NCBI GenBank assembly: GCA_965217045.1
Contig: OZ244228.1
Coordinates: 679,668 to 743,667, forward strand
DNA length: 64,000 nucleotides
Origin: Vicinamibacterales bacterium
GTDB taxonomy: Bacteria > Acidobacteriota > Vicinamibacteria > Vicinamibacterales > UBA8438
Direction: 5' to 3'
Shown here: positions 1 through 64,000 of the stretch, piece after piece
Layout of the letters: each line of letters starts with the position of its first letter
How positions within the stretch are numbered: the first letter of the stretch is position 1
Notes under the pieces: generated by a model
The model's input: the letters and a program-made list of their open reading frames with translations, nothing else
What the model was told of the DNA's origin: nothing
Database searches by the model: none
Made by a program: the position numbers and the translations under genes

Positions 1-551
1 TAGCGATACCCGAGCTCGTGGTCGGCGACCTGCTGTTCCCATACCAGTTCGCCGGTGCGGGCGTCGAGCGCGATCAACTGCGCCTGGCTGGTGCCGGCGT
101 AGATCTTGTCGTCGTAGATGGCGATGTTGCGCCGGGCCAGCCCGGGTTGCCGGTTGGAGGGCAGGTCCGGGTTGGAGGGCATTGGCCGTCCCGAGCGCAG
201 GTGCACCCAGAGCTCCTCGCCGGTGACGGCGTCGAGGGCCGCCACGCCGCTGCGGCTCGGGATGTACATGACGCCGTCGTGCACCAGCGGCGTCACCTCC
301 TCCGTGCCGGCGAGCGTCTCCCAGGACCAGACGAGCTGCAGGTTCCTGACGTTGTCGCGGTTGATCTGGTCGAGCGGGCTGTACCCCTGGCCGTCGATCG
401 TCCGGCGCCAGTTGAGCCAGTCGCCCGGGTCGGGGTCGAGGAGCTCGGCGGCGGTGATCGGCTCGAAGTTGCTGACCTGCGCCGGGACGGCGGCCGCGAA
501 TCCGGCCTGCAGGCAGACTGCGATGAGGCACGAGAGTATCGGACGGGCCAT
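1..551 (-). CDS. PQQ-dependent dehydrogenase, N-terminal part (gene continues beyond window start)
   Basis: Absent from the ORF track because it runs off the edge. ATG at 551-549 is preceded by GAGGGAG. My translation is MARPILSCLIAVCLQAGFAAAVPAQ (signal peptide), then ...DWLNWRRTIDGQGYSPLDQINRDNVRNLQLVWSW...TPLVHDGVMYI...ALDAVTGEELW, the typical start of a quinoprotein 8-bladed propeller. It lies 31 nt downstream of the preceding PQQ gene. Confidence 0.75.
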   Translation of the reverse strand, partial: MARPILSCLIAVCLQAGFAAAVPAQVSNFEPITAAELLDPDPGDWLNWRRTIDGQGYSPLDQINRDNVRNLQLVWSWETLAGTEEVTPLVHDGVMYIPSRSGVAALDAVTGEELWVHLRSGRPMPSNPDLPSNRQPGLARRNIAIYDDKIYAGTSQAQLIALDARTGELVWEQQVADHELGYR

Positions 552-582
552 GCGGAATCTCCCTCGGTGGTGCGTTGTCTAT

Positions 583-2517
583 CTACTCGGGCAAGGCGAA
601 GGCGACGAGCGCTGCGTCCGGGCCGGCGCCGGTGGCGATGGCGACGAACTGCCGGCCGGACCGTGTCCGGTACGTCATCGGGTTCCCGCTGGTGGGGAAG
701 GGGGTGGCGCTCCGCCACACCTCTTCGCCCGTGGTCTTGTCGAATGCGTACAGGTAGGGGTCGCCGCCGCCGATGAAGACGAGGCCGCCCCCGGTGACGA
801 TGGAGCCGTTGTTGCCGGGCGTGCCCAGCCGCGCCGGCAGCTCGACGCCGGCCAGCAGCGGGTGCCGGCGGACTGCCGGACTGCCTGCGCCGAACGGTAC
901 CCTCCACGCGATCTCGCCCCGGTCGAGATCGATGGCCGCCAGCCACGCATACGGCGGCTTGACGAGCGGGATGGCTCCCAGCCGCGCCCGGGCCCGCTCA
1001 CGGCCCTCCGTGCAGGCGCTGCCCCCCACGTACTCGGCGTCCGCCGACGGATGCTCCTCGTCGGTTCGCTCGCACACCTGGATGACGCTCGTGCCTTCCG
1101 ACGTGCGCACGTAGAGCCAGCCGGTCTCCGGGTCGAACGCGGCCCCGCCCCAGTTGGCGCCGCCGGTGACCATCGGCCGGATGAGCGTGCCGCGCATCGC
1201 CGGGGGCGTGTACAGCGGGCCCAGGCGGAACTCGCGCATCGTCGCCTCGGCCAGCGCCTTAATCTCCGGCGTCAGGTCGTTCGCGTCTGCCAGCGCGACG
1301 CCCTGGCCGCTGAACGGCGGCGGCTGCGTCGGGAACGGCTGCGTCGGGTAGGGCACCTCGCCGGGCACGTCGGTGGTCGTGTCGACCGGGCGCTCCTCGA
1401 TCGGCCAGACCGGCTCGCCGGTGACGCGGTCGAAGACGTACGTGAACCCGATCTTCGAGACCTCGGCCACGGCGTCGATCGTGCGTCCGTCGACCGTGAT
1501 CGTGACGAGATTGGGGGGCGCCGTGAGGTCGTAGTCCCACAGCCCGTGGTGCACCGCCTGGAAATGCCATTGCCGCTCGCCGGTGCGCGCATCCAGGCAG
1601 ATGAGCGATTCGGCGAACAGGTTGGCGCCGATCCGCCGTCCGCCCCAGTAGTCGCTGCTGGGCGTGCTGGTCGGTACGTAGAGCAGGCCGCGCTCTTCGT
1701 CGAGCGACATCAGCCCCCAGACGTTGGCGTGCCCGGTATACCGCCAGGACTGGTCCTCCCAGGTGTCGGCGCCGAAGGCGTCGTTGGACTGCGGAATCGT
1801 GTGGAAGACCCACTTCCGCTGCCCCGTGCGGGTGTCGAAGGCCTGCACCGTCCCCGGCGTATCCAGGCGGCGCTTGATGCGGTCCGGCACGCGGCTGCCG
1901 ACGATGACGAGGTCGTCGAAGACCACCGGGGTCGAGGTCTGATCGAACGCGTCGCGCAGCACGTCGCGGCCGAGTCCCTCGGTCAGCGGAATGCGCCCGC
2001 CGTCGCCGAAGTCGGCCGCGAGCTGTCCCGTCGCGGCGTCGAGGGCATAGAGCCAGTAGCGGCTGTTCAGGAACAGGCGCACGTGGTCCCCGTCGCGCCA
2101 GAAAGCGACGCCCCGGTGCTTGAACCCGCCCGGGGGCGTGCCCCGGCCGCCGAGTCGGTACGTCTCCGGATCGAAGCGCCAGCGCTCGGCGCCCGTCTCC
2201 GCGTCGAGCGCCACGACGCGGGCGTACATCGTGGATACGTAGAGCGTGTCGTCGATCATCAACGGGGTCGCCTCGAAGCGGCCCGGCCGGGTGCCGTACT
2301 CGGGCAGCGGCAGCTCGCCCGCATCCCATTCCCAGGCAATCTCCAGATTGCCGACGTTGGCCCGGTCGATGTCGGCCAGCGCCGAGTACTTGCTGTGGGC
2401 CTGGTCGCCGCCCACGTAGGGCCACTCGACCGCTCCGGGTTCCTGCGCTCCGGCCGGCCCGGTCGCGATCGCGACCGCGAGCAGGCAGCCTGGCCACGTC
2501 GGTCGTCGTCCTTGCAT
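583..2517 (-). CDS. Soluble PQQ-dependent dehydrogenase (glucose/quinate/shikimate-like quinoprotein), signal peptide
   Basis: 644-aa ORF with the N-terminal signal LLAVAIATGPAGAQ. Propeller motifs: EWPYVGGDQAHSKYSALADI, ATPLMIDDTLYVST, VVALDAETGAERW, AVHHGLWDYD, GGANWGG. No N-terminal multi-TM anchor is present. Confidence 0.9.
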   Translation of the reverse strand: MQGRRPTWPGCLLAVAIATGPAGAQEPGAVEWPYVGGDQAHSKYSALADIDRANVGNLEIAWEWDAGELPLPEYGTRPGRFEATPLMIDDTLYVSTMYARVVALDAETGAERWRFDPETYRLGGRGTPPGGFKHRGVAFWRDGDHVRLFLNSRYWLYALDAATGQLAADFGDGGRIPLTEGLGRDVLRDAFDQTSTPVVFDDLVIVGSRVPDRIKRRLDTPGTVQAFDTRTGQRKWVFHTIPQSNDAFGADTWEDQSWRYTGHANVWGLMSLDEERGLLYVPTSTPSSDYWGGRRIGANLFAESLICLDARTGERQWHFQAVHHGLWDYDLTAPPNLVTITVDGRTIDAVAEVSKIGFTYVFDRVTGEPVWPIEERPVDTTTDVPGEVPYPTQPFPTQPPPFSGQGVALADANDLTPEIKALAEATMREFRLGPLYTPPAMRGTLIRPMVTGGANWGGAAFDPETGWLYVRTSEGTSVIQVCERTDEEHPSADAEYVGGSACTEGRERARARLGAIPLVKPPYAWLAAIDLDRGEIAWRVPFGAGSPAVRRHPLLAGVELPARLGTPGNNGSIVTGGGLVFIGGGDPYLYAFDKTTGEEVWRSATPFPTSGNPMTYRTRSGRQFVAIATGAGPDAALVAFALPE

Positions 2518-2520
2518 CGG

Positions 2521-2582
2521 TGCCTCGTCGCTAGCCCGGAAGTCGTCGCCTGCGGCTCCGCTTGCCGCCCAACCAATCCTCC
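2521..2582 (-). repeat. Leader repeat copy 1 (core AGGATTGGTTGGGCGGC ... CCGGGCTAG), 4-65 nt upstream of the PQQ gene start
   Basis: The reverse complement reads GGAGGATTGGTTGGGCGGCAAGCGGAGCCGCAGGCGACGACTTCCGGGCTAGCGACGAGGCA. It shares a 17-nt identical core with 5857-5873 and aligns along about 60 nt with 40255-40312. Confidence 0.7.
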
Positions 2583-2598
2583 AGGCGCCCTTGCCGTT

Positions 2599-4563
2599 CT
2601 ACCGCGCGGGCGCCTGACCCGGCAGCGTGAATGCGACGAGCGCGGCATCGGGTCCGGCGCCGGTCGCGATGACGATGAACTGCCGCCCCGCGAGCGTGCG
2701 GTAGGTCAGCGGGTTGCCGCTCGTGCGGTACGGGGTCGCGCCGCGCCACACTTCCTCGCCGGTCGCCTTGTCGAAGGCGTAGAGATACGGGTCGCCGCCG
2801 CCGATGAAGACCAGCCCGCCGGCCGTCACCATCAGCCCGTTGGCGCCGGGCGTGCCCAGGCGCGCGGGGAGGTCGACGCCCCGCAGCAGCGGATGGTTGC
2901 GGACGATCCGGCTGCCCTCGCCGAACGGCACCCGCCACGCGATCTCCCCCTGGTTCAGGTCGATGGCGGTGAGGTAGGCATAGGGCGGCTTGAGCAACGG
3001 AATCGGTCCCAGCCGGCTGCGCGCCACCTCGGTGGCGCCGGGCCGGCCGGCGAAGATCTGCCCGGCCGCGCCATGCGGGCAGTTGTTGCTGAACTCGACG
3101 TCCACGTCCGGGTCCTCGCCCAGCACCTCGCACACCTGGTTGGCGCTGGTGCCCTCGGACGAGCGGACGTACAGCAGCCCGGTCTCCGGGTCGAAGCCGG
3201 CGCCGCCCCAGTTGGCGCCGCCGTCGATGCGGGGCCGTTGCAGCGTGCCGCGCAGGGCCGGCGGCGTGAACAGCGGGCCGAGCCGGAAGCCGCTCATCTC
3301 CTCCCGCGCGATGGCGTTGATCTCGGGCGTCAGATCGTTGGCGTCATCCAGCGAGACCCCCTGTCCGGCGAACGCGGGCGGCTTCGTCGGGAACGGCTGC
3401 GTCGGGTAGGGCACTTCGCCCGGCACGTCGGTCGTGGTGTCGACCGGCCGTTCCTCGATCGGCCACACCGGCTCGCCGGTGACCCGGTCGAACACGTAGG
3501 TGAAGCCCTGCTTCGACACCTCGGCCACCGCGTCGATCGTCCGGCCGTCGACGGTAATCGTGACCAGGTTCGGCGGCGACGTGAAGTCGTAGTCCCAGAG
3601 CCCGTGATGCACCGCCTGGAAATGCCACTGCCGCTCGCCGGTCCGCGCATCGAGGCAGAGGAGCGACTCGGCGAACAGGTTGGCGCCCGGCCGCCGTCCG
3701 CCCCAGTAGTCGCTGCTGGGCGTGCTCGTGGGTACGTACAGCAGTCCCCGTTGCTCGTCGAGGGACATCAGGCCCCAGACGTTCGCGTGGCCCGTGTAGC
3801 GCCACGATTGATCCTCCCAGGTGTCGGCGCCGAAGGCGTCGTTCGACTGCGGCACCGTGAAGAAGATCCAGCGCCGCTCGCCCGTGCGGGCGTCGAACGC
3901 CTGCACCGACCCGGGCGTGTCGAACCGGCGCTGCACGCGGTCGGGCACGCGACTGCCCACAATCACCAGGTCCTCGAAGACGACCGGCGGGGACGTCTGG
4001 TCGAAGGCGTCGTCGTGCACCTCGCGCCCGTGGCCCTGCGTCAGGTGGACGCTGCCGCCGTCGCCGAAGCTCGTGAGCAGCTGCCCGGTCGCGGCGTCGA
4101 GGGCGTAGAGGCGGACCCGGCTGTTCAGGAACAGGTGCAGATCGTCCCCGTCGCGCCGGAACGCGACGCCGCGGTGCTTGAAGCCGCCGGGACTCGTCCC
4201 GCGTCCGCCCAGCTCGTAGACCCGCGGGTCGAACGCCCACTTCTCCGCCCCGGTCTCCGCGTCCAGTGCGACGACGCGGGAGTACATGGTGGAGAAGTAC
4301 AGCGTGTTGTCGATCATCAGCGGCGTCGCCTCGAAGCGGCCCGGCCGCGCGCCGTACTCCGGCAGCGGCATTTCGTTGGGATCCCACTGCCACGCAATCT
4401 CCAGGTCGCCGACGTTGGTCGTGTCGATGTCGGCCAGCGCGGAGTACTTCGTGTGGGATTGCTCCCCGCCGACGTACGGCCACTCGACCATTGGGCCGGT
4501 GTCGTCCTGGGCGGAGAGCAGGGCAGTCGAGGCCACAATCGCCAGCGCGCACAGTCGCTTCAT
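2599..4563 (-). CDS. Soluble PQQ-dependent dehydrogenase, tandem paralogue of 583-2517
   Basis: 654-aa ORF with the signal peptide MKRLCALAIVASTALLSAQ. It is collinear with the downstream copy and by eye about four-fifths identical, with the same HHGLWDYD and GGANWGG motifs. Confidence 0.9.
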   Translation of the reverse strand: MKRLCALAIVASTALLSAQDDTGPMVEWPYVGGEQSHTKYSALADIDTTNVGDLEIAWQWDPNEMPLPEYGARPGRFEATPLMIDNTLYFSTMYSRVVALDAETGAEKWAFDPRVYELGGRGTSPGGFKHRGVAFRRDGDDLHLFLNSRVRLYALDAATGQLLTSFGDGGSVHLTQGHGREVHDDAFDQTSPPVVFEDLVIVGSRVPDRVQRRFDTPGSVQAFDARTGERRWIFFTVPQSNDAFGADTWEDQSWRYTGHANVWGLMSLDEQRGLLYVPTSTPSSDYWGGRRPGANLFAESLLCLDARTGERQWHFQAVHHGLWDYDFTSPPNLVTITVDGRTIDAVAEVSKQGFTYVFDRVTGEPVWPIEERPVDTTTDVPGEVPYPTQPFPTKPPAFAGQGVSLDDANDLTPEINAIAREEMSGFRLGPLFTPPALRGTLQRPRIDGGANWGGAGFDPETGLLYVRSSEGTSANQVCEVLGEDPDVDVEFSNNCPHGAAGQIFAGRPGATEVARSRLGPIPLLKPPYAYLTAIDLNQGEIAWRVPFGEGSRIVRNHPLLRGVDLPARLGTPGANGLMVTAGGLVFIGGGDPYLYAFDKATGEEVWRGATPYRTSGNPLTYRTLAGRQFIVIATGAGPDAALVAFTLPGQAPAR

Positions 4564-4622
4564 GCGGGTTCTCCCATGCGGGTGGAAGGCCCGATCCTAC
4601 TACAGTGGCGTGCCGGCGCCGC

Positions 4623-5813
4623 TCACGGCGCCATCGAGATCAGATACCGCTCCGGCCACCGCGAGTAGCCGTCCACGGTGTAGATGTTGCCGGTCAAATC
4701 GACCGCCATCTCGTGGTTGCCGCCGCGCGTGTCGATGTCGCCGACCAGTTCCAGCGTGCGCCGGTCGACGATGTAGATCTTGCGGTAGCTGGTGGCGGAC
4801 CCGACGTACAGGTACTGCTGATCCGGGTCGTGCGAGAACGCGGCCATCGAGGCGGACCCCACACCGGGGCCGGGCTCGTCGCGGGGCAGGTACTGGTTGT
4901 TCTCGAGGTCGAACCGCCACGGTGCCGGCGTGGCCCGCTCGATGAACAATTCCTCGACGAAGGTCCCGTCCGTCTCGAAGACGTGCACCCGGTTGTGGCC
5001 GCGGTCACACACGTAGACGGTCCCGTCGTGCGCCACGCGGACGCAGTGGGTCGGGTCCCAGCGCTCGGGCGGCGGGCCGTCCGGGCTGAGCTCCTCGGCC
5101 GGACCGTCGTCGGGCGGGCGGCCGTACGCGCCCCACAGACGCTTGAACTCGCCGCTCACCGCGTCGAACACGATGACGCGCTGGTTCGTGTAGCCGTCGG
5201 CGATGAATACCTCGTTCGTGTCGGGATGGACCGCGGCGGTCGTGGGGCCGCCGAGGAGGCGCTCGTCGAGGCTGCCGTTCGTCCGGCCGTTCTCCCCGAT
5301 CTGCAAGAGGAACTCGCCCTCCGCCGTGAACTTGAGGACGACGCCGCCGTCGGCGCGGGTGCCGCCGCCGATCACCCAGACGTTGTCCTCGTGGTCGATG
5401 AACATCCCGTGCTCGGCGGCGAACGTATCCTCCATCCAGTCGTATCCCTCGCCCGGGCCGCCCCACGCCTGAAGGACGTTCCCTGCGTGGTCGAACTGGA
5501 TGATCGGCGGCGCCAGCTCCTTGCCTTCCGCGGCGAGCAGCGCCTGGATCCGGTCGCTGTTGGCATGCGCAATCCAGGGGTTGTCCTGCGAGTCGACCGC
5601 CACGCCCCACACGTCGCCAAGGGCCCAGTTGTTCGGCAGCGGCTGCGGCCACGACGGGTCGTGGGCGAACGTCGGCAACGCTGCCGCCGCGGCCTCCGCC
5701 GGCTGCTCCGGCGCCGCGGGCGGCTCCTCCGAGGCGCCGGAGGCGATCATCAGCACCGCCAGCGCTCCGCCGAGCGCCAGCAGCAGATTCAGCGGGACAC
5801 GTTTCGAGTTCAT
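4623..5813 (-). CDS. NHL-repeat-type beta-propeller protein, secreted
   Basis: 396-aa ORF with an N-terminal hydrophobic segment. Repeated blade-like units are present (VAVDSQDNPWIA, MFIDHEDNVWVIGG, VHPDTNEVFIADGYTNQRVIVFD, VAHDGTVYVCDRGHNRVHVFE, VDLTGNIYTVD). Confidence 0.7.
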   Translation of the reverse strand: MNSKRVPLNLLLALGGALAVLMIASGASEEPPAAPEQPAEAAAAALPTFAHDPSWPQPLPNNWALGDVWGVAVDSQDNPWIAHANSDRIQALLAAEGKELAPPIIQFDHAGNVLQAWGGPGEGYDWMEDTFAAEHGMFIDHEDNVWVIGGGTRADGGVVLKFTAEGEFLLQIGENGRTNGSLDERLLGGPTTAAVHPDTNEVFIADGYTNQRVIVFDAVSGEFKRLWGAYGRPPDDGPAEELSPDGPPPERWDPTHCVRVAHDGTVYVCDRGHNRVHVFETDGTFVEELFIERATPAPWRFDLENNQYLPRDEPGPGVGSASMAAFSHDPDQQYLYVGSATSYRKIYIVDRRTLELVGDIDTRGGNHEMAVDLTGNIYTVDGYSRWPERYLISMAP

Positions 5814-5840
5814 GGCACCTCCGCGGCGGTTCGCCGTAGA

Positions 5841-5875
5841 CTAGCCCGGAGAGCGCGCCGCCCAACCAATCCTAC
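5841..5875 (-). repeat. Leader repeat copy 2 (shortened), 28-62 nt upstream of the NHL gene start
   Basis: The reverse complement is GTAGGATTGGTTGGGCGGCGCGCTCTCCGGGCTAG. It has the same AGGATTGGTTGGGCGGC core and the same CCGGGCTAG end as copy 1, with the middle part missing. Confidence 0.65.
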
Positions 5876-5961
5876 AGGAGCCCGCGCTATTCCACGGGTG
5901 CAGACTCCTGGCACGGTTGCTCCAATCGGGCGGCACGCGGCCGCACGCCGGCAGAGGCAAC

Positions 5962-7698
5962 ATGACCCTTGGCGTCAAGAAGTTCCTCGTCTTCGCGCTG
6001 GCGATCCTCGTGTCGTGGATTGCCGGCGCCACGGTCCCGCCGACCTGGAACGTCGACCAGGTCACCCTGGACGTCCGGACGGACGACGAGGGCCGACTCT
6101 ACTACCTGTCCGAGGGGCTCCGCGCGCACTTCGAGCCGGTGCCGCTGGACCGGGCGCAACTCGATCCCGCGGCAGTCCACGGCTCGCATCTTGCTCCGTC
6201 GGTGACGGAAGAGTTCGTCTCGGCCATTGAGACCCGCGACGGGCGAGCCGAGACGGTCTACTACCAGCTCCGGGCACGGGCACACTGGGGGTGGTGGTCG
6301 CTGCTGCCGGCCGTGGTCGCGGTGGTGCTGTGCTGGCTCACGCGCGAGCCGGTCACCGCGCTGGCCGCGGGCATCGTCTCCGGCGCGCTGCTGCTGGGCC
6401 GCTACGACATCACCGGCGAGGTGCTGATCCCGTCGCTCGCGACGACCAACTCGGCCGGGGTCCTGCTCCTTTATCTATGGCTGCTGGGCGGACTCATGGG
6501 GGTCTGGTCGCGAACCGGCGCGGCGCAGGCGTTCGCGGAGTTCATGACCGCGCGCTTCGTCCGCGGCCCGCGCAGCGCCAAGCTCGTCGCCTGGATGCTC
6601 GGCGTCGTCTTCTTCCAGGGCGGAACGGTGAGCACCGTGGTGGTCGGCACGACCGTCAAGCCGATCGCCGACAAGGAGCGGATCAGCCACGAGGAGCTGG
6701 CCTACATCGTCGACTCGACCGCCTCGCCGATCGCGTCGCAGCTCGCCTTCAATGCGTGGCCGGGCTACGTCCAGGCGTTCATCTTCGTTTCCGGGGTCAG
6801 CTTCCTGGCGACGGAGGCCGACCGCATCGCGTTCTTCTTCCAGAGCGTGCCGTTCTGCTTCTATGCCATCTTCGCGGTGCTGGGTACGTTCCTCCTGAGC
6901 ATCGAGAAGCCGGTCTTTCTCGGCCGGCGCCTCGCGGCGGCCATGGTGCGTGCCCGCACGACGGGCCGGCTGGACGCCGACGGGGCGGCCCCGCTCAGCG
7001 CCCGGGAGCTGCAGGCGAGCCACGTTCCCGAGGGCTACGCGCCGCACGTCCTGGAGTTCTTCCTGCCGCTCGGCCTGCTCATCGGCGTTGCGGTCGGCAC
7101 CTTCGTCGTTTCCGGATCGCCGAACGTGCAGTGGGCGTTCGGCGGGGCGCTGCTGCTGGCGTCGGGCATGGCCCTGGCCCGGGGCATGTCGCTCAAGGAC
7201 CTGATGGCCGGGTTTCACGACGGTATCAAGGGCGTGGTGCTCGGCTCGGTCATCCTCCTGCTGGCCATCACCATCGGCAACGTCAGCGCGCAGACCGGGG
7301 GCGGCGTCTTCCTGGTCGACCAGCTGGGCGGCAGCGTGCCGTACTTCCTGCTGCCGGTGCTGCTGCAGCTGATGACGATGATCATCGCCTTCTCGACCGG
7401 CACCAGCTGGGGAACCTACGCGGTGGCGTTCCCGCTGGCCATGCCGCTGGCGTGGGCCGTGGCCGGCACGCAGGGGCTGTCGCATCCGGAGCTGTTCATG
7501 ACGCTCTGCTTCGCCGCGGTCATGGACGGCAGCGTCTACGGCGACCAGTGCTCGCCGATCTCGGACACCACCGTGCTCAGCTCGGTCTGTACCGGCTGCG
7601 ACCTGATGGACCACGTCAAGACGCAGATTCCCCAGGCCTCGGTGGCGGCTGCCCTGGCCGCGGTCTGCTGGACGGCCATCGCCTTCTTCACGGCGTAG
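5962..7698 (+). CDS. Na+/H+ antiporter NhaC-family membrane transporter
   Basis: The ORF runs 5917-7698; the likely start is ATG 5962 (MTLGVKKFLVFALAIL). It is polytopic and hydrophobic throughout. The stretch TVKPIADKERISHEELAYIVDSTASPIASQLAFNAWPGY and the C-terminal YGDQCSPISDTT are typical of the NhaC family. Confidence 0.8.
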   Translation: MTLGVKKFLVFALAILVSWIAGATVPPTWNVDQVTLDVRTDDEGRLYYLSEGLRAHFEPVPLDRAQLDPAAVHGSHLAPSVTEEFVSAIETRDGRAETVYYQLRARAHWGWWSLLPAVVAVVLCWLTREPVTALAAGIVSGALLLGRYDITGEVLIPSLATTNSAGVLLLYLWLLGGLMGVWSRTGAAQAFAEFMTARFVRGPRSAKLVAWMLGVVFFQGGTVSTVVVGTTVKPIADKERISHEELAYIVDSTASPIASQLAFNAWPGYVQAFIFVSGVSFLATEADRIAFFFQSVPFCFYAIFAVLGTFLLSIEKPVFLGRRLAAAMVRARTTGRLDADGAAPLSARELQASHVPEGYAPHVLEFFLPLGLLIGVAVGTFVVSGSPNVQWAFGGALLLASGMALARGMSLKDLMAGFHDGIKGVVLGSVILLLAITIGNVSAQTGGGVFLVDQLGGSVPYFLLPVLLQLMTMIIAFSTGTSWGTYAVAFPLAMPLAWAVAGTQGLSHPELFMTLCFAAVMDGSVYGDQCSPISDTTVLSSVCTGCDLMDHVKTQIPQASVAAALAAVCWTAIAFFTA

Positions 7699-7720
7699 AG
7701 TCCGCGCCGTGGAACGGCGC
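7696..7720 (+). repeat. Divergent solo copy of the IS1182-terminus-like hairpin, overlapping the TAG stop of the NhaC gene
   Basis: TAGAGTCCGCGCCGTGGAACGGCGC resembles TAGGAGTCTGCGCCGTAGAACGGCGC at 20295 and 22826. The stem is GCGCCG/CGGCGC. Confidence 0.5.
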
Positions 7721-7721
7721 T

Positions 7722-7901
7722 TCAACGCGTTGCGGCATCCGCGCGCGATCGGGCCGCCGGCCATTCCCGCAGCACCCGCGGCGCGAGCCGCCGGGCGGTG
7801 CCCACGCCGGCGGCGACCAGGGGGTGCGCGAGCTGCATCAGAATGGCGCGTCCCCAGCCGAGTACGACCACCGTTTCACCGTTGACGCGGCGGGCGAGCA
7901 C
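7722..7901 (-). pseudogene. Possible remnant of a DUF2236/MpaB-type oxygenase N-terminus
   Basis: My translation of the minus strand gives VLARRVNGETVVVLGWGRAILMQLAHPLVAAGV..., which resembles the start of DUF2236 proteins and then degenerates to a stop after 59 codons. There is no credible full-length ORF. Confidence 0.25.
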
Positions 7902-7954
7902 CGCCTGTCATGGTAACCCCGCGTCCCCCAGCGGCATCGTGGTAGCGTCGTACC

Positions 7955-9064
7955 ATGCGCATCGGCATTCCGGCGGAGATCAAGGCGGACGAGAACCGCG
8001 TTGCCATCACGCCGTCCGGCGTCACGGCATTCGCGGCCCACGGGCACGAGGTGGTCATCGAGGCGGGTGCGGGGATCGGCAGTGCGATCCCGGATCGAGC
8101 CTACCAGGCGGCCGGCGCCAACGTGGCCGGCGGAGCCGACGAGGTCTGGGAACGCGCGGACCTCGTTCTGAAGGTCAAGGAGCCGCTAGAGCCGGAGTTC
8201 GATCGGATGCGGCCCGGCCAGATCGTCTTCACCTACCTCCATCTGGCCGCGTCGAGCGAGCTGACGGCCCGGTTGCTCGAGCGCCGCATCGTCGGCATCG
8301 GCTACGAGACGGTGCAGTTCCCCGACGGCACGCTGCCGCTGCTCGTGCCGATGTCGGAGGTGGCCGGACGGCTGTCCATCCAGGCGGGCGCCACGTCGCT
8401 CGAGATGCGGTCTGGCGGCAAGGGCCTGCTGCTGCCCGGCGTCTCCGGCGTCCGGCGCGGCCGGGTGACTATCATCGGCGCCGGCGTGGTCGGGCTGAAC
8501 GCCTGCGTCGTCGGCGTAGGGTTCGGGGCGGACGTCACGATCATCGACATCAATCCGCTGCGGCTCGCCTACGTGCGCGACGTCGTCCAGGGACACGTCA
8601 CCACGCTCATGTCGAACACCGCGAACATCGAGGGTGCCGTCGCGTCCGCCGACCTCGTTCTCTGCTCGGTGCTCATCCCGGGCGCCCGGACGCCGCGCCT
8701 GGTCACCCGCGCGCACCTGGCGCAGATGGAGCCCGGCTCGGCGCTCGTCGACGTGGCCGTCGACCAGGGCGGATGCGCGGAGACGAGCCGGGCGACGACC
8801 CACCACGACCCGCGCTACGTGGAGGAGGGCGTGGTCCACTACTGCGTCTCGAACATGCCCGGCGCGGTCCCGCACACGTCGACCTACGCCTTGACCAACG
8901 CCACGATGGCCTACGCGCTGGAGGTCGCCGACCGCGGCTGGCGCGCCGCCGCCGCGCGCGATCCGGCCCTCGCGAAGGGAGTCAACGTCGTCGACGGTCA
9001 GGTGACCCACGAAGCCGTCGCCGCGGCGCACGGTCTCGACCACGTGCCGCTGGGGGAGACGTAG
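7955..9064 (+). CDS. ald: Alanine dehydrogenase
   Basis: 369 aa, starting MRIGIPAEIKADENRVAITPSGV. It has the Rossmann motif IIGAGVVGLNA and VDVAVDQGGCAETSRATTH, and is full length relative to the Ald family. Confidence 0.95.
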   Translation: MRIGIPAEIKADENRVAITPSGVTAFAAHGHEVVIEAGAGIGSAIPDRAYQAAGANVAGGADEVWERADLVLKVKEPLEPEFDRMRPGQIVFTYLHLAASSELTARLLERRIVGIGYETVQFPDGTLPLLVPMSEVAGRLSIQAGATSLEMRSGGKGLLLPGVSGVRRGRVTIIGAGVVGLNACVVGVGFGADVTIIDINPLRLAYVRDVVQGHVTTLMSNTANIEGAVASADLVLCSVLIPGARTPRLVTRAHLAQMEPGSALVDVAVDQGGCAETSRATTHHDPRYVEEGVVHYCVSNMPGAVPHTSTYALTNATMAYALEVADRGWRAAAARDPALAKGVNVVDGQVTHEAVAAAHGLDHVPLGET

Positions 9065-9258
9065 CGCACGCGCGACGGAAGTCGTTCGGCCGTCCCGTCC
9101 ACAGCCAGGACAGCAGCCCGTGGTCCGGCACCACGCGGCACAGGAAATCCTCCACGGGAAGGCACCAGACGCATAGAGCAAGCGCGGCAGGGCGTGCTTG
9201 CTCGAGTATGGAAGCGGGGATTCGCAGTCGGTCAGGGTGATCTTGAGGGGGGCGGCGC

Positions 9259-9291
9259 AAAAAAAACAGGGCGGGGGATGCCCCCGCCCTG
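9259..9291 (-). terminator. Rho-independent terminator of the TonB-dependent receptor gene
   Basis: On the minus strand the sequence is CAGGGCGGGGG-CAT-CCCCCGCCCTG followed by TTTTTTTT, 33 nt after the stop at 9324. Confidence 0.75.
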
Positions 9292-9323
9292 CGGAAACTG
9301 CGCTTCGGATTTCAGTCCGGAGC

Positions 9324-12300
9324 CTACCAGTCGACGGTCGTGCTGAACTTGAACAGGCGGCCGTTCATGATCCCCGTCACACGCGGGAATGTGACGGCGG
9401 TGGTGTAGTTGTCGACCACCCGGGTGACGCTGTTCGCGTTGAAGATGTTGAAGACGTCGAAGTTGGCTCGGATGAGCCCCCCACCGAATCTCAAGATCTT
9501 GGTGAGTCGCAGATCGAGCTGGTTCACCTGCGGCTCGTACTGGACGGAGTTGTCGATGTACTGGGAAGTCGTCAAGGGGCCGCCCCTGCCGTCGAAGAAC
9601 CCGGTGCCGGAGGGGAACAGCGGGATAGAGGGCGTTTCCTGCAACGGGTAACCGAGCTGCGCTTCGATGTACTCCCGCTGGTTGTTAATCGGATACTCGG
9701 AGAACCGACGTTCTCCGGGAACGCTCTGAAGCACGAACGAGAAGGCCATGTCGTACGGCAGCGGCACCGAACCGTTGAGCTTGTACTGCGTCCTCTCACT
9801 CCACTCCGGCGCGTAGTTGCAGTATCCGGGCCGCTCCTGCATCGGATTGTCGATCGTGAAGCACTCGCTGACTTCCACGGCCCCCGTGGCGATGCCGCCG
9901 GCGAGCGTTATGCCGTTGGGAAACCGCCCGTCGAATATGAAGTCGATCCCGTTGAAGGTCTCCGACATCCTGCCGTCGGCGGGAATGAGCAGGTTGTCGG
10001 TGCCCAGGGCTCTCCCTTCCGGGGTGAGGGTGTACAGGTCGTCAAGAATCTGGCCGCTGATGTCTCCGAGCACCGCATCGTCGGGGGCTATGATGTTGAA
10101 CTTGCGGTAGTGCTCCGGCCCGATGGCGAGGTTGTCGACCGCGAGGAAGTTCATGTTGTTGCGGCGGAAGTACGCCACCTCGACCGACAGGCCGTCGGTC
10201 AGCTCATGTTGGATCCCGACCGAGTGCTGCCAGTTGGCCCGCCGATTGTTCCAGCCATTGAGTGTGCCGTCGGCAAAGTTGGTGGTCCCCCGGGTTTGGC
10301 CGAAGGTCGGATCGTTGATCTGCCCGCACTCGCCGTTCGCTCCGATGCTGGGGTGGAGCTCGCACTGCGGAACCAGGTCCCCGTTCAGGTCGTTCCAGTC
10401 CCGATACGAGTTGCTTACGATCGACTCCATTGGATTCTTGGTCTGCGCCAGAATCGTGCCGAGGGCGTTCACATACCGGCCCGAGTTCCACTTCAGCGCC
10501 GTCCGGCCGTTTCCGAAGAGGTCGAAGGCGGCGCCCAATCGCGCGTTGAGGTCGTTGAAGTTGGGAAAGCCGTCAAGGCGGTCGATGGAGAACGCTGGCA
10601 CGAACGGGCCCGCCGCGCGCGATTGTTCGGGAACCCATCCGGCGAGGTGGTCGTAGCGCACCCCGACGTTGAGCGTCAGCCGGTCGATCGTCCACTGGTC
10701 CTGCGCGTAGAGCCCCAGGAGATTCGCCTTCTGATAGGAAGTCGTGGGCGTGGCGTACTGTCGCACCTGGTACGGAACCCCGGGCTCTTCGAAGATGTAG
10801 GCCTTGTGGTTCAGAACGTAGGAACTGGGGTGGTTTTCTCCCACGTGGGTGCGGGTCATACCCACCTTGAAGTTGTGCGACCCGGTCACGTACGACATCG
10901 AGGCGCGCATGGTGAGATTGGGGAAATTGTTATCCGTTCCATACATCGCCGGCGTGTTCCCGCCAAGCCACATGAACGCGTTGACGTTGATGCCGTAAGA
11001 GTCGATCCAGACACCGACGTCGTCGATGGCGTTCACTTCGGGCTGCAGACCCGGGCTGCCCTGGGGCTTCGTATACGAGACGCCCGCCTCGAACAGCAGC
11101 CGGTTGCTCGCCGGCATGGTCCAGCTGACCTGCGTGTTGCGGATGTCTCCGTAGTCGTAGTCCATCGAGGCGTTGTAGTCGACGGTGCCGAATACCGCCC
11201 AGAACTGACACAGACAGTGGCCCTGGTCGGCATGCGATACGGTGAACTTGTTGCTCTCGCTCGCCTGCCACGTCAGACGGAAGCTGTTGTCGCGCGTGGT
11301 GCTCTGCTGCTCCGTCGGCCGGTCGAAGTCGGGCTGGTAGTCGACCGCCCCGTACGGCACCAGGTCGCGCGGCGCCGCGTTGTTGAAGCTCCCCGTCGTG
11401 TAGGTCTCCGTCCCCCACCACCGATGCGCCGTGTAGAACCACAGCCGGTCGCGGACGATCGGCCCGCCGATGCCGACGCCGACGTCCCGGTTGCTCTTGA
11501 GCCCCCGAACCTGGCGTTCGTCGAGTCCCCGCGCCCCGAGGGCCTCGTTCCAGTTCAGGTTCTGCATGTTCTCGTTCGCGCCGCTGGCGATCCCGTAGAC
11601 GCTGAACGCGTTGCCGCCCTCGCGGGGGATGTAGTTCATGGCGATCGCGCCGAAGCCCGTTTCGGCGTCCATGCCGCCGGTCGACATCACGACCTCCTCG
11701 ATCGACGCCTGGTTGGCGAAGAACAGCTTCCCGGTGCCGCCCCCGGACGTGACTGAGGCCGTGACCGACATGCCGTCCCACATGACCTCGCCGTCGTAGG
11801 TCGCGCTGCCGTGAATGATGACGGTGCCCCAGCTGTCACCGACGCTGCCGCCGACGTCCTGGCCGCCGCCCAGGATGTCGGTCTGCGCCCCGACGGTCAG
11901 CGCGGCGTAGCCCGAGTAGGTCCTGCCGGTCGGCAGAATGTCCAGCGTCTCGTTGGAGATGTTCTGCTGCTGCACGACGTTCTGCACGTCGATGACCGGG
12001 CTCGCACCGGAGACGGTCACCGTCTCCTCGACCGAGCCGACGGTCAGCGTGGCATCGACGTTCGCCGAGAACCCCGTGGCGATCTCGATGCCCTCGCGCA
12101 CGAACGTGCTGAAGCCGGGGAGGGTGAACGTCACCGTGTAGGTGCCGGGCCGCAACCCCTCGAGCCCGTACCGGCCCGAGCCGTCGGTGAAGGCGGTCCG
12201 CACGCCCTCGATGAGCGCCGGACTGCTCGCTTCCACCGTCACGCCGGGGAGGACGCCTCCCGTCTCGTCCGCCACCTCCCCTGCGATGCTGCCGGCCTGG

Positions 12301-12377
12301 GCCGCCGCACCTGCCGGAAGGAGCAGGAATATCGATAAAATCAGTGAACCCGCCGCCAGAAAGACTCTCCGGTGCAC
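9324..12377 (-). CDS. TonB-dependent receptor with N-terminal carboxypeptidase-regulatory-like domain
   Basis: 1017 aa with a GTG start preceded by GGGAGG and a signal peptide. GSIAGEVADETGGVLPGVTVEASSP...TDGSGRYGLEGLRPGTYTVTFTLPGF is a CarboxypepD_reg domain. A long beta-barrel region follows, ending with a C-terminal aromatic residue (TVDW). Confidence 0.85.
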   Translation of the reverse strand: MHRRVFLAAGSLILSIFLLLPAGAAAQAGSIAGEVADETGGVLPGVTVEASSPALIEGVRTAFTDGSGRYGLEGLRPGTYTVTFTLPGFSTFVREGIEIATGFSANVDATLTVGSVEETVTVSGASPVIDVQNVVQQQNISNETLDILPTGRTYSGYAALTVGAQTDILGGGQDVGGSVGDSWGTVIIHGSATYDGEVMWDGMSVTASVTSGGGTGKLFFANQASIEEVVMSTGGMDAETGFGAIAMNYIPREGGNAFSVYGIASGANENMQNLNWNEALGARGLDERQVRGLKSNRDVGVGIGGPIVRDRLWFYTAHRWWGTETYTTGSFNNAAPRDLVPYGAVDYQPDFDRPTEQQSTTRDNSFRLTWQASESNKFTVSHADQGHCLCQFWAVFGTVDYNASMDYDYGDIRNTQVSWTMPASNRLLFEAGVSYTKPQGSPGLQPEVNAIDDVGVWIDSYGINVNAFMWLGGNTPAMYGTDNNFPNLTMRASMSYVTGSHNFKVGMTRTHVGENHPSSYVLNHKAYIFEEPGVPYQVRQYATPTTSYQKANLLGLYAQDQWTIDRLTLNVGVRYDHLAGWVPEQSRAAGPFVPAFSIDRLDGFPNFNDLNARLGAAFDLFGNGRTALKWNSGRYVNALGTILAQTKNPMESIVSNSYRDWNDLNGDLVPQCELHPSIGANGECGQINDPTFGQTRGTTNFADGTLNGWNNRRANWQHSVGIQHELTDGLSVEVAYFRRNNMNFLAVDNLAIGPEHYRKFNIIAPDDAVLGDISGQILDDLYTLTPEGRALGTDNLLIPADGRMSETFNGIDFIFDGRFPNGITLAGGIATGAVEVSECFTIDNPMQERPGYCNYAPEWSERTQYKLNGSVPLPYDMAFSFVLQSVPGERRFSEYPINNQREYIEAQLGYPLQETPSIPLFPSGTGFFDGRGGPLTTSQYIDNSVQYEPQVNQLDLRLTKILRFGGGLIRANFDVFNIFNANSVTRVVDNYTTAVTFPRVTGIMNGRLFKFSTTVDW

Positions 12378-12599
12378 AACTACCTCCCGCGTTAAGGCTG
12401 GCTCTGCTGTCCAGTCCCGTCACTACCCAGCGTCATGCCCTTGCGCCACGAGCGAATGACCGTTGGTGCGCATCGATCCGGCCTGGATGACCTTCCGATG
12501 TCTGAAGCGTGATCGGTGAGACTTATGCAAATTGTGTGCTCATGGCCGGCGTGCGGATCAAGGCCCGGAAAACGGCGCTCGGCTCAAAGCGATCGGCCG

Positions 12600-12642
12600 C
12601 AATCCGATTCAATCCGTTGGATCCATCCATTCCGTTGGATTG
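12600..12642. promoter_or_regulatory. Cluster of short direct repeats (candidate operator) upstream of the TonB-dependent receptor gene
   Basis: CAATCCG occurs twice (12600, 12610; period 10) and TCCGTTGGAT occurs twice (12613, 12631; period 18). The cluster sits in a locally less GC-rich intergenic region, about 225-265 nt upstream of the receptor start. Confidence 0.25.
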
Positions 12643-12672
12643 TGTGTCCGGACACGGGCAGGTCCCTGCCAG

Positions 12673-13377
12673 CTACGGCGCGGCCGTTTCGCTCGTGGTC
12701 AGATCGAAGCTCCACTCCGAGTAGATGGCATGCCGCGGCCGCCAGGTCGCGCCTTCCTTGATCGACTCTAATTGGTACGCGCCCCGTACCGAGTGACCGG
12801 AGGTGAGGCTCCAGCGGACGCCCATCCTCGACCGGGAGCGCATGAATCCCCGGCGTTCGAAGGCCACCGACTGGTAGAGCCAGGGCGACACCCGCGCCCG
12901 GGGGCGCTCGGCCTGGATCTGCTGGCGGTAGCGGTTGAAAGCGGGGACGTCCGGCCGGCGGATGTGACGCTCGTACAGCGTGGTGCCCTCCACCCTGACG
13001 CTCCGTCGCAGGAGCGGATATGTCAGCCCGGCGCGCAGCCGGTGCTCCCAGCCGAAGCCGGAGCCGGTCCGCACGTGGTTCCGCAGGACGTAGCCGAGCG
13101 TCACGCTCAGGAGATCGGCAAGCAGGAGATCGACGTCCGTCTGGGCCCGCCTGTCGTACACGTTGCCCAGCGAGTCCCGAATGCGGGCGACGCCGCCGGC
13201 GGTCCAGGCGACCCGGTTCGATTCGAGAACCCGGAGCTCGATATCCGTCCACGACTGGATATCGTCCGCGGCGATCGGACGCTTCGCGAGCGGCAGCAGG
13301 ACCAGCAGGATGGTGTACGCGGCGGCCATCCGGCGCATCGAACGTGCCCGGCCGGATGGCGCCGGGGCATCTGCCAT
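12673..13377 (-). CDS. DUF2490-like outer-membrane beta-barrel protein
   Basis: 234-aa ORF; the likely start is the internal MRRMAAAYTILLVLLPLA. It shows the alternating beta-strand pattern and the W..IEL/R.R......Y motifs I associate with DUF2490. Confidence 0.6.
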   Translation of the reverse strand: MADAPAPSGRARSMRRMAAAYTILLVLLPLAKRPIAADDIQSWTDIELRVLESNRVAWTAGGVARIRDSLGNVYDRRAQTDVDLLLADLLSVTLGYVLRNHVRTGSGFGWEHRLRAGLTYPLLRRSVRVEGTTLYERHIRRPDVPAFNRYRQQIQAERPRARVSPWLYQSVAFERRGFMRSRSRMGVRWSLTSGHSVRGAYQLESIKEGATWRPRHAIYSEWSFDLTTSETAAP

Positions 13378-13684
13378 GACGGGATGCTAGTCCACTTCGT
13401 TGCCGGCATGCGATCCGCGGGACTGCGGGTAGACTGGGGACGGCGGGCGGCCGGCAGGAGCTGCCGGCGGTTGCCGCCCTGGCCGATGCCTACCCGGACT
13501 ACACGCTGGATGGCGCCCGGGCGACCGTCGAGGCGATTGTCGGCGAGTTCGGCGGCTCCGCGGGCCGCTGACGGCACGACGGTGTCGCCGTGGGGGAACG
13601 GCTGCTGATTCTGCGGAGAGGGTCGGGTCATTGAGCCGCATGGCGGGCCGCAGCGCCGCCGTGGTTGCGGCATGGAGGATTCTG

Positions 13685-14728
13685 ATGCGGACGCGCTGGT
13701 TGTTGCTCTTGCTCGCGGGAGTACTTGCCTTCGTGCCGCCGGCGTCCGCGCAGGACGGCGGCACGCTCGAGATCTACTTCGTCGACGTAGAGGGCGGCGC
13801 GGCCACGCTGCTGGTGTCGCCCTCCGGTGAGTCGATGCTCGTGGACTCTGGCCATCCCGGCACGGTGGACGCCGAACGGATCGCCGCCGCCGCGGCCGAC
13901 GCGGGGCTCGAGCGCATCGACTATCTGGTCACGACGCACTACCACCTGGACCACGTCGGCGGCGCGCCCGAGGTGGCGGCCCGGCTGCCGATACGCAACT
14001 TCGTGGACCACGGCCTGCCGACGGCCACGGAGCTCGACAGCAACCAGCCGCTCTATGAGGTCTACGTGGAGACCCGCGGGGACGGCCGGCACATGCCGGT
14101 GCAGGCGGGCGACCGGATCCCGATCGACGGCCTCGACGTGTGCGTCGTCTCGTCCGGCGAGGAGTTCATCACGACGCCCCTGCCCGGTGGCGGCGCGGCG
14201 AATCCGTTGTGCAACAGCTTCGCGCCGAAGGAGGAGACCCGCATCTCCGGCGGCGAGAACGGGCGGTCCGTCGGCCTCGTGATCCGCCACGGCGACTTCA
14301 GCACGATCGCGCTCGGCGATCTGACCTGGAACCGGGAGCACAAGCTCGTGTGCCCGAACAACCTGCTCGGCACCGTCGATCTGTACCTCACGACGCATCA
14401 CGGCCTGGCCATCTCCGGCCCGCGGGCGATCGTGCACGCCCTGCAGCCGCGGGTCGCCGTGATGAACAACGGGCCGACGAAGGGCGGAGCGCCCGAGGCG
14501 TGGGGGACCGTGCGCAGCTCGCCCGGTCTCGAGGACTTCTGGCAGGGCCACTATTCGGTGAACGCCGGTGCCGAGCACAACGCGCCGGAGGATTTCATCG
14601 CCAACTTCGACGAGTCGCGCGAAGGGTGCACGGCGCACTGGATCAAGGTGTCCGCGTCGTCCGACGGCAGCTTCACCGTCACGAACGGACGCAACGGGTT
14701 CAGCAAGACGTACGCTGCCGGGGGCTAG
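13685..14728 (+). CDS. MBL-fold metallo-hydrolase, secreted
   Basis: Start ATG 13685 follows GGAGGA and opens with the signal MRTRWLLLLLAGVLAFVPPASA. The metal motif is TTHYHLDHVGG. The TAG stop (14726-14728) lies inside the CTAG at the IS boundary. Confidence 0.8.
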   Translation: MRTRWLLLLLAGVLAFVPPASAQDGGTLEIYFVDVEGGAATLLVSPSGESMLVDSGHPGTVDAERIAAAAADAGLERIDYLVTTHYHLDHVGGAPEVAARLPIRNFVDHGLPTATELDSNQPLYEVYVETRGDGRHMPVQAGDRIPIDGLDVCVVSSGEEFITTPLPGGGAANPLCNSFAPKEETRISGGENGRSVGLVIRHGDFSTIALGDLTWNREHKLVCPNNLLGTVDLYLTTHHGLAISGPRAIVHALQPRVAVMNNGPTKGGAPEAWGTVRSSPGLEDFWQGHYSVNAGAEHNAPEDFIANFDESREGCTAHWIKVSASSDGSFTVTNGRNGFSKTYAAGG

Positions 14729-16319
14729 GAGTCTGCGCCGCAGGAGATGCCGCGGCGTGAAGTGGGTCGTCGGCCCATGCTCTGACTTATCGTGTCGGAG
14801 CAGCTTCGGCGGTCGCCCGACGAGGTAGTTCCTCGGCAGATGGCGAGATCCGGCGTTGACGGGCCCCTTGGTCCGCCAGAGACCGTGATGCGCGCCGATC
14901 GGTCGCCATCGCGAGCCTCGTTGCCGCGTGTCACGCCGCGATCAGGGCGTGCAGGCGCTTGGCGTTCAACGCCAGGCACACCAAGTCCCACTCGCCGCGC
15001 ACCTTCGCCAGCCCCCGCAGGCTGAAGCGCCGGAATCCCAGCACGTGTTTGATCCAGCCGTGCGGAGCCTCCGACAGCCACTTGCGTTCGGCGTATGCCG
15101 CACGACCCGCCGGCTTCGACAGCTTCTCGGCCATGCGATTCGTCGCGGGGTACTGCCCCGGGTCGCGGGGCCGCGCCGTCTTGCCCTCCCGTCCCAGTGA
15201 CACTTACCCGTCGACGCCCCGCGTCTCCAGGTTCACCAAGTCCCGCTCGTTACTGTAGCCAGCGTCCGCCAGCACCGTGTCTGGCTGCTCGCCGACCGTC
15301 TCCGCCACCTCGTCGAGCAGCAGCGGCAGCCCACCCTGGTCGCTCGCGTTCGCCGTCACCTCCGTCGCCACCACCAACTGGTGCTCACCATCCACCGCTA
15401 CCTGCGCGTTGTAGCACTGCTGGAACCCGTCGTTGCTCGTCTTCATGATCCCGCTCTCCGGGTCCGTGAAGTTGCTCTGTGCCTTCTCGTCCGGCTCGCC
15501 ATACCCCCGCTTGTACGGCCGTCCGCCCTTCAGGTTCCGATCCTGGCCCGGCTGCCGCCCGCCCGCGTCGTCCGCCGCCCACCGTGCCGCCTCCAGCCGC
15601 TCCTTCGCCGCCCGGATCGCCGCCAGGCGATCCTCCCGCCGGCGCAACTCCGACGGGAGCTCGTCGCCGCGTGCGTCCGGCCCGAAGCGCTCATCCTCAG
15701 CCGCGTCGGCGTCGCGTGCCGCCCGCACCAGCGCGTCAATCTCACCAGCCAAGCGCCGCTCTTCCTCCTGCATCCGACCGTAGCTCATCGCCTTGTGCTT
15801 GCTCGCGTTCGCACGAACCTTCGTGCCGTCGATCGACAGCTTGCCGAAGCTCGCCAACCCCAATTCCCGCGCCAGACGCACCACCTCCACAAACAGCGCC
15901 TTGAAGTCCTCCAGGTGCCGACGCCGAAACTCGCAAACCGTCCGGTGCTGCGGAAAGTTGCCGGCCGCCAGCACCCGGAACGCCACGTCCTCCTCCAGCC
16001 TCCTCGCAATCCCCTGCGACGAAAACACCCCCGTCGCGTAGGCGTAGAGCAGCACCTTCACCATCATCCGCGGCTCATACGGCGCGTTGCGCCGACCATC
16101 CCCCGCATACGCGGCGTAGAACGCCGTCAGGTCCAGGCCGTCTACCAGATCGCTGACGTGGTGCGCCAAATGGCCCTCCGGCAACCATGCCCGCACGTCG
16201 GGCGGCAACAGCAGCGATTGGTCCGGTGCGTAGCGGCGAAAAGTCGTCGACATCAAGTCCTTCCGGCGTCCGATCTCGCCTGCGATTGTCGCACCGTTTT
16301 CTGCGGCGCAGACTCCTAG
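14725..16319 (-). mobile_element. IS1182-family (IS5-like) insertion sequence with perfect terminal inverted repeats
   Basis: CTAGGAGTCTGCGCCGCAG at 14725-14743 is the exact reverse complement of 16301-16319. The outer CTAG may be a target duplication, which would make the element proper 14729-16315. It encloses a single transposase frame. Confidence 0.85.
14931..16256 (-). pseudogene. IS1182-family DDE transposase interrupted by an in-frame TAA
   Basis: ORFs 15204-16256 and 14931-15203 are in the same frame and separated only by TAA (15206-15204). The junction reads ...ETRGVDG*VSLGREGK... where relatives as I recall them have Tyr. Both the N-terminal InsH-like region and the C-terminal WIKHVLGFRRFSLRGLAKV motif are present. 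Confidence 0.85.
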
Positions 16320-16424
16320 TACGGGAGGAACCGGTGGGAGTTCGTGGTCACGTTCGCACCGCTGATCGTGCGCGGCGGGACCGGCGCCGCGGTCAATCCG
16401 ATCGCGACGTTCTAGAGCGGCGCT

Positions 16425-17798
16425 CTACTCGTAGTCCGCGGCTGCGAGTGACAGGCGTACGACCTCGGTGTCGTTGCGTGCGATCACGTGGCGGTTCGCG
16501 AACGCCGGATGCGCCCACAGGACCGCGCGGTCGTGGTTTGTCCAGCGGTTGGAGCCGCCGCCGCGGGTACGGGTGGTGGGCGTCAGCAGGTGCGTCCGGT
16601 CGACCTCCTCGTAGCCGGTCGGCGTGAAGCGGGCAATGACCAGCTCGCCGGTCTCGACGGAGATGAACGAGCGGTCGTGGTTCTGCACGAGGTGTGAGCT
16701 CGCCCAGCGGTCCTCGGGTACGAGCCGGTCGCTCGACCACAGCCGCTCGCCGGTCGTGGCGTCCACACCGCGCAGCTCGCCGTAGCTGTTGAGCCCGTAG
16801 ATCGTGTCGCCCACCACGATCGGCGTCGACGTCATGGATCTCTGCACTGGGCGGTCGGTGCGATTGGGGTTCGCGCCGGTCCAGACTAGGCGCGCCGCGG
16901 GACGGTCGGCATTGAGCGCCAGCATCAGGCCGCCGTTCTCCACCTGCGTCACGAGCAGGTAGCGCCCGCTGCGAACCGGCGTGCCGATCGTCAGCCCGCT
17001 CGCGACCTCGAAGTCGTGCTGCCACCAGATGCGGCCGGTCGCCGGGTCGAGCGACGTGACCGCCGCCGGGTGCCAGACGATCAACTGCCGCACGCCCCCG
17101 GCGGTGGTCACGATCGGCGAGGAGTAGCCCGCTTCCGAGGTCGTCTCGATCGCGCGCCACACCTCGGCGCCTGTCGCCTTGTCGAACGCCACGACCATGG
17201 CGTCGGGCTCGCCGCCGAGCAGCGTGATCAGATGCTCGCCCTCCACGAGCGGCGAGTGCGATATGCCGTAGACCGGCACGGTGACGCCGTAGTCGGTCAC
17301 GGTGTCGATCTGCCAGATCAGATCACCGCTGGCGGTGTCGAAGCACGACAGCATGCCGGCGGCCCCGAGGATGTAGACGCGGTTGCCGTCGACGGTCGGC
17401 GTGGCCCGGGGTCCGGTGGTGAACACCGACACGATGTTGCGGTAGGTCGCGGGCCATTCCCGCGTCCAGAGGACCGCCCCGGTCTCCTCGTCGAGCGCCA
17501 CGAGCCGCTCGTGGCCGTCCAGCGTCCGGCTGCCCGGCGTTTCCTGATAGTCGAGGACGAAGACGCGCCCGTCGGCGACGGCCGGCCCGGCGAAGCCGCC
17601 GCGCACCGGCGTGCGCCACTTGACGATCAGCCCGTCGTCGGCGAAGCGCTCGACGATGCCGGTCTCGCGCCACACGGCGCCCCGGTCGACGCCGCGCCAC
17701 TGCGGCCAGTCCTCGGCGTTGAGCACGGCGGTCAAGAGGCAGACGACGGCGCAGGCGAGCGCCGCGGTCATTCGGCAGGGCAGACGACGGTCGGACAT
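16425..17798 (-). CDS. PQQ-like (BamB/YVTN-type) beta-propeller repeat protein, secreted
   Basis: The track ORF extends to 18137, but the credible start is ATG 17798 (MSDRRLPCRMTAALACAVVCLLTAVLNA). It continues with WPQWRGVDRGAVW and repeated blades of the form ..DG.V(F/Y)(V/I)L......L.A.D..TG...W. Confidence 0.8.
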   Translation of the reverse strand: MSDRRLPCRMTAALACAVVCLLTAVLNAEDWPQWRGVDRGAVWRETGIVERFADDGLIVKWRTPVRGGFAGPAVADGRVFVLDYQETPGSRTLDGHERLVALDEETGAVLWTREWPATYRNIVSVFTTGPRATPTVDGNRVYILGAAGMLSCFDTASGDLIWQIDTVTDYGVTVPVYGISHSPLVEGEHLITLLGGEPDAMVVAFDKATGAEVWRAIETTSEAGYSSPIVTTAGGVRQLIVWHPAAVTSLDPATGRIWWQHDFEVASGLTIGTPVRSGRYLLVTQVENGGLMLALNADRPAARLVWTGANPNRTDRPVQRSMTSTPIVVGDTIYGLNSYGELRGVDATTGERLWSSDRLVPEDRWASSHLVQNHDRSFISVETGELVIARFTPTGYEEVDRTHLLTPTTRTRGGGSNRWTNHDRAVLWAHPAFANRHVIARNDTEVVRLSLAAADYE

Positions 17799-17847
17799 GG
17801 CAGCTCCCGGTGCGGCATGGCTGGCGGCTGGCCGCCGGCCATGCCGG

Positions 17848-18186
17848 TCAACGTTCAGATGGCGGTTGCACATGCGCTTCGGCGGCGGGCACGTCGCGCA
17901 GGCGCTCCTGCACGGTGCCCGGCAGCCCGAGGGAGGTGTCCGCGCCCAGCTCGGCGAGCAGCGCGGCCGTCTCCGGGAATTCCTGGAAGTAGAACGACTG
18001 CTTGCTGCCCTCCGCCAGGCGGTAGGCGGTGCGGCCGCGGAAGTCGCGGGCGTCGATGTCGGCGCCGTGGTCCAGGAGCATCCGGACCACCAGACGGCGG
18101 TCGGCTGCGCCCGCCGCTGCGAGTCCTGCAGCGGCAATCGATACGACGAGGCACAGGGACGCGAGCCGGCCGCTGAACGCGTTCAT
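17848..18186 (-). CDS. Small secreted ankyrin-repeat protein
   Basis: 112 aa with the signal MNAFSGRLASLCLVVSIAAAGLAAAGA. It contains an ANK-like unit, VVRMLLDHGADIDARDFRGRTAYRLA. It lies directly upstream of, and co-directional with, the PQQ-like propeller gene. Confidence 0.5.
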   Translation of the reverse strand: MNAFSGRLASLCLVVSIAAAGLAAAGAADRRLVVRMLLDHGADIDARDFRGRTAYRLAEGSKQSFYFQEFPETAALLAELGADTSLGLPGTVQERLRDVPAAEAHVQPPSER

Positions 18187-18272
18187 CTCAGGTTTGCCGG
18201 AGTCGACGGGTGGAGCACCTAAGGTTGCTAACGAGTGGGAGTTATCCTAGCATACGGGCTATCCTCTTCCCT

Positions 18273-18960
18273 ATGTTCAGGGCTGCCGTCGGTGCCGGTC
18301 TGGGGCTCGTCTCCCTCGGATTGGGCGGGCCGCAACCTGCGGGCCAGGACATCCTCAGATGGGCGCGCGTTGCTCGACCGGTACTGCGTCGCCTGCCACA
18401 GCGACCGGCTCAGGACGGGCGGGCTCTCCCTGGAACGGCTCGACGTCGGCGACGTGCAGGGCAACGCGGAAGTGCTCGAGAAGGTGCACCGCAAGCTGAG
18501 CGACGGGCTGATGCTGCCGGCTGGGCGGCCGCGGCCCGCCGCCGCCGCGGTGGAGGGCTTCCTGGCCGCGCTCGAAACGGCGCTGGACGCGGCGGCCGCG
18601 CCCGATCCCGGCCGGATTCCCACGCGCCGCCTGAACCGGACCGAGTACGTCAAGGCCGTGCACGACCTGCTGGAGCTGGAGATCGACGGCGCGGAGCTGT
18701 TGCCCGGCGACCTGGCCGGGTTCGGCTTCGACAACAATGCCGACGCGCTCGCGATCACCCCCGCGCTGATGAACCGCTACATGGCGGCGGCGATGCACAT
18801 CAGCCGGACGGCGCTCTCCAGCCCGGAGAACGGCCCCGCGGGGCACGTCTACGCGGTTCCCGCGCGGGCGCGGCAGGATGCGCGGATGGGCGCCGTTCGC
18901 CACGCGCGGGGGGCTGGCCGTGCGGCACACGTTACCAACGAGCACCACCTCGATCGGACG
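18273..18960 (+). pseudogene. Decayed N-terminal fragment of a PSCyt/DUF1587 (DUF1592-type) heme-c protein
   Basis: A signal-peptide-like start (MFRAAVGAGLGLVSLGLGG, ATG 18273) is in a different frame from the following LLDRYCVACHSDRLRTGGLSLE (CxxCH) and RRLNRTEYVKAVHDLLELEIDGAELLPGD...GFDNNADAL (DUF1587-like). Homology stops near QDARMG, about 215 aa into what is normally a roughly 800-1000-aa protein as I recall. Confidence 0.45.
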
Positions 18961-19317
18961 ATGGTGCTCGCGGGCCGCAACTTCGCGGGTGCCGGCGCGT
19001 CGCTGGCGGTGCGCGCCTTCGCGACGGCGAAGGCGCGCTTCAGCCGCACGCGAGAGCAGCTCGCGGTCTCCATCACGTTCTGGCGGCACAAGGAAAAGAG
19101 TGACGCGATCGGTCTTTTGCGGGATACGATTGCGAAGCTGGATGCGCTCGATGCCGCGCTGTCGGCAGAGGCGGTCGATGCCGGCGTCGCGGACGCCCTC
19201 GCGAGGAACGCTGACGCGGCCTGCCAAGCCTGTCACGCCGTCTACCGCGCGCTGGATCCGGAGACCGGGACGTACGAGTTGAAGCGGGGATCCGTCAGGG
19301 GGGAGGTAGCGAGATGA
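18961..19317 (+). CDS. Small class II (cytochrome c-prime/c556-like) c-type cytochrome candidate
   Basis: An internal ATG at 18961 of ORF 18235-19317 gives MVLAGRNFAGAGASLAVRAFA (a possible signal peptide) plus about 95 aa of helical sequence. It ends ...ARNADAACQACHAVYR, and a C-terminal CxxCH..YR is the hallmark of class II cytochromes c. The stop overlaps the next gene's start (ATGA). Confidence 0.45.
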   Translation: MVLAGRNFAGAGASLAVRAFATAKARFSRTREQLAVSITFWRHKEKSDAIGLLRDTIAKLDALDAALSAEAVDAGVADALARNADAACQACHAVYRALDPETGTYELKRGSVRGEVAR

Positions 19318-20297
19318 GTTCACGAGTACGAACGGCGTTGACCGTGCTGCCCGTCGTCGCCGGCATGCTCTGGTCGGGTGCGGCGTCCGTCGCCGCCCAA
19401 GGCCGCACGCCGTGGGGCGACCCGGACCTGCAGGGCATGTGGACGAACACCACGACGACGCCCATGGAGCGGCCGGAGGACCTCGCGGGGCAGGCGACGT
19501 TGACCGAGGAGGAGCGCGCGGTGCGCGACCCGGAGGTCCAGGCGGCGGTCAGCTTCGACCGGGCGCCCACCCCCGGCAACGTGGGCGGCTACAATGAGTT
19601 CTGGGTGGAGCGGGGCAACCTGATCCGCCAGACGTCGCTCATCGTCGATCCGCCCGACGGCCGGCTGCCCGCGCTCACGCCGGGGGCGGAACGGAAGCGG
19701 AACGAGTTCCTGGCGCGGTGGGTTGCCTCGCCCAGCTCCTGGGAGGACATGAACCTGTACGACCGCTGCATCACGCGCGGCCTGCCCGGCGCCATGATTC
19801 CCGGGTTCTACAACCACAACTATCTCATTCTGCAGACGCCCGGCTACGTGGTGGTGCAGGTCGAGATGATCCACGATACGCGCATCATTCCGCTGGACAC
19901 GAGCGAGCATCCGCCGACGGGCATTCCCCAGTGGCTCGGAGATTCGCGAGGCTACTGGGACGGCGACACGCTGGTGGTCGAGACGAGGAACTTCGCTCGC
20001 CGCGCCGAGCAGAGGACGAACATCGGACGGTTCTTCCTGACGTTCTCGGGCGGCGAGCACGCGCGTCTCGTCGAGCGCTTCACCCGGGTCGGCAACGACC
20101 GGCTGGACTACGAGTTCACGGTCATCGATCCGACCGTCGACACGCGCTCCTGGACCGCGTCGATTCCGATGCAGAAGAGTGAGGAGGCGCTGTTCGAGTA
20201 CGCGTGCCACGAGGGCAACTATGCGCTCGGCAACATCCTGGCCGGCGCGCGGGCCGATGAGCGGGCGGCGGCGGTCGCCGAGCAGCAGTCGCGCTAG
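19314..20297 (+). CDS. PDLQ-CHEGN family secreted protein, paralogue a (function unknown)
   Basis: 327 aa. A signal peptide is followed by RTPWGDPDLQGMW..TPMERP, SLIVDPPDGRLP, YDRCITRG, EMIHDTRIIPLD, WLGDSRGYWDGDTLVVETRNF and FEYACHEGNY. Confidence 0.85.
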   Translation: MSSRVRTALTVLPVVAGMLWSGAASVAAQGRTPWGDPDLQGMWTNTTTTPMERPEDLAGQATLTEEERAVRDPEVQAAVSFDRAPTPGNVGGYNEFWVERGNLIRQTSLIVDPPDGRLPALTPGAERKRNEFLARWVASPSSWEDMNLYDRCITRGLPGAMIPGFYNHNYLILQTPGYVVVQVEMIHDTRIIPLDTSEHPPTGIPQWLGDSRGYWDGDTLVVETRNFARRAEQRTNIGRFFLTFSGGEHARLVERFTRVGNDRLDYEFTVIDPTVDTRSWTASIPMQKSEEALFEYACHEGNYALGNILAGARADERAAAVAEQQSR

Positions 20298-20322
20298 GAG
20301 TCTGCGCCGTAGAACGGCGCGG
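20294..20322 (+). repeat. Solo IS1182-terminus-like hairpin overlapping the TAG stop of paralogue a
   Basis: CTAGGAGTCTGCGCCGTAGAACGGCGCGG. Its first 16 nt are identical to both IS termini. About 26 of 29 nt match the transposase-proximal IS end (reverse complement of 16290-16319). The stem is GCGCCG/CGGCGC. Confidence 0.75.
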
Positions 20323-20360
20323 GCGACTTCGCAGCGTGCCCGCCCGTGAGAGGGGCAGGA

Positions 20361-20885
20361 ATGACAGCTCACACAGCGACGGCCGCGGCGTTGACGGTGC
20401 TGGTGGCGGCCTCCGGGTACCGCGACCCGGCGGCCGCCCAGGGCGACGACACGCTCTACGTCCTGGACGGGTCGGCCCTGTACCGAGTCGTGCCGGCCGG
20501 CGAGAACGTCAAGGTCGTCGACGACGTCGGGCCGGGGGTGCCGGCCGTCGTGAGCACGGTGCCCCCCGCGTACCCGCCGGAGATGGACGAGGCGTGGGTG
20601 ATCGAGCTGGCGGCTGTCATCGAGGAGGACGGGACCGTCGAGGAGGCCGATGTGGTGCGGTCCCAACCGTTCTCGGGGCCGGGGCCGGGGCAGGCGTCAC
20701 CGCCCTGGGTGATGGAGCTCAACGCCTCGGCCGTGGCTGCCCTCGAACAGCGGCGGTACCGCCCCGTGCTCCTGAACGGCCAGGCGATCCGCATGCGCGT
20801 CTCGGTGGTGGTCGTGTACATGCCGCCGGACGCGGGCGAAGTCGCGCCGCCGGCCGCCGCCGGCGGCGGCCAGGACCGGCCGTGA
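20361..20885 (+). CDS. Secreted protein with TonB C-terminal-like domain
   Basis: Start ATG 20361 (MTAHTATAAALTVLVAASG). VPPAYPPEM...ELAAVIEEDGTVEEADVV...AVAALEQRRYRPVLLNGQAIRMRVSVVVVY follows the TonB_C pattern. There is no N-terminal TM anchor with a long Pro-rich spacer. Confidence 0.5.
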   Translation: MTAHTATAAALTVLVAASGYRDPAAAQGDDTLYVLDGSALYRVVPAGENVKVVDDVGPGVPAVVSTVPPAYPPEMDEAWVIELAAVIEEDGTVEEADVVRSQPFSGPGPGQASPPWVMELNASAVAALEQRRYRPVLLNGQAIRMRVSVVVVYMPPDAGEVAPPAAAGGGQDRP

Positions 20886-20902
20886 GCAGCGGCAAGGGGC
20901 CC

Positions 20903-21811
20903 ATGCCCGGCAGGCGCGGTCCGGCGTCGCTGCTGGTGCTGTCGCTGCTGGTGGCGCCGGCTGCCGCTCGCGCGCAGGAGCCGCCGCTCGTCGACGTGCT
21001 CGGCCGGGTGACCCGCTACGTCGGCGAGCTCAGCGCCCGGCTGTCGGGCGCGGTGGCCGAGGAGCATTACGAGCAGCGTGCGACGACGCCCGTGGACAGC
21101 AGCCTCGGCAGTCGTGGCGGCAGCCGCAGCGCCTACTACCGGCGCACGCTGCGCTCGGACTACCTCCTCGTGCGACCTCGGAATGTCGGGTGGTACTACG
21201 GATTCCGCGACGTCTTCGAGGTCGACGGGCAGCCGGTGCGCGACCGTCAGGAGCGTCTGACCGAACTGTTCCTCGATCCGTCCGCGTCGGCGAACACGCA
21301 GATTCGCGGCATCGTCCGCGACAGCGCCCGCTACAACATCGGCGACGTGCAACGCAACTTCAACGTCCCGACGCTCGCGCTGCTCTTCCTGCACGCGGAC
21401 AACAAGGCGCGCTTCGACTTCGAGCGGGCGGCTGACGACTCGCCGCCTCTCGGACTCGACCGCCCCGAGGCGGACGGCGAGGTGTGGGTCATCGCCTACC
21501 GGGAGAACTGGCCGACCACGCTGATCCGCGGGCGGGAGCGCAGCAACCTGCCGGCCTCCGGGCGTTTCTGGATCGAGCCGGCCACCGGGCGCGTGCTGGC
21601 CAGCGAGGTCGGCGTGCAGGACTCCGAGATGGAGGCGACCATCGCCGTGGGCTACCGGTTGGACAGCGGGCTGGGCCATCTGGTGCCGGCCGAGATGCGC
21701 GAACGCTACGAGAACCGCCGGCAGCGCTCGCGCGTCGACGGCACGGCGACCTACACCGACTTTCGGCGGTTCCAGGTGCAGGTCAGCGAGTCCGCACCGT
21801 TCCGCGACTGA
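20903..21811 (+). CDS. Hypothetical secreted protein
   Basis: In-frame ATG 20903 (MPGRRGPASLLVLSLLVAPAAARAQ) within track ORF 20336-21811. The codon usage looks coding. I could not recognise a family. Confidence 0.6.
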   Translation: MPGRRGPASLLVLSLLVAPAAARAQEPPLVDVLGRVTRYVGELSARLSGAVAEEHYEQRATTPVDSSLGSRGGSRSAYYRRTLRSDYLLVRPRNVGWYYGFRDVFEVDGQPVRDRQERLTELFLDPSASANTQIRGIVRDSARYNIGDVQRNFNVPTLALLFLHADNKARFDFERAADDSPPLGLDRPEADGEVWVIAYRENWPTTLIRGRERSNLPASGRFWIEPATGRVLASEVGVQDSEMEATIAVGYRLDSGLGHLVPAEMRERYENRRQRSRVDGTATYTDFRRFQVQVSESAPFRD

Positions 21812-22828
21812 ATGGGGGACGAAGTGAAGAGGTTCAGATTCCTGCTGGCCGTGTCGGCTGCTGTCTCGATCTGCCTGGGGGTCGCGCCGCCGGCTGGGGC
21901 GGCGTGCGAGGACGTGGGCGAGATCCGGTTCATCTGCGACGTCATCAGTCCGGAGGACTTCGCCATCGTTCCGGCCACCGAGTGGATCATCGCCTCCGGG
22001 GATCGGGCCGGCGGCCGGATCCAACTCGTGAACGTGCCGGACAGGACCGCGACGCCGGTGTTCCCGACGGGCGTGCCCGCCGAGCGGCTGGACGCCGCGA
22101 CGTACCCGACGTGCCCCGGGCCCATCGACCCGCAGGAGGGCGACGAGTTCCGGGCGCACGGCCTCTATCTGCGGCCCGGGCCGAGTCGGGTCCATACGCT
22201 GTACGTGGTTCACCACGGCTTCCGGGAATCGATCGAGGTGTTCGAGGTGGCCGCCCGCGGCGCCGCGCCCACCCTCACCTGGGTCGGATGCGCCGTGGCG
22301 CCAGAGCCGCTCGGCCTGAACGCGGTGGTGGCGACGCCCGAGGGAGGCTTCGTGACCACGAGTCCCCGCACCGGGGACGTGTGGGAATGGCATACCGGCA
22401 CGGGCTGGGCCCGGGTGCCCGGCAGCGAGCACAGCGCGCCGAACGGACTGGAGATCTCGAGCGACGGGCGCTGGCTGTACATCGCCGGGTGGCGCGAGGA
22501 GAAGCTGACGCGCCTGTCGCGCGGCCAGACGCCGATTCAGAAGGTCGTCGTGCCGCTGGGCTTCCGGCCCGACAACGTGCGGATGTCGGCGGACGGCTCC
22601 GTCATCTTCGCGGCCGGCCACGGCAACGTCCGGGAGCCGCGGGACACCGCCCGGGAGACGTCCAACGTCGCGACGATCGACCCGTGGACGCTGGACGTGC
22701 GGCGGATATTCGAGCACCCGCACATCGCAGACTTCGGCGGTTCGACCACTGCCGTCCAGTTCGGCGACGAGCTCTGGCTGGGCACCTACCGGGGCAGGAT
22801 GATCGCCTATCTCCCGATGCCCGAGTAG
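21812..22828 (+). CDS. Six-bladed beta-propeller protein (PON/arylesterase / SMP-30-like)
   Basis: 338 aa with a signal peptide. It contains SAPNGLEISSDGRWLYIAGW, PDNVRMSADGSVIFAAGH and FGDELWLGTY. The start abuts the previous stop (TGAATG). Confidence 0.6.
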   Translation: MGDEVKRFRFLLAVSAAVSICLGVAPPAGAACEDVGEIRFICDVISPEDFAIVPATEWIIASGDRAGGRIQLVNVPDRTATPVFPTGVPAERLDAATYPTCPGPIDPQEGDEFRAHGLYLRPGPSRVHTLYVVHHGFRESIEVFEVAARGAAPTLTWVGCAVAPEPLGLNAVVATPEGGFVTTSPRTGDVWEWHTGTGWARVPGSEHSAPNGLEISSDGRWLYIAGWREEKLTRLSRGQTPIQKVVVPLGFRPDNVRMSADGSVIFAAGHGNVREPRDTARETSNVATIDPWTLDVRRIFEHPHIADFGGSTTAVQFGDELWLGTYRGRMIAYLPMPE

Positions 22829-22853
22829 GAGTCTGCGCCCTAGAACGGCGCGG
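22826..22853 (+). repeat. Solo IS1182-terminus-like hairpin overlapping the TAG stop of the propeller gene
   Basis: TAGGAGTCTGCGCCCTAGAACGGCGCGG is 27/28 identical to the copy at 20295. It lies between convergent genes. Confidence 0.75.
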
Positions 22854-22871
22854 ATGAGTCCGCCCGCCCGC

Positions 22872-23867
22872 TCAGCGCCCCTCGCGCTCCAGCACCCGCG
22901 CGCCGGCGAGGATGCTGGTCATGGCGTAGTTTCCCTCGTGGCAGGCGGCCTCGAAGATCTGGTTCTGCTCGTTGTCGACTCGCTGGAGCGGCAGCTCGAT
23001 GGTCCAGGGGCGGGTCCAGGCCTGCGGGTCGGCGACCGTGGCCTGGTACATGATCAGGTCGGCCGCGACGGGGGTGAACCGCTCCACCAGTTGCAGCTGC
23101 TCGCGGGAACCGTTAAAGCTGGTCAGGCCGGTGAAGTTCGTCGTGTCGACGACCAGCGTAGCGCCGTCCCAGCGCCCGACGGAGTCGCCGAGCCACTGGC
23201 GGACGCGGGCCGGGACGTGCGGCCGGCCCGCGAGGGAGACGGTGCGATACCCGCCTCCGATATGCCCGTCCTCATGGTACAGCATGACCGATCCGGGCGT
23301 CTGGACGACCCGGCTGAACGTGCCCGATGTCCCGCTGATGAACGGCAGGCTGACGCCCCGGCAGCGATCCAGGTCGCGCCGGTCCTCTGGCCCGTCGGCC
23401 AGCTCGCTCTGCATCTTCTCGCGCGCGGCCTCGGCCACCGCCTGCCCGTGCGCGGTGAACGGAATCTTCCCGTCCGGCGGGTCGACGATGAGCGACGTGC
23501 GGCGGGTCCGGATCACTTCCTTGCCGCGGCCGGTGAAGGCCTCGTTGTACGCGCCCTCGACGTCGGCGACCGACCCCGGCTCGGCCCGCACGTCGCGCCG
23601 GCGGACGTTGGCCCTCTCCTCCAGGGCCGCCACGTCCTCGCCGGTGAGGAACTCCTGGCCGGCGAACTCGTCGGGGCGCTCGAGCGGCGTCAGGATGTAG
23701 CCCGGGCTCCAGATGCCCTGCAGGTCCGGGTCGCCCCACGGTGTGCGCGGTGGCGCGAACGCATCCGCGTCGGCCGGCGGCTCCTGGCCCGCGGGCGATG
23801 CGGCGAGCAGCGCGACAACGACCACGGCCAAGACCCCTGTTGCTGCCACGAAATCTCGCTGACGCAT
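22872..23867 (-). CDS. PDLQ-CHEGN family secreted protein, paralogue b (most divergent)
   Basis: Start ATG 23867 follows AGGAGG (MRQRDFVAATGVLAVVVVALLAAS). Motifs: RTPWGDPDLQGIW..TPLERP, SLIVDPPDGKIP, LDRC, WLGDSVGRWDGATLVVDTTNF, FEAACHEGNY. Confidence 0.85.
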   Translation of the reverse strand: MRQRDFVAATGVLAVVVVALLAASPAGQEPPADADAFAPPRTPWGDPDLQGIWSPGYILTPLERPDEFAGQEFLTGEDVAALEERANVRRRDVRAEPGSVADVEGAYNEAFTGRGKEVIRTRRTSLIVDPPDGKIPFTAHGQAVAEAAREKMQSELADGPEDRRDLDRCRGVSLPFISGTSGTFSRVVQTPGSVMLYHEDGHIGGGYRTVSLAGRPHVPARVRQWLGDSVGRWDGATLVVDTTNFTGLTSFNGSREQLQLVERFTPVAADLIMYQATVADPQAWTRPWTIELPLQRVDNEQNQIFEAACHEGNYAMTSILAGARVLEREGR

Positions 23868-23951
23868 CGGAACCTCCTGTAGCTCGAGCCCACCTAGTTG
23901 CGGGGACTCTATCATGCGCGTTCCCGCGCCGCTGCGACGTCGTGGCGGTGC

Positions 23952-24344
23952 TCAGGCTGGCAGATCGAACAACGGAATGCCCATCGCCCGGGCGGCGTCC
24001 GTCATCCGGCGATCGTACGTGGCGAGCTCGACGGTCTGTGCCTGCCCGCGCAGGTGCTCGATCGACGCCAGGTGCAGTGCGTCGAGCGTGCGAAGCGGCA
24101 CGGGAAGCGCCGCGAGTGCGCGTGCGAGAACGGGCGGCGTCAGCTCCAACAGGGCGATCCGTCCAAGGATCGCGGCGGCGGCGCCGCCGTGGGACTCCGC
24201 GAGTTTGCGTCCGTGGACGCGGGTCCAGACTTCGTACTGGACCAGTCGACTGGCGACGAGAGTTGCGTTCCAGAGTCCGGCCGGCGGGCGCCGGTCCTCG
24301 GCGAAGAGTTGGGCCAGTGCGACCGAGGCGTCGATGTAGATCAC
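23952..24344 (-). CDS. vapC: PIN-domain toxin (VapC-like)
   Basis: 130 aa starting MIYIDASV, with the acidic PIN residues in the expected order (D5, E, D near LDALHLA, D in YDRR). It overlaps the upstream antitoxin gene by 4 nt. Confidence 0.8.
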   Translation of the reverse strand: MIYIDASVALAQLFAEDRRPPAGLWNATLVASRLVQYEVWTRVHGRKLAESHGGAAAAILGRIALLELTPPVLARALAALPVPLRTLDALHLASIEHLRGQAQTVELATYDRRMTDAARAMGIPLFDLPA

Positions 24345-24643
24345 CGGTCGCTTCTATCCTGGTCCAGCTCCGTGAGGAGTTGTTCCAGCGTCATGATCGG
24401 GGCCGGTGCAGGAGGGGGGCCCGAAGCGGGTGCTGCCGGCGGCGTCAACCAGCCCTTTCGCACTGCATCTGCTAGCAGGGCGTCGGCCAGAATGGGACTC
24501 CGCTCCGCCCGCGGCGGAACGATTTCCGCGACGACGCGGTCACGATCCGTCACGAGCACCGTCTCGCCCGCAGCGGCCAGGCGCACGTACTCACTGAGCT
24601 TGTTGTTCAGCACCTTCAGGCCGACGGATCTCATGGACCTCAA
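24341..24643 (-). CDS. Phd/YefM-type antitoxin
   Basis: 100 aa. GLKVLNNKLSEYVRLAAAGETVLVTDRDRVVAEIVPP is the typical prevent-host-death N-terminal fold motif. Its position suggests translational coupling with vapC. Confidence 0.75.
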   Translation of the reverse strand: MRSMRSVGLKVLNNKLSEYVRLAAAGETVLVTDRDRVVAEIVPPRAERSPILADALLADAVRKGWLTPPAAPASGPPPAPAPIMTLEQLLTELDQDRSDR

Positions 24644-24716
24644 GGTGGCGCCTGGTGGCCACCTCCGTCAAGCTGGCCGCCCGGCGGCCACGCACGTACC
24701 CGGTGCGTGGCCCGTG

Positions 24717-25217
24717 TCAGTTGATGGCCACGTCGAGGTGCACGGCGTGGTGCTCGAACTTCCAGCCGGCGTCCGTCTTCACGAAGACGTCGTCCGCGGT
24801 CCCGGTGTTCTTGATGCTCGACGGAGAGGTTGCGACATCCAGCTCGATCCAGTAGGCGCGCGCGGTCGCCCCGCCGTCCGCCGTCGGCACGATGCGGATG
24901 TTCGGGACGTGGTGGCGCCGCTTCGAGTCGCCGGTCTGCCCTCCGAAGCTGCGCTGGCGCCACGCCATCAGCGCGTCGTGGCCTTCGATCCGATCACCCG
25001 TGGGGAAGACGAAGACCGCGTCCTCCGCGAACGCCGCGAGCCACAGGTCGGCGTCGCGGAAGTCGGACCCCTGGTACATGGTGGCATACAGCTGCGTGAT
25101 CTCGGCCCGATCCTCGGCCGTCAGCGTGGCCGCGGCCTCCGGTTGCCCGTACATCCATCCCGCGGCGCCGACGAGAGCGAGCAGCGTGACGGCAAGCAAC
25201 GATGTATTTCTTCGCAT
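24717..25217 (-). CDS. SnoaL-like / NTF2-fold (DUF4440-type) secreted protein
   Basis: Start ATG 25217 (MRRNTSLLAVTLLALVGAAG). DRAEITQLYATMYQG...DADLWLAAFAEDAVFVFP.GDRIEGHDAL..W fits the SnoaL/DUF4440 pattern. Confidence 0.6.
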   Translation of the reverse strand: MRRNTSLLAVTLLALVGAAGWMYGQPEAAATLTAEDRAEITQLYATMYQGSDFRDADLWLAAFAEDAVFVFPTGDRIEGHDALMAWRQRSFGGQTGDSKRRHHVPNIRIVPTADGGATARAYWIELDVATSPSSIKNTGTADDVFVKTDAGWKFEHHAVHLDVAIN

Positions 25218-25338
25218 GGTTCCTCCTCCAGGCCCGACCGGCCAGCGCATCATACCTCCGGGCCGGTGCAACCGTCGTTCTTGCAAGGCCGGAAGGCCGG
25301 CCTGCTATCATCCCGGGATTCCAGCTTCCGGAGGATAG

Positions 25339-27033
25339 ATGCGCATCCCACTTCTTGCGGTCGGTCGATCGGCTCCATGTTCCGTTCTCGCACTTGGCGT
25401 CGCCCTGTTTCCAGGGGTCGCCGCGACGCTCGGCTGTGGGGGCTCCGAAGAGTCCGCCGGGCCGTCTGAAGCTGCGACGGTCACGGTGCTGGTCCAGGGC
25501 GGGCCGCTGCACGGCTCGAACGGCATCCACTTCGGCCCGGACGGAAACCTGTACATCGCCAGCGTCGTCAGCTCCCGGATTCTCGCAATCGATCCCGAGA
25601 GCGGCGAGACCGTCGGCAGCTGGGGTCGGGCGGAAGGGGTGAACGGACCTGACGACCTCGCGTTCGGGCCGGACGGGTCGTTGTACTGGACCGATATCGC
25701 GGGCGGGGAGGTGGGGAAGCGCGCGCCGGATGGGACGACCAGCATCGTCGGCGCGCCCGGTCCGGGCGCGAATCCCATCACGTTCTCGGACGACGGCCGG
25801 CTGTTCGTGTCGCAGTGCTTCCTCGGGACGCACCTGTTCGAGATCGACCCGGACGGCGTCGCGGAGCCGCGCCTGATCAACGACGAGCTGGGGCCGGGCT
25901 GCGGCCTCAACGGCATGGACTGGGGCCCGGACGACAAGCTGTACGGCCCGCGCTGGTTCAACGGCGAGGTCGCCCGGGTGGACGTCGACAGCGGCTCCGC
26001 GGAGATCGTGGCCACCGACTTCGGGATACCGGCGGCGGTCAAGTTCGACTCGCAGGGCCGGCTGCACGTGATCGACACGCAGCGCGGCGAGGTGGTGCGC
26101 ATCGACCTGGAGAGCGGTGACCGGGAGGTGGTCGGCCGGCCCGGGGTCGGCCTCGACAACCTGGCCCTCGACGGGGACGACCGCATCTTCGTCTCCAGCT
26201 TCATGGACGGCTCCATCGTCGAGGTGACGGGACCCGAGACGAACCGCGTGGTCCTGCCGAGCAGCGTCAACTCGCCGGGCGGCGTGGCCTACACGGCGGC
26301 GGGCCGGCTGTTCCTGGCCGACGGCGGCGCGCTGCGGGAGCTCGACCCGTCGACCGGGGCCAGCGTCCACACCGTGGCCGCCATGGTCACCGACGTGGGG
26401 CCGGTGACGTCTGTCCACCCGCACGGCGACCACCTGGTGCTGTCGGGAGCCAGCCTGTCCGGTTCCACCATGGTCACCGTCTGGGATCCGGATGCGGATG
26501 CAGTCGTCGCGCGGGTCGAGGGCTTCGAGGACGCGGTCGATGCGCTGGCATACGGCGGCGATCTCATCGTGACCGAGTACGGCACCGGCAGCGTGCTGCG
26601 CTTCCACCCCGACTCGCCGGACGACCGCGCGGCGATTGCCAGCGGACTGGCGGAGCCGGCCGGCCTGGCGCTGCACGGCGGCGACCTGTACGTGACGGAC
26701 CGCAGCGGCGCCGTGCTGCAGGTCCTCGACGATGGCGAGACCGTCGAGCCCGCGCGCACGGTGGCCAGCGGCTTGGCCGGCCCCGAAGGCATCGCCGCGG
26801 ACGACGACGGCGTGCTGTACGTCGTCGAGGTCGAAGCCGGGCGTGTCACGCGGATCGATCCCCGGTCAGGCGAAGCGACGCCCGTTGTGGACGGCCTGGC
26901 GCTCAGCGGACCCGAGCCGCGGGCGCTCGGTCCGGCGACCTCCATCGGCGAGCTGGCCGGCATCGCGGTGGGGGACGGCGCGCTCTTCGTATCGGCCTAC
27001 CGGGACAACCGCGTCTACCGCATCAAGCGGTGA
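25339..27033 (+). CDS. Large secreted (possibly lipoprotein) beta-propeller protein, SMP-30/NHL-like repeats
   Basis: 564 aa with a signal ending ATLGCGG (a weak lipobox). It has many blade units, including NGIHFGPDGNLYIA, DDLAFGPDGSLYWTD, ITFSDDGRLFVSQ, VKFDSQGRLHVID, LALHGGDLYVTD and IAADDDGVLYVVE. Confidence 0.7.
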   Translation: MRIPLLAVGRSAPCSVLALGVALFPGVAATLGCGGSEESAGPSEAATVTVLVQGGPLHGSNGIHFGPDGNLYIASVVSSRILAIDPESGETVGSWGRAEGVNGPDDLAFGPDGSLYWTDIAGGEVGKRAPDGTTSIVGAPGPGANPITFSDDGRLFVSQCFLGTHLFEIDPDGVAEPRLINDELGPGCGLNGMDWGPDDKLYGPRWFNGEVARVDVDSGSAEIVATDFGIPAAVKFDSQGRLHVIDTQRGEVVRIDLESGDREVVGRPGVGLDNLALDGDDRIFVSSFMDGSIVEVTGPETNRVVLPSSVNSPGGVAYTAAGRLFLADGGALRELDPSTGASVHTVAAMVTDVGPVTSVHPHGDHLVLSGASLSGSTMVTVWDPDADAVVARVEGFEDAVDALAYGGDLIVTEYGTGSVLRFHPDSPDDRAAIASGLAEPAGLALHGGDLYVTDRSGAVLQVLDDGETVEPARTVASGLAGPEGIAADDDGVLYVVEVEAGRVTRIDPRSGEATPVVDGLALSGPEPRALGPATSIGELAGIAVGDGALFVSAYRDNRVYRIKR

Positions 27034-27058
27034 GCGGCACTCGCTCCATAGACCAGCC

Positions 27059-27096
27059 AAAAAAAAGAGCCGGCCCCGCCTGAGCGGGGTCGGCTC
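27059..27096 (-). terminator. Rho-independent terminator of paralogue c (between convergent genes)
   Basis: On the minus strand the sequence is GAGCCGACCCCGC-TCAG-GCGGGGCCGGCTC followed by TTTTTTTT, 27 nt after the stop at 27123. Confidence 0.75.
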
Positions 27097-27122
27097 CCGA
27101 TGGCTGCAGCAACGCTGCCGGG

Positions 27123-28163
27123 CTACTCGGAGCCCTGCGCGGCGGCGGCCTCCTCGACGCGCGCGCCGGCCAGGATGTTGTAGAGCCCGTAGTTGCCCTC
27201 GTGGCAGGCGTACTCGTACAGCGGCTGATCGTTCCACTGCATCGGGATCTCATACGTCCAGGGCGTCTCCCACACGGTCGGGTTGTCGACGGTCGCTTCG
27301 TACATGAGGGTGGTCGGCGAGACGCGCGTGAAGCGCTCGGTCAGGTGCAGGTACTTGTCGGTCTGCCCGGACGAGAAGCTGGTCTCGCGCAGGAAGTTGG
27401 TCGTCGCCACGACGAGCGTGTCGCCGTCCCAGTGCCCGCGCGATTCCCCCGTCCACTGCGGGAGGCCGGTGACCGGGCGCCCGTCCAGCGGAATCACGCG
27501 GAAGTTGTGGTTCATCTCGTTGAGCAGCACCACCTGGTCGGGCGTCTGGAACAGCTGCACGTTCTGGTTGTACCCGCCGGGCGTCATCGGCGGCCCGGCG
27601 TTGAAGCCCGTGATGCACCGCAGCTGCAGCCCCTCGTTGCCGAAGTCCTCGACCCAGCCGCCCGCGGTGGGCCCGTGCATGCCGATGCCGCGCCGCGCCC
27701 TTGCGATCTCGCTCTGCCGCTTCTGCGCGGCCGCCGTCAGCGCCGGCTTGCGGCCGTTCGGCGGATCGACGATCAGCGATGTGCGCCGGGTCTCGACGGG
27801 CGACGTGCCGCCGTCCAGCCAGAAGTTGTTGTAGAAGCCGGGTGCGCCGTCCTCGCCACGGTCCACGCTGTCGGTGGCGTTCGTGCGCCGCGCCGGCCGG
27901 TTCAGCAGCTCCTCGTTTTTCGCAAGCGCGTTCTGCTCGAGCTCCGCCGCCTCTTCCTCCGTCAGGAACGCCTTGTCGCCCAGGTTCGCGGGCCGCTCCA
28001 GGGGTGTGAGGGAACGGAAGTCCCAGACGCCCTGCAGGTCGGGCGCTCCCCACGGCGTGCGGGGCGCCTCCGCCGTTTCCGCCGGCTGGGCGGCGGCGAA
28101 CAGTGGCGTCAGCACCACGACCGCGGCGAGGGCGCATACCGCCGCTAGATTTCGCTGGCTCAT
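27123..28163 (-). CDS. PDLQ-CHEGN family secreted protein, paralogue c
   Basis: Start ATG 28163 follows AAGGAGGT (MSQRNLAAVCALAAVVVLTPLFAAAQ). Motifs: RTPWGAPDLQGVW..TPLERP, SLIVDPPNGRKP, LRCITG, EMNHNFRVIPLDGRP, WTGESRGHWDGDTLVVATTNF, YEYACHEGNY. Confidence 0.9.
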   Translation of the reverse strand: MSQRNLAAVCALAAVVVLTPLFAAAQPAETAEAPRTPWGAPDLQGVWDFRSLTPLERPANLGDKAFLTEEEAAELEQNALAKNEELLNRPARRTNATDSVDRGEDGAPGFYNNFWLDGGTSPVETRRTSLIVDPPNGRKPALTAAAQKRQSEIARARRGIGMHGPTAGGWVEDFGNEGLQLRCITGFNAGPPMTPGGYNQNVQLFQTPDQVVLLNEMNHNFRVIPLDGRPVTGLPQWTGESRGHWDGDTLVVATTNFLRETSFSSGQTDKYLHLTERFTRVSPTTLMYEATVDNPTVWETPWTYEIPMQWNDQPLYEYACHEGNYGLYNILAGARVEEAAAAQGSE

Positions 28164-28288
28164 CTTTGCTACCTCCTTGATCTGCTCACACGCATCCGAG
28201 TACAAGACATGATTGATCAGGACACTGCCGCGCGCAAGGTTCGGTTGCGGGCGTGCCGTGCGCACCGTCTCCAGAAAGGGAGGAGCCC

Positions 28289-29302
28289 GTGTCGCTGCAA
28301 ACCATCGTTTCCGTGAGCCTGCTGGTCGTGTTTCCCGCCGTCGCCGGCGCGCAGGCGCCCGAGGGCGGCCCGGTGGCCCGTACGCCGTGGGGCGACCCGG
28401 ATCTGCAGGCGATCTGGGATTACCGCACCCTCACGCCCGTGGAGCGTCCGGAGGAGTTCGGCGACAAGGCGGTGCTGACCGACGAGGAGGTGGCCGAGCT
28501 CGAGGCCGAGGCGATACGCAACAACGTCGATCGCGTGCCGCCGCCGGGGAGCGTCGGCGGGTACAACCGGTTCTGGCTCGACTTCGGCACGAACGTGATC
28601 TCGGGCGGGCGCACCTCGTTGATCATCGACCCGCCCGACGGGCGGCTTCCGCCGCGCAGGCCCGGCGTGGTGGAGCAGGAGGCCTCATTCCAGGAGGATC
28701 TGCCGGAGGAGCGGCCGATCCGCTACCGGTCCGGCGGGGCGGGAACCGACGGCCCCGAGGACCGCGGATTGTCCGAGCGCTGCATCGTGGGCAACAACGC
28801 CGGGCCGCCGATGCTGCCGGACGCGTACAACAACAACGTGCAGATCTTCCAGACGCCTGATCACGTGGTCCTGTTCAACGAGATGATCAACGACGCGCGC
28901 ATCGTGCCGCTCGACGGGCGCCCGCATCTTCCCGCTGACATCCGCCAGTGGATGGGCGACTCGCGCGGCCGCTGGGAGGGCGACACGCTGGTCGTCGAGA
29001 CCCGCAACTTCGTCAACGACGTGGCCTACGGCTCCAACATCCGCACCGCGTACGGGACCGGCGACGCCTATCACCTGACGGAGCGCTTCCGGCGAGAAGG
29101 CGACGACAGGCTGCACTACGAGTACACGGTCGACGATCCGCTGACCTTCACGCGCCCGTTCACCGTGGCGCTGCCGATGCGGAAGCTGGACGGCGTCATC
29201 TTCGAGTACGCCTGTCACGAAGGGAACTACGGCCTGTACAACCAGTTGTCCGGGGCCCGGGCCGAGGACCGCGCGGCTGCCGCGGTCGCGGGGTCACGGT
29301 AG
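28289..29302 (+). CDS. PDLQ-CHEGN family secreted protein, paralogue d
   Basis: Likely GTG 28289 after GGGAGGA (VSLQTIVSVSLLVVFPAVAGAQ). Motifs: RTPWGDPDLQAIW, SLIIDPPDGRLP, ERCIVG, EMINDARIVPLDGRPH, WMGDSRGRWEGDTLVVETRNF, FEYACHEGNY. Confidence 0.9.
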   Translation: MSLQTIVSVSLLVVFPAVAGAQAPEGGPVARTPWGDPDLQAIWDYRTLTPVERPEEFGDKAVLTDEEVAELEAEAIRNNVDRVPPPGSVGGYNRFWLDFGTNVISGGRTSLIIDPPDGRLPPRRPGVVEQEASFQEDLPEERPIRYRSGGAGTDGPEDRGLSERCIVGNNAGPPMLPDAYNNNVQIFQTPDHVVLFNEMINDARIVPLDGRPHLPADIRQWMGDSRGRWEGDTLVVETRNFVNDVAYGSNIRTAYGTGDAYHLTERFRREGDDRLHYEYTVDDPLTFTRPFTVALPMRKLDGVIFEYACHEGNYGLYNQLSGARAEDRAAAAVAGSR

Positions 29303-29326
29303 GCGTTTATCCGGAAGGGGGCATCC

Positions 29327-30346
29327 GTGTTCATGAGAATTGTCGTTTCGGCGACCGTGCTCCTGGTCCTTCCCGTGCTTGCCAGCGCCCAATCGTCGAG
29401 CACCGGCGCCGTGGCCCGTACGCCGTGGGGCGACCCGGATCTGCAGGCGGTCTGGGACTATCGCACCCTGACGCTGGTGGAGCGGCCCGAGGAGTTCGGC
29501 GACAAGGCGTTCCTGACGGACGAGGAAGCGGCGGAGCTGGAGGCGGAGGCGGTACGCAACAACGTCGATCGGCCGCCCCAGCCGGGGAGCGTCGGCGGCT
29601 ACAACAGGTTCTGGATGGACGTCGGGACGAACGTGGTCAAGGGCCGGCGCACGTCGCTGATTGTCGATCCGCCGAATGGGCGACTGCCGCCGCTGAGGCC
29701 GGGGGCCGTGGAGCAGATCGCCTCGTTCGTGGTGGAGGTGCCGGAGGAACGGCCGATTCGCTACCGCTCCGGCGGAGCGGGAACGGACGGCCCGGAGGAT
29801 CGCGGGTTGTCGGAGCGGTGCATCCTGGGCAACAACGCCGGACCGCCGATGTTGCCGGACAGGTACAACAACAACGTGCAGATCTTCCAGACGCCGGACT
29901 ACGTCGTTCTGCTCAACGAGATGATCAACGACGCGCGCATCGTCCCGTTGGACGGGCGCCCGCATCTGCCCGAAACCATCCGGCAGTGGATGGGAGACTC
30001 GCGCGGCTACTGGGACGGCGACACGCTGGTGGTCGAGACCTCCAACTTCGTCAACGAGGTGAGCTACGTCTCCACCATCAGCGCCTCGCACGGGACCGGT
30101 GAGGCGTTTCACCTGACGGAGCGATTTCGCCGGGACGGCGAGGACTCGCTCCACTACGAGTACACCGTCGACGATCCGCTGACCTTCACGCGGCCGTTCA
30201 CCGTCGTGCTGCCCATGCAGAAGCTGGACGGCGTCATCTTCGAGTACGCCTGTCACGAAGGGAACTACGGGCTGTACAACCAGTTGTCGGGGGCGCGAGC
30301 CGAGGACAGGGCCGCGTCTGAAGCGGAGGCCGCCGCTTCACGGTAG
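29327..30346 (+). CDS. PDLQ-CHEGN family secreted protein, paralogue e (tandem duplicate of d)
   Basis: 339 aa (GTG 29327 or ATG 29333). It shares runs of 29-47 identical nucleotides with d, for example 39 nt at GTGGCCCGTACGCCGTGGGGCGACCCGGATCTGCAGGCG. It has the same motif set. Confidence 0.9.
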   Translation: MFMRIVVSATVLLVLPVLASAQSSSTGAVARTPWGDPDLQAVWDYRTLTLVERPEEFGDKAFLTDEEAAELEAEAVRNNVDRPPQPGSVGGYNRFWMDVGTNVVKGRRTSLIVDPPNGRLPPLRPGAVEQIASFVVEVPEERPIRYRSGGAGTDGPEDRGLSERCILGNNAGPPMLPDRYNNNVQIFQTPDYVVLLNEMINDARIVPLDGRPHLPETIRQWMGDSRGYWDGDTLVVETSNFVNEVSYVSTISASHGTGEAFHLTERFRRDGEDSLHYEYTVDDPLTFTRPFTVVLPMQKLDGVIFEYACHEGNYGLYNQLSGARAEDRAASEAEAAASR

Positions 30347-30357
30347 GCGCCGCGGCC

Positions 30358-32385
30358 CTAGCGCGGCAGCGCCAGCGCGATCAGCTCCGGCGGCGCGGCG
30401 CCGCCCCCGCCGCCGACGGCGACCGCGATGTACTGCCTGCCCTCGTGCAGGTAGGTGATCGGGTTGCCGTACGGCACGGCTGGCAGGGCCACCGAGCCCA
30501 GATACTCGCCATTGTGCTTGTGGTAGGCGGTGATCGTGCGCGCCGCCTCCGCCGCGTCGGCGGCGTACCGGCCGCCGGAATTGACGATCAGCAGAGTCTT
30601 CGTGACCAGCGGACCGCCGCCGTGCATCCCGACGTGGCCGCCGAGCGCCGGCAGGTTCAGGTGGCGCAGCGCCGGGTGGTTGCGGGGGCCGTCCCCGTGC
30701 GGGCTCATCCAGGCGTGGTCGCCGGTGTTCAGGTCGATCGCCGTGACCCGCTTGTACGGCGGCTTGACCAGCGGCAGCCCCCGCGGTCCGGGCACCGGCC
30801 CCGCCCACGGGTCCGTGAAGTAGCCGACCGTCGCGGGGGGCGGGTACTCGACGAGCTCGACCGCCCGGAGCCGGGTCTGCGAGGGGACGAAGAGGCGGCC
30901 CGTTTCTGGATCGACCGCCGACCCCGGCCAGTTCATGCCGCCGCCGGGCCCCGGCGCCTGGATGAGCGGGCCGCGGTCGCCGCGCAGGGGAGGCGGCGTA
31001 AAGATCGGTCCGAGCTGCGCCCGCCCAGCGATCCGCAACGCCTCCGCCCGCAGTTCCAGCGTGAAGTCGATCAGGTCGTCCTCGGTGATCCCCTGCAGAT
31101 CGAACGGCGCCGGCTTCGTCGGGAACGGCTGGGTTGGCGAGTACCACTCGCCCGGCACGTCGCCCGCCGGGACCGGGCGCTCCTCGACCGGCCACACCGG
31201 CGCGCCGGTCACGCGGTCCAAGACGTACGTGAACGCCTGCTTGCTCGTCTGCGCCAGCGCCTTGATCTCGCGTCCGTCGACGGTGATGTCGAGCAGGTTG
31301 GCCGCGGTCGGGAAGTCGTAGTCCCACAGCCCGTGGTGCACCGCCTGGAAGTGCCAGATCCGCTCGCCCGTCTCCCCGTCGACGCAGACGATGCTCTCGG
31401 CGAACAGGTTGTCGCCCGGCCGCATGCCGCCGTACCAGTCGTTGGTCGGGGTGCCGGTGGGCAGGTAGACGAAGCCGAGCTCCGCGTCGACGGCCATCGT
31501 GCCCCAGACGTTCGTATGGCCGCTGTAGCGCCACGATTCGTTCCCCCAACTGTCGGCGCCGAACTCGTCGCCCTGGGGGATGGTATGGAAGATCCACTTC
31601 ATGTCGCCGGTGCGGGCATCGAAGCCGCGCACGTGGCCCGGGTCCGCTTCGCGCCGCGTGAGAAAGGTGTCCTGGACGATGCTGCCGACGACGACCGTGT
31701 CGCCCACGATCGCCGGTGGCTGCGAATGCGTCAGCCGGCTGCGGTCGATCGCGCGGCCCAGGCTGCCGCTGAGATCGACCGTGCCGCCGTCGCCGAAGTC
31801 GGGGTAGAGGTCGCCGGTCCGCGCGTCGAGCGCCACGAGCAGCAGGTCGTGCGTGGCGATGAAGATGCGGGCGTCGTCGCTCTCGCCGTCCTCCCAGTAC
31901 GAGACGCCGCGGTGGTGCCAGCCGACGTTGGCTGGGCGGTCGAGCCGCTCGTAGGTCCGCGGATCGTACGACCAGACCAGCCTGCCCGTGCCCGCGTCGA
32001 GAGCCGCCACCTGCCCGACGGCGGTGCTGACGTAGACGAGCCCGCCCACCATCAGCGGGATGGTCTTGAACTGCAGTACGTTGATCCCGGGCCGCGCGCG
32101 CGTCACGTCCGTCGAGATGGACGTCCAGCGCCAGGCGATCTCCAGATCGGTGAAGTTCTCGACGGTGATCTGGTCGAGCGGCAAGTACTTGGTGTTGGCC
32201 GGGTCGGCCCCGAAGGCGCGCCACTCGCCGGCAGGCGCCGTCGACTGGGCGCGCAGCGCGAGGGGCGACAGGGTGGCCGCCAGCACGAGGGCCGTCGCAC
32301 CGGCCGCAACTCGCCGGCGCTGGCGGGAGGCGGTCCCGCGCTCCCGGAATGCGGCGCCGGTCGAATGCGGCTGGGCGTATGCCAC
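30358..32385 (-). CDS. Soluble PQQ-dependent dehydrogenase (third glucose/quinate/shikimate-like copy)
   Basis: 675 aa with a long signal region. Motifs: WRAFGADPANTKYLPLDQI, TIPLMVGGLVYVST, AVHHGLWDYD, GGMNWPG. It is collinear with 583-2517 and 2599-4563 but more divergent. It is convergent with paralogue e, with the stop codons 11 nt apart. Confidence 0.9.
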   Translation of the reverse strand: MAYAQPHSTGAAFRERGTASRQRRRVAAGATALVLAATLSPLALRAQSTAPAGEWRAFGADPANTKYLPLDQITVENFTDLEIAWRWTSISTDVTRARPGINVLQFKTIPLMVGGLVYVSTAVGQVAALDAGTGRLVWSYDPRTYERLDRPANVGWHHRGVSYWEDGESDDARIFIATHDLLLVALDARTGDLYPDFGDGGTVDLSGSLGRAIDRSRLTHSQPPAIVGDTVVVGSIVQDTFLTRREADPGHVRGFDARTGDMKWIFHTIPQGDEFGADSWGNESWRYSGHTNVWGTMAVDAELGFVYLPTGTPTNDWYGGMRPGDNLFAESIVCVDGETGERIWHFQAVHHGLWDYDFPTAANLLDITVDGREIKALAQTSKQAFTYVLDRVTGAPVWPVEERPVPAGDVPGEWYSPTQPFPTKPAPFDLQGITEDDLIDFTLELRAEALRIAGRAQLGPIFTPPPLRGDRGPLIQAPGPGGGMNWPGSAVDPETGRLFVPSQTRLRAVELVEYPPPATVGYFTDPWAGPVPGPRGLPLVKPPYKRVTAIDLNTGDHAWMSPHGDGPRNHPALRHLNLPALGGHVGMHGGGPLVTKTLLIVNSGGRYAADAAEAARTITAYHKHNGEYLGSVALPAVPYGNPITYLHEGRQYIAVAVGGGGGAAPPELIALALPR

Positions 32386-32831
32386 GGGCTCCTCGCTTTC
32401 TCTGCGGTGTGCCGGCCATCATACGGGGTCACCGTGTGCATCCACACGACGTCTGTCCGCGATTCCGTAGATAAATCTGTCCCGGCCTGAGACTTGCCTT
32501 GAGCCGCGGTGACAGGATCCCCACGTATGTCTGTCCTCGTTCTCGGCAACCAACGGTATTCCTGTCCTCATCCGACTACCGGGTCGACTCCATCAAGGTC
32601 GCGGGGCGGACTGTGAGCATGATCGTGCTGCTGCCCGGCCGGTTCTGACTCCGCCGCAGACCGACTTCGTGTCCTGGCAAGGATCTGTCGGCCCGGCCGG
32701 GCAGCACGCATCCAGATGTTGCCTGGCCGGGAGGGCAGTGACCGAATAGGGGCCTGGCTTGAAAGTCCCGTCACAGTCCTGTCCGCCCGCCCGACCAGAC
32801 GGCGTCGCCAGCCCGAAAGGGGGCCAGCAAC

Positions 32832-33914
32832 ATGTCGAACAGCATCGCGCGTGACGATCCGTCGGTCAAGGTGATCGTCGGCGTCGACACCCACAAGCAC
32901 GAGCATGTCGCGGTAGCGATCAATGACTTGGGCGCCCGGCTCGCGACGTTCCGGGTGCCGGCGAACGGGGCCGGCTATGCCGACCTGGTGGCGTGGGCAC
33001 GCACGCTCGGTGACCTCGAAACCTTCGGGATTGAAGGTACCGGTTCCTACGGGGTCGGCCTCGCGCGCTCCGTGCGCCGACAGGGGCTCCACGTCGTCGA
33101 GGTCAACCGTTGCGACCGGCGCAAGCGGCGCAACAACGGCAAGAGTGACACGCTCGATGCCGAGGCTGCGGCGCGGTCGGTGCTCGCCGGTGTCGCGACC
33201 GCCATGCCGAAAGCTGCGGACGGCGCGGCAGAAATGGTCCGCCAGATCAAGATCGCCCGCGATACGGCCGTCAAGGCCCGCACTACCGCGATGACCACGC
33301 TCAAGACGCTGCTCGTCAACGCACCGAGTCGGGTCCGCGAAGCACTCGAGCCGCTCACCGACCAACGGCTCATCGACCGCTGCGCGACCCTCAGACCAGG
33401 AGACATCCTCGACCCGACTGCCTCGGTGAAGCATGCGCTACGGGCGCTCGCGGCCCGCTGGCGCACACTTTCGGCCGAGATCGACCGGCACGACGAGTTG
33501 CTCGACATCCTCACCAGGGCGGCAGCGCCGACCCTGCGTGAGGCGTTCGGGATTGGTCCCGACTCGGCGGCCGAGATGCTGATCGTTGCCGGCGACAACC
33601 CCACCCGGATCCGTTCCGAAGCCGCGTTCGCGAAACTATGTGGCGCCTGTCCGATTCCCGCCTCATCCGGGGTTACGAACCGGCATCGGCTCTTCCGCGG
33701 CGGCCACCGCCAAGCCAACGCGGCGCTCTACCGGATCGTGATCATCCGCATGCGCTGGCACCAGCCGACCCTCGACTACGTCCGACGACGCACCGCCGAG
33801 GGCTTGTCGAAGAAAGACATCATCCGCTGCCTGAAACGCTTCGTTGCCCGGGAAATCTACCACGCGCTGATCGAAGACCACCAACCCGGTGCGACCTGCG
33901 CCAAGGCTGCCTGA
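32832..33914 (+). CDS. IS110-family transposase/recombinase (DEDD N-domain plus C-terminal domain)
   Basis: 360 aa. It contains VGVDTHKHEHVAVAINDLG, FGIEGTGSYG and SGVTNRHRLFRGGHRQANAALY, which are hallmark IS110-family motifs. The element boundaries are not determinable by eye because the family lacks classical IRs. Confidence 0.9.
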   Translation: MSNSIARDDPSVKVIVGVDTHKHEHVAVAINDLGARLATFRVPANGAGYADLVAWARTLGDLETFGIEGTGSYGVGLARSVRRQGLHVVEVNRCDRRKRRNNGKSDTLDAEAAARSVLAGVATAMPKAADGAAEMVRQIKIARDTAVKARTTAMTTLKTLLVNAPSRVREALEPLTDQRLIDRCATLRPGDILDPTASVKHALRALAARWRTLSAEIDRHDELLDILTRAAAPTLREAFGIGPDSAAEMLIVAGDNPTRIRSEAAFAKLCGACPIPASSGVTNRHRLFRGGHRQANAALYRIVIIRMRWHQPTLDYVRRRTAEGLSKKDIIRCLKRFVAREIYHALIEDHQPGATCAKAA

Positions 33915-34776
33915 CGTGGTCGCGCTCTTTGGTGTGTTCGGGGTCAATGCCTTTGGCTTGGCGACGACTATTTCGGCCGGTTCCGATCTGACCGTACGCT
34001 GGCCTTGCCGAACCGGGACTCCGACCCGATCCGGAGCGTGTCGTGCGCCGCCGGTCGCTGTCGCCGTCCGGTGCCGGACACCGGTCAGTGAACCCCAACG
34101 TCACTTCCCCCGGTCTACGACCGGGGGCCCGGGAGGGCGAGCCGCAGGCGAGTCGATGCCGTTCCCGCGTCAGCGGTCCGTCATCCGCCGCTGGGCGGGG
34201 GCCTGGACGATGTCGCGCCCCGCTGCGGCGGCCCACGTAGAGAACCTCTCGGTCATCCGGCCAGTGTTTTCAGTGGCCGGACGAATCCGTCCGGCCACAA
34301 CCAGCTCTGAAGCCGGCGCGAGCGCCGAGTCATCCGAAGGACCGTAGCGCAGCGGAGGAGGCGCGAAGCGCCTTGACTCGGCGGGAGCAGAGGCTACCTC
34401 TCCGCTGTACGGACAACCTGTCTCTGGACGAAAGCCGGTGACGACGCGAGTTGGCATCGGCGATCCGGGTCCTCAACCCTCGTCCTCCCGCGGGAGATGC
34501 CCCGCCGTCATCCATGAGCTTTCTGTCCGCTCCACTTCAGATCCAACTCCGCTCGCGGCGGTGTTCACACCCTTTCTTGACATATAGGGGCGTCCTTGCT
34601 CTGGGTCGATCTTCTACGAGCTGACGCGCGGCGGCAACCGTTGGAGGGCGTCGGGCATGATGGGCTTGGCGGCGCTGAGCATCGCGGCGATCCGCGGGGT
34701 GAGGTTGATCTGCCGTTGGTGAGCCGTCCGACGACTGAGGTTGCCCCGATCTCGTGGACAGGTTAAGGCTTTCGGT

Positions 34777-35742
34777 TCACGTCATGGTGTGTACATCAAC
34801 ATTGATTCCTGTGGGCGGTGTGGATCCCGTGCGCAGCGCGGGATCCAACGGACTTGTGGGCGCCCGTAGGGCGTCCACAGGCCGGGCACCGTCCACAGCG
34901 CCGGCCTGATGGAGCCGTTCGAACTCCAGTGGCGACCGGTAGCCGAGCGCGGAGTGACGCCGCCGCGTGTTGTACCACCCCTCGATGAACTCGAACAACG
35001 CCGCCCGTGCTTCGGCGTGCGTTGACAGCGTCGTTCGGTCGAGCAGCTCGCACTCCAGGGTCGCGAAGAAGCTCTCGGCCATCGCATTGTCGAAGCAATC
35101 GCCGACCGAACCCATCGATAGCGCGACGCCCCGTTCCCGGCAGCGAGCGCCGAAGGCCAGCGAGGTGTACTGGCAGCCTTGGTCGGAGTGATGGATGACC
35201 GCCTCGGGCCGCCGTTGCGCCACGGCCATCTCCAGCGCCTCGACCACCAGCGCGGTGCGAAGATGCCCCGCCATGGCCCAACCGACGACGCGCCGGCTGA
35301 ACACGTCGAGGACGATGGCCAGGTACAGGAAGCCGGCCAGGGTCGGGACGTAGGTGATGTCGGCGACCCAGAGCCGGTTCGGCGCGTCCGCCTCGAAGCG
35401 CCGCTCGACCCGATCCGGGGCCGGGCGGGCCTGGGCATTCCGGCGTGTCGTGCGAGGGCCGCGGCGCCGGCTCACCCCGGCGACGCCGACGGACCGCATG
35501 ACCCGGGCGACCCGCTTGTGGCTCACCGCGACACCGCCCTCGGTCAGTTCGGCGTGAATCCGAGGAGCACCATACGTCCCTCGCCTCCGGCCGTGAATCG
35601 CCTGGACGCGAGCCCGGAGCTCGGCATCGGCCCGTGCCCGAGCCGACGGAGGACGACGACGCCACGCGTAGTACCCGCTCGGGAAGACACCGAGCACCCG
35701 GGCCATCGTGGCGACACGGAAACGAGCCTGATTCGCGCTCAT
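34777..35742 (-). CDS. IS3-family transposase OrfB (rve integrase core)
   Basis: 321 aa. It contains PNRLWVADITYVPT, HSDQGCQYTS and YNTRRRHSALGY (DDE/rve motifs). It is in the -1 frame relative to orfA, with an ATGA overlap. Confidence 0.9.
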   Translation of the reverse strand: MSANQARFRVATMARVLGVFPSGYYAWRRRPPSARARADAELRARVQAIHGRRRGTYGAPRIHAELTEGGVAVSHKRVARVMRSVGVAGVSRRRGPRTTRRNAQARPAPDRVERRFEADAPNRLWVADITYVPTLAGFLYLAIVLDVFSRRVVGWAMAGHLRTALVVEALEMAVAQRRPEAVIHHSDQGCQYTSLAFGARCRERGVALSMGSVGDCFDNAMAESFFATLECELLDRTTLSTHAEARAALFEFIEGWYNTRRRHSALGYRSPLEFERLHQAGAVDGARPVDALRAPTSPLDPALRTGSTPPTGINVDVHTMT

Positions 35743-36047
35743 GACCCGGTAGGTCTCCCGGGTCGGGCCTCCCGCGCGAACCAGGCCGTTGCCTTTGCCA
35801 ATATCTCTCGCTCTTCGCGCAGGCGCCGGTTCTCCCGGCGCAGCCGGCGAAGCTCTTCACGCTCCTCCGTGCGCAGCCCGTCGCTGCGCTCGCCCGCATC
35901 GCGGCCCACCTGCGCGACCCAGGTTCGGATCGCCTGGGACGACGGCTCGAACTCGCGAGCCAGGTCCTCCGGCGCACGTCCGGACCGAACCAGGTCGACC
36001 ATCTGTTGCCGGAACTCCGCCGCGTACGGTGGTCTCGTCTTCGGCAT
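35739..36047 (-). CDS. IS3-family transposase OrfA (HTH)
   Basis: MPKTRPPYAAEFRQQMVDLVRSGRAPEDLAREFEPSSQAIRTWV, followed by a leucine-zipper-like ELRRLRRENRRLREEREILAKATAWFA. Confidence 0.85.
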   Translation of the reverse strand: MPKTRPPYAAEFRQQMVDLVRSGRAPEDLAREFEPSSQAIRTWVAQVGRDAGERSDGLRTEEREELRRLRRENRRLREEREILAKATAWFAREARPGRPTGS

Positions 36048-36095
36048 CGCGGATACTCCTTCTCCCCCCAAGAGGATAGGTGTCCACGAAACCGG

Positions 36096-36781
36096 GGCAA
36101 CTTCAAGCCGACCCAGGTCGACTTGTAGCCCTTGCTGTCCTTTTTCAAGCCCACGTCACAGTCGGTCGGCAGGTCGTCGAGCATCGCCGGCAAGGTCATG
36201 GCCGCCTGCCGGTCGAGGCGCTTGAGGACCTTCGGCCGTTCCTCACCCTTGTTCGGCCGTCCCCGCTTGCGCTTGGGCAGCGGGGGCGTCTTTCCCTTCG
36301 CGGCCGGCTTCTCGCGGGCCTCGATGGCCGTCGAGTCGCGGAAGAGGTGACCCACTAACCGGTCGTGGTGGGTGTTGCGGATCAACGCTGCATGCGTGCG
36401 CTGGGGCAACTGTGTGTCGGAGAACTCGGCGAAGGCGCGTGAGAAGACCGACTCGCTCGGCACCTCGCTCTTCCGCTCCCAGCCGCAGATCCGCCGCAGC
36501 GCCACGTCGGTGACCAAGCGGTCCAGCAGCACGCGCGTCGTCGGCATGTCGTAGACCGCCTTGGCCACGAAGGCTCGCGCCAGTGCCGCGCGGTCCTTGC
36601 GCGGACGCCCCGGCACCCGGAAGCACCGGGGAATCCACTACTCGATACGGATGACCTCGAGAGTCTGCACCAACTGCTGCTGTTTCCCGGTCAGCGGACC
36701 CAACACGGGCTCCAACTGGGGGAACAGCGCACGCTGGATCGACTGCCAATAGGGGGCGAAGGAACCACGCAGGCAGTTCAT
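36096..36781 (-). pseudogene. IS4-like transposase, N-terminal fragment with in-frame TAG, truncated by the IS3 insertion
   Basis: From ATG 36781 the sequence is MNCLRGSFAPYWQSIQRALFPQLEPVLGPLTGKQQQLVQTLEVIRIE*WIP...GRPRKDRAALARAFVAKAVYDMPTTR...KKDSKGYKSTWVG. The TAG lies at 36640-36638. The reading frame then runs straight into the IS3 right IR at 36095. Confidence 0.75.
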
Positions 36782-36849
36782 GGTTTGTTTGATTGACCGC
36801 TCCTGCCTACTACTGTATATTAGCAGACACCACGGATGTGAAACAATGA

Positions 36850-37125
36850 ATCGATGGCCTACAGCGCAGCGTTCACACCCGCCGGATAACGTGTGGGAGG
36901 GCTACCTGTCGCTGCCACGACGACCCGGACGCCCGTCACGGCCCCTACCACTACTGGACGCGCAAGGCCCGCGGAAAGACCGTCGGCTTGAAGCTCACCG
37001 AAGATGAACTCGTCCTCTACCGGGAGTGGATCGAGAACAACCGTAAACTGGAACGGCTCGTGAAGGAAATGCGCCACCTCTCTTCGCGTGCGCTTGCCCT
37101 CATAACCGGCAGGCAGGCTCCATGA
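36850..37125 (+). pseudogene. DUF6788-like small protein remnant (N-terminally truncated, no start codon)
   Basis: My translation is ...TCGRATCRCHDDPDARHGPYHYWTRKARGKTVGLKLTEDELVLYREWIENNRKLERLVKEM... This matches the C.C....HGPY.....GK pattern of DUF6788. A stop lies immediately upstream at 36847, and there is no ATG/GTG/TTG before the Cys motif. Confidence 0.45.
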
Positions 37126-37439
37126 ACCCCCGTGTCGCCGGCTTCCCGGGCGCGGTCACTGCCATCCTGCGAACGCTGCATCCCGCCCGCTGACCGTCCC
37201 TCGCCCCGCCGCCTCCGCCAGGGAAAACTCGGCCGATCACGCGTTTCGCAAGAGGCTCTAAAGACAACGTAATCCGGTCCAAACGGACAGGATTAGTGTG
37301 GATGATCACACCGCGGGGCAATCCAGACGGCCCGGGGTCCTGCGCCGGGGGCAATTGCAGACGAGAGGGGAGCGGCCCGGGGGCGGGCCCGTACAATGGG
37401 GGTCGCGATGCATCCGCTCGCGGCTGGAGGTGGGACGTG

Positions 37440-39155
37440 ATGTTGCAGAAGTGTGTGCAGACAGGCCTCGCGGCGACGGCGCTGGCGGCGGTCATGACGC
37501 TGCCGGCTGAGGCCCAGAACGTCGACTGGCGGCTCCACAACCTCGATCTGGCGGGGAGCCGCTACTCGGACCTCGACCAGATCATGCCGGAAAACGTCGG
37601 CGCCCTGACGCCACGCTGGCTCTTCCAGCACGGCGTGATCGACGGCGTCAGCAACCAGACCACGCCCGTGATCGTCGACGGCATCATGTACGTCACCGAC
37701 GCGCGCGGCAGCGTCTATGCCGTCGACGGCGCCGACGGCCATCTGCTGTGGACCTACGACGTGACCGAGCTGCTCGGCGGGGCGCGTCGCGAGGGCTACA
37801 TCTTCCGCCACCGCGGCGTCACCTATGAGAACGGCGTCGTCTACAGCGCCGCCGGCTCGTTCATCTTCGCGCTCGATGCCAAGACCGGCGAACCCCTCGA
37901 GGGCTTCGGCGAGAACGGCCAGGCGAGCGTGATCCTCGACGTGCTCAGGCTGCGGTACCCGGACGTCGAGACGGCCATCTCGATGGGTTACTGGTTCACG
38001 ACCGCCCCCCAGATCCACGACGGCGTGATCTATGTCGGGTCGACGCGCAGCGAGAGCTTCATTCCCGGCGGCCACGTGCTGGCGGTCGACGCGCTGACCG
38101 GCGAGGTTCTGTGGCACTTCAACACCATTCCGCAGGATGAGAGCGACCAGGGCTGGGATATCGCCGGACCGACCTGGGTCGGCGGCGTGCGCAACGGCGG
38201 CGGGATCTGGGAGACGCCCTCCATCGATCCGGAGCTGGGCATGGTCTACGTCGCCGTGGGGAACCCGTTCGGCGACAGCACCAAGCGGGCGGGGATGAAC
38301 CTGTTCACCGATTCGGTCATCGCGCTCTCGCTCGACGACGGCCGGCTGCAATGGTACTACCAGCTCGTGCACCACGACGTCTGGGACTACGACAACGGCA
38401 GCCAGCCGATTCTCTTCGACATGGAGGTCGACGGCGAGCCGGTCAAGGCGCTCGCCCAGGCGAACAAGAACTCGTGGCTCTACATCCTGGACCGCCGGAC
38501 GGGCGAGCCGATCCATCCGATCGTCGAGACGCCGGTCTCGACGGAGACCGATACGCCCGGCGAGCAGCCCTGGCCCACGCAGCCGATTCCGCACAAGGCG
38601 AACGGCGAGCGCATGGAGCCCGTCTCGCCGGTCGTGCCCACCGACATCGCGCCGGAGGAGCTGGAAGGCAAGCGGATCGTCCCGCAGTTCACGCCGCGTG
38701 GGCCGGATCAGATCTTCGCGCCGGGCATGGGGGGCGGAGCCAGCTACGCGCCGCTCGCCTACAGCCCGCGAACGGGCCTGCTGTACGTCAATGCGATCGA
38801 CAGGCCGTTCGGCTCGAGTCGCGAGCCGCGCGGCGTGGTGTCCGCCTACGACCCGACGACGGGCGAGCTCGCCTGGCGTCAGGTCTTCGAAGGCTACGGG
38901 CAGTCCGGGCCGGTCGTCACCGCGGGCAATCTGGTCTTCGTCGGCGCGGGCAGCAACGTCGCCGGCTACTTCTACGCCTACGACGCCGTCACCGGCGAGG
39001 AGCTCTGGAGGTTCAACACGGGCTCGGGCATCTACGCCGCGCCCGCGGTCTACATGGTGGGCGGCGAGCAGTTCGTGACGGTGGCTTCGGGCGGCGGCGA
39101 CCGGGGCCGCAGGGGAGGCGATCTGATTCTCAGCTTCGCGCTTCCGCGGCGCTGA
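37440..39155 (+). CDS. Soluble PQQ-dependent dehydrogenase (distinct subfamily)
   Basis: Start ATG 37440 follows GGAGG (MLQKCVQTGLAATALAAVMTLPAEAQ). Motifs: DWRLHNLDLAGSRYSDLDQI, TTPVIVDGIMYVTD, LVHHDVWDYD, YAYDAVTGEELWRF. Confidence 0.9.
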   Translation: MLQKCVQTGLAATALAAVMTLPAEAQNVDWRLHNLDLAGSRYSDLDQIMPENVGALTPRWLFQHGVIDGVSNQTTPVIVDGIMYVTDARGSVYAVDGADGHLLWTYDVTELLGGARREGYIFRHRGVTYENGVVYSAAGSFIFALDAKTGEPLEGFGENGQASVILDVLRLRYPDVETAISMGYWFTTAPQIHDGVIYVGSTRSESFIPGGHVLAVDALTGEVLWHFNTIPQDESDQGWDIAGPTWVGGVRNGGGIWETPSIDPELGMVYVAVGNPFGDSTKRAGMNLFTDSVIALSLDDGRLQWYYQLVHHDVWDYDNGSQPILFDMEVDGEPVKALAQANKNSWLYILDRRTGEPIHPIVETPVSTETDTPGEQPWPTQPIPHKANGERMEPVSPVVPTDIAPEELEGKRIVPQFTPRGPDQIFAPGMGGGASYAPLAYSPRTGLLYVNAIDRPFGSSREPRGVVSAYDPTTGELAWRQVFEGYGQSGPVVTAGNLVFVGAGSNVAGYFYAYDAVTGEELWRFNTGSGIYAAPAVYMVGGEQFVTVASGGGDRGRRGGDLILSFALPRR

Positions 39156-39304
39156 CGGCGGCATCCGTCGTCCCGCACGGAAAGGGTGCCCGGCGCCGGG
39201 ACGCTTGGGCGTAGAATGGCATCGATGGCCGGTCGGCGTTGCTCGATGACCGTGAAGTCGGCGCCCGGCCTGCGAGGCGGCGCGCCGTTGTAAAGGAGAG
39301 GGAC

Positions 39305-40240
39305 ATGACTCAGCGAGTGCTTCTGTCCGTGAGTGCCGTGGCCCTGTTGGCCGCGCTCGGATTCTCCGTGGTTCCGCCGGCGGCTGCCCAGAGCGCCCCG
39401 GCGCGGACCGCATGGGGTGATCCGGATCTACAGGGATTCTGGACCAATACCACGACCACGCCGCTCGAGCGGCCCGCCGAGCTGGCCGACCGGGAGTTCC
39501 TGACCGAGGAGGAGCGGGCCCAGCGCAATCCGGGCTCGGGCATCTCGGCGTTCAACGCCGGCCCGACCGGTGCCTACAACGACTTCTGGCTCGAGAAGGG
39601 CGAGCTCTCCATGCGCACGTCGCTGATCGTCGATCCGCCGGACGGGAAGCTCCCGTCGCCGACGGCGGCGGAGGCGGAGCGGCGTGAGGCGGAACGCACC
39701 CGGCTCGGGGACGGGGGCCGTCCGCGCGACTCGTGGGTCGATTTCAGCACCTACAACCGGTGCATCTCGCGCGGCATGCCGAGCGGCATGCTGCCCGGCT
39801 TCTACAACCACAACTACCACATCGTCCAGACGCCGGAGCACGTCGTGATTCTGGTCGAGATGGTTCACGAGGCCCGGATCATTCCCCTCGACGGGCGCGC
39901 CCATCTGCCCCCGGCGTTCCAGCAGTGGATGGGCGATTCGGTCGGGCGGTGGGAGGGTGACACCCTGGTCGTCGAGACGGTGAACCTGCGGCACGGGGCG
40001 AGCGAGGACGGCGGCGTACGGGTGGTCGAGCGCCTGACGCGCACCGACGCCGGGACGATCGACTACCGGATCACGGTGCACGACCCGCGCCTGACGGCGC
40101 CCTGGACCGCGCTGGTGCCGATGATGGCCATGGAAGGGGTCCTCTACGAGTACGCCTGCCACGAGGGGAACTACTCGCTCGCGAACATGCTGGCCGGTGC
40201 CCGCGCCGACGACCGGGCCGCGGCCGAGGGCTCGCGCTAG
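39305..40240 (+). CDS. PDLQ-CHEGN family secreted protein, paralogue f
   Basis: Start ATG 39305 follows AAAGGAGAGG (MTQRVLLSVSAVALLAALGFSVVPPAAAQ). Motifs: RTAWGDPDLQGFW..TPLERP, SLIVDPPDGKLP, YNRCISRG, EMVHEARIIPLDGRAH, WMGDSVGRWEGDTLVVETVN, YEYACHEGNY. Confidence 0.9.
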   Translation: MTQRVLLSVSAVALLAALGFSVVPPAAAQSAPARTAWGDPDLQGFWTNTTTTPLERPAELADREFLTEEERAQRNPGSGISAFNAGPTGAYNDFWLEKGELSMRTSLIVDPPDGKLPSPTAAEAERREAERTRLGDGGRPRDSWVDFSTYNRCISRGMPSGMLPGFYNHNYHIVQTPEHVVILVEMVHEARIIPLDGRAHLPPAFQQWMGDSVGRWEGDTLVVETVNLRHGASEDGGVRVVERLTRTDAGTIDYRITVHDPRLTAPWTALVPMMAMEGVLYEYACHEGNYSLANMLAGARADDRAAAEGSR

Positions 40241-40312
40241 GAGGGTTGGTTGGGCAGGATTGGTTGGGCGCCAAGCGGAGCCGCAAGGCGGCGATTGGCG
40301 GGCTGGGAGACG
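40241..40312 (+). repeat. Leader repeat copy 3, 6-77 nt upstream of the paralogue g start
   Basis: GAGGGTTGGTTGGGCAGGATTGGTTGGGCGCCAAGCGGAGCCGCAAGGCGGCGATTGGCGGGCTGGGAGACG. The portion from 40255 aligns with the reverse complement of 2521-2582. The TTGGTTGGGC unit is duplicated internally. Confidence 0.7.
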
Positions 40313-40317
40313 AAGCG

Positions 40318-41346
40318 ATGAGCCGAAGAATGCTGCTGTCCGCAGGCGCCGCGGCCGTAGTTGCCGCTTGGGCGCTGTCCGGCGCGGCGCCGGCGGCCGC
40401 CCAGGGCGACGTGTCCCCGACGCCGTGGGGTCACCCGGACCTGCAGGGCGTCTGGGACTTCCGCACGATTACGCCGCTCGAGCGGCCGGCGGAGCTGGGC
40501 GACCGCGAGTTCCTGACCGCGGAGGAGGTTGCGAGCCTGGAGCAGGAGGTGGTCGACCGGGACGCCCAGCTGCTCAATCGTCCCCCCGAGCGGACGGCGG
40601 TCGGCGGTAGCGTCGACCGCCGGGCCGACGGTTCCCCCGGGTTCTACAACAACTTCTGGCTGGACGGCGGCACGCGCACCGTCGGCACGCGGCGCACGTC
40701 GCTGGTCGTCGATCCGCCCGACGGGCGGTTGCCGCCGCTGACCGCCAGCGCGCAGCGGCGGGCCGGCGAGACCCTGGCCTACCGGCGGGCGCATCCGGCC
40801 GATTCGTGGCTGGATCTGGACGCGGGCGACCGCTGCATCCTTGGCCTGAACGCCGGTCCCCCCATCATGCCGGCGGCGTACAACCAGAACCTGCAGGTCT
40901 TCCAGACGCCGGACTACGTCATGCTGCTGACCGAGATGGTCCACACGGTCCGTGTCGTGCCGCTCGACGGCCGGCCGCGGCTGGGCGCCGACATCCGCCA
41001 GTGGTCCGGCGATTCGCGCGGCCGCTGGGAGGGCGAGACCCTGGTCGTCGAGACGACGAACTTCGTCACCGACCGCTGGTGGACGTCGTCGAACCCGATG
41101 GGCTCGCTCGGTTCCAGCGAGAACCTGCGATTGGTGGAACGGCTGAGGCGGGTCGACGCCGACACGCTCGAGTACGAGTTCACGGTGCACGACCCGCAGA
41201 CGTGGACGCGCCCGTGGACGGTCTCGATCCCGATGCGGCGCAGCGACCAGCCGCTGTACGAGTACGCCTGCCACGAGGGGAACTACAGCCTGCCGAACAT
41301 GCTGGCCGGCGAGCGCGCCGCGGAGCGGGCTGCTGCGCAGAAGTAG
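40318..41346 (+). CDS. PDLQ-CHEGN family secreted protein, paralogue g
   Basis: Start ATG 40318 (MSRRMLLSAGAAAVVAAWALSGAAPAAAQ). Motifs: TPWGHPDLQGVW..TPLERP, SLVVDPPDGRLP, DRCILG, EMVHTVRVVPLDGRP, WSGDSRGRWEGETLVVETTNF, YEYACHEGNY. Confidence 0.9.
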   Translation: MSRRMLLSAGAAAVVAAWALSGAAPAAAQGDVSPTPWGHPDLQGVWDFRTITPLERPAELGDREFLTAEEVASLEQEVVDRDAQLLNRPPERTAVGGSVDRRADGSPGFYNNFWLDGGTRTVGTRRTSLVVDPPDGRLPPLTASAQRRAGETLAYRRAHPADSWLDLDAGDRCILGLNAGPPIMPAAYNQNLQVFQTPDYVMLLTEMVHTVRVVPLDGRPRLGADIRQWSGDSRGRWEGETLVVETTNFVTDRWWTSSNPMGSLGSSENLRLVERLRRVDADTLEYEFTVHDPQTWTRPWTVSIPMRRSDQPLYEYACHEGNYSLPNMLAGERAAERAAAQK

Positions 41347-41368
41347 GAGCCGCAAGGGGGCGGCCGCG

Positions 41369-42733
41369 ATGCCGTTGCTGTTGATCGTGTTCCTGCTCGC
41401 CGGCGGTGCGGTCGGGCAGGCTGGCCAGGAACCGGCGGGCAGCGAGAAGCGGCCGGTGGATGCCCGGCTCCTGCAGGCGGCTCATACCGGCGATGCCGCG
41501 TCGGTCGGCGAGGCACTGGCCGCCGGCGCCGATGTCGCCGCGGCGGACGACTCCGGCTCGACGGCCCTGACGTACGCGGCGCAACGCGGCTTCGCCGGCA
41601 TCGTGCGGGAGCTGCTGGCGGCGGGCGCGGACGGCGCCGTCACCGATATCCTCGGCCTCACACCGCTGATACATGCCGCGGGCAACGGCCACGGGGAGGT
41701 CGTGGAGGTCCTGCTGCGCGACGCGCCCGGCGCGCTTCACAGCGCGGACGGCGCCGGCCGGACGGCGCTCTCGCACGCCGCTTTCTCCGGGCATGCTGAT
41801 ATCGTCGGCGCCCTCGTGGACGCGGGCGCGGTTCCGGAAGCCAGAGACGGCGGCGGCCTGACGGCGCTGGCCCTGGCCGGGGGGCAGGGCCACGCGGACG
41901 TGGTCCGGCTGCTGGTGGCCGCCGGTGCGGACGTCGATGCGCAGGACCGGGATGGCGTGACGGTGCTGATGATGACTGCATCGGCCGACCACCCGGAGGT
42001 GGTGGAGGCGCTGGTGGCGAACGGGGTCGCCGTGAACGCTGCCACCTCCACCGGCTCGACGGCGCTGATGGGCGCGGCGTTCGGCGGCGCGTTCGACAGC
42101 GTCGGCGTCCTGCTGGCGAGCGATGCCGATGTCGAAGCCGGCGACAGCGACGGGCGGACCGCCCTCATGGCGGCGGCCCTCAACGGTCACGTCGAGGTGG
42201 TGCAGGCGCTGCTGCGTGGCGGCGCCGACGCCGCGCGCGAGGACAACTACGGCGGCTCGGCCATTATCTACGCCGCCGCGAACGGCTACCTTGAGATCAT
42301 GGAGGCGCTGGCGCGTGCCGGCGCCGGCGCGGCCAGCGGCGATGCGTTGGTGCTCGCCGCGCGCGACGGCCACGCGGGCGTCATCGAGGCGTTGCTGGGA
42401 CAGGGAATTGACGTCGACGCGCGCGACGGCGCCGGCGCGAGCGCGTTGATCGCGACCGCCGCGAGCGGCAGCCTCGAGACCGTCCGGTTCCTGCTGGCGA
42501 ACGGGGCGGACGTCAACGCCGCCGACGGCACGGGCAGAACGGCGTTGATCGAGGCCGCCGCCGCGGGTCACGTCGCCGCGGTGCGCACCCTGCTGGAGGC
42601 GGGAGCCGATCTCGACGCGCGGGACGCACAGGGTCGCACCGCGTGGACCTACGCGGCCTTGGCGAATCACATCGGCGTCGTCCGGTTGTTCCAGGAGCGC
42701 GGCCCGCGCCAGCCGCCGCCCGATCCACGCTAG
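41369..42733 (+). CDS. Secreted ankyrin-repeat protein (about 12-13 ANK repeats)
   Basis: 454 aa with an N-terminal hydrophobic leader, MPLLLIVFLLAGGAVGQA. It has many 33-aa units of the form G.TAL..AA..GH.(E)VV..LL..GAD....D. Confidence 0.85.
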   Translation: MPLLLIVFLLAGGAVGQAGQEPAGSEKRPVDARLLQAAHTGDAASVGEALAAGADVAAADDSGSTALTYAAQRGFAGIVRELLAAGADGAVTDILGLTPLIHAAGNGHGEVVEVLLRDAPGALHSADGAGRTALSHAAFSGHADIVGALVDAGAVPEARDGGGLTALALAGGQGHADVVRLLVAAGADVDAQDRDGVTVLMMTASADHPEVVEALVANGVAVNAATSTGSTALMGAAFGGAFDSVGVLLASDADVEAGDSDGRTALMAAALNGHVEVVQALLRGGADAAREDNYGGSAIIYAAANGYLEIMEALARAGAGAASGDALVLAARDGHAGVIEALLGQGIDVDARDGAGASALIATAASGSLETVRFLLANGADVNAADGTGRTALIEAAAAGHVAAVRTLLEAGADLDARDAQGRTAWTYAALANHIGVVRLFQERGPRQPPPDPR

Positions 42734-42867
42734 CGTCGACGCCCAGGAAGCCGCGCTGCCCGCGACGCCGCGCGCGACCGCGTTCGGCAGCACGCCCGTC
42801 GGGCCGGTCCCGCCCGCGCTGATCGTGCGTGACGGCAACGGCGGCTGACCTCCGCGCGGCCCTCTCC

Positions 42868-43755
42868 CTATCGCACGGACTCCGCCTCCGCCTTCTCGCG
42901 CGCGACTTCCAGCAGGGCCTCGAACCACGCGCTGATCGCGGCCTGCCCCTGCACGACCGGATGGGTCGCCTGTTCGGACCTGCCGGTCCCGTCGTTCTCG
43001 CTCATCCGCCGGAACAGGTTGCCGGGCACCATGAACGGGTGGTTCGAGAGCACCACGTCCCAGTGGCCGATCTCGCGGAGCCGCTCGAAGCTGGCGATGT
43101 AGGTCTCGTTCCACTCGGGGCCGTAGCTGTAGCCCAGGCCGCCCGGCGTCAGGGCCCGGTAGTGCCGATCGCCGTCCGAGACGATGTACTCCATCGAGAG
43201 CGATCCCGGGGTGTGTCCGGGCGTGACGTAGAACTTGAACGCCGAGTCGCCGACCATGATGACCTCGCCGTCCTCGATGGCGCGGTCTCTGGGCGGCGCG
43301 CTGTTCGTGGTCCACTGGTAGTACCAGCGGTCCCCGTTGCGCTCGCGCTGCTCCAGGAACTCCCAGTCCGCTTCCGACATGCCGATCGTGGCGCCCGAAA
43401 CCTCCTGGATCCGGAGCGCTCCGCCGTAGTGATCGTTGTGGGGGTGCGTGATGAACACGTACTCGATCTCTTCGGGATCGAAGCCGAGCTGCCGGACGTT
43501 GTCGAGCAGGGTATCGACCGTCTCGGCGCTCGTCGCGTCGATGAGCACCAGCCCGCCGGGCGTGGTGATCAGGTAGGAGCTGACGTGGTCCGTCCCCACG
43601 TAGTAGACGTTGTCGAAGACCTGGAACGGAATCTCGACCAGCCAGTCGCCGCGGTCGGCGCTCCACGGTCCGCGTCCCGCCCACCGCTGGTCCTGGCCCA
43701 GGGCTGTCGATGCCGCGGCCAGGCCGACGAGCACCACCATGCACGCGTGCTTCAT
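42868..43755 (-). CDS. MBL-fold metallo-hydrolase (subclass-B3-like), secreted
   Basis: 295 aa with a signal peptide. The metal motif is ITHPHNDHYGG, with TPGHTPGS and LSNHP downstream. Confidence 0.8.
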   Translation of the reverse strand: MKHACMVVLVGLAAASTALGQDQRWAGRGPWSADRGDWLVEIPFQVFDNVYYVGTDHVSSYLITTPGGLVLIDATSAETVDTLLDNVRQLGFDPEEIEYVFITHPHNDHYGGALRIQEVSGATIGMSEADWEFLEQRERNGDRWYYQWTTNSAPPRDRAIEDGEVIMVGDSAFKFYVTPGHTPGSLSMEYIVSDGDRHYRALTPGGLGYSYGPEWNETYIASFERLREIGHWDVVLSNHPFMVPGNLFRRMSENDGTGRSEQATHPVVQGQAAISAWFEALLEVAREKAEAESVR

Positions 43756-43796
43756 CGTGTCACCTCCGGTCCCGGTTGCTCGTCACCGGGTCATCA

Positions 43797-44414
43797 TCAG
43801 AGCACGGCGGCGGACCCCGCAGTGCGCGGCGGGTGGCCGGCGCGGCGCCCGAGCGCCACGTACAGCCTGAGTCCCAGCAGCAGCGCCAGCAGCGCCGCGT
43901 AGGCGAGCGGGGGGCGGAGATCCGCCTTGACGAGCCAGATGTAGTGGACGACGCCGGCGCACGCGCTGACGTACACCAGCCGGTGCAGCGCCTGCCAGCG
44001 CCGGCCGCCGAGCCGCCGCACCATCGCCTGCGTGGAGGTCAGCGCCAGCGGAATCATCAGGACGAAGCCGGTGAAGCCGGCGGTCACGAAGCGCCGGTCC
44101 GTCAGGTCTTCCAGCATCGATCCGAACGCGAAGAAGTGGTCGAGCACGACGTAGGTCAGCAGGTGCAGGCTGCCGTAGAAGAAGGCGAACAGTCCGAGCA
44201 TCCGGCGCAGCCGGATGACGGCGTTCCAGCCGGTCAGCCGCCGCAGCGGCGTGATCGCGAGCGTGACGAGCAGCAGCCGCAGGGTCCAGTCGCCGGTACG
44301 GTGGGTGACGAACTCGATCGGGTTCGCGGTCAGCCCGTCGGTGAACCCGCGCCAGACGAGCAGCCCCAGCGGGATGAGGCAGGCCCCGAACGCGAGGGGC
44401 TTCAGCAGCCGCAT
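43797..44414 (-). CDS. msrQ: Protein-methionine-sulfoxide reductase heme-binding subunit MsrQ (YedZ)
   Basis: 205 aa and polytopic. It contains NPIEFVTHRTGDWTLRLLLVTLAITPLRR and conserved His residues (LHLLTY, LHRLVY). It lies directly downstream of msrP. Confidence 0.85.
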   Translation of the reverse strand: MRLLKPLAFGACLIPLGLLVWRGFTDGLTANPIEFVTHRTGDWTLRLLLVTLAITPLRRLTGWNAVIRLRRMLGLFAFFYGSLHLLTYVVLDHFFAFGSMLEDLTDRRFVTAGFTGFVLMIPLALTSTQAMVRRLGGRRWQALHRLVYVSACAGVVHYIWLVKADLRPPLAYAALLALLLGLRLYVALGRRAGHPPRTAGSAAVL

Positions 44415-44447
44415 GGGATGCAGGGGCCGAGCATCCTGCGCGGGCTC

Positions 44448-45404
<957 letters not shown>

Positions 45405-45432
45405 GGTCTCGATCCTCGGGCTTCGCAGGCCG

Positions 45433-45583
45433 CTAGCGGGCCGCGGCGGTGGCGCGGGCGCCGGCTAGGGCGTAGTTCCCCTCGTGGCACGCCGACTCGA
45501 AGATGCGGTTCTCTCGCGCGTCCCCCAGCGTGAGCGGCGGCCAGCAGCCCGGCCGTCGCCGCAAGCCCGGCAAGATGACGCAT
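45433..45583 (-). pseudogene. Decayed remnant of a 13th PDLQ-CHEGN family gene (leader plus C-terminal about 35 codons, frameshifted)
   Basis: Minus-strand ATG 45583 gives MRHLAGLAATAGLLAAAHAG (signal-like). One frame over, the same DNA reads ...[35 protein letters not shown]. Compare paralogue b, LPLQRVDNEQNQIFEAACHEGNYAMTSILAGAR. About 290 codons of the family body are missing. Confidence 0.7.
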
Positions 45584-45591
45584 CCGAGCGC

Positions 45592-46572
45592 CTAGAACCC
45601 GGCCGGCTGCCGATGCCAGGAGAGGTAGGTCTTCTCGGGCACGAAGTACATGTGCGCCGTGTACCGTCCCGGGGCGCCGTCCTCGCCGTTGTAGTGCAGC
45701 AGGTGCAGGTTGTTGACCGGCGGAATCGGCAGGCCGTTGAGCGGTATCGCCGGCCACGAAGTGCCGTCCGCCAGATCCTGCTGCCGGAAGACGTACTCGA
45801 TGAAGATCAGCTTGCCGGCCGCCTCGCCGTAGATCACGCTCTCATCCCCGATCGCCGTGGCGTGGCGCGTCGACCCCCCGGAGAGATCCCGGTGATGGCG
45901 TCCCATGCGCGGGCAGAAGTCGTCCGGAAACTCCTCGCAGGCGTACAGGGAGAACCTGGGCGGCAGGCTCGTGACCGGCGGCAGGGGTCCGGCCGGCAAC
46001 GTCGGGCCGGCCTTGCCCTCCAGCGGCAGAAAGTGCCACAGCAACAGGTACGCGTTCTCGGCGGCGGCCTCACCGGCGACGAAGTCGACCGTCAGGTGCT
46101 GGGGGGCCGGGAAATCCAGTCCCCGCAGGCTCAGATTGCGGAAGCTATTGCCCGCGACCAGATCCGCCTGGCGGACGAGGTACCCGGTCGAGACGACCGC
46201 GCCGTCCTCGACGCCGAACAGCGCGCCCTGCGTGTGGGCGCCGCCCCGGATGCGCTTCTCCCAGATCGGCAGCGAATCGGAGCCGTGGGTGTCGCCGCCG
46301 TCGTGCTGGCGGAACGTCCACCGGCCGCCCGCGGCATGGAAGACGCCCCGGCCGGCCAGTTCGCCCGCGGCGGGAAAGCCCACCGGCAGCGCGCTCGCTT
46401 GCGGCAGCGACGCCAGCAGCGCCGCCCGGTCGGCCGCGGGCTGCTCTGCGATCGCGGCGGCGCCGAGCACGGCCGAAGCGCAGAGCGCCGCTGCGGCGGC
46501 CCAGGCCCACGGCCGGAATCGCGCGGCGTTGACCGACGCAGCGAATCTGTTCCGACTCTGAAGTGTGCTCAC
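45592..46572 (-). CDS. Hypothetical secreted protein
   Basis: The likely start is GTG 46572, after GGGAGG (VSTLQSRNRFAASVNAARFRPWAWAAAAALCASAVLGAAA). The frame looks coding over 326 aa. I did not recognise a family. Confidence 0.55.
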   Translation of the reverse strand: MSTLQSRNRFAASVNAARFRPWAWAAAAALCASAVLGAAAIAEQPAADRAALLASLPQASALPVGFPAAGELAGRGVFHAAGGRWTFRQHDGGDTHGSDSLPIWEKRIRGGAHTQGALFGVEDGAVVSTGYLVRQADLVAGNSFRNLSLRGLDFPAPQHLTVDFVAGEAAAENAYLLLWHFLPLEGKAGPTLPAGPLPPVTSLPPRFSLYACEEFPDDFCPRMGRHHRDLSGGSTRHATAIGDESVIYGEAAGKLIFIEYVFRQQDLADGTSWPAIPLNGLPIPPVNNLHLLHYNGEDGAPGRYTAHMYFVPEKTYLSWHRQPAGF

Positions 46573-46757
46573 GATAGTTGCCTCCCGGAAACGCGCCGGC
46601 CCGTGTTGCGGTTCGTCCCGGGGCCGGCAGAACAACGGCTGGCGTCATTGTAACCGCCCTGCCTGGCGCGAGTGTCAACTAAGCGCGCCGATTCGGCCGG
46701 CTTCGGCGGTAAGATGGGGCGCACGTCGGCGTAGTGAGCGGTGATTGGAGAACGAAC

Positions 46758-47837
46758 ATGAACGACATGCGTTTCGCGTTCTCGTGCGCCCTGGCGACCG
46801 CCTTCACCGTCGTTTCGCTGGCGCCCCGGCCTGGGGCGGCCCAGGACCGCGCGGGCGGCACGCAGACACCGTCGACGGTCGCGGCCGGCCCGTGGACGGC
46901 GCCGCGCACGCCGGACGGCCAGCCGGACCTGCAGGGCGTCTGGCTGAACACGAGTGCGACGCCCTTCGAGCGGCCGCAGGCTCTCGCGGGGAGACAGTTT
47001 CTCACCGACGACGAAGTGGCCGAGCTGTCGCGGCGGGCGGATCGGATCTTCAAGCAGAACGACGCGGACCTCGCCATCGGAGACACGTTGTTCCTGACCG
47101 CCCTGGCGGACGTCGACGCCTTTCGGAGACGCGGGGCGAACCGCAGCTCCAATTTCATGGTGGAGCGGGAGTTCGACAACCGCACGGCGCAGATCGTGGA
47201 CCCGCCCGACGGGAAACTGCCGATGCTGATGCCGGCGGCGGTCGAGAGGTGGGCGGCGCTGACCGCCCGGGACGTGGATCCGGCAGGTCCGGAGGACCTC
47301 AACACTCGCGCCCGCTGCGTGACGCCGGGGATGCCGCGCATCGGCCCCGGCCCCCGCGGCGACCCGCTGTACGGGTACTACCAGATCTTTCAGTCTCCGG
47401 GGTACTTCGTCCTCGTGATGGAGACGAACCACGACGCCCGGATCGTGCGCCTGGACGGGTCGCCGCATCTTTCCCCAGGCATCCGCCAGTGGCACGGAGA
47501 CTCGGTGGGGCGCTGGGACGGCGACACGCTGGTCATCGACACCGCGAACTTCTCATCCAAGACCAACTACCTCGGAGCCGCCGAGAACCTGCACCTCGTG
47601 GAGCGTCTGACCCGTGTCGCGTCCGACACGATCCGCTACGAGGTCACCGTCGACGACCCGACGACCTGGGCGAGGCCGTGGACGGCGGCCGTCCGCCTCA
47701 AGCGGCAAGAGGCCGCCATCTACGAGTTTGCGTGCCATGAGGGCAACGCGGGCATCATGCTGGGCATCCTCGGCACCGCGCACGCTTACGGGCCGCGGAA
47801 CGCGTCGGCATGGGAGAGGCCGGGCGCAGCACGTTGA
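46758..47837 (+). CDS. PDLQ-CHEGN family secreted protein, paralogue h
   Basis: Start ATG 46758 (MNDMRFAFSCALATAFTVVSLAPRPGAAQ). Motifs: RTPDGQPDLQGVW..TPFERP, AQIVDPPDGKLP, ARCVTPG, ETNHDARIVRLDGSPH, WHGDSVGRWDGDTLVIDTANF, YEFACHEGNA. Confidence 0.85.
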   Translation: MNDMRFAFSCALATAFTVVSLAPRPGAAQDRAGGTQTPSTVAAGPWTAPRTPDGQPDLQGVWLNTSATPFERPQALAGRQFLTDDEVAELSRRADRIFKQNDADLAIGDTLFLTALADVDAFRRRGANRSSNFMVEREFDNRTAQIVDPPDGKLPMLMPAAVERWAALTARDVDPAGPEDLNTRARCVTPGMPRIGPGPRGDPLYGYYQIFQSPGYFVLVMETNHDARIVRLDGSPHLSPGIRQWHGDSVGRWDGDTLVIDTANFSSKTNYLGAAENLHLVERLTRVASDTIRYEVTVDDPTTWARPWTAAVRLKRQEAAIYEFACHEGNAGIMLGILGTAHAYGPRNASAWERPGAAR

Positions 47838-47927
47838 GGGCCCGGCCGCGACCAGGATGCCCGAGCCGTGGTCTCGGCGCCTACGATACCCAGAGCAGCG
47901 CATCTGTCTGAACGCAGGAGGGAAAAA

Positions 47928-48959
47928 ATGACCAGACTAGGCCTCACCGTTGCGGCGATCCTGCTGGCGCTCGCCGTCTGCGCACCTGCGGCCGGCGCCC
48001 AGACTCCGTTCGATCCCCCGCGGATGCCCGACGGCAGACCCGACCTTCAGGGCGTGTGGGACTTTCGCACGCTGACGCCGCTGGAGCGCCCCGCGGATCT
48101 CGCCGACAAGGCGGTCTACGGAGAAGAAGAGGCCGCCGTGATCGAGGCGCGAGCCGCCGAGCAGAGCGCGGCCGCTCTCGCACCCACCACGGAGCGGCCC
48201 GGGCTGCCGGTTGGCGGCGATGTCGGCGCGTACAACAGCTACTGGATGGACCAGGGCGCCAGGATCGTGGAGGACCAGCGCACGTCGCTCATCGTCGATC
48301 CACCCGACGGGCGTGTGCCGCCGCTCCAGCCCGGGGCCGAGAACCAGGTCCTCTCGCTCTCCGAAGATGTGGGAGGCGCCCTGCCGGTTCGCGTCCGGTC
48401 GGCGGGGATCAGCGCCGACAGCCACGAGGCCCGCGGCCTCGCGGAGCGCTGTATCCTCGGGTTCAACACGGGTCCGCCGATCCTGCCCGGCTTCTACAAC
48501 CAGAACATCCAGCTCTTTCAGACCGGCGACCACCTGGTCGTTCTCCACGAGATGATTCACGACGCCCGCATCGTGCCGCTCGATGGGCGCGATCATGTGC
48601 CCGAGCGCATTCGGCAGTGGATGGGTGATTCCCGCGGCTACTGGGAAGGCGACACCCTCGTGGTCGAGACGAAGAACTTCACCGACAAGGTCGCCAGCTT
48701 CAACCCCACGGTTGCGATCGCGGCCGGCACCGGCGCGACCCTGCACCTGACGGAGCGCTTCAGTCTCGTGACCGAGGACACCCTCCGGTACGAGTACACC
48801 GTGAACGACCTGACGACCTTCACCCGGCCGTTTAGCGCGGTCCTGTTGATGAAGCGGGGTGGGACGCTGTTCGAGTACGCGTGTCACGAAGGAAACTACG
48901 GGCTGTACAACCAGCTGGGCGGAGCGCGCCAGGAGGAGCGGGAGCGCTCCGGCGGCTGA
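47928..48959 (+). CDS. PDLQ-CHEGN family secreted protein, paralogue i
   Basis: Start ATG 47928 follows AGGAGGG (MTRLGLTVAAILLALAVCAPAAGAQ). Motifs: RMPDGRPDLQGVW..TPLERP, SLIVDPPDGRVP, ERCILG, EMIHDARIVPLDGRDH, WMGDSRGYWEGDTLVVETKNF, FEYACHEGNY. Confidence 0.9.
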   Translation: MTRLGLTVAAILLALAVCAPAAGAQTPFDPPRMPDGRPDLQGVWDFRTLTPLERPADLADKAVYGEEEAAVIEARAAEQSAAALAPTTERPGLPVGGDVGAYNSYWMDQGARIVEDQRTSLIVDPPDGRVPPLQPGAENQVLSLSEDVGGALPVRVRSAGISADSHEARGLAERCILGFNTGPPILPGFYNQNIQLFQTGDHLVVLHEMIHDARIVPLDGRDHVPERIRQWMGDSRGYWEGDTLVVETKNFTDKVASFNPTVAIAAGTGATLHLTERFSLVTEDTLRYEYTVNDLTTFTRPFSAVLLMKRGGTLFEYACHEGNYGLYNQLGGARQEERERSGG

Positions 48960-49033
48960 GACGGGCAGGCGGCCCGTCTCCCGGCCGCCCGGGAGGCCGT
49001 GGTGGCTTCTTGCCACGGCCTCCCACAAGGTTC

Positions 49034-50047
49034 CTACTTCTCGTCCCCCTCCGCCGCGCGGGCGCCGGCGAGGATGCCTTCCATGCCGTAGTTGCCCTCG
49101 TGGCAGGCGTACTCGTACACCGCATCCTCGGACTTCCTCAGGATCACGAGCGCGGTCCACGAGGACTGCCACGTCGTCGGGTCGGTCACCGTGATTTCGT
49201 AGTGCATCGTCTCCGGCCCGACGCGCGTCAGGCGCTCGACGAGATGCAGGTTCTCGGACGCGCCGCGATAGCTGTGCTTGGGATCGAAGTTCGTCGTCTC
49301 GATGACCAGCGTGTCGCCGTCCCAGTGGGCGCGCGAGTCGCCGTGCCACTGCCGGATGTTCGTGGGCGCGTGCGGGCGGTCGCCGATCGGAATGACGCGG
49401 GAGTCGTGGATCAGCTCGCTGTACAGGACGAGATGGTCGCTCGTCTGGAAGATCTGGTAGTAGCTGTTGTAGCCCGCCCCGAGCCCGCCGACGCGCGGCA
49501 TCCCGAAGGTGATGCAACGGGACTGCAGGGGCAGGTCCTCCGGACCATCGTAGCTGCGCTGCCGCTGGGCCGCGCGGGCGGCGGCCTGCCGTTCGGCGGC
49601 GGCCGGGCTCAAGGCCGGCAACCGTCCGTTGCCTGGACGCGTGATCAGCGACGTGCGGTTGTCGAAGTCGCGCTCCACCATCCAGACGGAGCCGTAGTTG
49701 CCCGTTCCGGTACAGCCGGACTCGTGGTCGGTCGCGTCAGCCAGCGCGGCGTTGAAGACGCCGTCGGCGAAGCCCGCGTCGTCGCCGCTCCCGAACAGCC
49801 GATCCGCGGCGGCCACGAGCGAAGCCACCTCCTCGTCCGTCAACGATGCCTTCTCCTCGAGCTGCGGGGGACGTTCCAGCGGCGTTGCGCTGTTGTTGGC
49901 CCAGACCCCCTGGAGATCGGGCCGGCCGCCGGCCGTGCGCGGAACCGTCCACGCATCGTCGGCCGTCTGGCCGGTCGCGGCGATCGGCGCCAGCAGGAAC
50001 GACAGGGCAGCAAGCACACACGGTAGAAGCGGTGAGCGTCGACGCAT
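49034..50047 (-). CDS. PDLQ-CHEGN family secreted protein, paralogue j
   Basis: The track ORF extends to 50671, but the credible start is ATG 50047 (MRRRSPLLPCVLAALSFLLAPIAATGQ). Motifs: RTAGGRPDLQGVW..TPLERP, SLITRPGNGRLP, SRCITFG, ELIHDSRVIPIGDRPH, WHGDSRAHWDGDTLVIETTNF, YEYACHEGNY. Confidence 0.85.
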   Translation of the reverse strand: MRRRSPLLPCVLAALSFLLAPIAATGQTADDAWTVPRTAGGRPDLQGVWANNSATPLERPPQLEEKASLTDEEVASLVAAADRLFGSGDDAGFADGVFNAALADATDHESGCTGTGNYGSVWMVERDFDNRTSLITRPGNGRLPALSPAAAERQAAARAAQRQRSYDGPEDLPLQSRCITFGMPRVGGLGAGYNSYYQIFQTSDHLVLYSELIHDSRVIPIGDRPHAPTNIRQWHGDSRAHWDGDTLVIETTNFDPKHSYRGASENLHLVERLTRVGPETMHYEITVTDPTTWQSSWTALVILRKSEDAVYEYACHEGNYGMEGILAGARAAEGDEK

Positions 50048-50275
50048 GGACGACCTCCTTCGGAAGGTGGACCGAGTTGATATCCGCACATCATCGCACG
50101 GCGCCCAGCGTCTGTCACAGGGCCCGTCACGAGCCGCGCGGCGGCAGCGTGCGGGACGCCCCCCTGTGGCGGGCGGTGGAGCCGGCAACCGGTTGCGCAT
50201 AGAATGGGGCGGCAACGGCGGGAAGCGGAGCGCGGCCGGCGGCTGATCCGGCCGCAAACACCTAAGGAGAGACAG

Positions 50276-50875
50276 ATGAAGCGTGCAACCATCGTCATGC
50301 TCGGACTCGGGCTGCTTGCGATCGGGGTCGTCGGCCTTCACGCCGAACGCGGCGCGTCGGGCCAGGGCGATGACGGCATGATGACGCTGTTCGACGGCTC
50401 GAGCCTCGACGGCTGGAACGTCCTCGGCGACGCGAACTGGGAGCTCGCGGACGGCGCGGTGCAGGCCGACAGCGGCAGCGGCTTCCTCGTCACCGGCAAG
50501 TCGTACGCCGACTTCGAGCTGACGCTGGAGTTCTGGGTCGACGAGCCCGCGAACAGCGGCATCTTCATTCGCTGCCAGGACCCGCAGTCGGTCCGTGACA
50601 ACAATTCGTACGAGGTGAACATCTACGACACGCGGGCCGATCAGACGTACCGCACGGGGGGCATCGTGCACTTCGCCGCGCCGTCGAGCGTCATCAACGC
50701 GGGCGGGCAGTGGAACACTTACGAGATCCGGGCCGAGGGCACGCGGCTGACGGTCACGCTCAACGGCACGCAGACCGTGGACATGGACGACTCGACGTAT
50801 GCGGACGGCCCCATCGCGCTGCAGTACGGCCTCGGCGTCGTGAAGTTCCGCAACGTCCGCATCCGCGAGCTGTGA
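50276..50875 (+). CDS. DUF1080 (3-keto-disaccharide hydrolase-like, concanavalin-type) secreted protein
   Basis: Start ATG 50276 follows AAGGAGAG (MKRATIVMLGLGLLAIGVVG). It contains LFDGSSLDGWNVLGDANWELADGAV, ANSGIFIR, YEVNIYD and PIALQYG...VKFRNVRIREL. Confidence 0.8.
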   Translation: MKRATIVMLGLGLLAIGVVGLHAERGASGQGDDGMMTLFDGSSLDGWNVLGDANWELADGAVQADSGSGFLVTGKSYADFELTLEFWVDEPANSGIFIRCQDPQSVRDNNSYEVNIYDTRADQTYRTGGIVHFAAPSSVINAGGQWNTYEIRAEGTRLTVTLNGTQTVDMDDSTYADGPIALQYGLGVVKFRNVRIREL

Positions 50876-50891
50876 GGCGGAGCGGCCGCGG

Positions 50892-51158
50892 TCAGGTGCC
50901 GCGCGGCCGGCGCCACCAGGACCGGATGCGTCTCGCCGTTTCCGGGCCGGCCAGCGCCGCGCCGCCCCAGAACATGATCTCGGCGAGGACGACGATGACG
51001 GTCCCCGCCGCGCCGCGCGCCGCGATGCCGAGCGGGAGAAACGGGACGACCAGCAGGATCGGCCAGAGGGGGAGCGATGCGATCATCAGCACCGTGCCGA
51101 CCTTGGCCCACCGACTGATCGGCCTCCGCGGCGCGGCGTGCTGAGGCGCGTCGGTCAC
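50892..51158 (-). CDS. Small two-TM membrane protein (possibly transporter-suffix-domain type)
   Basis: GTG 51158 overlaps the stop of the upstream hydrolase gene (GTGA). It reads ...RWAKVGTVLMIASLPLWPILLVVPFLPLGIAARGAAGTVIVVLAEIMFWGGAALAG. Confidence 0.45.
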   Translation of the reverse strand: MTDAPQHAAPRRPISRWAKVGTVLMIASLPLWPILLVVPFLPLGIAARGAAGTVIVVLAEIMFWGGAALAGPETARRIRSWWRRPRGT

Positions 51159-52357
51159 CGGTCGGTTCGCTTGGCGCCCACGGCGAACCGGCCGGCCGCG
51201 CTGCCCCGGAACGTCCCCTGCTCGAGCCACTCGAGCGAGGCCTCGTGCAGGAGCTTGTGCTGCGTCGTCTCCCAGACGGCGAAATGGGTGGCGCACGCTA
51301 TCTCGACCAGCACCTTGCGCTCCGTGCCGGTCAGATCCGCGTAGAGCTGCCGGTCGGGCTCCAGCAGGAAGTCCTGCTCGCCGACCAGGATCAGGGTCGG
51401 CGCCCGCACCCGCGCGGCGTACTCGCGGTTCCAGCCCCACGCGCCGGCCGAGGTGCGGACCCGCATCACGCCGTGCGGCGGCCCCCAGACCGAGCCGAGC
51501 TGATCGTAGGCCATCACGGTCTGCCAGATGACCTCCTGAATCCCCGGATCGATCTGGTCGTCGCAGGCGACGGTCGAGCGCCAGCGCCCGTTCTCCAGCC
51601 TCTCCCGGGTCTGCAGGCGCATCGGCGCCTCGCCGGCCGGCAGCTTCGCCGGCGGCGCCGACGGCTGGTCCGGCCGGTAGCCCGGGGCGAACAGCACGAG
51701 CTTGTCGACGACGTCGGGGTGGCGCGCCGCGAACCCCGCGGTGCGCGGGCCGCCCGCGGACCAGCCGATCAGGCTCACTGCATCGACGCCCCGCAGCTCA
51801 CGGATGTACTCCACGACGCGGCCGATCTCGTCCCAGTCCGACTGGCTCGTCGTCAGCCCGTGCGGGTAGCGCGGCTCGCAGTCGCGCGCCAGCGGGTTGG
51901 GCGTGACCAGCGCGCGGTTGTCGGCGTCCATATTGCACGGGTCGTCCATCGCCGGCCGCGGTGACAACCCGTAGCCGGTCTGGTCCATCGCGAAAGTGTC
52001 GTAGCCGGCGGCCGCGAGATGCTCCATCCACGAGTAGTCCTTGTACGGCAGGTCGTAGTCCGGCACCGACGGTATGGACCCGCCGTGGACGAACAGCACC
52101 GCCTTGCCGTGCGGCCGCTCCCCGGCCGCGATGCGCGCGGCCAGGTCGCGGCTCAGCTTCTCGCGGAGGAACAGGCCGACCCGCTCGCCCTGGTTCGTGG
52201 GCACCGTCGACGTGTGCGGCACGAAGCGATCGACGGTCACGAAGACGTCGTCGGCGGCGCCGAGCCCGGTCCCCGCGAACGCCGCCGAGGCGAGCATCGC
52301 CGCCAACAGTGCGCCCGCGCGCCGTCCCGATCCGAGCGTTCCTGGCATTCCCGGCAT
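51155..52357 (-). CDS. Alpha/beta-fold hydrolase, secreted
   Basis: 400 aa with a signal peptide. It contains VLFVHGGS and the nucleophile elbow GWSAGG, and HFAVWE near the C-terminus supplies the catalytic His context. Confidence 0.8.
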   Translation of the reverse strand: MPGMPGTLGSGRRAGALLAAMLASAAFAGTGLGAADDVFVTVDRFVPHTSTVPTNQGERVGLFLREKLSRDLAARIAAGERPHGKAVLFVHGGSIPSVPDYDLPYKDYSWMEHLAAAGYDTFAMDQTGYGLSPRPAMDDPCNMDADNRALVTPNPLARDCEPRYPHGLTTSQSDWDEIGRVVEYIRELRGVDAVSLIGWSAGGPRTAGFAARHPDVVDKLVLFAPGYRPDQPSAPPAKLPAGEAPMRLQTRERLENGRWRSTVACDDQIDPGIQEVIWQTVMAYDQLGSVWGPPHGVMRVRTSAGAWGWNREYAARVRAPTLILVGEQDFLLEPDRQLYADLTGTERKVLVEIACATHFAVWETTQHKLLHEASLEWLEQGTFRGSAAGRFAVGAKRTDR

Positions 52358-52517
52358 GGCCTGCTCCCTCCTGCGATGGCTTCGCCGTCAATGATGCCCG
52401 AGAACGCGAGCCGGGTGCGGCGTTTATCCCGCGGGGCGCCGCCGGGATTGGTGGGATAATGTACCGGACCCGCCGTCGGCGCGGGGCACGCGGCGACGGC
52501 ATTCGGGAGGGAGCAGC

Positions 52518-53288
52518 ATGCAGACCGGTCGCAGAGCGTTCGTCAGGACCCTCGCTGCGGGGGGCGCCGCCGCGGGTGTGGTGCGCGCGGCAGCCGCGCA
52601 GCCGGCCCGCGCGGAGGGCATCGAGGCGTTCGCTTTCGACGCCTACGGGACGCTGTTCGACGTCTTCTCGGTGACGGCGCTGTGCGAGGAGCTGTTTCCT
52701 GGGCAGGGCGACCTGCTGGCGCAGCGCTGGCGTGCCAAGCAGCTCCAGTACAGCCTGCTGCGCAGCCTCATGGGCCGGCACCGCGACTTCTGGCTGGTCA
52801 CGGAGGACGCGCTGGTCTACGCGGCCCGCAGCCTCGGTCTGGATCTCACCACCCAGCGCCGCGAGCGGCTGATGGAGGCGTACCTGTCGCTGGCGGCGTT
52901 CCCCGACGTGCCGCCCGGTCTCGAGGCCCTGCGGAATCGGGGCCTGCGGCTGGCGATTCTCTCCAACGGGGAGCCCCGGATGCTGGAGGCGGCGGCCCGC
53001 AGCGCGGGCATCGACCACCTGCTCCACACGATCATCAGCGTCGAGCAGATCAAGATCTTCAAGGTCAGCCCGCGCGTCTACAACCTCGGGCTGGAGCGTC
53101 TCGGGGTCGGCCGGTCGGCGCTGGGGTTCGTCTCGTCCAACTCGTGGGACATCAACGGCGCGGCCTCGGCGGGGCTGAGCACGTTCTGGATTCAGCGCGC
53201 GGCCGCCGAGCCGCCGGAGGAGCTCGGGTTCGCGGCGAATCACGTGGTGGCGGCGATCACCGATCTGGCGCCGCTCGTGGGAGGCTAG
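52518..53288 (+). CDS. Haloacid dehalogenase type II (HAD superfamily) with Tat-type signal
   Basis: 256 aa starting MQTGRRAFVRTLAAGGAAAGV (twin-Arg). It contains FDAYGTLFDV (the nucleophile Asp motif), WRAKQLQYS, LSNG and SSNSWDI. Confidence 0.8.
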   Translation: MQTGRRAFVRTLAAGGAAAGVVRAAAAQPARAEGIEAFAFDAYGTLFDVFSVTALCEELFPGQGDLLAQRWRAKQLQYSLLRSLMGRHRDFWLVTEDALVYAARSLGLDLTTQRRERLMEAYLSLAAFPDVPPGLEALRNRGLRLAILSNGEPRMLEAAARSAGIDHLLHTIISVEQIKIFKVSPRVYNLGLERLGVGRSALGFVSSNSWDINGAASAGLSTFWIQRAAAEPPEELGFAANHVVAAITDLAPLVGG

Positions 53289-53356
53289 CAAGGCGGCCGG
53301 CCGGGCTGCGCCGGACGTGCGCGGCGGGGCGTCGAGAGGAAATCAGGAGGTGCGCG

Positions 53357-54637
53357 ATGGGTCGTGTCACATTGTCACAGGTAGTGGTTGCGCTGGTCGG
53401 GTTGGTCGTGCTGGTCGGCGTTTCGGCCCGGCCGTCGCTCGCGCAGGTCGCGCTGACCGGCGCGCGCGTGATCGACGGTAGCGGCGGGGACCCAATCGAG
53501 GGGGCCACGGTGCTCATCGGCGACGGCCGGATCCAGGCGGTCGGCGCGGCGGGCGACGTGTCGATTCCGGACGGGGCGGACCGCGTCGACGTCTCCGGCA
53601 AGACCATCATCCCGGGGCTGATCAACGCCCATGCGCATCTGAACGACGGCGACCCCGCGCTGCCGCTCTACGACCAGTTGCTCGGGCAGCTCCGGCTCTA
53701 CGCCGACTACGGCGTGACCACCATTTACACGCTGGGCGACGACGGCGTCGAGAGCGTGCGGGTGCGCGACGAGCAGGCGCGCGGCGAACGCCTCGATCGG
53801 GCGCGGCTGTACGTCTCCGGCCCGAACGTGGTCGCCGAAACGGCGGAGGAGGCCCGGCAGAGCATCGACCGCGTCGCGGACATGGGCGTGAACATCATCA
53901 AGACCCGCCTCAACGCCCAGCCGGGCGACATGACGCCGGAGGTGTACGGGGCGCTGATCGACCAGGCCCACCGGCGGGACCTGCGCGTCGCGGCGCACCT
54001 CATCGACCTGGACGACGCCAAGGGGCTGCTGGCCGCCGGCATGGATGTGGTGGCGCACAGCGTGCGCGACCAGGACGTCGACGCGGAGCTCATCTCCGAG
54101 CTGGTCCGCCGCGACGTCGGCTACATCCCGACCCTGACGCGCTGCCTTTCGGTCTTCCTGTACGAGACGACACCGGCGTTCTTCGAGGACCCGTTCTTCC
54201 TGCGGGGCGCCGGCGCCTACCGGTCGGACATGGAGGAGGTCCGCGACCCGGCCACCCACGAGCGGGTACGTAACAGCGAGACGGCCCAGGTCACCAAGCG
54301 GATGCTGGAACAGGCCAAGCGCAACATCAAGCTCCTGACGGACGCCGGCGTGACCATCGCCATGGGCACCGACAGCGGCACGTCGCTCGGCCGCTGGCAG
54401 GGCTACTTCGAGCACGTGGAGCTCGAGATGATGGTCGAGTCCGGCATGACCCCGATGCAGGCGCTGGTCGCCGCCACGGGCAACGGCGCGCGGGTCATGC
54501 ACCTCGACGAGCTGGGCACGCTCGAGCCCGGCAAGTGGGCCGACCTGGTCGTCCTGAACGCCAACCCGCTGGACGACATCACCAACACGCGCCAGATCGA
54601 CTCCGTGTGGATTGCCGGGCGGAGGTTGGGGGAGTAG
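53357..54637 (+). CDS. Amidohydrolase-family metal-dependent hydrolase, secreted
   Basis: Start ATG 53357 follows AGGAGG (MGRVTLSQVVVALVGLVVLVGVSARPSLAQ). It contains GKTIIPGLINAHAHL (HxH), VAAH, VVAHS, AMGTDSG and ADLVVLNANPL. Confidence 0.85.
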   Translation: MGRVTLSQVVVALVGLVVLVGVSARPSLAQVALTGARVIDGSGGDPIEGATVLIGDGRIQAVGAAGDVSIPDGADRVDVSGKTIIPGLINAHAHLNDGDPALPLYDQLLGQLRLYADYGVTTIYTLGDDGVESVRVRDEQARGERLDRARLYVSGPNVVAETAEEARQSIDRVADMGVNIIKTRLNAQPGDMTPEVYGALIDQAHRRDLRVAAHLIDLDDAKGLLAAGMDVVAHSVRDQDVDAELISELVRRDVGYIPTLTRCLSVFLYETTPAFFEDPFFLRGAGAYRSDMEEVRDPATHERVRNSETAQVTKRMLEQAKRNIKLLTDAGVTIAMGTDSGTSLGRWQGYFEHVELEMMVESGMTPMQALVAATGNGARVMHLDELGTLEPGKWADLVVLNANPLDDITNTRQIDSVWIAGRRLGE

Positions 54638-54764
54638 CCGAAGGGCGCCAGAGGTCGTCGGAAGCGTCGGCCGGTCGCCGGCTGGCTGCAACTGTGAGGG
54701 GGTCGCGCGCGTATACTGAACCGTTGAGGCGCGTCGCGAGCGCGCCACGGGCGGCGGAGGGCGC

Positions 54765-55658
54765 GTGCGAGTCGGTGTATACGTCGATACGGAGAACATC
54801 ACCAGGAACGGGGGGCGCAGCCTGCGCTACGACGTGCTGCGGGAGTTCGCCTGCCGCGACGGGGCGGACGCCCTGCGGCTGAACTCGTATACCTCGTTCG
54901 ACGAGGATCGGGCCGAGACGGACGATACCTACCAGCGCAACGTGGAGAGCTTCCACGAGGCGCTGCGCGACTTCGGCTACAAGGTGATCGTCAAGCCGGT
55001 CAAGTGGTACGTCAACGAGGACGGCAAACGGTTCGGCAAGGCCAACAGCGACCTGGATATGGCGGTCGACGTGCTGCTGGAGGCGCGCAACATCGACCGG
55101 GTGCTGCTGGCCACCGGCGACGGGGACTTCGCCAAGGTGGCGCGGGCCCTCCAGAACATGGGCTGCCGTGTCGAGGTCGTGGCGTTCGACAACGTGTCCG
55201 GCGACCTCCGCCGGGAGGCGGACCTGTTCGTCTCCGGCTACCTGATTCCGGGACTGCTGCCGGGCGAGTCGAAGGGACCCGACTGGGGCCGGGAGGGATC
55301 GCGCGTGCGCGGCCTGTGCCACTGGTACGACGCGGTCAAGGGCTTCGGCTTCATCCGCTACCTGAAGTCGTTCGCCGGCCCGCTGTGGGTGACCGACACC
55401 ACGCGTGAGGACTCGCCCTACGCGTCGACCTTCGTGCACAGCAGCGAGCTGCAGAAGGCCGGCGTGAATGCGGGGTACCTGCCGAGCCGGCGGATGATTC
55501 TGGAGTTCGCGCTGCGGCCGTCGCCGACCAAGCCGGGCGAGCTGACGGCCCAGGACATCGCGCTCGTGCCCAAGACCCAGGGCCGGGATCCGCGCCTGGT
55601 GACGGCGGCGAGCCGCGGCTACGGGAACGCCGAGCCGGCGCAGAGCCGTGCGGGCTGA
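54765..55658 (+). CDS. NYN (LabA-like) nuclease domain fused to a cold-shock (CSD) domain
   Basis: 297 aa. MRVGVYVDTENI...SDLDMAVDVL...VLLATGDGDFAKV is a LabA/NYN domain. RGLCHWYDAVKGFGFIRY...FVHSSEL is a CSD/S1-like domain. Confidence 0.75.
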   Translation: MRVGVYVDTENITRNGGRSLRYDVLREFACRDGADALRLNSYTSFDEDRAETDDTYQRNVESFHEALRDFGYKVIVKPVKWYVNEDGKRFGKANSDLDMAVDVLLEARNIDRVLLATGDGDFAKVARALQNMGCRVEVVAFDNVSGDLRREADLFVSGYLIPGLLPGESKGPDWGREGSRVRGLCHWYDAVKGFGFIRYLKSFAGPLWVTDTTREDSPYASTFVHSSELQKAGVNAGYLPSRRMILEFALRPSPTKPGELTAQDIALVPKTQGRDPRLVTAASRGYGNAEPAQSRAG

Positions 55659-55686
55659 TCGCCGCACCACCCCGCTGAGCGCCACC

Positions 55687-56691
55687 ATGCCGCCCGCGCG
55701 ACAGCCGACCACACGCCCCGTTCTCCTGTTCTCGATCGTCGGCCTGGTGCTCGCCGGGGGACTCGCCGGCGCCTCGCTCGCGGGCTCGTCAGCGGCGGCG
55801 CCGGCCGCTGGGCAGGCTGCGGGCGCGCCGCGCACGCCCTGGGGCGATCCCGATCTCCAGGGCATGTGGATCAGCAGCGCGCTGGTCACGGTGCCGTTCG
55901 AACGGCCCGCGGACCTCGGCACGCGCGCGGTGCTGACCGCAGCGGAGCTCGCGGCGCGTAATGCGGCCGCCGCCGCCCGGGTTCGGCCGCGGCTGGTTCC
56001 GGCGCCCGGCTTCGGCGAGCGGCGGCCGGCGCCTCCGCTCGCCTCGCTCGTGGTCGAGCCCCCGAACGGGCGGCTGCCGCCGATGACGGACGACGGCGCG
56101 CGCCGGGCGGAGGCGTGGCGGACGAAGGCGGCGCCCGCCTACGCCCACGCCGGCCCGGAGGACCTGCGGCCCTACGACCGCTGCATCAGCCGCGGCGTCC
56201 TGGGATCCGCCTTCCCGAACATCTACTCGTCGGCCATGTGGATCCTGCAGTCGCCGGGACTCGTGTTCATCCATCACGAGATGATTCACGAGACCCGGAT
56301 GATTCCTCTCGACGGCCGTCCGCACATCGCCCCCGGCATCCGGCAGTGGATGGGCGACTCGCGCGGGCGCTGGGAAGGGGAGACGCTCGTGGTGGAGACC
56401 ACGAACTTCAACGGACGCACCGGCTCGTACGCCCGCAACGGCAACGGCAATCCGACGAGCACCGCGCTGCGGCTCGTCGAGCGCTTCAGTCTGGCCGGCG
56501 CCGGCACGCTCGACTACGAGGTGCAGGTGGACGACCCGCGGACGTGGACGCGGCCCTGGATGGTCGCGTTCCCGCTCGAGCGCGATCCCGACTACCTGTT
56601 CTTCGAGTACGCCTGCCACGAGGCGAACTACGCGCTGGTGAACATCCTGAGCGCCGTGCGGGCGGCGGAGCGCCGCGGCGGCAGGCCATAG
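55687..56691 (+). CDS. PDLQ-CHEGN family secreted protein, paralogue k
   Basis: The start is ATG 55687, or GTG 55648 overlapping the NYN gene end. Motifs: RTPWGDPDLQGMW...PFERP, SLVVEPPNGRLP, YDRCISRG, EMIHETRMIPLDGRPH, WMGDSRGRWEGETLVVETTNF, FEYACHEANY. Confidence 0.85.
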   Translation: MPPARQPTTRPVLLFSIVGLVLAGGLAGASLAGSSAAAPAAGQAAGAPRTPWGDPDLQGMWISSALVTVPFERPADLGTRAVLTAAELAARNAAAAARVRPRLVPAPGFGERRPAPPLASLVVEPPNGRLPPMTDDGARRAEAWRTKAAPAYAHAGPEDLRPYDRCISRGVLGSAFPNIYSSAMWILQSPGLVFIHHEMIHETRMIPLDGRPHIAPGIRQWMGDSRGRWEGETLVVETTNFNGRTGSYARNGNGNPTSTALRLVERFSLAGAGTLDYEVQVDDPRTWTRPWMVAFPLERDPDYLFFEYACHEANYALVNILSAVRAAERRGGRP

Positions 56692-56781
56692 CGAGCGGCT
56701 CGGTCGGCCGGCGGCGTGCCGGCCAGGGCTAGGGTCCGCTCAGCGCCCCTTCGGCGACCGGCTCCGCATGAGCCGGTTGTC

Positions 56782-58536
56782 CTACCGGGCGGCTTCCGCC
56801 GCCGCCTCCACGGCGCGGCCGCCGCTCAGAATGCCGGTCATGCTGTAGTTGCCCTCGTGGCAGGAGTACTCGACCAGCTCGTACTGCGAGTCGTCCCGGT
56901 CGAACCGGAACATGGCGGTCCACGGACGCGTCCAGACCTTGGGATCGTCGATCGTGAACTCGTACTGCAGCGTCATGGGACCCACCCGCGTGAACCGCTC
57001 GGTCAGCGTGAGCTCGTCGCTGGACGAGGCCCAGACGGGCCGCCCGATCGACGCGATGCGGCCGTCGAAGTTGGTCGTCTCGATCACGAGGGTGTCGCCC
57101 TCCCAGCGGCCCTGCGGATCGCCCAGCCACAGATCGAGTTCCGATCCGAGCCGTGGGCGCTCCGTGGTGGGGATGATGCGCGTCTCGTGGATCATTTCCT
57201 TCGTGATGGCCACGTAGCCGGGTCCCTGCACGATCTGCAGGCCGTTGTTGTAGACGGTCGGGATCATCATCCCGGGGATGCCGCGCGTGAGGCAGCGGGC
57301 GGCCGGGCGCACGTTCTCGGGGCCGGCGTAGGGGCGCGACTCGTAGTTGCCCAGCACCTGCTCGTAGAGCGCCTGCCCGTACTCGGTGCGGCCGGGCAGG
57401 CGCCCGTCCGGCGGGTCGACGATCATCGCCACCTGGGTGGAGACGGCCGCATGACCGTAGCTCAGCGTCACGTCGCGCCACTCCCGGTCGTAGCCCCAGA
57501 TGCTGCCCAGGGTGCCGTCCTCCCGCCGCGCGATCGCCTCCTCGGGGGTCAGCTCGTCGGCTTCGACGTCCAGCGGGCGCTCGAGCGGGATGCCGTGCGA
57601 CGGGTTCCCGGTCCAGATGCCCTGCAGATCGGGCTCGCCCCACGATGTGTGCGGGACGTCGTACGCCTCCTGCGCGTCGCTCGTGCGGATGGCGGCGGCC
57701 AGCTCGCTGCCGACGCCGGCGAAGCCGGCCTCGACCATTGCGATGCGCACGTTGTCGGGGCCGCTGAGGAACGCGCGCTTCGCCGCGGTGCGCGCGTTCT
57801 CCGGCACCGTCGGCTCCTCCTCGAAGCGGACGCCCTGCCGGCGCAGGCCGGGCGCCTCGGCGTCGAGGTCGGGCACCACGAAGCCGAGGTGGTCGATGGC
57901 CCGGCCGCGCGTCGAGGCCGGCGCCGCGCCCTGCGGATGGGCCGCGACCAGCAGCAGGACGTCGCCGAACGCCAGGCCGTCCAGGCGGCCCTTCAGCGTG
58001 GCCGGCTCACCGCCCATGACGTCGCGGTACCAGGCGAGGGTGGCTTCAGGGTCGGTCGCGCTGAGGTGGATATGGTGGAAGCCGAGTCGCTCCGCATCCT
58101 CGACCAACTCGATGCGCGTTCCCCACGGGTCGAAGATGAAGGCGATCTTGAACAGCCCGGGGACGTCCCGCACCATCGATCCGTCGTCGAAGCGCTGCAG
58201 GCGAACGCCGGTGCCGCGCACGCCGATGGCCTCGAACTCGGCCATCTTGGCTGTCAGATCCGGGTACGAGAAACCGATGTGGTTCACGCCGGTGCCCTGG
58301 CTGCCGCCCGTGGTCGCCTGCGGGACGAACACGAGCTCCACGCCATCGCACGCGGCGGCGTCGTCGCGGTCGGCGACCGGCTCGCATCCCAGGTGCTCCG
58401 CGTACCATTCGACGCCCCTGGCCGGGCTCGACGCCGTGATGTGCACGTGGTGGTAGTCGGCCGCGAAGGCGGCGCCCGGCGCCGCGGCGAGCGTCGCGGC
58501 GGCCGCGAGTGCGAGAGCGGCTCGATTCGAGTGCAT
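56782..58536 (-). CDS. Fusion protein: signal peptide, two VOC (glyoxalase/extradiol dioxygenase-fold) domains, then a PDLQ-CHEGN family domain (paralogue l)
   Basis: Start ATG 58536 follows AGGAGG (MHSNRAALALAAAATLAAAPGAAFA). The VOC units are YHHVHI...VNHIGF...FIFDPWGTRIELVE and FHHIHL...IDHLGF...FLSGPDNVRIAMVE. After them come HTSWGEPDLQGIW...PLERP, AMIVDPPDGRLP, ARCLTRG, EMIHETRIIPT, WLGDPQGRWEGDTLVIETTNF and VEYSCHEGNY. Confidence 0.85.
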   Translation of the reverse strand: MHSNRAALALAAAATLAAAPGAAFAADYHHVHITASSPARGVEWYAEHLGCEPVADRDDAAACDGVELVFVPQATTGGSQGTGVNHIGFSYPDLTAKMAEFEAIGVRGTGVRLQRFDDGSMVRDVPGLFKIAFIFDPWGTRIELVEDAERLGFHHIHLSATDPEATLAWYRDVMGGEPATLKGRLDGLAFGDVLLLVAAHPQGAAPASTRGRAIDHLGFVVPDLDAEAPGLRRQGVRFEEEPTVPENARTAAKRAFLSGPDNVRIAMVEAGFAGVGSELAAAIRTSDAQEAYDVPHTSWGEPDLQGIWTGNPSHGIPLERPLDVEADELTPEEAIARREDGTLGSIWGYDREWRDVTLSYGHAAVSTQVAMIVDPPDGRLPGRTEYGQALYEQVLGNYESRPYAGPENVRPAARCLTRGIPGMMIPTVYNNGLQIVQGPGYVAITKEMIHETRIIPTTERPRLGSELDLWLGDPQGRWEGDTLVIETTNFDGRIASIGRPVWASSSDELTLTERFTRVGPMTLQYEFTIDDPKVWTRPWTAMFRFDRDDSQYELVEYSCHEGNYSMTGILSGGRAVEAAAEAAR

Positions 58537-58585
58537 CGGGATACCTCCTGCGCCTCCACCCGGACACGTTCCCGCCGGTGGCCAT

Positions 58586-61093
58586 ATGATCCCCAGGGTG
58601 GAATCCATGCCGGGGGTGATGAAGCTGCGTATCGGAAGGCAGGGTAGCACAGTCGGCCGCCCGTTGGCGGGCGCGACCCGGGCCGCGCTGTGGCGCGCGG
58701 CGGGCCGTGCGGCGCTGGCGGTCTGCCTGGCCGCGTCAGGCGCCACCGGGACGCTCCGGGCACAGGCCCGGGGCGGTTCCCCGGCCGCCGCCGCGGTGTC
58801 CGTCGACCCTCTGCCGGGCCAGGTCGCGCCGGCCGCGGCAGGCTTCGACGCGGCGCTCGCGGCGGCCATCGACGGGCCACCACCGCCGGCCCCGCCCGCC
58901 GTGATGAACCGCGATGCGTCCGGCCGGACCACCGTGCGCGCCATCCGCCTGGCGGCGGGGATCCGGCTGGACGGCGCGCTCGACGAGGAGGTTTATCGCG
59001 TCGTGCCGCCGATCACGGACTTTCTGCAGCAGGTGCCGGTGGAAGGGGCGCCGGCCTCGGAGCGGACGGAAGCCTGGATTCTGTTCGACGACACGAACGT
59101 CTACGTGTCGGCGCGCGTGCACGACTCGGCGCCCGAGAGCGAGTGGGTCGCCAACGAGATGCGGCGGGACACGAACCAGCTGCGCCAGAACGACACCTTC
59201 ACGGTCTTCTTCGACACGTTCTACGACCGGCGCAACGGGTTCAACTTCTACACCAACCCGCTCGGCGCGCGCGCCGACCAGCAGTTCACGAACGAGGGCA
59301 ACCCCAACGGCGACTGGAATCCGGTGTGGGACGTCCGGACGGGACGCTTCGACGGGGGCTGGACGGTGGAGATGGAGATACCGTTCAAGACGCTCCGCTA
59401 CCGGTCGGGCTCCCCCCAACTGTGGGGGGTGCAGATGCGCCGCTCCGTGCGCCGCAAGAACGAGTGGACGTACCTCACGCGGATCCCGATCTCGGCCGGC
59501 GGCGGCCAGGGCGCGGCAGGCATTTTCCGCGTCTCGGCGGCCGCCACGCTCGTGGGGCTCGAGCCGCCGAGCGCCAGCCGGCTCCTAGAGATCAAGCCCT
59601 ACGCCATCGGCGGGCTGGCGACCGACCGCTACTCGATTCCGATCCGTGACAACGAGGGCAGCGCGGCGGTCGGCGCCGACGTCAAGCTGGGGATCACGCA
59701 GAACCTGACGGCGGACTTCACCTACAACACCGACTTCGCCCAGGTGGAGGTGGACGAGCAGCAGGTGAACCTGACGCGCTTCAGCCTCTTCTTTCCCGAG
59801 AAGCGGGAGTTCTTCCTCGAAGGCCGCGGCATCTTCGGGTTCGCCCGCCCCGGCGTGGGAGCCGGCAGCCCCGGCCAGCCCAACGACGTGCCGACCCTCT
59901 TCTACAGCCGGCGGATCGGCCTGGAGGGTGACGCCGAGCGGGTGCCGGTCGTGGTGCCGATCCACGGCGGGGCGCGGATGACGGGCAAGGCGGGCGCGTT
60001 CGATGTGGGCGCGCTCAGCATCCAGACGGAGGCGTCGCCCGAGGCGCGCACCGCGTCCACGAACTTCACGGTGCTCCGCATCCGGCGGGACCTCCTGCGG
60101 CGCAGCAGCGTCGGTGCCATCTTCACGAACCGGTCGGTCTCGCTCGTCGGCCCCGGCGCGAGCCAGGCGTACGGCGTCGACGGCACGTTCTCGTTTTACG
60201 AGAGCCTCGACTTCGTGACCTACTACGCGCGCACCCGGACGCCGCTGGGCGCGGGCAGGGACGCCAGCTACCAGGGCCGCTTCGACTACGGCGGAGACCG
60301 TTACGGCCTCACTGTCAACCACCTCGTCGTGGAGGAGCACTTCCTGCCCGAGATCGGCTTCCTGCAGCGGGACAACTACCGCCGCACCAACCTGTCCGGC
60401 CGGTTCAGCCCGCGGCCGCGGGCGAGCGAGCTCGTCCGGCGCTACTCGCTGGAGGCGGGCGTCGACTACTTCACGACGGCCGACCGCGGACTCGTCGAGA
60501 CGCGCGAGCGCACGCTGGACTTCTCGACCGAGTTCCACAACAGCGACCAGCTCGAGGTCAATCTGACGAACTCTTACGAGCTGCTGCAGGCGCCGTTCCG
60601 GATCTCCCGGGACGTCGTGCTCCCGGCGGGCGGCTACGGGTTCACGGCAGGCACCGTGGCCTACACGCTCGGCGGTCAGCGCCGGACCAGCGGCGGCCTG
60701 GCGCTGACGGCCGGCAGCTTCTGGAGCGGCGACATCCGCACGCTCGAGTACCGGCAGGGCCGCATCAACGTGCTGAACCAGTTCTCGATCGAGCCGACGA
60801 TCTCGTTCAACGACATCGACCTGCCGGAAGGGGACTTCATCACCACCCTGGTCAGCACCCGCCTCAACTACGCGTTCAACCCGCGCATGTTCCTCAGCGG
60901 GCTCGTGCAGTACAGCTCGAGCACCGACCGCTGGAGCAACAACCTGCGCTTGCGTTGGGAGTACAGTCCGGGCAGCGAGCTGTTCGTGGTATACACGGAG
61001 GAGCGCGACCTGGAGGCGCTGCGGCCGAGCCGCTACACCGGGCTGCGCAACCGCGGCTTCGTGGTGAAGTTCAACCGGCTGTTCCAGTTGTAG
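58586..61093 (+). CDS. DUF5916 / carbohydrate-binding family 9-like outer-membrane protein
   Basis: 835-aa ORF (the start may be an internal ATG, at 58607 or 58619). It contains IRLDGALDEEVYRVVPPITDFLQQVP.EG...NVYVSARVHD...NDTFTVFFDTFYDRRNGFNFYTNPLGARAD...GWTVEMEIPFKTLRY, followed by a long beta-rich region ending in F..L. Confidence 0.75.
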   Translation: MIPRVESMPGVMKLRIGRQGSTVGRPLAGATRAALWRAAGRAALAVCLAASGATGTLRAQARGGSPAAAAVSVDPLPGQVAPAAAGFDAALAAAIDGPPPPAPPAVMNRDASGRTTVRAIRLAAGIRLDGALDEEVYRVVPPITDFLQQVPVEGAPASERTEAWILFDDTNVYVSARVHDSAPESEWVANEMRRDTNQLRQNDTFTVFFDTFYDRRNGFNFYTNPLGARADQQFTNEGNPNGDWNPVWDVRTGRFDGGWTVEMEIPFKTLRYRSGSPQLWGVQMRRSVRRKNEWTYLTRIPISAGGGQGAAGIFRVSAAATLVGLEPPSASRLLEIKPYAIGGLATDRYSIPIRDNEGSAAVGADVKLGITQNLTADFTYNTDFAQVEVDEQQVNLTRFSLFFPEKREFFLEGRGIFGFARPGVGAGSPGQPNDVPTLFYSRRIGLEGDAERVPVVVPIHGGARMTGKAGAFDVGALSIQTEASPEARTASTNFTVLRIRRDLLRRSSVGAIFTNRSVSLVGPGASQAYGVDGTFSFYESLDFVTYYARTRTPLGAGRDASYQGRFDYGGDRYGLTVNHLVVEEHFLPEIGFLQRDNYRRTNLSGRFSPRPRASELVRRYSLEAGVDYFTTADRGLVETRERTLDFSTEFHNSDQLEVNLTNSYELLQAPFRISRDVVLPAGGYGFTAGTVAYTLGGQRRTSGGLALTAGSFWSGDIRTLEYRQGRINVLNQFSIEPTISFNDIDLPEGDFITTLVSTRLNYAFNPRMFLSGLVQYSSSTDRWSNNLRLRWEYSPGSELFVVYTEERDLEALRPSRYTGLRNRGFVVKFNRLFQL

Positions 61094-61149
61094 CCGGCCG
61101 GAGACGGGAGAGAATGGCGATGGACATGGCGCTCTAGATCCTCCAAGGG

Positions 61150-61488
61150 TTGCTGGCGCTGCTGTTCCTGGCGGCGGGCGGCATGAAGCTGTTCGCGCAG
61201 GACCGCTACCGCGAGCAGGTCGGGCGCCAGAACCCGGACCTGGAGCTCGGGCTCTCGCGCGGACTCGTCACGTTCATCGGCCTGAGTGAGGTCGCGGGCG
61301 CGCTCGGGTTCGTGCTGCCGGCGGGCACCAGCGTGCTGCCCGCGTTGACCCCGCTGGCCGCGGCGGGGCTGGCCGTGGTCATGATTCTGGCGATTCGCTT
61401 TCACCTGCGGCGGCGGGAGCCCATGGTGGCGCCCGCCGCCCTGCTGGTGTTGTGTGCGGTCGTGGCGGTCGGCCGGGGACTGGGCTGA
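61150..61488 (+). CDS. DoxX-like family membrane protein
   Basis: 112 aa from TTG 61150, with four hydrophobic segments. It contains LLALLFLAAGGMKL and SEVAGALGFVLP. An in-frame TAG at 61135-61137 separates it from upstream ATGs (see findings). Confidence 0.6.
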   Translation: MLALLFLAAGGMKLFAQDRYREQVGRQNPDLELGLSRGLVTFIGLSEVAGALGFVLPAGTSVLPALTPLAAAGLAVVMILAIRFHLRRREPMVAPAALLVLCAVVAVGRGLG

Positions 61489-61517
61489 CCGGGACGTTGC
61501 AGGAGAGGAGCCTCCAA

Positions 61518-62399
61518 ATGAAGATACGCTCGACATTCGCGCGCCTGGGGCTGCTGGTGGGCCTCCCGGCGATTCTGCTCTCGGTCACGGCGGCGAACGC
61601 CCAGCGCGAGGTGGACTGGGACGCCGTGGAGATCGCGACGCATCACGTGCGCGGGACGGTGCACTACGTCTCCGGCCGCGGCGGCAACATCGGCCTGTCG
61701 GTGGGCGACGACGGCGTCCTCATGGTGGACGATCAGTTCGGCCCGCTCACCGATCGGATCGTGGAGGCGATTCGCGGGATCTCCAACGGCGACATCCGCT
61801 TCGTCATCAACACCCACGTGCACGGGGATCACGTGGGGGGCAACGAGAACCTCGGCCGCATGGGCATCCTGATCATGGCGCAGGACCGCGTACGGCTGCG
61901 GCTGGCCGAGCGGCTGCCCGCGGTGGCCCTGCCGACCGTCACCTACAGCGAGGACGTCACCGTCCACCTGAACGGCGAGGAAGTGCACATCTTCCCCGTG
62001 CCGGCCTCGCACACGGACGGCGACAGCGTCATCCACTTCAAGGATTCCGACGTGATGGTCGTGGGCGACGTGTTCCGCACGGTCGCCTTCCCGGTGATCG
62101 ACCGCAACAACGGCGGGAGCCTACCGGGTACCATCGACACGCTCGGCATCATCGCCGGGCGGGCGGGGCCCGACACGCTGATCGTGCCGGGGCACGGCGA
62201 GGTGACCACGCGGGAGGACGTCGTCGAGTTCCGCGACATGGTGATCGACGTGGCCGGCCAGGTGGAGGAACTCGTCGGGCAGGGGATGACCTACGAGCAG
62301 GTGGCGGCAGCCGGGGCGACGGCGGCCTACGAAGCGAAGTGGGGCGACCCCGAGCGCTTTCTGACCGCGGTGTATGCGGAGCTCGGCGGCGAGGGGTGA
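61518..62399 (+). CDS. MBL-fold metallo-hydrolase, secreted
   Basis: Start ATG 61518 follows AGGAGAGGAG (MKIRSTFARLGLLVGLPAILLSVTAANAQ). The metal motif is NTHVHGDHVGGN, with SHTDGDS and VPGHG downstream. Confidence 0.85.
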   Translation: MKIRSTFARLGLLVGLPAILLSVTAANAQREVDWDAVEIATHHVRGTVHYVSGRGGNIGLSVGDDGVLMVDDQFGPLTDRIVEAIRGISNGDIRFVINTHVHGDHVGGNENLGRMGILIMAQDRVRLRLAERLPAVALPTVTYSEDVTVHLNGEEVHIFPVPASHTDGDSVIHFKDSDVMVVGDVFRTVAFPVIDRNNGGSLPGTIDTLGIIAGRAGPDTLIVPGHGEVTTREDVVEFRDMVIDVAGQVEELVGQGMTYEQVAAAGATAAYEAKWGDPERFLTAVYAELGGEG

Positions 62400-62456
62400 A
62401 GCCGGACGCGGGCTGTCGAACGCGGTAACCTCGGGCAAGAGGCGGGGGAGTGGCTG

Positions 62457-63890
62457 ATGATGACCAGAGGGCAAGCGGGCAGGTTCAGCGGCCGGTCGGC
62501 GGTCGGGTTGTGCGCCGCGCTGGGGGTGGTGGTGTTCCCCCTCGCGGCGGCCGGACAGGCCGCGCCGCGCGAGGCGGTGACGTTCACGAAGGACATCGCC
62601 CTGATCCTGCAGCGGAGCTGTCAGCGCTGCCATCGGCCGAACTCGCTGGCCCCGATGTCGTTGATCGACTACGACGAGGTGCGTCCCTGGGCGCGGTCCA
62701 TCAAGCATCGCACCGGGCTGCGGGACAAGCCGGGGGCCATGCCGCCGTGGTACGTCGAGAAGCACATCGGCATCCAGCAGTTCAAGAACGACCCGTCGCT
62801 GAGTGACGAGGAGATCAAGAAGATCGCGGCGTGGGCCGACGCCGGCGCCCCGCAGGGCGATCCGGCCGACATGCCGCTGCCCGTGGCGTTCATCGACGTG
62901 GACGAATGGGAGATCGGGCAGCCCGATCTGATCGTGTCGTCGCCCAGCGTCGAGGTGAAGGCCGAGGCGCCCGACTGGTGGGGTCCGCACGGCGAGTCGC
63001 CGAGCGGGTTGACCGAGGATCGCTACGTCGCGGCGCTCGAGTTCAAGGAGGTCACCGAGTCGCGGACGGGCGCCGCGCGCGACACGGTGGGCGCGCTGTT
63101 CGTGATCCACCACGCGGTGCTGGGCGTCGTCGATCCGGGCGCGGAGAAGACCGTCCAGGAGCGCCAGCGGCTCGGCGGCTGGCCGACCCACGAGGTGGGG
63201 CGCAACGCCGACGTCTTCGATCCCGAGGCGGGCCGACTGATGCCGGCCGGAGCGACCGTGGTGTTTCCCAATGGCCATCTGCACTCCAACGGCGCGGACA
63301 CGACAGCCCGGCTGGACGTCGGCTTCAAGTTCCACCCGCGGGGGTACGAGCCGACGGTGAGGGAGCAGGGCATAAGCTGGGCGAGCGTGGATCTCGACCT
63401 CGAGCCGATGGATCCCGACCAGGAGATCGACATCTACTTCACGGCGCCGAGGCATCTGAAGATGACCATCTTCGAGCCCCACATGCACGCGGCCGGCGTG
63501 CGGATGTGCCTGGAGGCCATCTGGGGCCAGATGCGGGAGACGCTCAACTGCGTGGGGTACGACCACAGCTGGGTCCGGGTCTATACCTACGCGGACGACG
63601 CGGCGCCGCTCCTGCCAAAGGGCACTATCCTGCGCCTGGTCGGCTACTTCAACAACTCGCCCACGAATCTCAACGTGCCGGATCCGCGGAACTGGTCCGG
63701 GGCGGGCATGCGTTCGGTCGACCAGATGCTCATCAACCTGGCGCGCGGCATCTATCTGACCGACGAGCAGTTCAGCGAGGAGCTTGCCGGCCGGCGGGAG
63801 CGGCTCGGGATCGGGACGGGAGACAACGTGGTCGGCTGCCCGCTCTGCGGACTGGACGATCCGCTCGGCGCCGACGCTGGCGACCAGTAG
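62457..63890 (+). CDS. Heme-c (CxxCH) domain fused to a PHM/DBH-like copper monooxygenase-fold domain
   Basis: 477 aa with a signal peptide. ILQRSCQRCHRPNSLAPMSL is a cytochrome-c-type site. Later VIHHAV, NGHLHSNG and EPHMHAAGVRM resemble the HH..H and HxH..M copper sites of peptidylglycine/dopamine monooxygenases. Confidence 0.6.
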   Translation: MMTRGQAGRFSGRSAVGLCAALGVVVFPLAAAGQAAPREAVTFTKDIALILQRSCQRCHRPNSLAPMSLIDYDEVRPWARSIKHRTGLRDKPGAMPPWYVEKHIGIQQFKNDPSLSDEEIKKIAAWADAGAPQGDPADMPLPVAFIDVDEWEIGQPDLIVSSPSVEVKAEAPDWWGPHGESPSGLTEDRYVAALEFKEVTESRTGAARDTVGALFVIHHAVLGVVDPGAEKTVQERQRLGGWPTHEVGRNADVFDPEAGRLMPAGATVVFPNGHLHSNGADTTARLDVGFKFHPRGYEPTVREQGISWASVDLDLEPMDPDQEIDIYFTAPRHLKMTIFEPHMHAAGVRMCLEAIWGQMRETLNCVGYDHSWVRVYTYADDAAPLLPKGTILRLVGYFNNSPTNLNVPDPRNWSGAGMRSVDQMLINLARGIYLTDEQFSEELAGRRERLGIGTGDNVVGCPLCGLDDPLGADAGDQ

Positions 63891-63899
63891 GAGGCGAGC

Positions 63900-64000
63900 A
63901 TGCGGATGACCGCCCTGCATCGCCGGCCGTCGGAATCCGGCCGGGCGTACGTTGTCCTGCTCGCGGCGGTCTTGCTGGGCGCCGGCATCGAGGGCGGCGC
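63900..64000 (+). CDS. 5' end of a membrane/secreted protein gene (continues beyond window end)
   Basis: ATG 63900 lies 9 nt after the stop of the previous gene, whose TAG is part of TAGGAGG (stop plus SD). The product begins MRMTALHRRPSESGRAYVVLLAAVLLGAG... Confidence 0.4.
   Translation, partial: MRMTALHRRPSESGRAYVVLLAAVLLGAGIEGG

Follow-up and report, generated by a model that had tools for sequence, protein, structure and literature searches.

The solitary hairpins that sit on stop codons in the 64,000-nt stretch of Vicinamibacterales DNA analysed here (the window) probably belong to a non-autonomous, MITE/REP-like family that has both ends and insertion site in common with an insertion sequence (IS) of the IS1182 family. 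This family is a fresh instance of known behaviour and not a new kind of system. The motif TAGGAGTCTGCGCC occurs exactly four times in the window, at 14726(+), 16305-16318(-), 20295(+) and 22826(+), against an expected count of zero in 100 dinucleotide-preserving shuffles. A first-pass annotation had described the hairpin copies at 20295 and 22826 as near-identical, which was confirmed (27/28 identity), and had read the leading TAG as a stop codon in four cases. Each of these TAGs, associated with a hairpin or with the IS, indeed ends a long ORF (5917..7698, 13631..14728, 19314..20297 and 21812..22828), the first two of which match the Pfam families Na_H_antiporter and Lactamase_B, respectively. 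The copy at 7696 is, as claimed, a diverged family member on a stop codon, that of an NhaC-type antiporter gene (ORF 5917..7698), but one that lacks a G (TAG-AGTCC), is thereby 1 nt out of register and has diverged further. Likewise, the proposed match of the solo hairpins to the transposase-proximal IS end stands as a resemblance over ~29 nt, but one with 25 matches and a 2-nt gap, as counted by eye in the alignment. Three further family members had been overlooked, i.e., 2531-2617(-), 5841-5911(-) and a copy of the second module alone after the TAG stop at 40238 (Table 1).

Table 1. Members of the repeat family and the insertion sequence in the window (H1, hairpin; M2, second module).
Feature	Position	Strand	Evidence or flanks
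Full composite unit (degenerate H1 + M2)	2531..2617	-	TCAG leader, trailing CTAG 2531-2534
Composite unit, shortened M2	5841..5911	-	Flanks CCAG 5908-5911, CTAG 5841-5844
Diverged H1-only member	7696..7720	+	TAG-AGTCCGCGCCGTGGAACGGCGC, one G absent
Left CTAG target-duplication copy	14725..14728	+	TAG 14726-14728 = stop of MBL-fold gene 13631..14728
IS1182-family IS, 1587 bp	14729..16315	-	TIRs, Pfam, NCBIfam, empty sites
Right CTAG target-duplication copy of IS	16316..16319	+	Empty site in strains without IS
H1-only family member	20294..20330	+	CTAG + GAGTCTGCGCCG-TAGAA-CGGCGCGGGCGACTTC
H1-only family member, GTAG leader	22825..22861	+	Motif, ORF and family scan
M2-only copy	40237..40306	+	Directly 3' of CTAG

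The IS1182-family element and its CTAG target

The IS is bounded by 15-nt terminal inverted repeats (GAGTCTGCGCCGCAG), and both of its termini read CTAG followed by this sequence. Its transposase gene, 14931-16253(-), is broken at codon Tyr350, which has become an in-frame TAA stop (15204-15206); the repaired protein is 100% identical to the intact 440-aa P0001. Three of five near-identical strains carry the IS at the MBL-fold gene, while the strains without it (L002 and L005) have one CTAG at the site (...gccgggggCTAGtacggg...), and the TAG of the MBL-fold gene is, therefore, older than the IS. At ~16 independent insertion sites in three sub-lineages CTAG was found on both flanks in all cases (34/34 flanks); three of these sites lie at stop codons. 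The IS thus targets CTAG, as had been suspected, and duplicates it, so that the flanking CTAG is duplicated target site and not merely element sequence. The termini recur in full-length IS copies at other loci, which speaks against a generic palindrome unrelated to the IS ends.

Palindromic CTAG-type targets are not peculiar to this element: IS5, of the IS5 family that is related to IS1182, has a YTAR target and makes a 4-bp duplication. Like the IS described here, it has a DDE transposase with the Pfam domains DUF772 and DDE_Tnp_1. However, the transposase from the window scores 366 bits against the NCBIfam model NF033551 IS1182 (cut-off 270) and only 62 bits, under the cut-off, against the IS5 profile.

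An order-wide family of repeats

A genome scan yielded more than 117 loci, nearly all in Vicinamibacterales MAGs, and a de-duplicated census, based on loci selected for containing the motif, counted 196 copies in ~1 Mb of sampled DNA, 146 of which combine H1 and M2. One of the explanations offered earlier, a family of REP/MITE-like hairpins akin to the ends of the IS, is thus borne out. The notion that the IS leaves solo ends is not supported: the solos form an old family, spread across the order, in which the loop is conserved and a second structured module is usually present. The usual unit of ~84 nt comprises a 4-nt leader (C[C/T]AG), H1, M2 and a trailing C[T/C/G]AG. Both arms of H1 match the IS inverted repeats, with identity over 12 nt, and H1 is in effect a left inverted repeat, a 5-nt loop and a right inverted repeat, i.e., a minimal 27-nt hairpin; a long variant has perfect 11-nt terminal inverted repeats (GAGTCTGCGCC/GGCGCAGACTC). 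The left boundary of the family is sharp at -4. Perfect flanks are rare: CCAG is the most common leader and CTGG forms the H1/M2 junction. The leader ends in TAG in 26% of the copies, and 17 of the 42 TAG leaders are GTAG, unlike the invariable CTAG of the IS flanks. Tandem runs of two to five units (n = 24) form head-to-tail arrays, and in L129 an IS occupies the CTAG that closes a composite unit.

Insertion of the composite unit at CTAG is documented by one clean empty/filled pair. The unit at 5841..5911, in a divergent intergenic (promoter) region and not at a stop codon, is missing from the relative L148, which reads GCAACCATG-CTAG-TCTACGGCG at this site. An 84-nt unit bounded by CTAG/CCAG also differs between the window and the 97% relative L147, where an additional composite unit lies between the TAG of paralogue 'a' and the 20294..20330 hairpin. 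For hairpin-only copies a clean CTAG...CTAG duplication was not seen. At its right end (...GATTGGCGGG, followed by CTAG) the composite unit bears no resemblance to the inverted repeat of the IS, and the action of a DDE transposase at both unit ends is, therefore, not accounted for.

Association of the repeats with stop codons

The preference for stop codons is strong in copies outside the window as well, and it is frame-specific across the family. TAG leaders end a long ORF (at least 100 codons with a GC3 of at least 0.8) in 32 of 42 cases, compared with ~4% of all TAG trinucleotides (Fisher p = 5e-36), and of the ORFs that reach the left border without a stop, 49 have frame 0 (32 stopping at -3 and 17 at +12), against ~10 in other frames or reading on. 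In 17/139 units the right-end CTAG provides the stop codon for a convergent ORF. The earlier assumption that (C)TAG is mostly found at stop codons is incorrect, given the ~4% for TAG and 38 of 152 (25%) for unoccupied CTAG sites; stops are commoner at elements than at these free sites (42% vs. 25%, p = 0.003). The ratio of CTAG to GTAG is 25:17 at the TAG leaders of elements vs. 38:132 at free TAG stops (p = 7e-6). Since CTAG is rare in this genome of 70% G+C (~1 site per 6.5 kb) and about a quarter of the free sites overlap a TAG stop (on one strand), an element would often come to lie on a stop codon.

In the window, paralogue 'a' (19314..20297) terminates on the TAG at 20295-20297 and a PON-like gene (21812..22828) on that at 22826-22828, where the hairpin lies in the 45-nt spacer of convergent genes; the TAG at 40238-40240, before the M2-only copy, ends another gene 'a' paralogue. 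It had been argued that mobile-element ends define the 3' ends of genes. This applies to 17 ORFs that end on the H1-loop TAG, five codons beyond the leader. One is 2599..4563(-) in the window, which runs past the TCAG leader to the hairpin-loop TAG at 2599-2601, its protein ending in ...LPGQAPAR*, whereas its tandem paralogue (583..2517) and its L148 orthologue end in ...LPE* at the leader position. The claim does not extend, however, to the MBL-fold gene, with its older stop, nor to paralogue 'a', as four paralogues in the window share the ...SR-TAG end, of which the two with C-TAG bear an element and the two with G-TAG do not. Neither does it hold for the PON-like gene: its hairpin-less orthologues (L143/L147 and L145/L148) have a TGA stop at the corresponding codon. 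Their spacers are unrelated, and for this gene the comparison does not show an element simply entering a CTAG that was already there.

These patterns may be explained if the elements insert at the palindrome CTAG, yielding an ~80-nt unit bounded by CTAG-like tetranucleotides, with the IS1182 transposase presumably moving the repeats in trans. A CTAG-homing element would frequently hit a stop codon with nucleotide precision, and duplication of the CTAG would retain that stop. The T of the leader would be kept by selection where it is part of a stop and would elsewhere drift to C, a change that may also lengthen the stem (CCAG pairs with CTGG). At a gene end such a putative T-to-C decay would extend the ORF by five codons, up to the in-frame TAG in the H1 loop.

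Alternative origins and closest known systems

Could the hairpins instead be true REP/BIME elements, spread by a RAYT/TIRYT (Y1-HUH) tyrosine transposase acting on single-stranded hairpins beside a (G/C)TAG head? Their size, their imperfect G+C-rich palindromes, extragenic location, occurrence in clusters and arrays and the TAG-ending head in about a quarter of the copies all fit, as do the excess of G.T wobbles on one strand (111 vs. 39) and the covariation that the M2 helix shows, which is compatible with recognition as a single strand. The unit also lacks a right-end TIR, and if an element ending in CTAG inserted 3' of a CTAG, the outcome would be indistinguishable from a CTAG duplication. 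Moreover, REPs with a GTAG head are a known source of TAG stops, and a TIRYT group of their own is encoded by Acidobacteria (PMC3733652). We nevertheless consider this origin rather unlikely: over 12 nt both H1 arms exactly match the inverted repeats of a DDE element that demonstrably moves by means of these repeats and duplicates CTAG, the consensus head is CCAG and neither GTAG nor GTGG, and the arrays run head-to-tail and do not alternate as BIMEs do. Inverted hairpin pairs around a small ORF were not encountered in the ~1 Mb sampled, a weak argument as RAYT genes are usually single-copy. That the IS1182 element merely acquired REP arms as inverted repeats, or just shares the CTAG site, seems similarly doubtful.

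Placement mainly by selection, with the two-hairpin unit a functional 3'-UTR module kept only directly after stops and insertion specificity secondary, appears quite unlikely, and so do the roles that might be proposed for it (mRNA 3'-end stabiliser, processing site or protein-binding site). Compensatory changes preserve the M2 helix, the sense-strand RNA fold (-54.6 kcal/mol, z = -6.6) is far more stable than shuffles and than the antisense fold (-41 kcal/mol), units are co-oriented with the upstream gene in a ratio of 49:17, the 20295 and 22826 hairpins are present in 5/5 near-identical strains examined, and stops are somewhat in excess over free CTAG sites. Yet selection alone could not attain a placement exact to the nucleotide and to the frame, 64/159 copies have no co-oriented ORF ending nearby and the 5841-5911 unit lies in a promoter region, U-tract terminators are absent, no Rfam family matches the units, and the IS, without such a function, has the same CTAG flanks. 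The covariation, orientation bias and stop excess do point to selection for structure or function, possibly at the RNA level, as a further influence on the distribution of the repeats.

Derivation of the solos from full IS copies that once stood at these sites, as isolated ends or as footprints of excision, is highly improbable. In its favour are the identity with the IS termini and the common (C)TAG flank, but one conserved loop (GTAGAAC or GTGGAAC) in dozens of species, the same adjoining M2 in 146/196 copies and the tandem units point to descent from master copies and not to independent decay, and the internal IS sequence beside the inverted repeats (GCAGGAG... or GCAGAAAA...) is not kept in the same form.

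A non-autonomous family sharing ends and target with the resident IS remains our preferred reading, and it has close parallels. GTAG-tagged REPs (e.g., SMAG of Stenotrophomonas) and BIMEs are also G+C-rich palindromes of 20-40 nt with high copy number, a TAG-ending head, clustered occurrence and G.T pairs that suggest transcription, but REPs are linked to tyrosine transposases of the RAYT type and the orientation of BIMEs alternates (PMC3733652; PMC2817692), whereas the present family has the inverted-repeat arms of a DDE IS1182 element, a CCAG/CTAG head, flanks like CTAG duplications and head-to-tail arrays. MITEPye1/ISPye18 of Paracoccus yeei resembles it in having IS1182-type TIRs, 4-bp direct repeats, an intergenic location and a predicted long stem-loop if transcribed (PMC11578231). 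The text consulted reports neither a stop-codon association nor the target sequence, and MITEPye1 has 1-3 copies per chromosome, compared with hundreds in the present family, which also forms tandem arrays and has a second module that covaries. MITEPsy1/ISPsy2 of Pseudomonas syringae, derived from the IS5 family, is likewise short and non-coding, with TIRs like those of the resident IS and insertion at CTAG (or YTAA) with a 4-nt duplication (PMC3189936). MITEPsy1 is 100 nt long with a TIR at each end, and its movement has been trapped experimentally (PMC3189936), whereas the mobility of our family is deduced solely from empty and filled sites. The Vicinamibacterales family differs further in its minimal 27-nt TIR-pair hairpin, its common 84-nt unit without a right-end TIR, its tie to an IS1182-family IS and its much larger copy number and phylogenetic spread.

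The IS1182-family insertion sequence and its target

The element at 14729-16315 belongs to the IS1182 family. This insertion sequence (IS) of 1587 bp has perfect 15-nt inverted repeats (GAGTCTGCGCCGCAG) and a CTAG on both flanks, and its transposase carries the Pfam domains DUF772, DDE_Tnp_1 and DDE_Tnp_1_6. An in-frame TAA at 15204-15206 (minus strand, Tyr350 to stop) cuts the transposase into pieces of 349 and 90 aa, and the copy in the window thus lacks the intact frame of an autonomous element. With Tyr in place of the TAA, the transposase matches an intact 440-aa protein in the database (P0001) at 100% identity; P0001 scores 366.5 bits against the NCBIfam IS1182 model NF033551 (cut-off 270). 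This interrupted copy is the only one in the window; its insertion is nevertheless polymorphic, being present in three of five near-identical strains (metagenome assemblies). Intact copies with the identical transposase are found elsewhere, on an island that also carries an integrase and further transposases (L125/L126).

The loci of the two strains without the IS (L002 and L005) read ...GCCGGGGG-CTAG-TACGGG..., with one CTAG only. CTAG, therefore, was the insertion target of the IS and was duplicated in the process; the TAG of the MBL gene, which the IS adjoins, is older than the insertion. The idea that the IS lodged within the loop of an older hairpin, so that its inverted repeats would be REP arms, was rejected, since the empty site contains no hairpin. 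A search for exact matches to the truncated transposase (349 aa) returned the same insertion site only, and the repaired protein (440 aa) was used instead, together with homologues; further sites were found through the intact relatives P0001, P0024 and P0070. In the resulting set, which comprises approximately 16 independent sites, all flanks that could be read are CTAG. The proposal of the first-pass annotation that the IS targets this tetranucleotide is thus borne out by both the empty sites and the wider set. Three of the ~16 sites (~19%) are stop codons (the MBL gene of the window, L131 and L139), another is located within an integrase gene and the rest are intergenic. A 93-nt segment (16320-16412) directly adjoins the IS, between the CTAG at 16316-16319 and that at 16413-16416. 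It is missing from L147, a related locus that reads a single CTGG there, and resembles another CTAG-bounded indel; no repeat of it was found in any fetched locus.

A two-module repeat family

The window contains exactly four copies of the motif TAGGAGTCTGCGCC (14726, 20295 and 22826 on the plus strand, 16305-16318 on the minus strand), and 100 dinucleotide-preserving shuffles contain none. The sequences quoted for these copies in the first-pass annotation agree with the window, and at all four sites assigned to a gene end, including that at 7696, the TAG is indeed the final codon of a long ORF. The copy at 7696 exists as described; its exact register was off, as one G is missing (TAG-AGTCC), which shifts it by one base. 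A profile search with nhmmer, with a profile built from these hairpins and later from full units, added three family members (see Table).

Table. Features of the window associated with the repeat family, the IS and the family of ~330-aa paralogues
Feature	Position	Strand	Annotation or evidence
ORF ending in TAG at hairpin (NhaC-type antiporter gene)	5917-7698	+	Pfam Na_H_antiporter
ORF ending in TAG at IS (MBL gene)	13631-14728	+	Pfam Lactamase_B
ORF ending in TAG at hairpin (paralogue a)	19314-20297	+	Long ORF
ORF ending in TAG at hairpin (PON-like gene)	21812-22828	+	Long ORF
Repeat family member	2531-2617	-	nhmmer profile search of window
Repeat family member	5841-5911	-	nhmmer profile search of window
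Copy of M2 only, immediately 3' of TAG stop	40238	+	nhmmer profile search of window
~330-aa paralogue (also listed above as paralogue a)	19314-20297		
~330-aa paralogue	28316-29302		
~330-aa paralogue	29354-30346		
~330-aa paralogue	39305-40240		
~330-aa paralogue	40378-41346		
~330-aa paralogue	47904-48959		
~330-aa paralogue	55831-56691		
~330-aa paralogue	22872-23915	-	
~330-aa paralogue	27125-28082	-	
~330-aa paralogue	49036-50029	-	
~330-aa paralogue	56784-57651	-	

A scan for GAGTCNGCGCCNTNGAACGGCGC, with one genome per species, yielded at least 117 loci, and nearly all of the matches listed stem from MAGs of Vicinamibacterales/Vicinamibacteria, individual genomes contributing many each. 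When these loci are aligned on the motif, conservation begins abruptly at position -4 and extends for ~84 nt, giving the consensus unit C[C/T]AG - GAGTCTGCGCCG TAGAA CGGCGCGGACTC - CTGG - AGGGTTGGTTGGGCGCCGAGCGGAGCCGCAGGCGACGATTGGCGGG - C[T/C/G]AG. It comprises a 4-nt leader, a hairpin module (H1) and a second module (M2). H1 is a 17-bp hairpin, both arms of which correspond to the IS inverted repeats; a long variant has two small hairpins enclosed by perfect 11-nt terminal inverted repeats (TIRs). After opposite-strand self-matches of the palindrome had been removed as duplicates, the census of the sampled loci (~1 Mb) contained 196 copies across dozens of MAGs, although these loci were selected for carrying the motif and genome-wide rates are, consequently, only rough. 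The existence of a hairpin family, one of the two explanations offered initially, is thereby confirmed. The units are non-coding and 27-84 nt long: 146 out of 196 are composites (H1+M2), ~31 have H1 alone or followed by an incomplete M2, and 19 were scored as M2-only or other, most of them degenerate composites (~4 are true M2-only copies). Head-to-tail runs of 2-5 units with a period of 82-84 nt were found 24 times in the sampled loci. The most frequent leaders are CCAG (54), CTAG (25), GTAG (17), CCGG (15) and GCAG (12); of the GTAG/GTGG head expected at the 5' end of a REP palindrome, the AG is conserved and the GT is not. The copies at 20295, 22826 and 7696, which had alternatively been read as solo ends left by the IS, are hairpin-only members of this family and not debris of the local IS. 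A tblastn search of the 117 motif loci, with the transposase as query, detected no IS copies beside the repeats.

Some composite units (in L011, L055, L104 and L123) have an extra hairpin (GGCCGCAGCGCGACC-TTGC-GGTCGCG...) in the inner loop of M2, and units of the long H1 variant contain CGCCTCC-GGA-GGAGGCG inside H1; the family thus diversifies by gaining small hairpins. The longest tandem array (five units, L078, 2017-2375) has a tRNA gene (2532-2605, minus strand) at ~150 nt.

Three loci provide direct evidence for insertion of a repeat unit at CTAG; the relatives with empty sites were fetched via the PON-like protein. Locus L148, in which the PON-like orthologue has 76% protein identity, reads GCAACCATG-CTAG-TCTACGGCG, while the window reads GCAACCGTG-CCAG-[63-nt unit]-CTAG-TCTACGGCG. 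This is the sole clean pair found. A MAFFT alignment that placed the element end on the L148 flank was rejected, since the empty-site reading is far better (30 out of 45 positions identical vs. 12). Locus L147, in which the PON-like orthologue is 97% identical, has one additional unit (84 nt, with CTAG and CCAG at its borders) that separates the TAG of paralogue a from the hairpin of the window. In L129 an IS is lodged in the trailing CTAG of a unit. Throughout the family the flanks follow C[C/T]AG ... C[T/C/G]AG. When orthologous empty sites were sought automatically in the GTDB loci, with repeat-filtered flanks, only near-identical strains came up, all of them filled, and for the hairpin-only copies neither an empty CTAG site in the relatives compared nor a clean duplication was found. 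For the PON-like gene, both relatives without the 22826 hairpin have TGA at the same codon position and unrelated spacers; here either the TAG arrived with the hairpin or recombination replaced the region. Two other indels show no relation to the hairpin family: a 116-nt insertion in a single strain (L002, ~12085-12200, equivalent to ~23,950 in the window, between a 331-aa gene and a PIN-domain gene), flanked by a direct duplication of ~31 nt (cggaacctcctgtagctcgagcccagctagt), and an intergenic 87-nt segment present in L147 but not in the otherwise alignable window (~25293).

Stop codons and signs of structural constraint

Likely genes were defined as ORFs of at least 100 codons with GC3 of at least 0.8. 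By this definition 32 of the 42 TAG leaders are stops of likely-gene ORFs, compared with ~4% of all TAG trinucleotides (p = 5e-36); the supposition that TAG in this genome is mostly found at stop codons can, therefore, not be maintained. The ORFs still open at the left border of a unit include 49 in the leader frame, 32 of which stop on the leader and 17 at the H1-loop TAG, 15 nt after the leader stop position; ~10 further ORFs either lie in a different frame or continue beyond these stops. At the opposite end, a convergent gene terminates on the trailing CTAG in 17 out of 139 units. The window contains an example of the read-through type: the ORF at 2599-4563 (minus strand) ends in ...LPGQAPAR*, whereas its tandem paralogue (TAG) and the orthologue in L148 (TGA) end in ...LPE*, exactly at the leader (now CAG). 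These two tandem PQQ-propeller paralogues (583-4563, minus strand) are ~80% identical over the repeat blocks found, and their 81-nt spacer is filled by a composite unit; L148 possesses a single orthologue, of the downstream copy only.

Outside the elements there are 152 CTAG sites in 982 kb; a predicted stop overlaps 38 of them (25%). A stop lies in a flanking tetranucleotide of ~42% of the elements vs. ~19% of the IS sites. The stop fractions of elements, IS and free CTAG are thus of the same order, with a modest excess for the elements over the free sites (p = 0.003). The type of amber stop does differ: free TAG stops are preceded by G in 132 cases and by C in 38, while C-TAG predominates among element-associated TAG leaders (25:17, p = 7e-6). 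Four paralogues in the window share a ...SR-TAG end, and an element is present at both C-TAG ones (H1 at 20295, M2 at 40238) and absent from both G-TAG ones (29300 and 30344). They belong to a group of twelve paralogues (~330 aa, no Pfam domain, 41-48% identity) spread over ~19300-57700 (examples in the Table), nine of which have a TAG stop, with the ...SR-TAG end conserved in several. The predicted stops away from elements (~982 kb) are 194 TAG (36%), 330 TGA and 15 TAA; G precedes 68% of these free TAG stops, C no more than 20%. This low proportion of C could reflect avoidance of CTAG or depletion of free CTAG stops through occupancy by elements.

The placement at stop codons is probably due to CTAG target specificity in the first place, followed by selection. 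The T of the leader would be retained where it forms a stop and elsewhere would drift to C, a change that also extends the stem, since CCAG pairs with CTGG. The initial claim that mobile-element ends define the 3' ends of genes thus survives in a weak form, through the identity of the stop and the five-codon extensions, and fails for the MBL gene, whose TAG predates the IS.

Compensatory changes preserve the helix of M2: pair 64-88 is AU in 17, CG in 14, GU in 12 and GC in 8 copies, pair 62-90 is CG in 42 and GC in 12, and both sides have changed in 12 pairs. The score obtained was reached by none of 500 shuffles. In the true register 90% of cells pair, vs. 33-41% when the partner is slid by 1-3 columns. 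The H1-to-M2 strand has 111 G.T wobbles against 39 A.C mismatches, and its predicted RNA fold (-54.6 kcal/mol, z = -6.6) is more stable than the antisense (-41 kcal/mol). The orientation of a unit agrees with that of the gene ending on it in 49 cases and is opposite in 17. These signs of structural constraint fit either a single-stranded movement intermediate or a role in the 3' UTR. A function of the solo hairpins as intrinsic terminators was rejected, as no terminator-like site was found in 19800-23300 and the T tract is missing; nor does a run of T follow either hairpin in the consensus unit. A known RNA family was likewise discarded: in Rfam 15 only the neighbouring tRNA reached the gathering score, and up to E = 1 there were only sub-threshold matches at chance level.

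Relation to MITEs, REPs and BIMEs

The family behaves like a CTAG-homing MITE and resembles REPs and BIMEs in appearance. In line with a MITE, its units are short, non-coding and dispersed in many copies, TIRs matching the IS inverted repeats are present at both ends of H1 (12-nt arms) and of its long variant, and one clean filled/empty pair points to the same target and target-site duplication as for the IS. These MITE characters hold for H1 and break down at the right end of the common composite unit, which reads ...GGCGGG|CTAG vs. ...AGACTC|CTAG in the IS and has no inverted repeat; comparison of the M2 right end with the IS inverted repeat by eye revealed no convincing likeness. In line with REPs, the hairpin is an imperfect, G+C-rich palindrome of 20-40 nt, extragenic and present in high copy number. 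The arrays are head-to-tail, whereas BIMEs alternate in orientation. A RAYT-like layout (inverted hairpins around a small ORF) was not encountered in the sampled loci, which is uninformative for a single-copy gene.

The family can be accommodated among known kinds of elements, and no new class is called for; the one genuine mechanistic difficulty is the mobility of H1+M2. ISEcp1 uses a surrogate right end, and by analogy a DDE enzyme might move the composite unit in this way, or a different enzyme may be involved. A further scenario, which we regard as rather unlikely, is that of a REP/BIME-like, structure-constrained two-hairpin family spread by a DDE (IS1182-family) transposase and not by a RAYT, via only a left-end hairpin (composed of both inverted repeats) and a surrogate right end; it would home to CTAG and so occupy amber stops, with the loop TAG as an in-frame back-up, and the host may use the unit as a 3'-UTR RNA module across the Vicinamibacterales. 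If so, some GTAG/CTAG REPs of other phyla may be DDE-driven too.

The Vicinamibacterales MAGs represent abundant soil Acidobacteriota, in which one repeat family together with an IS accounts for many gene ends, short C-terminal extensions (e.g., the -QAPAR tail) and 84-nt tandem arrays; gene callers and repeat maskers for this order should allow for it. The family clearly illustrates, in nature, how a transposon whose target is the palindrome CTAG becomes a "stop-codon homer" when the genome is rich in G+C, and it probably ties REP-like hairpins to a DDE transposase instead of a RAYT. Three known systems are comparable: MITEPsy1 is a CTAG-targeting MITE derived from a resident IS and trapped experimentally (PMC3189936), MITEPye1 has IS1182-like TIRs and 4-bp direct repeats (PMC11578231), and GTAG-type REPs, which reportedly "often provide" neighbouring ORFs with their TAG stop, are also reported to show G.T pairing (PMC3733652). 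The Vicinamibacterales family unites traits of all three.
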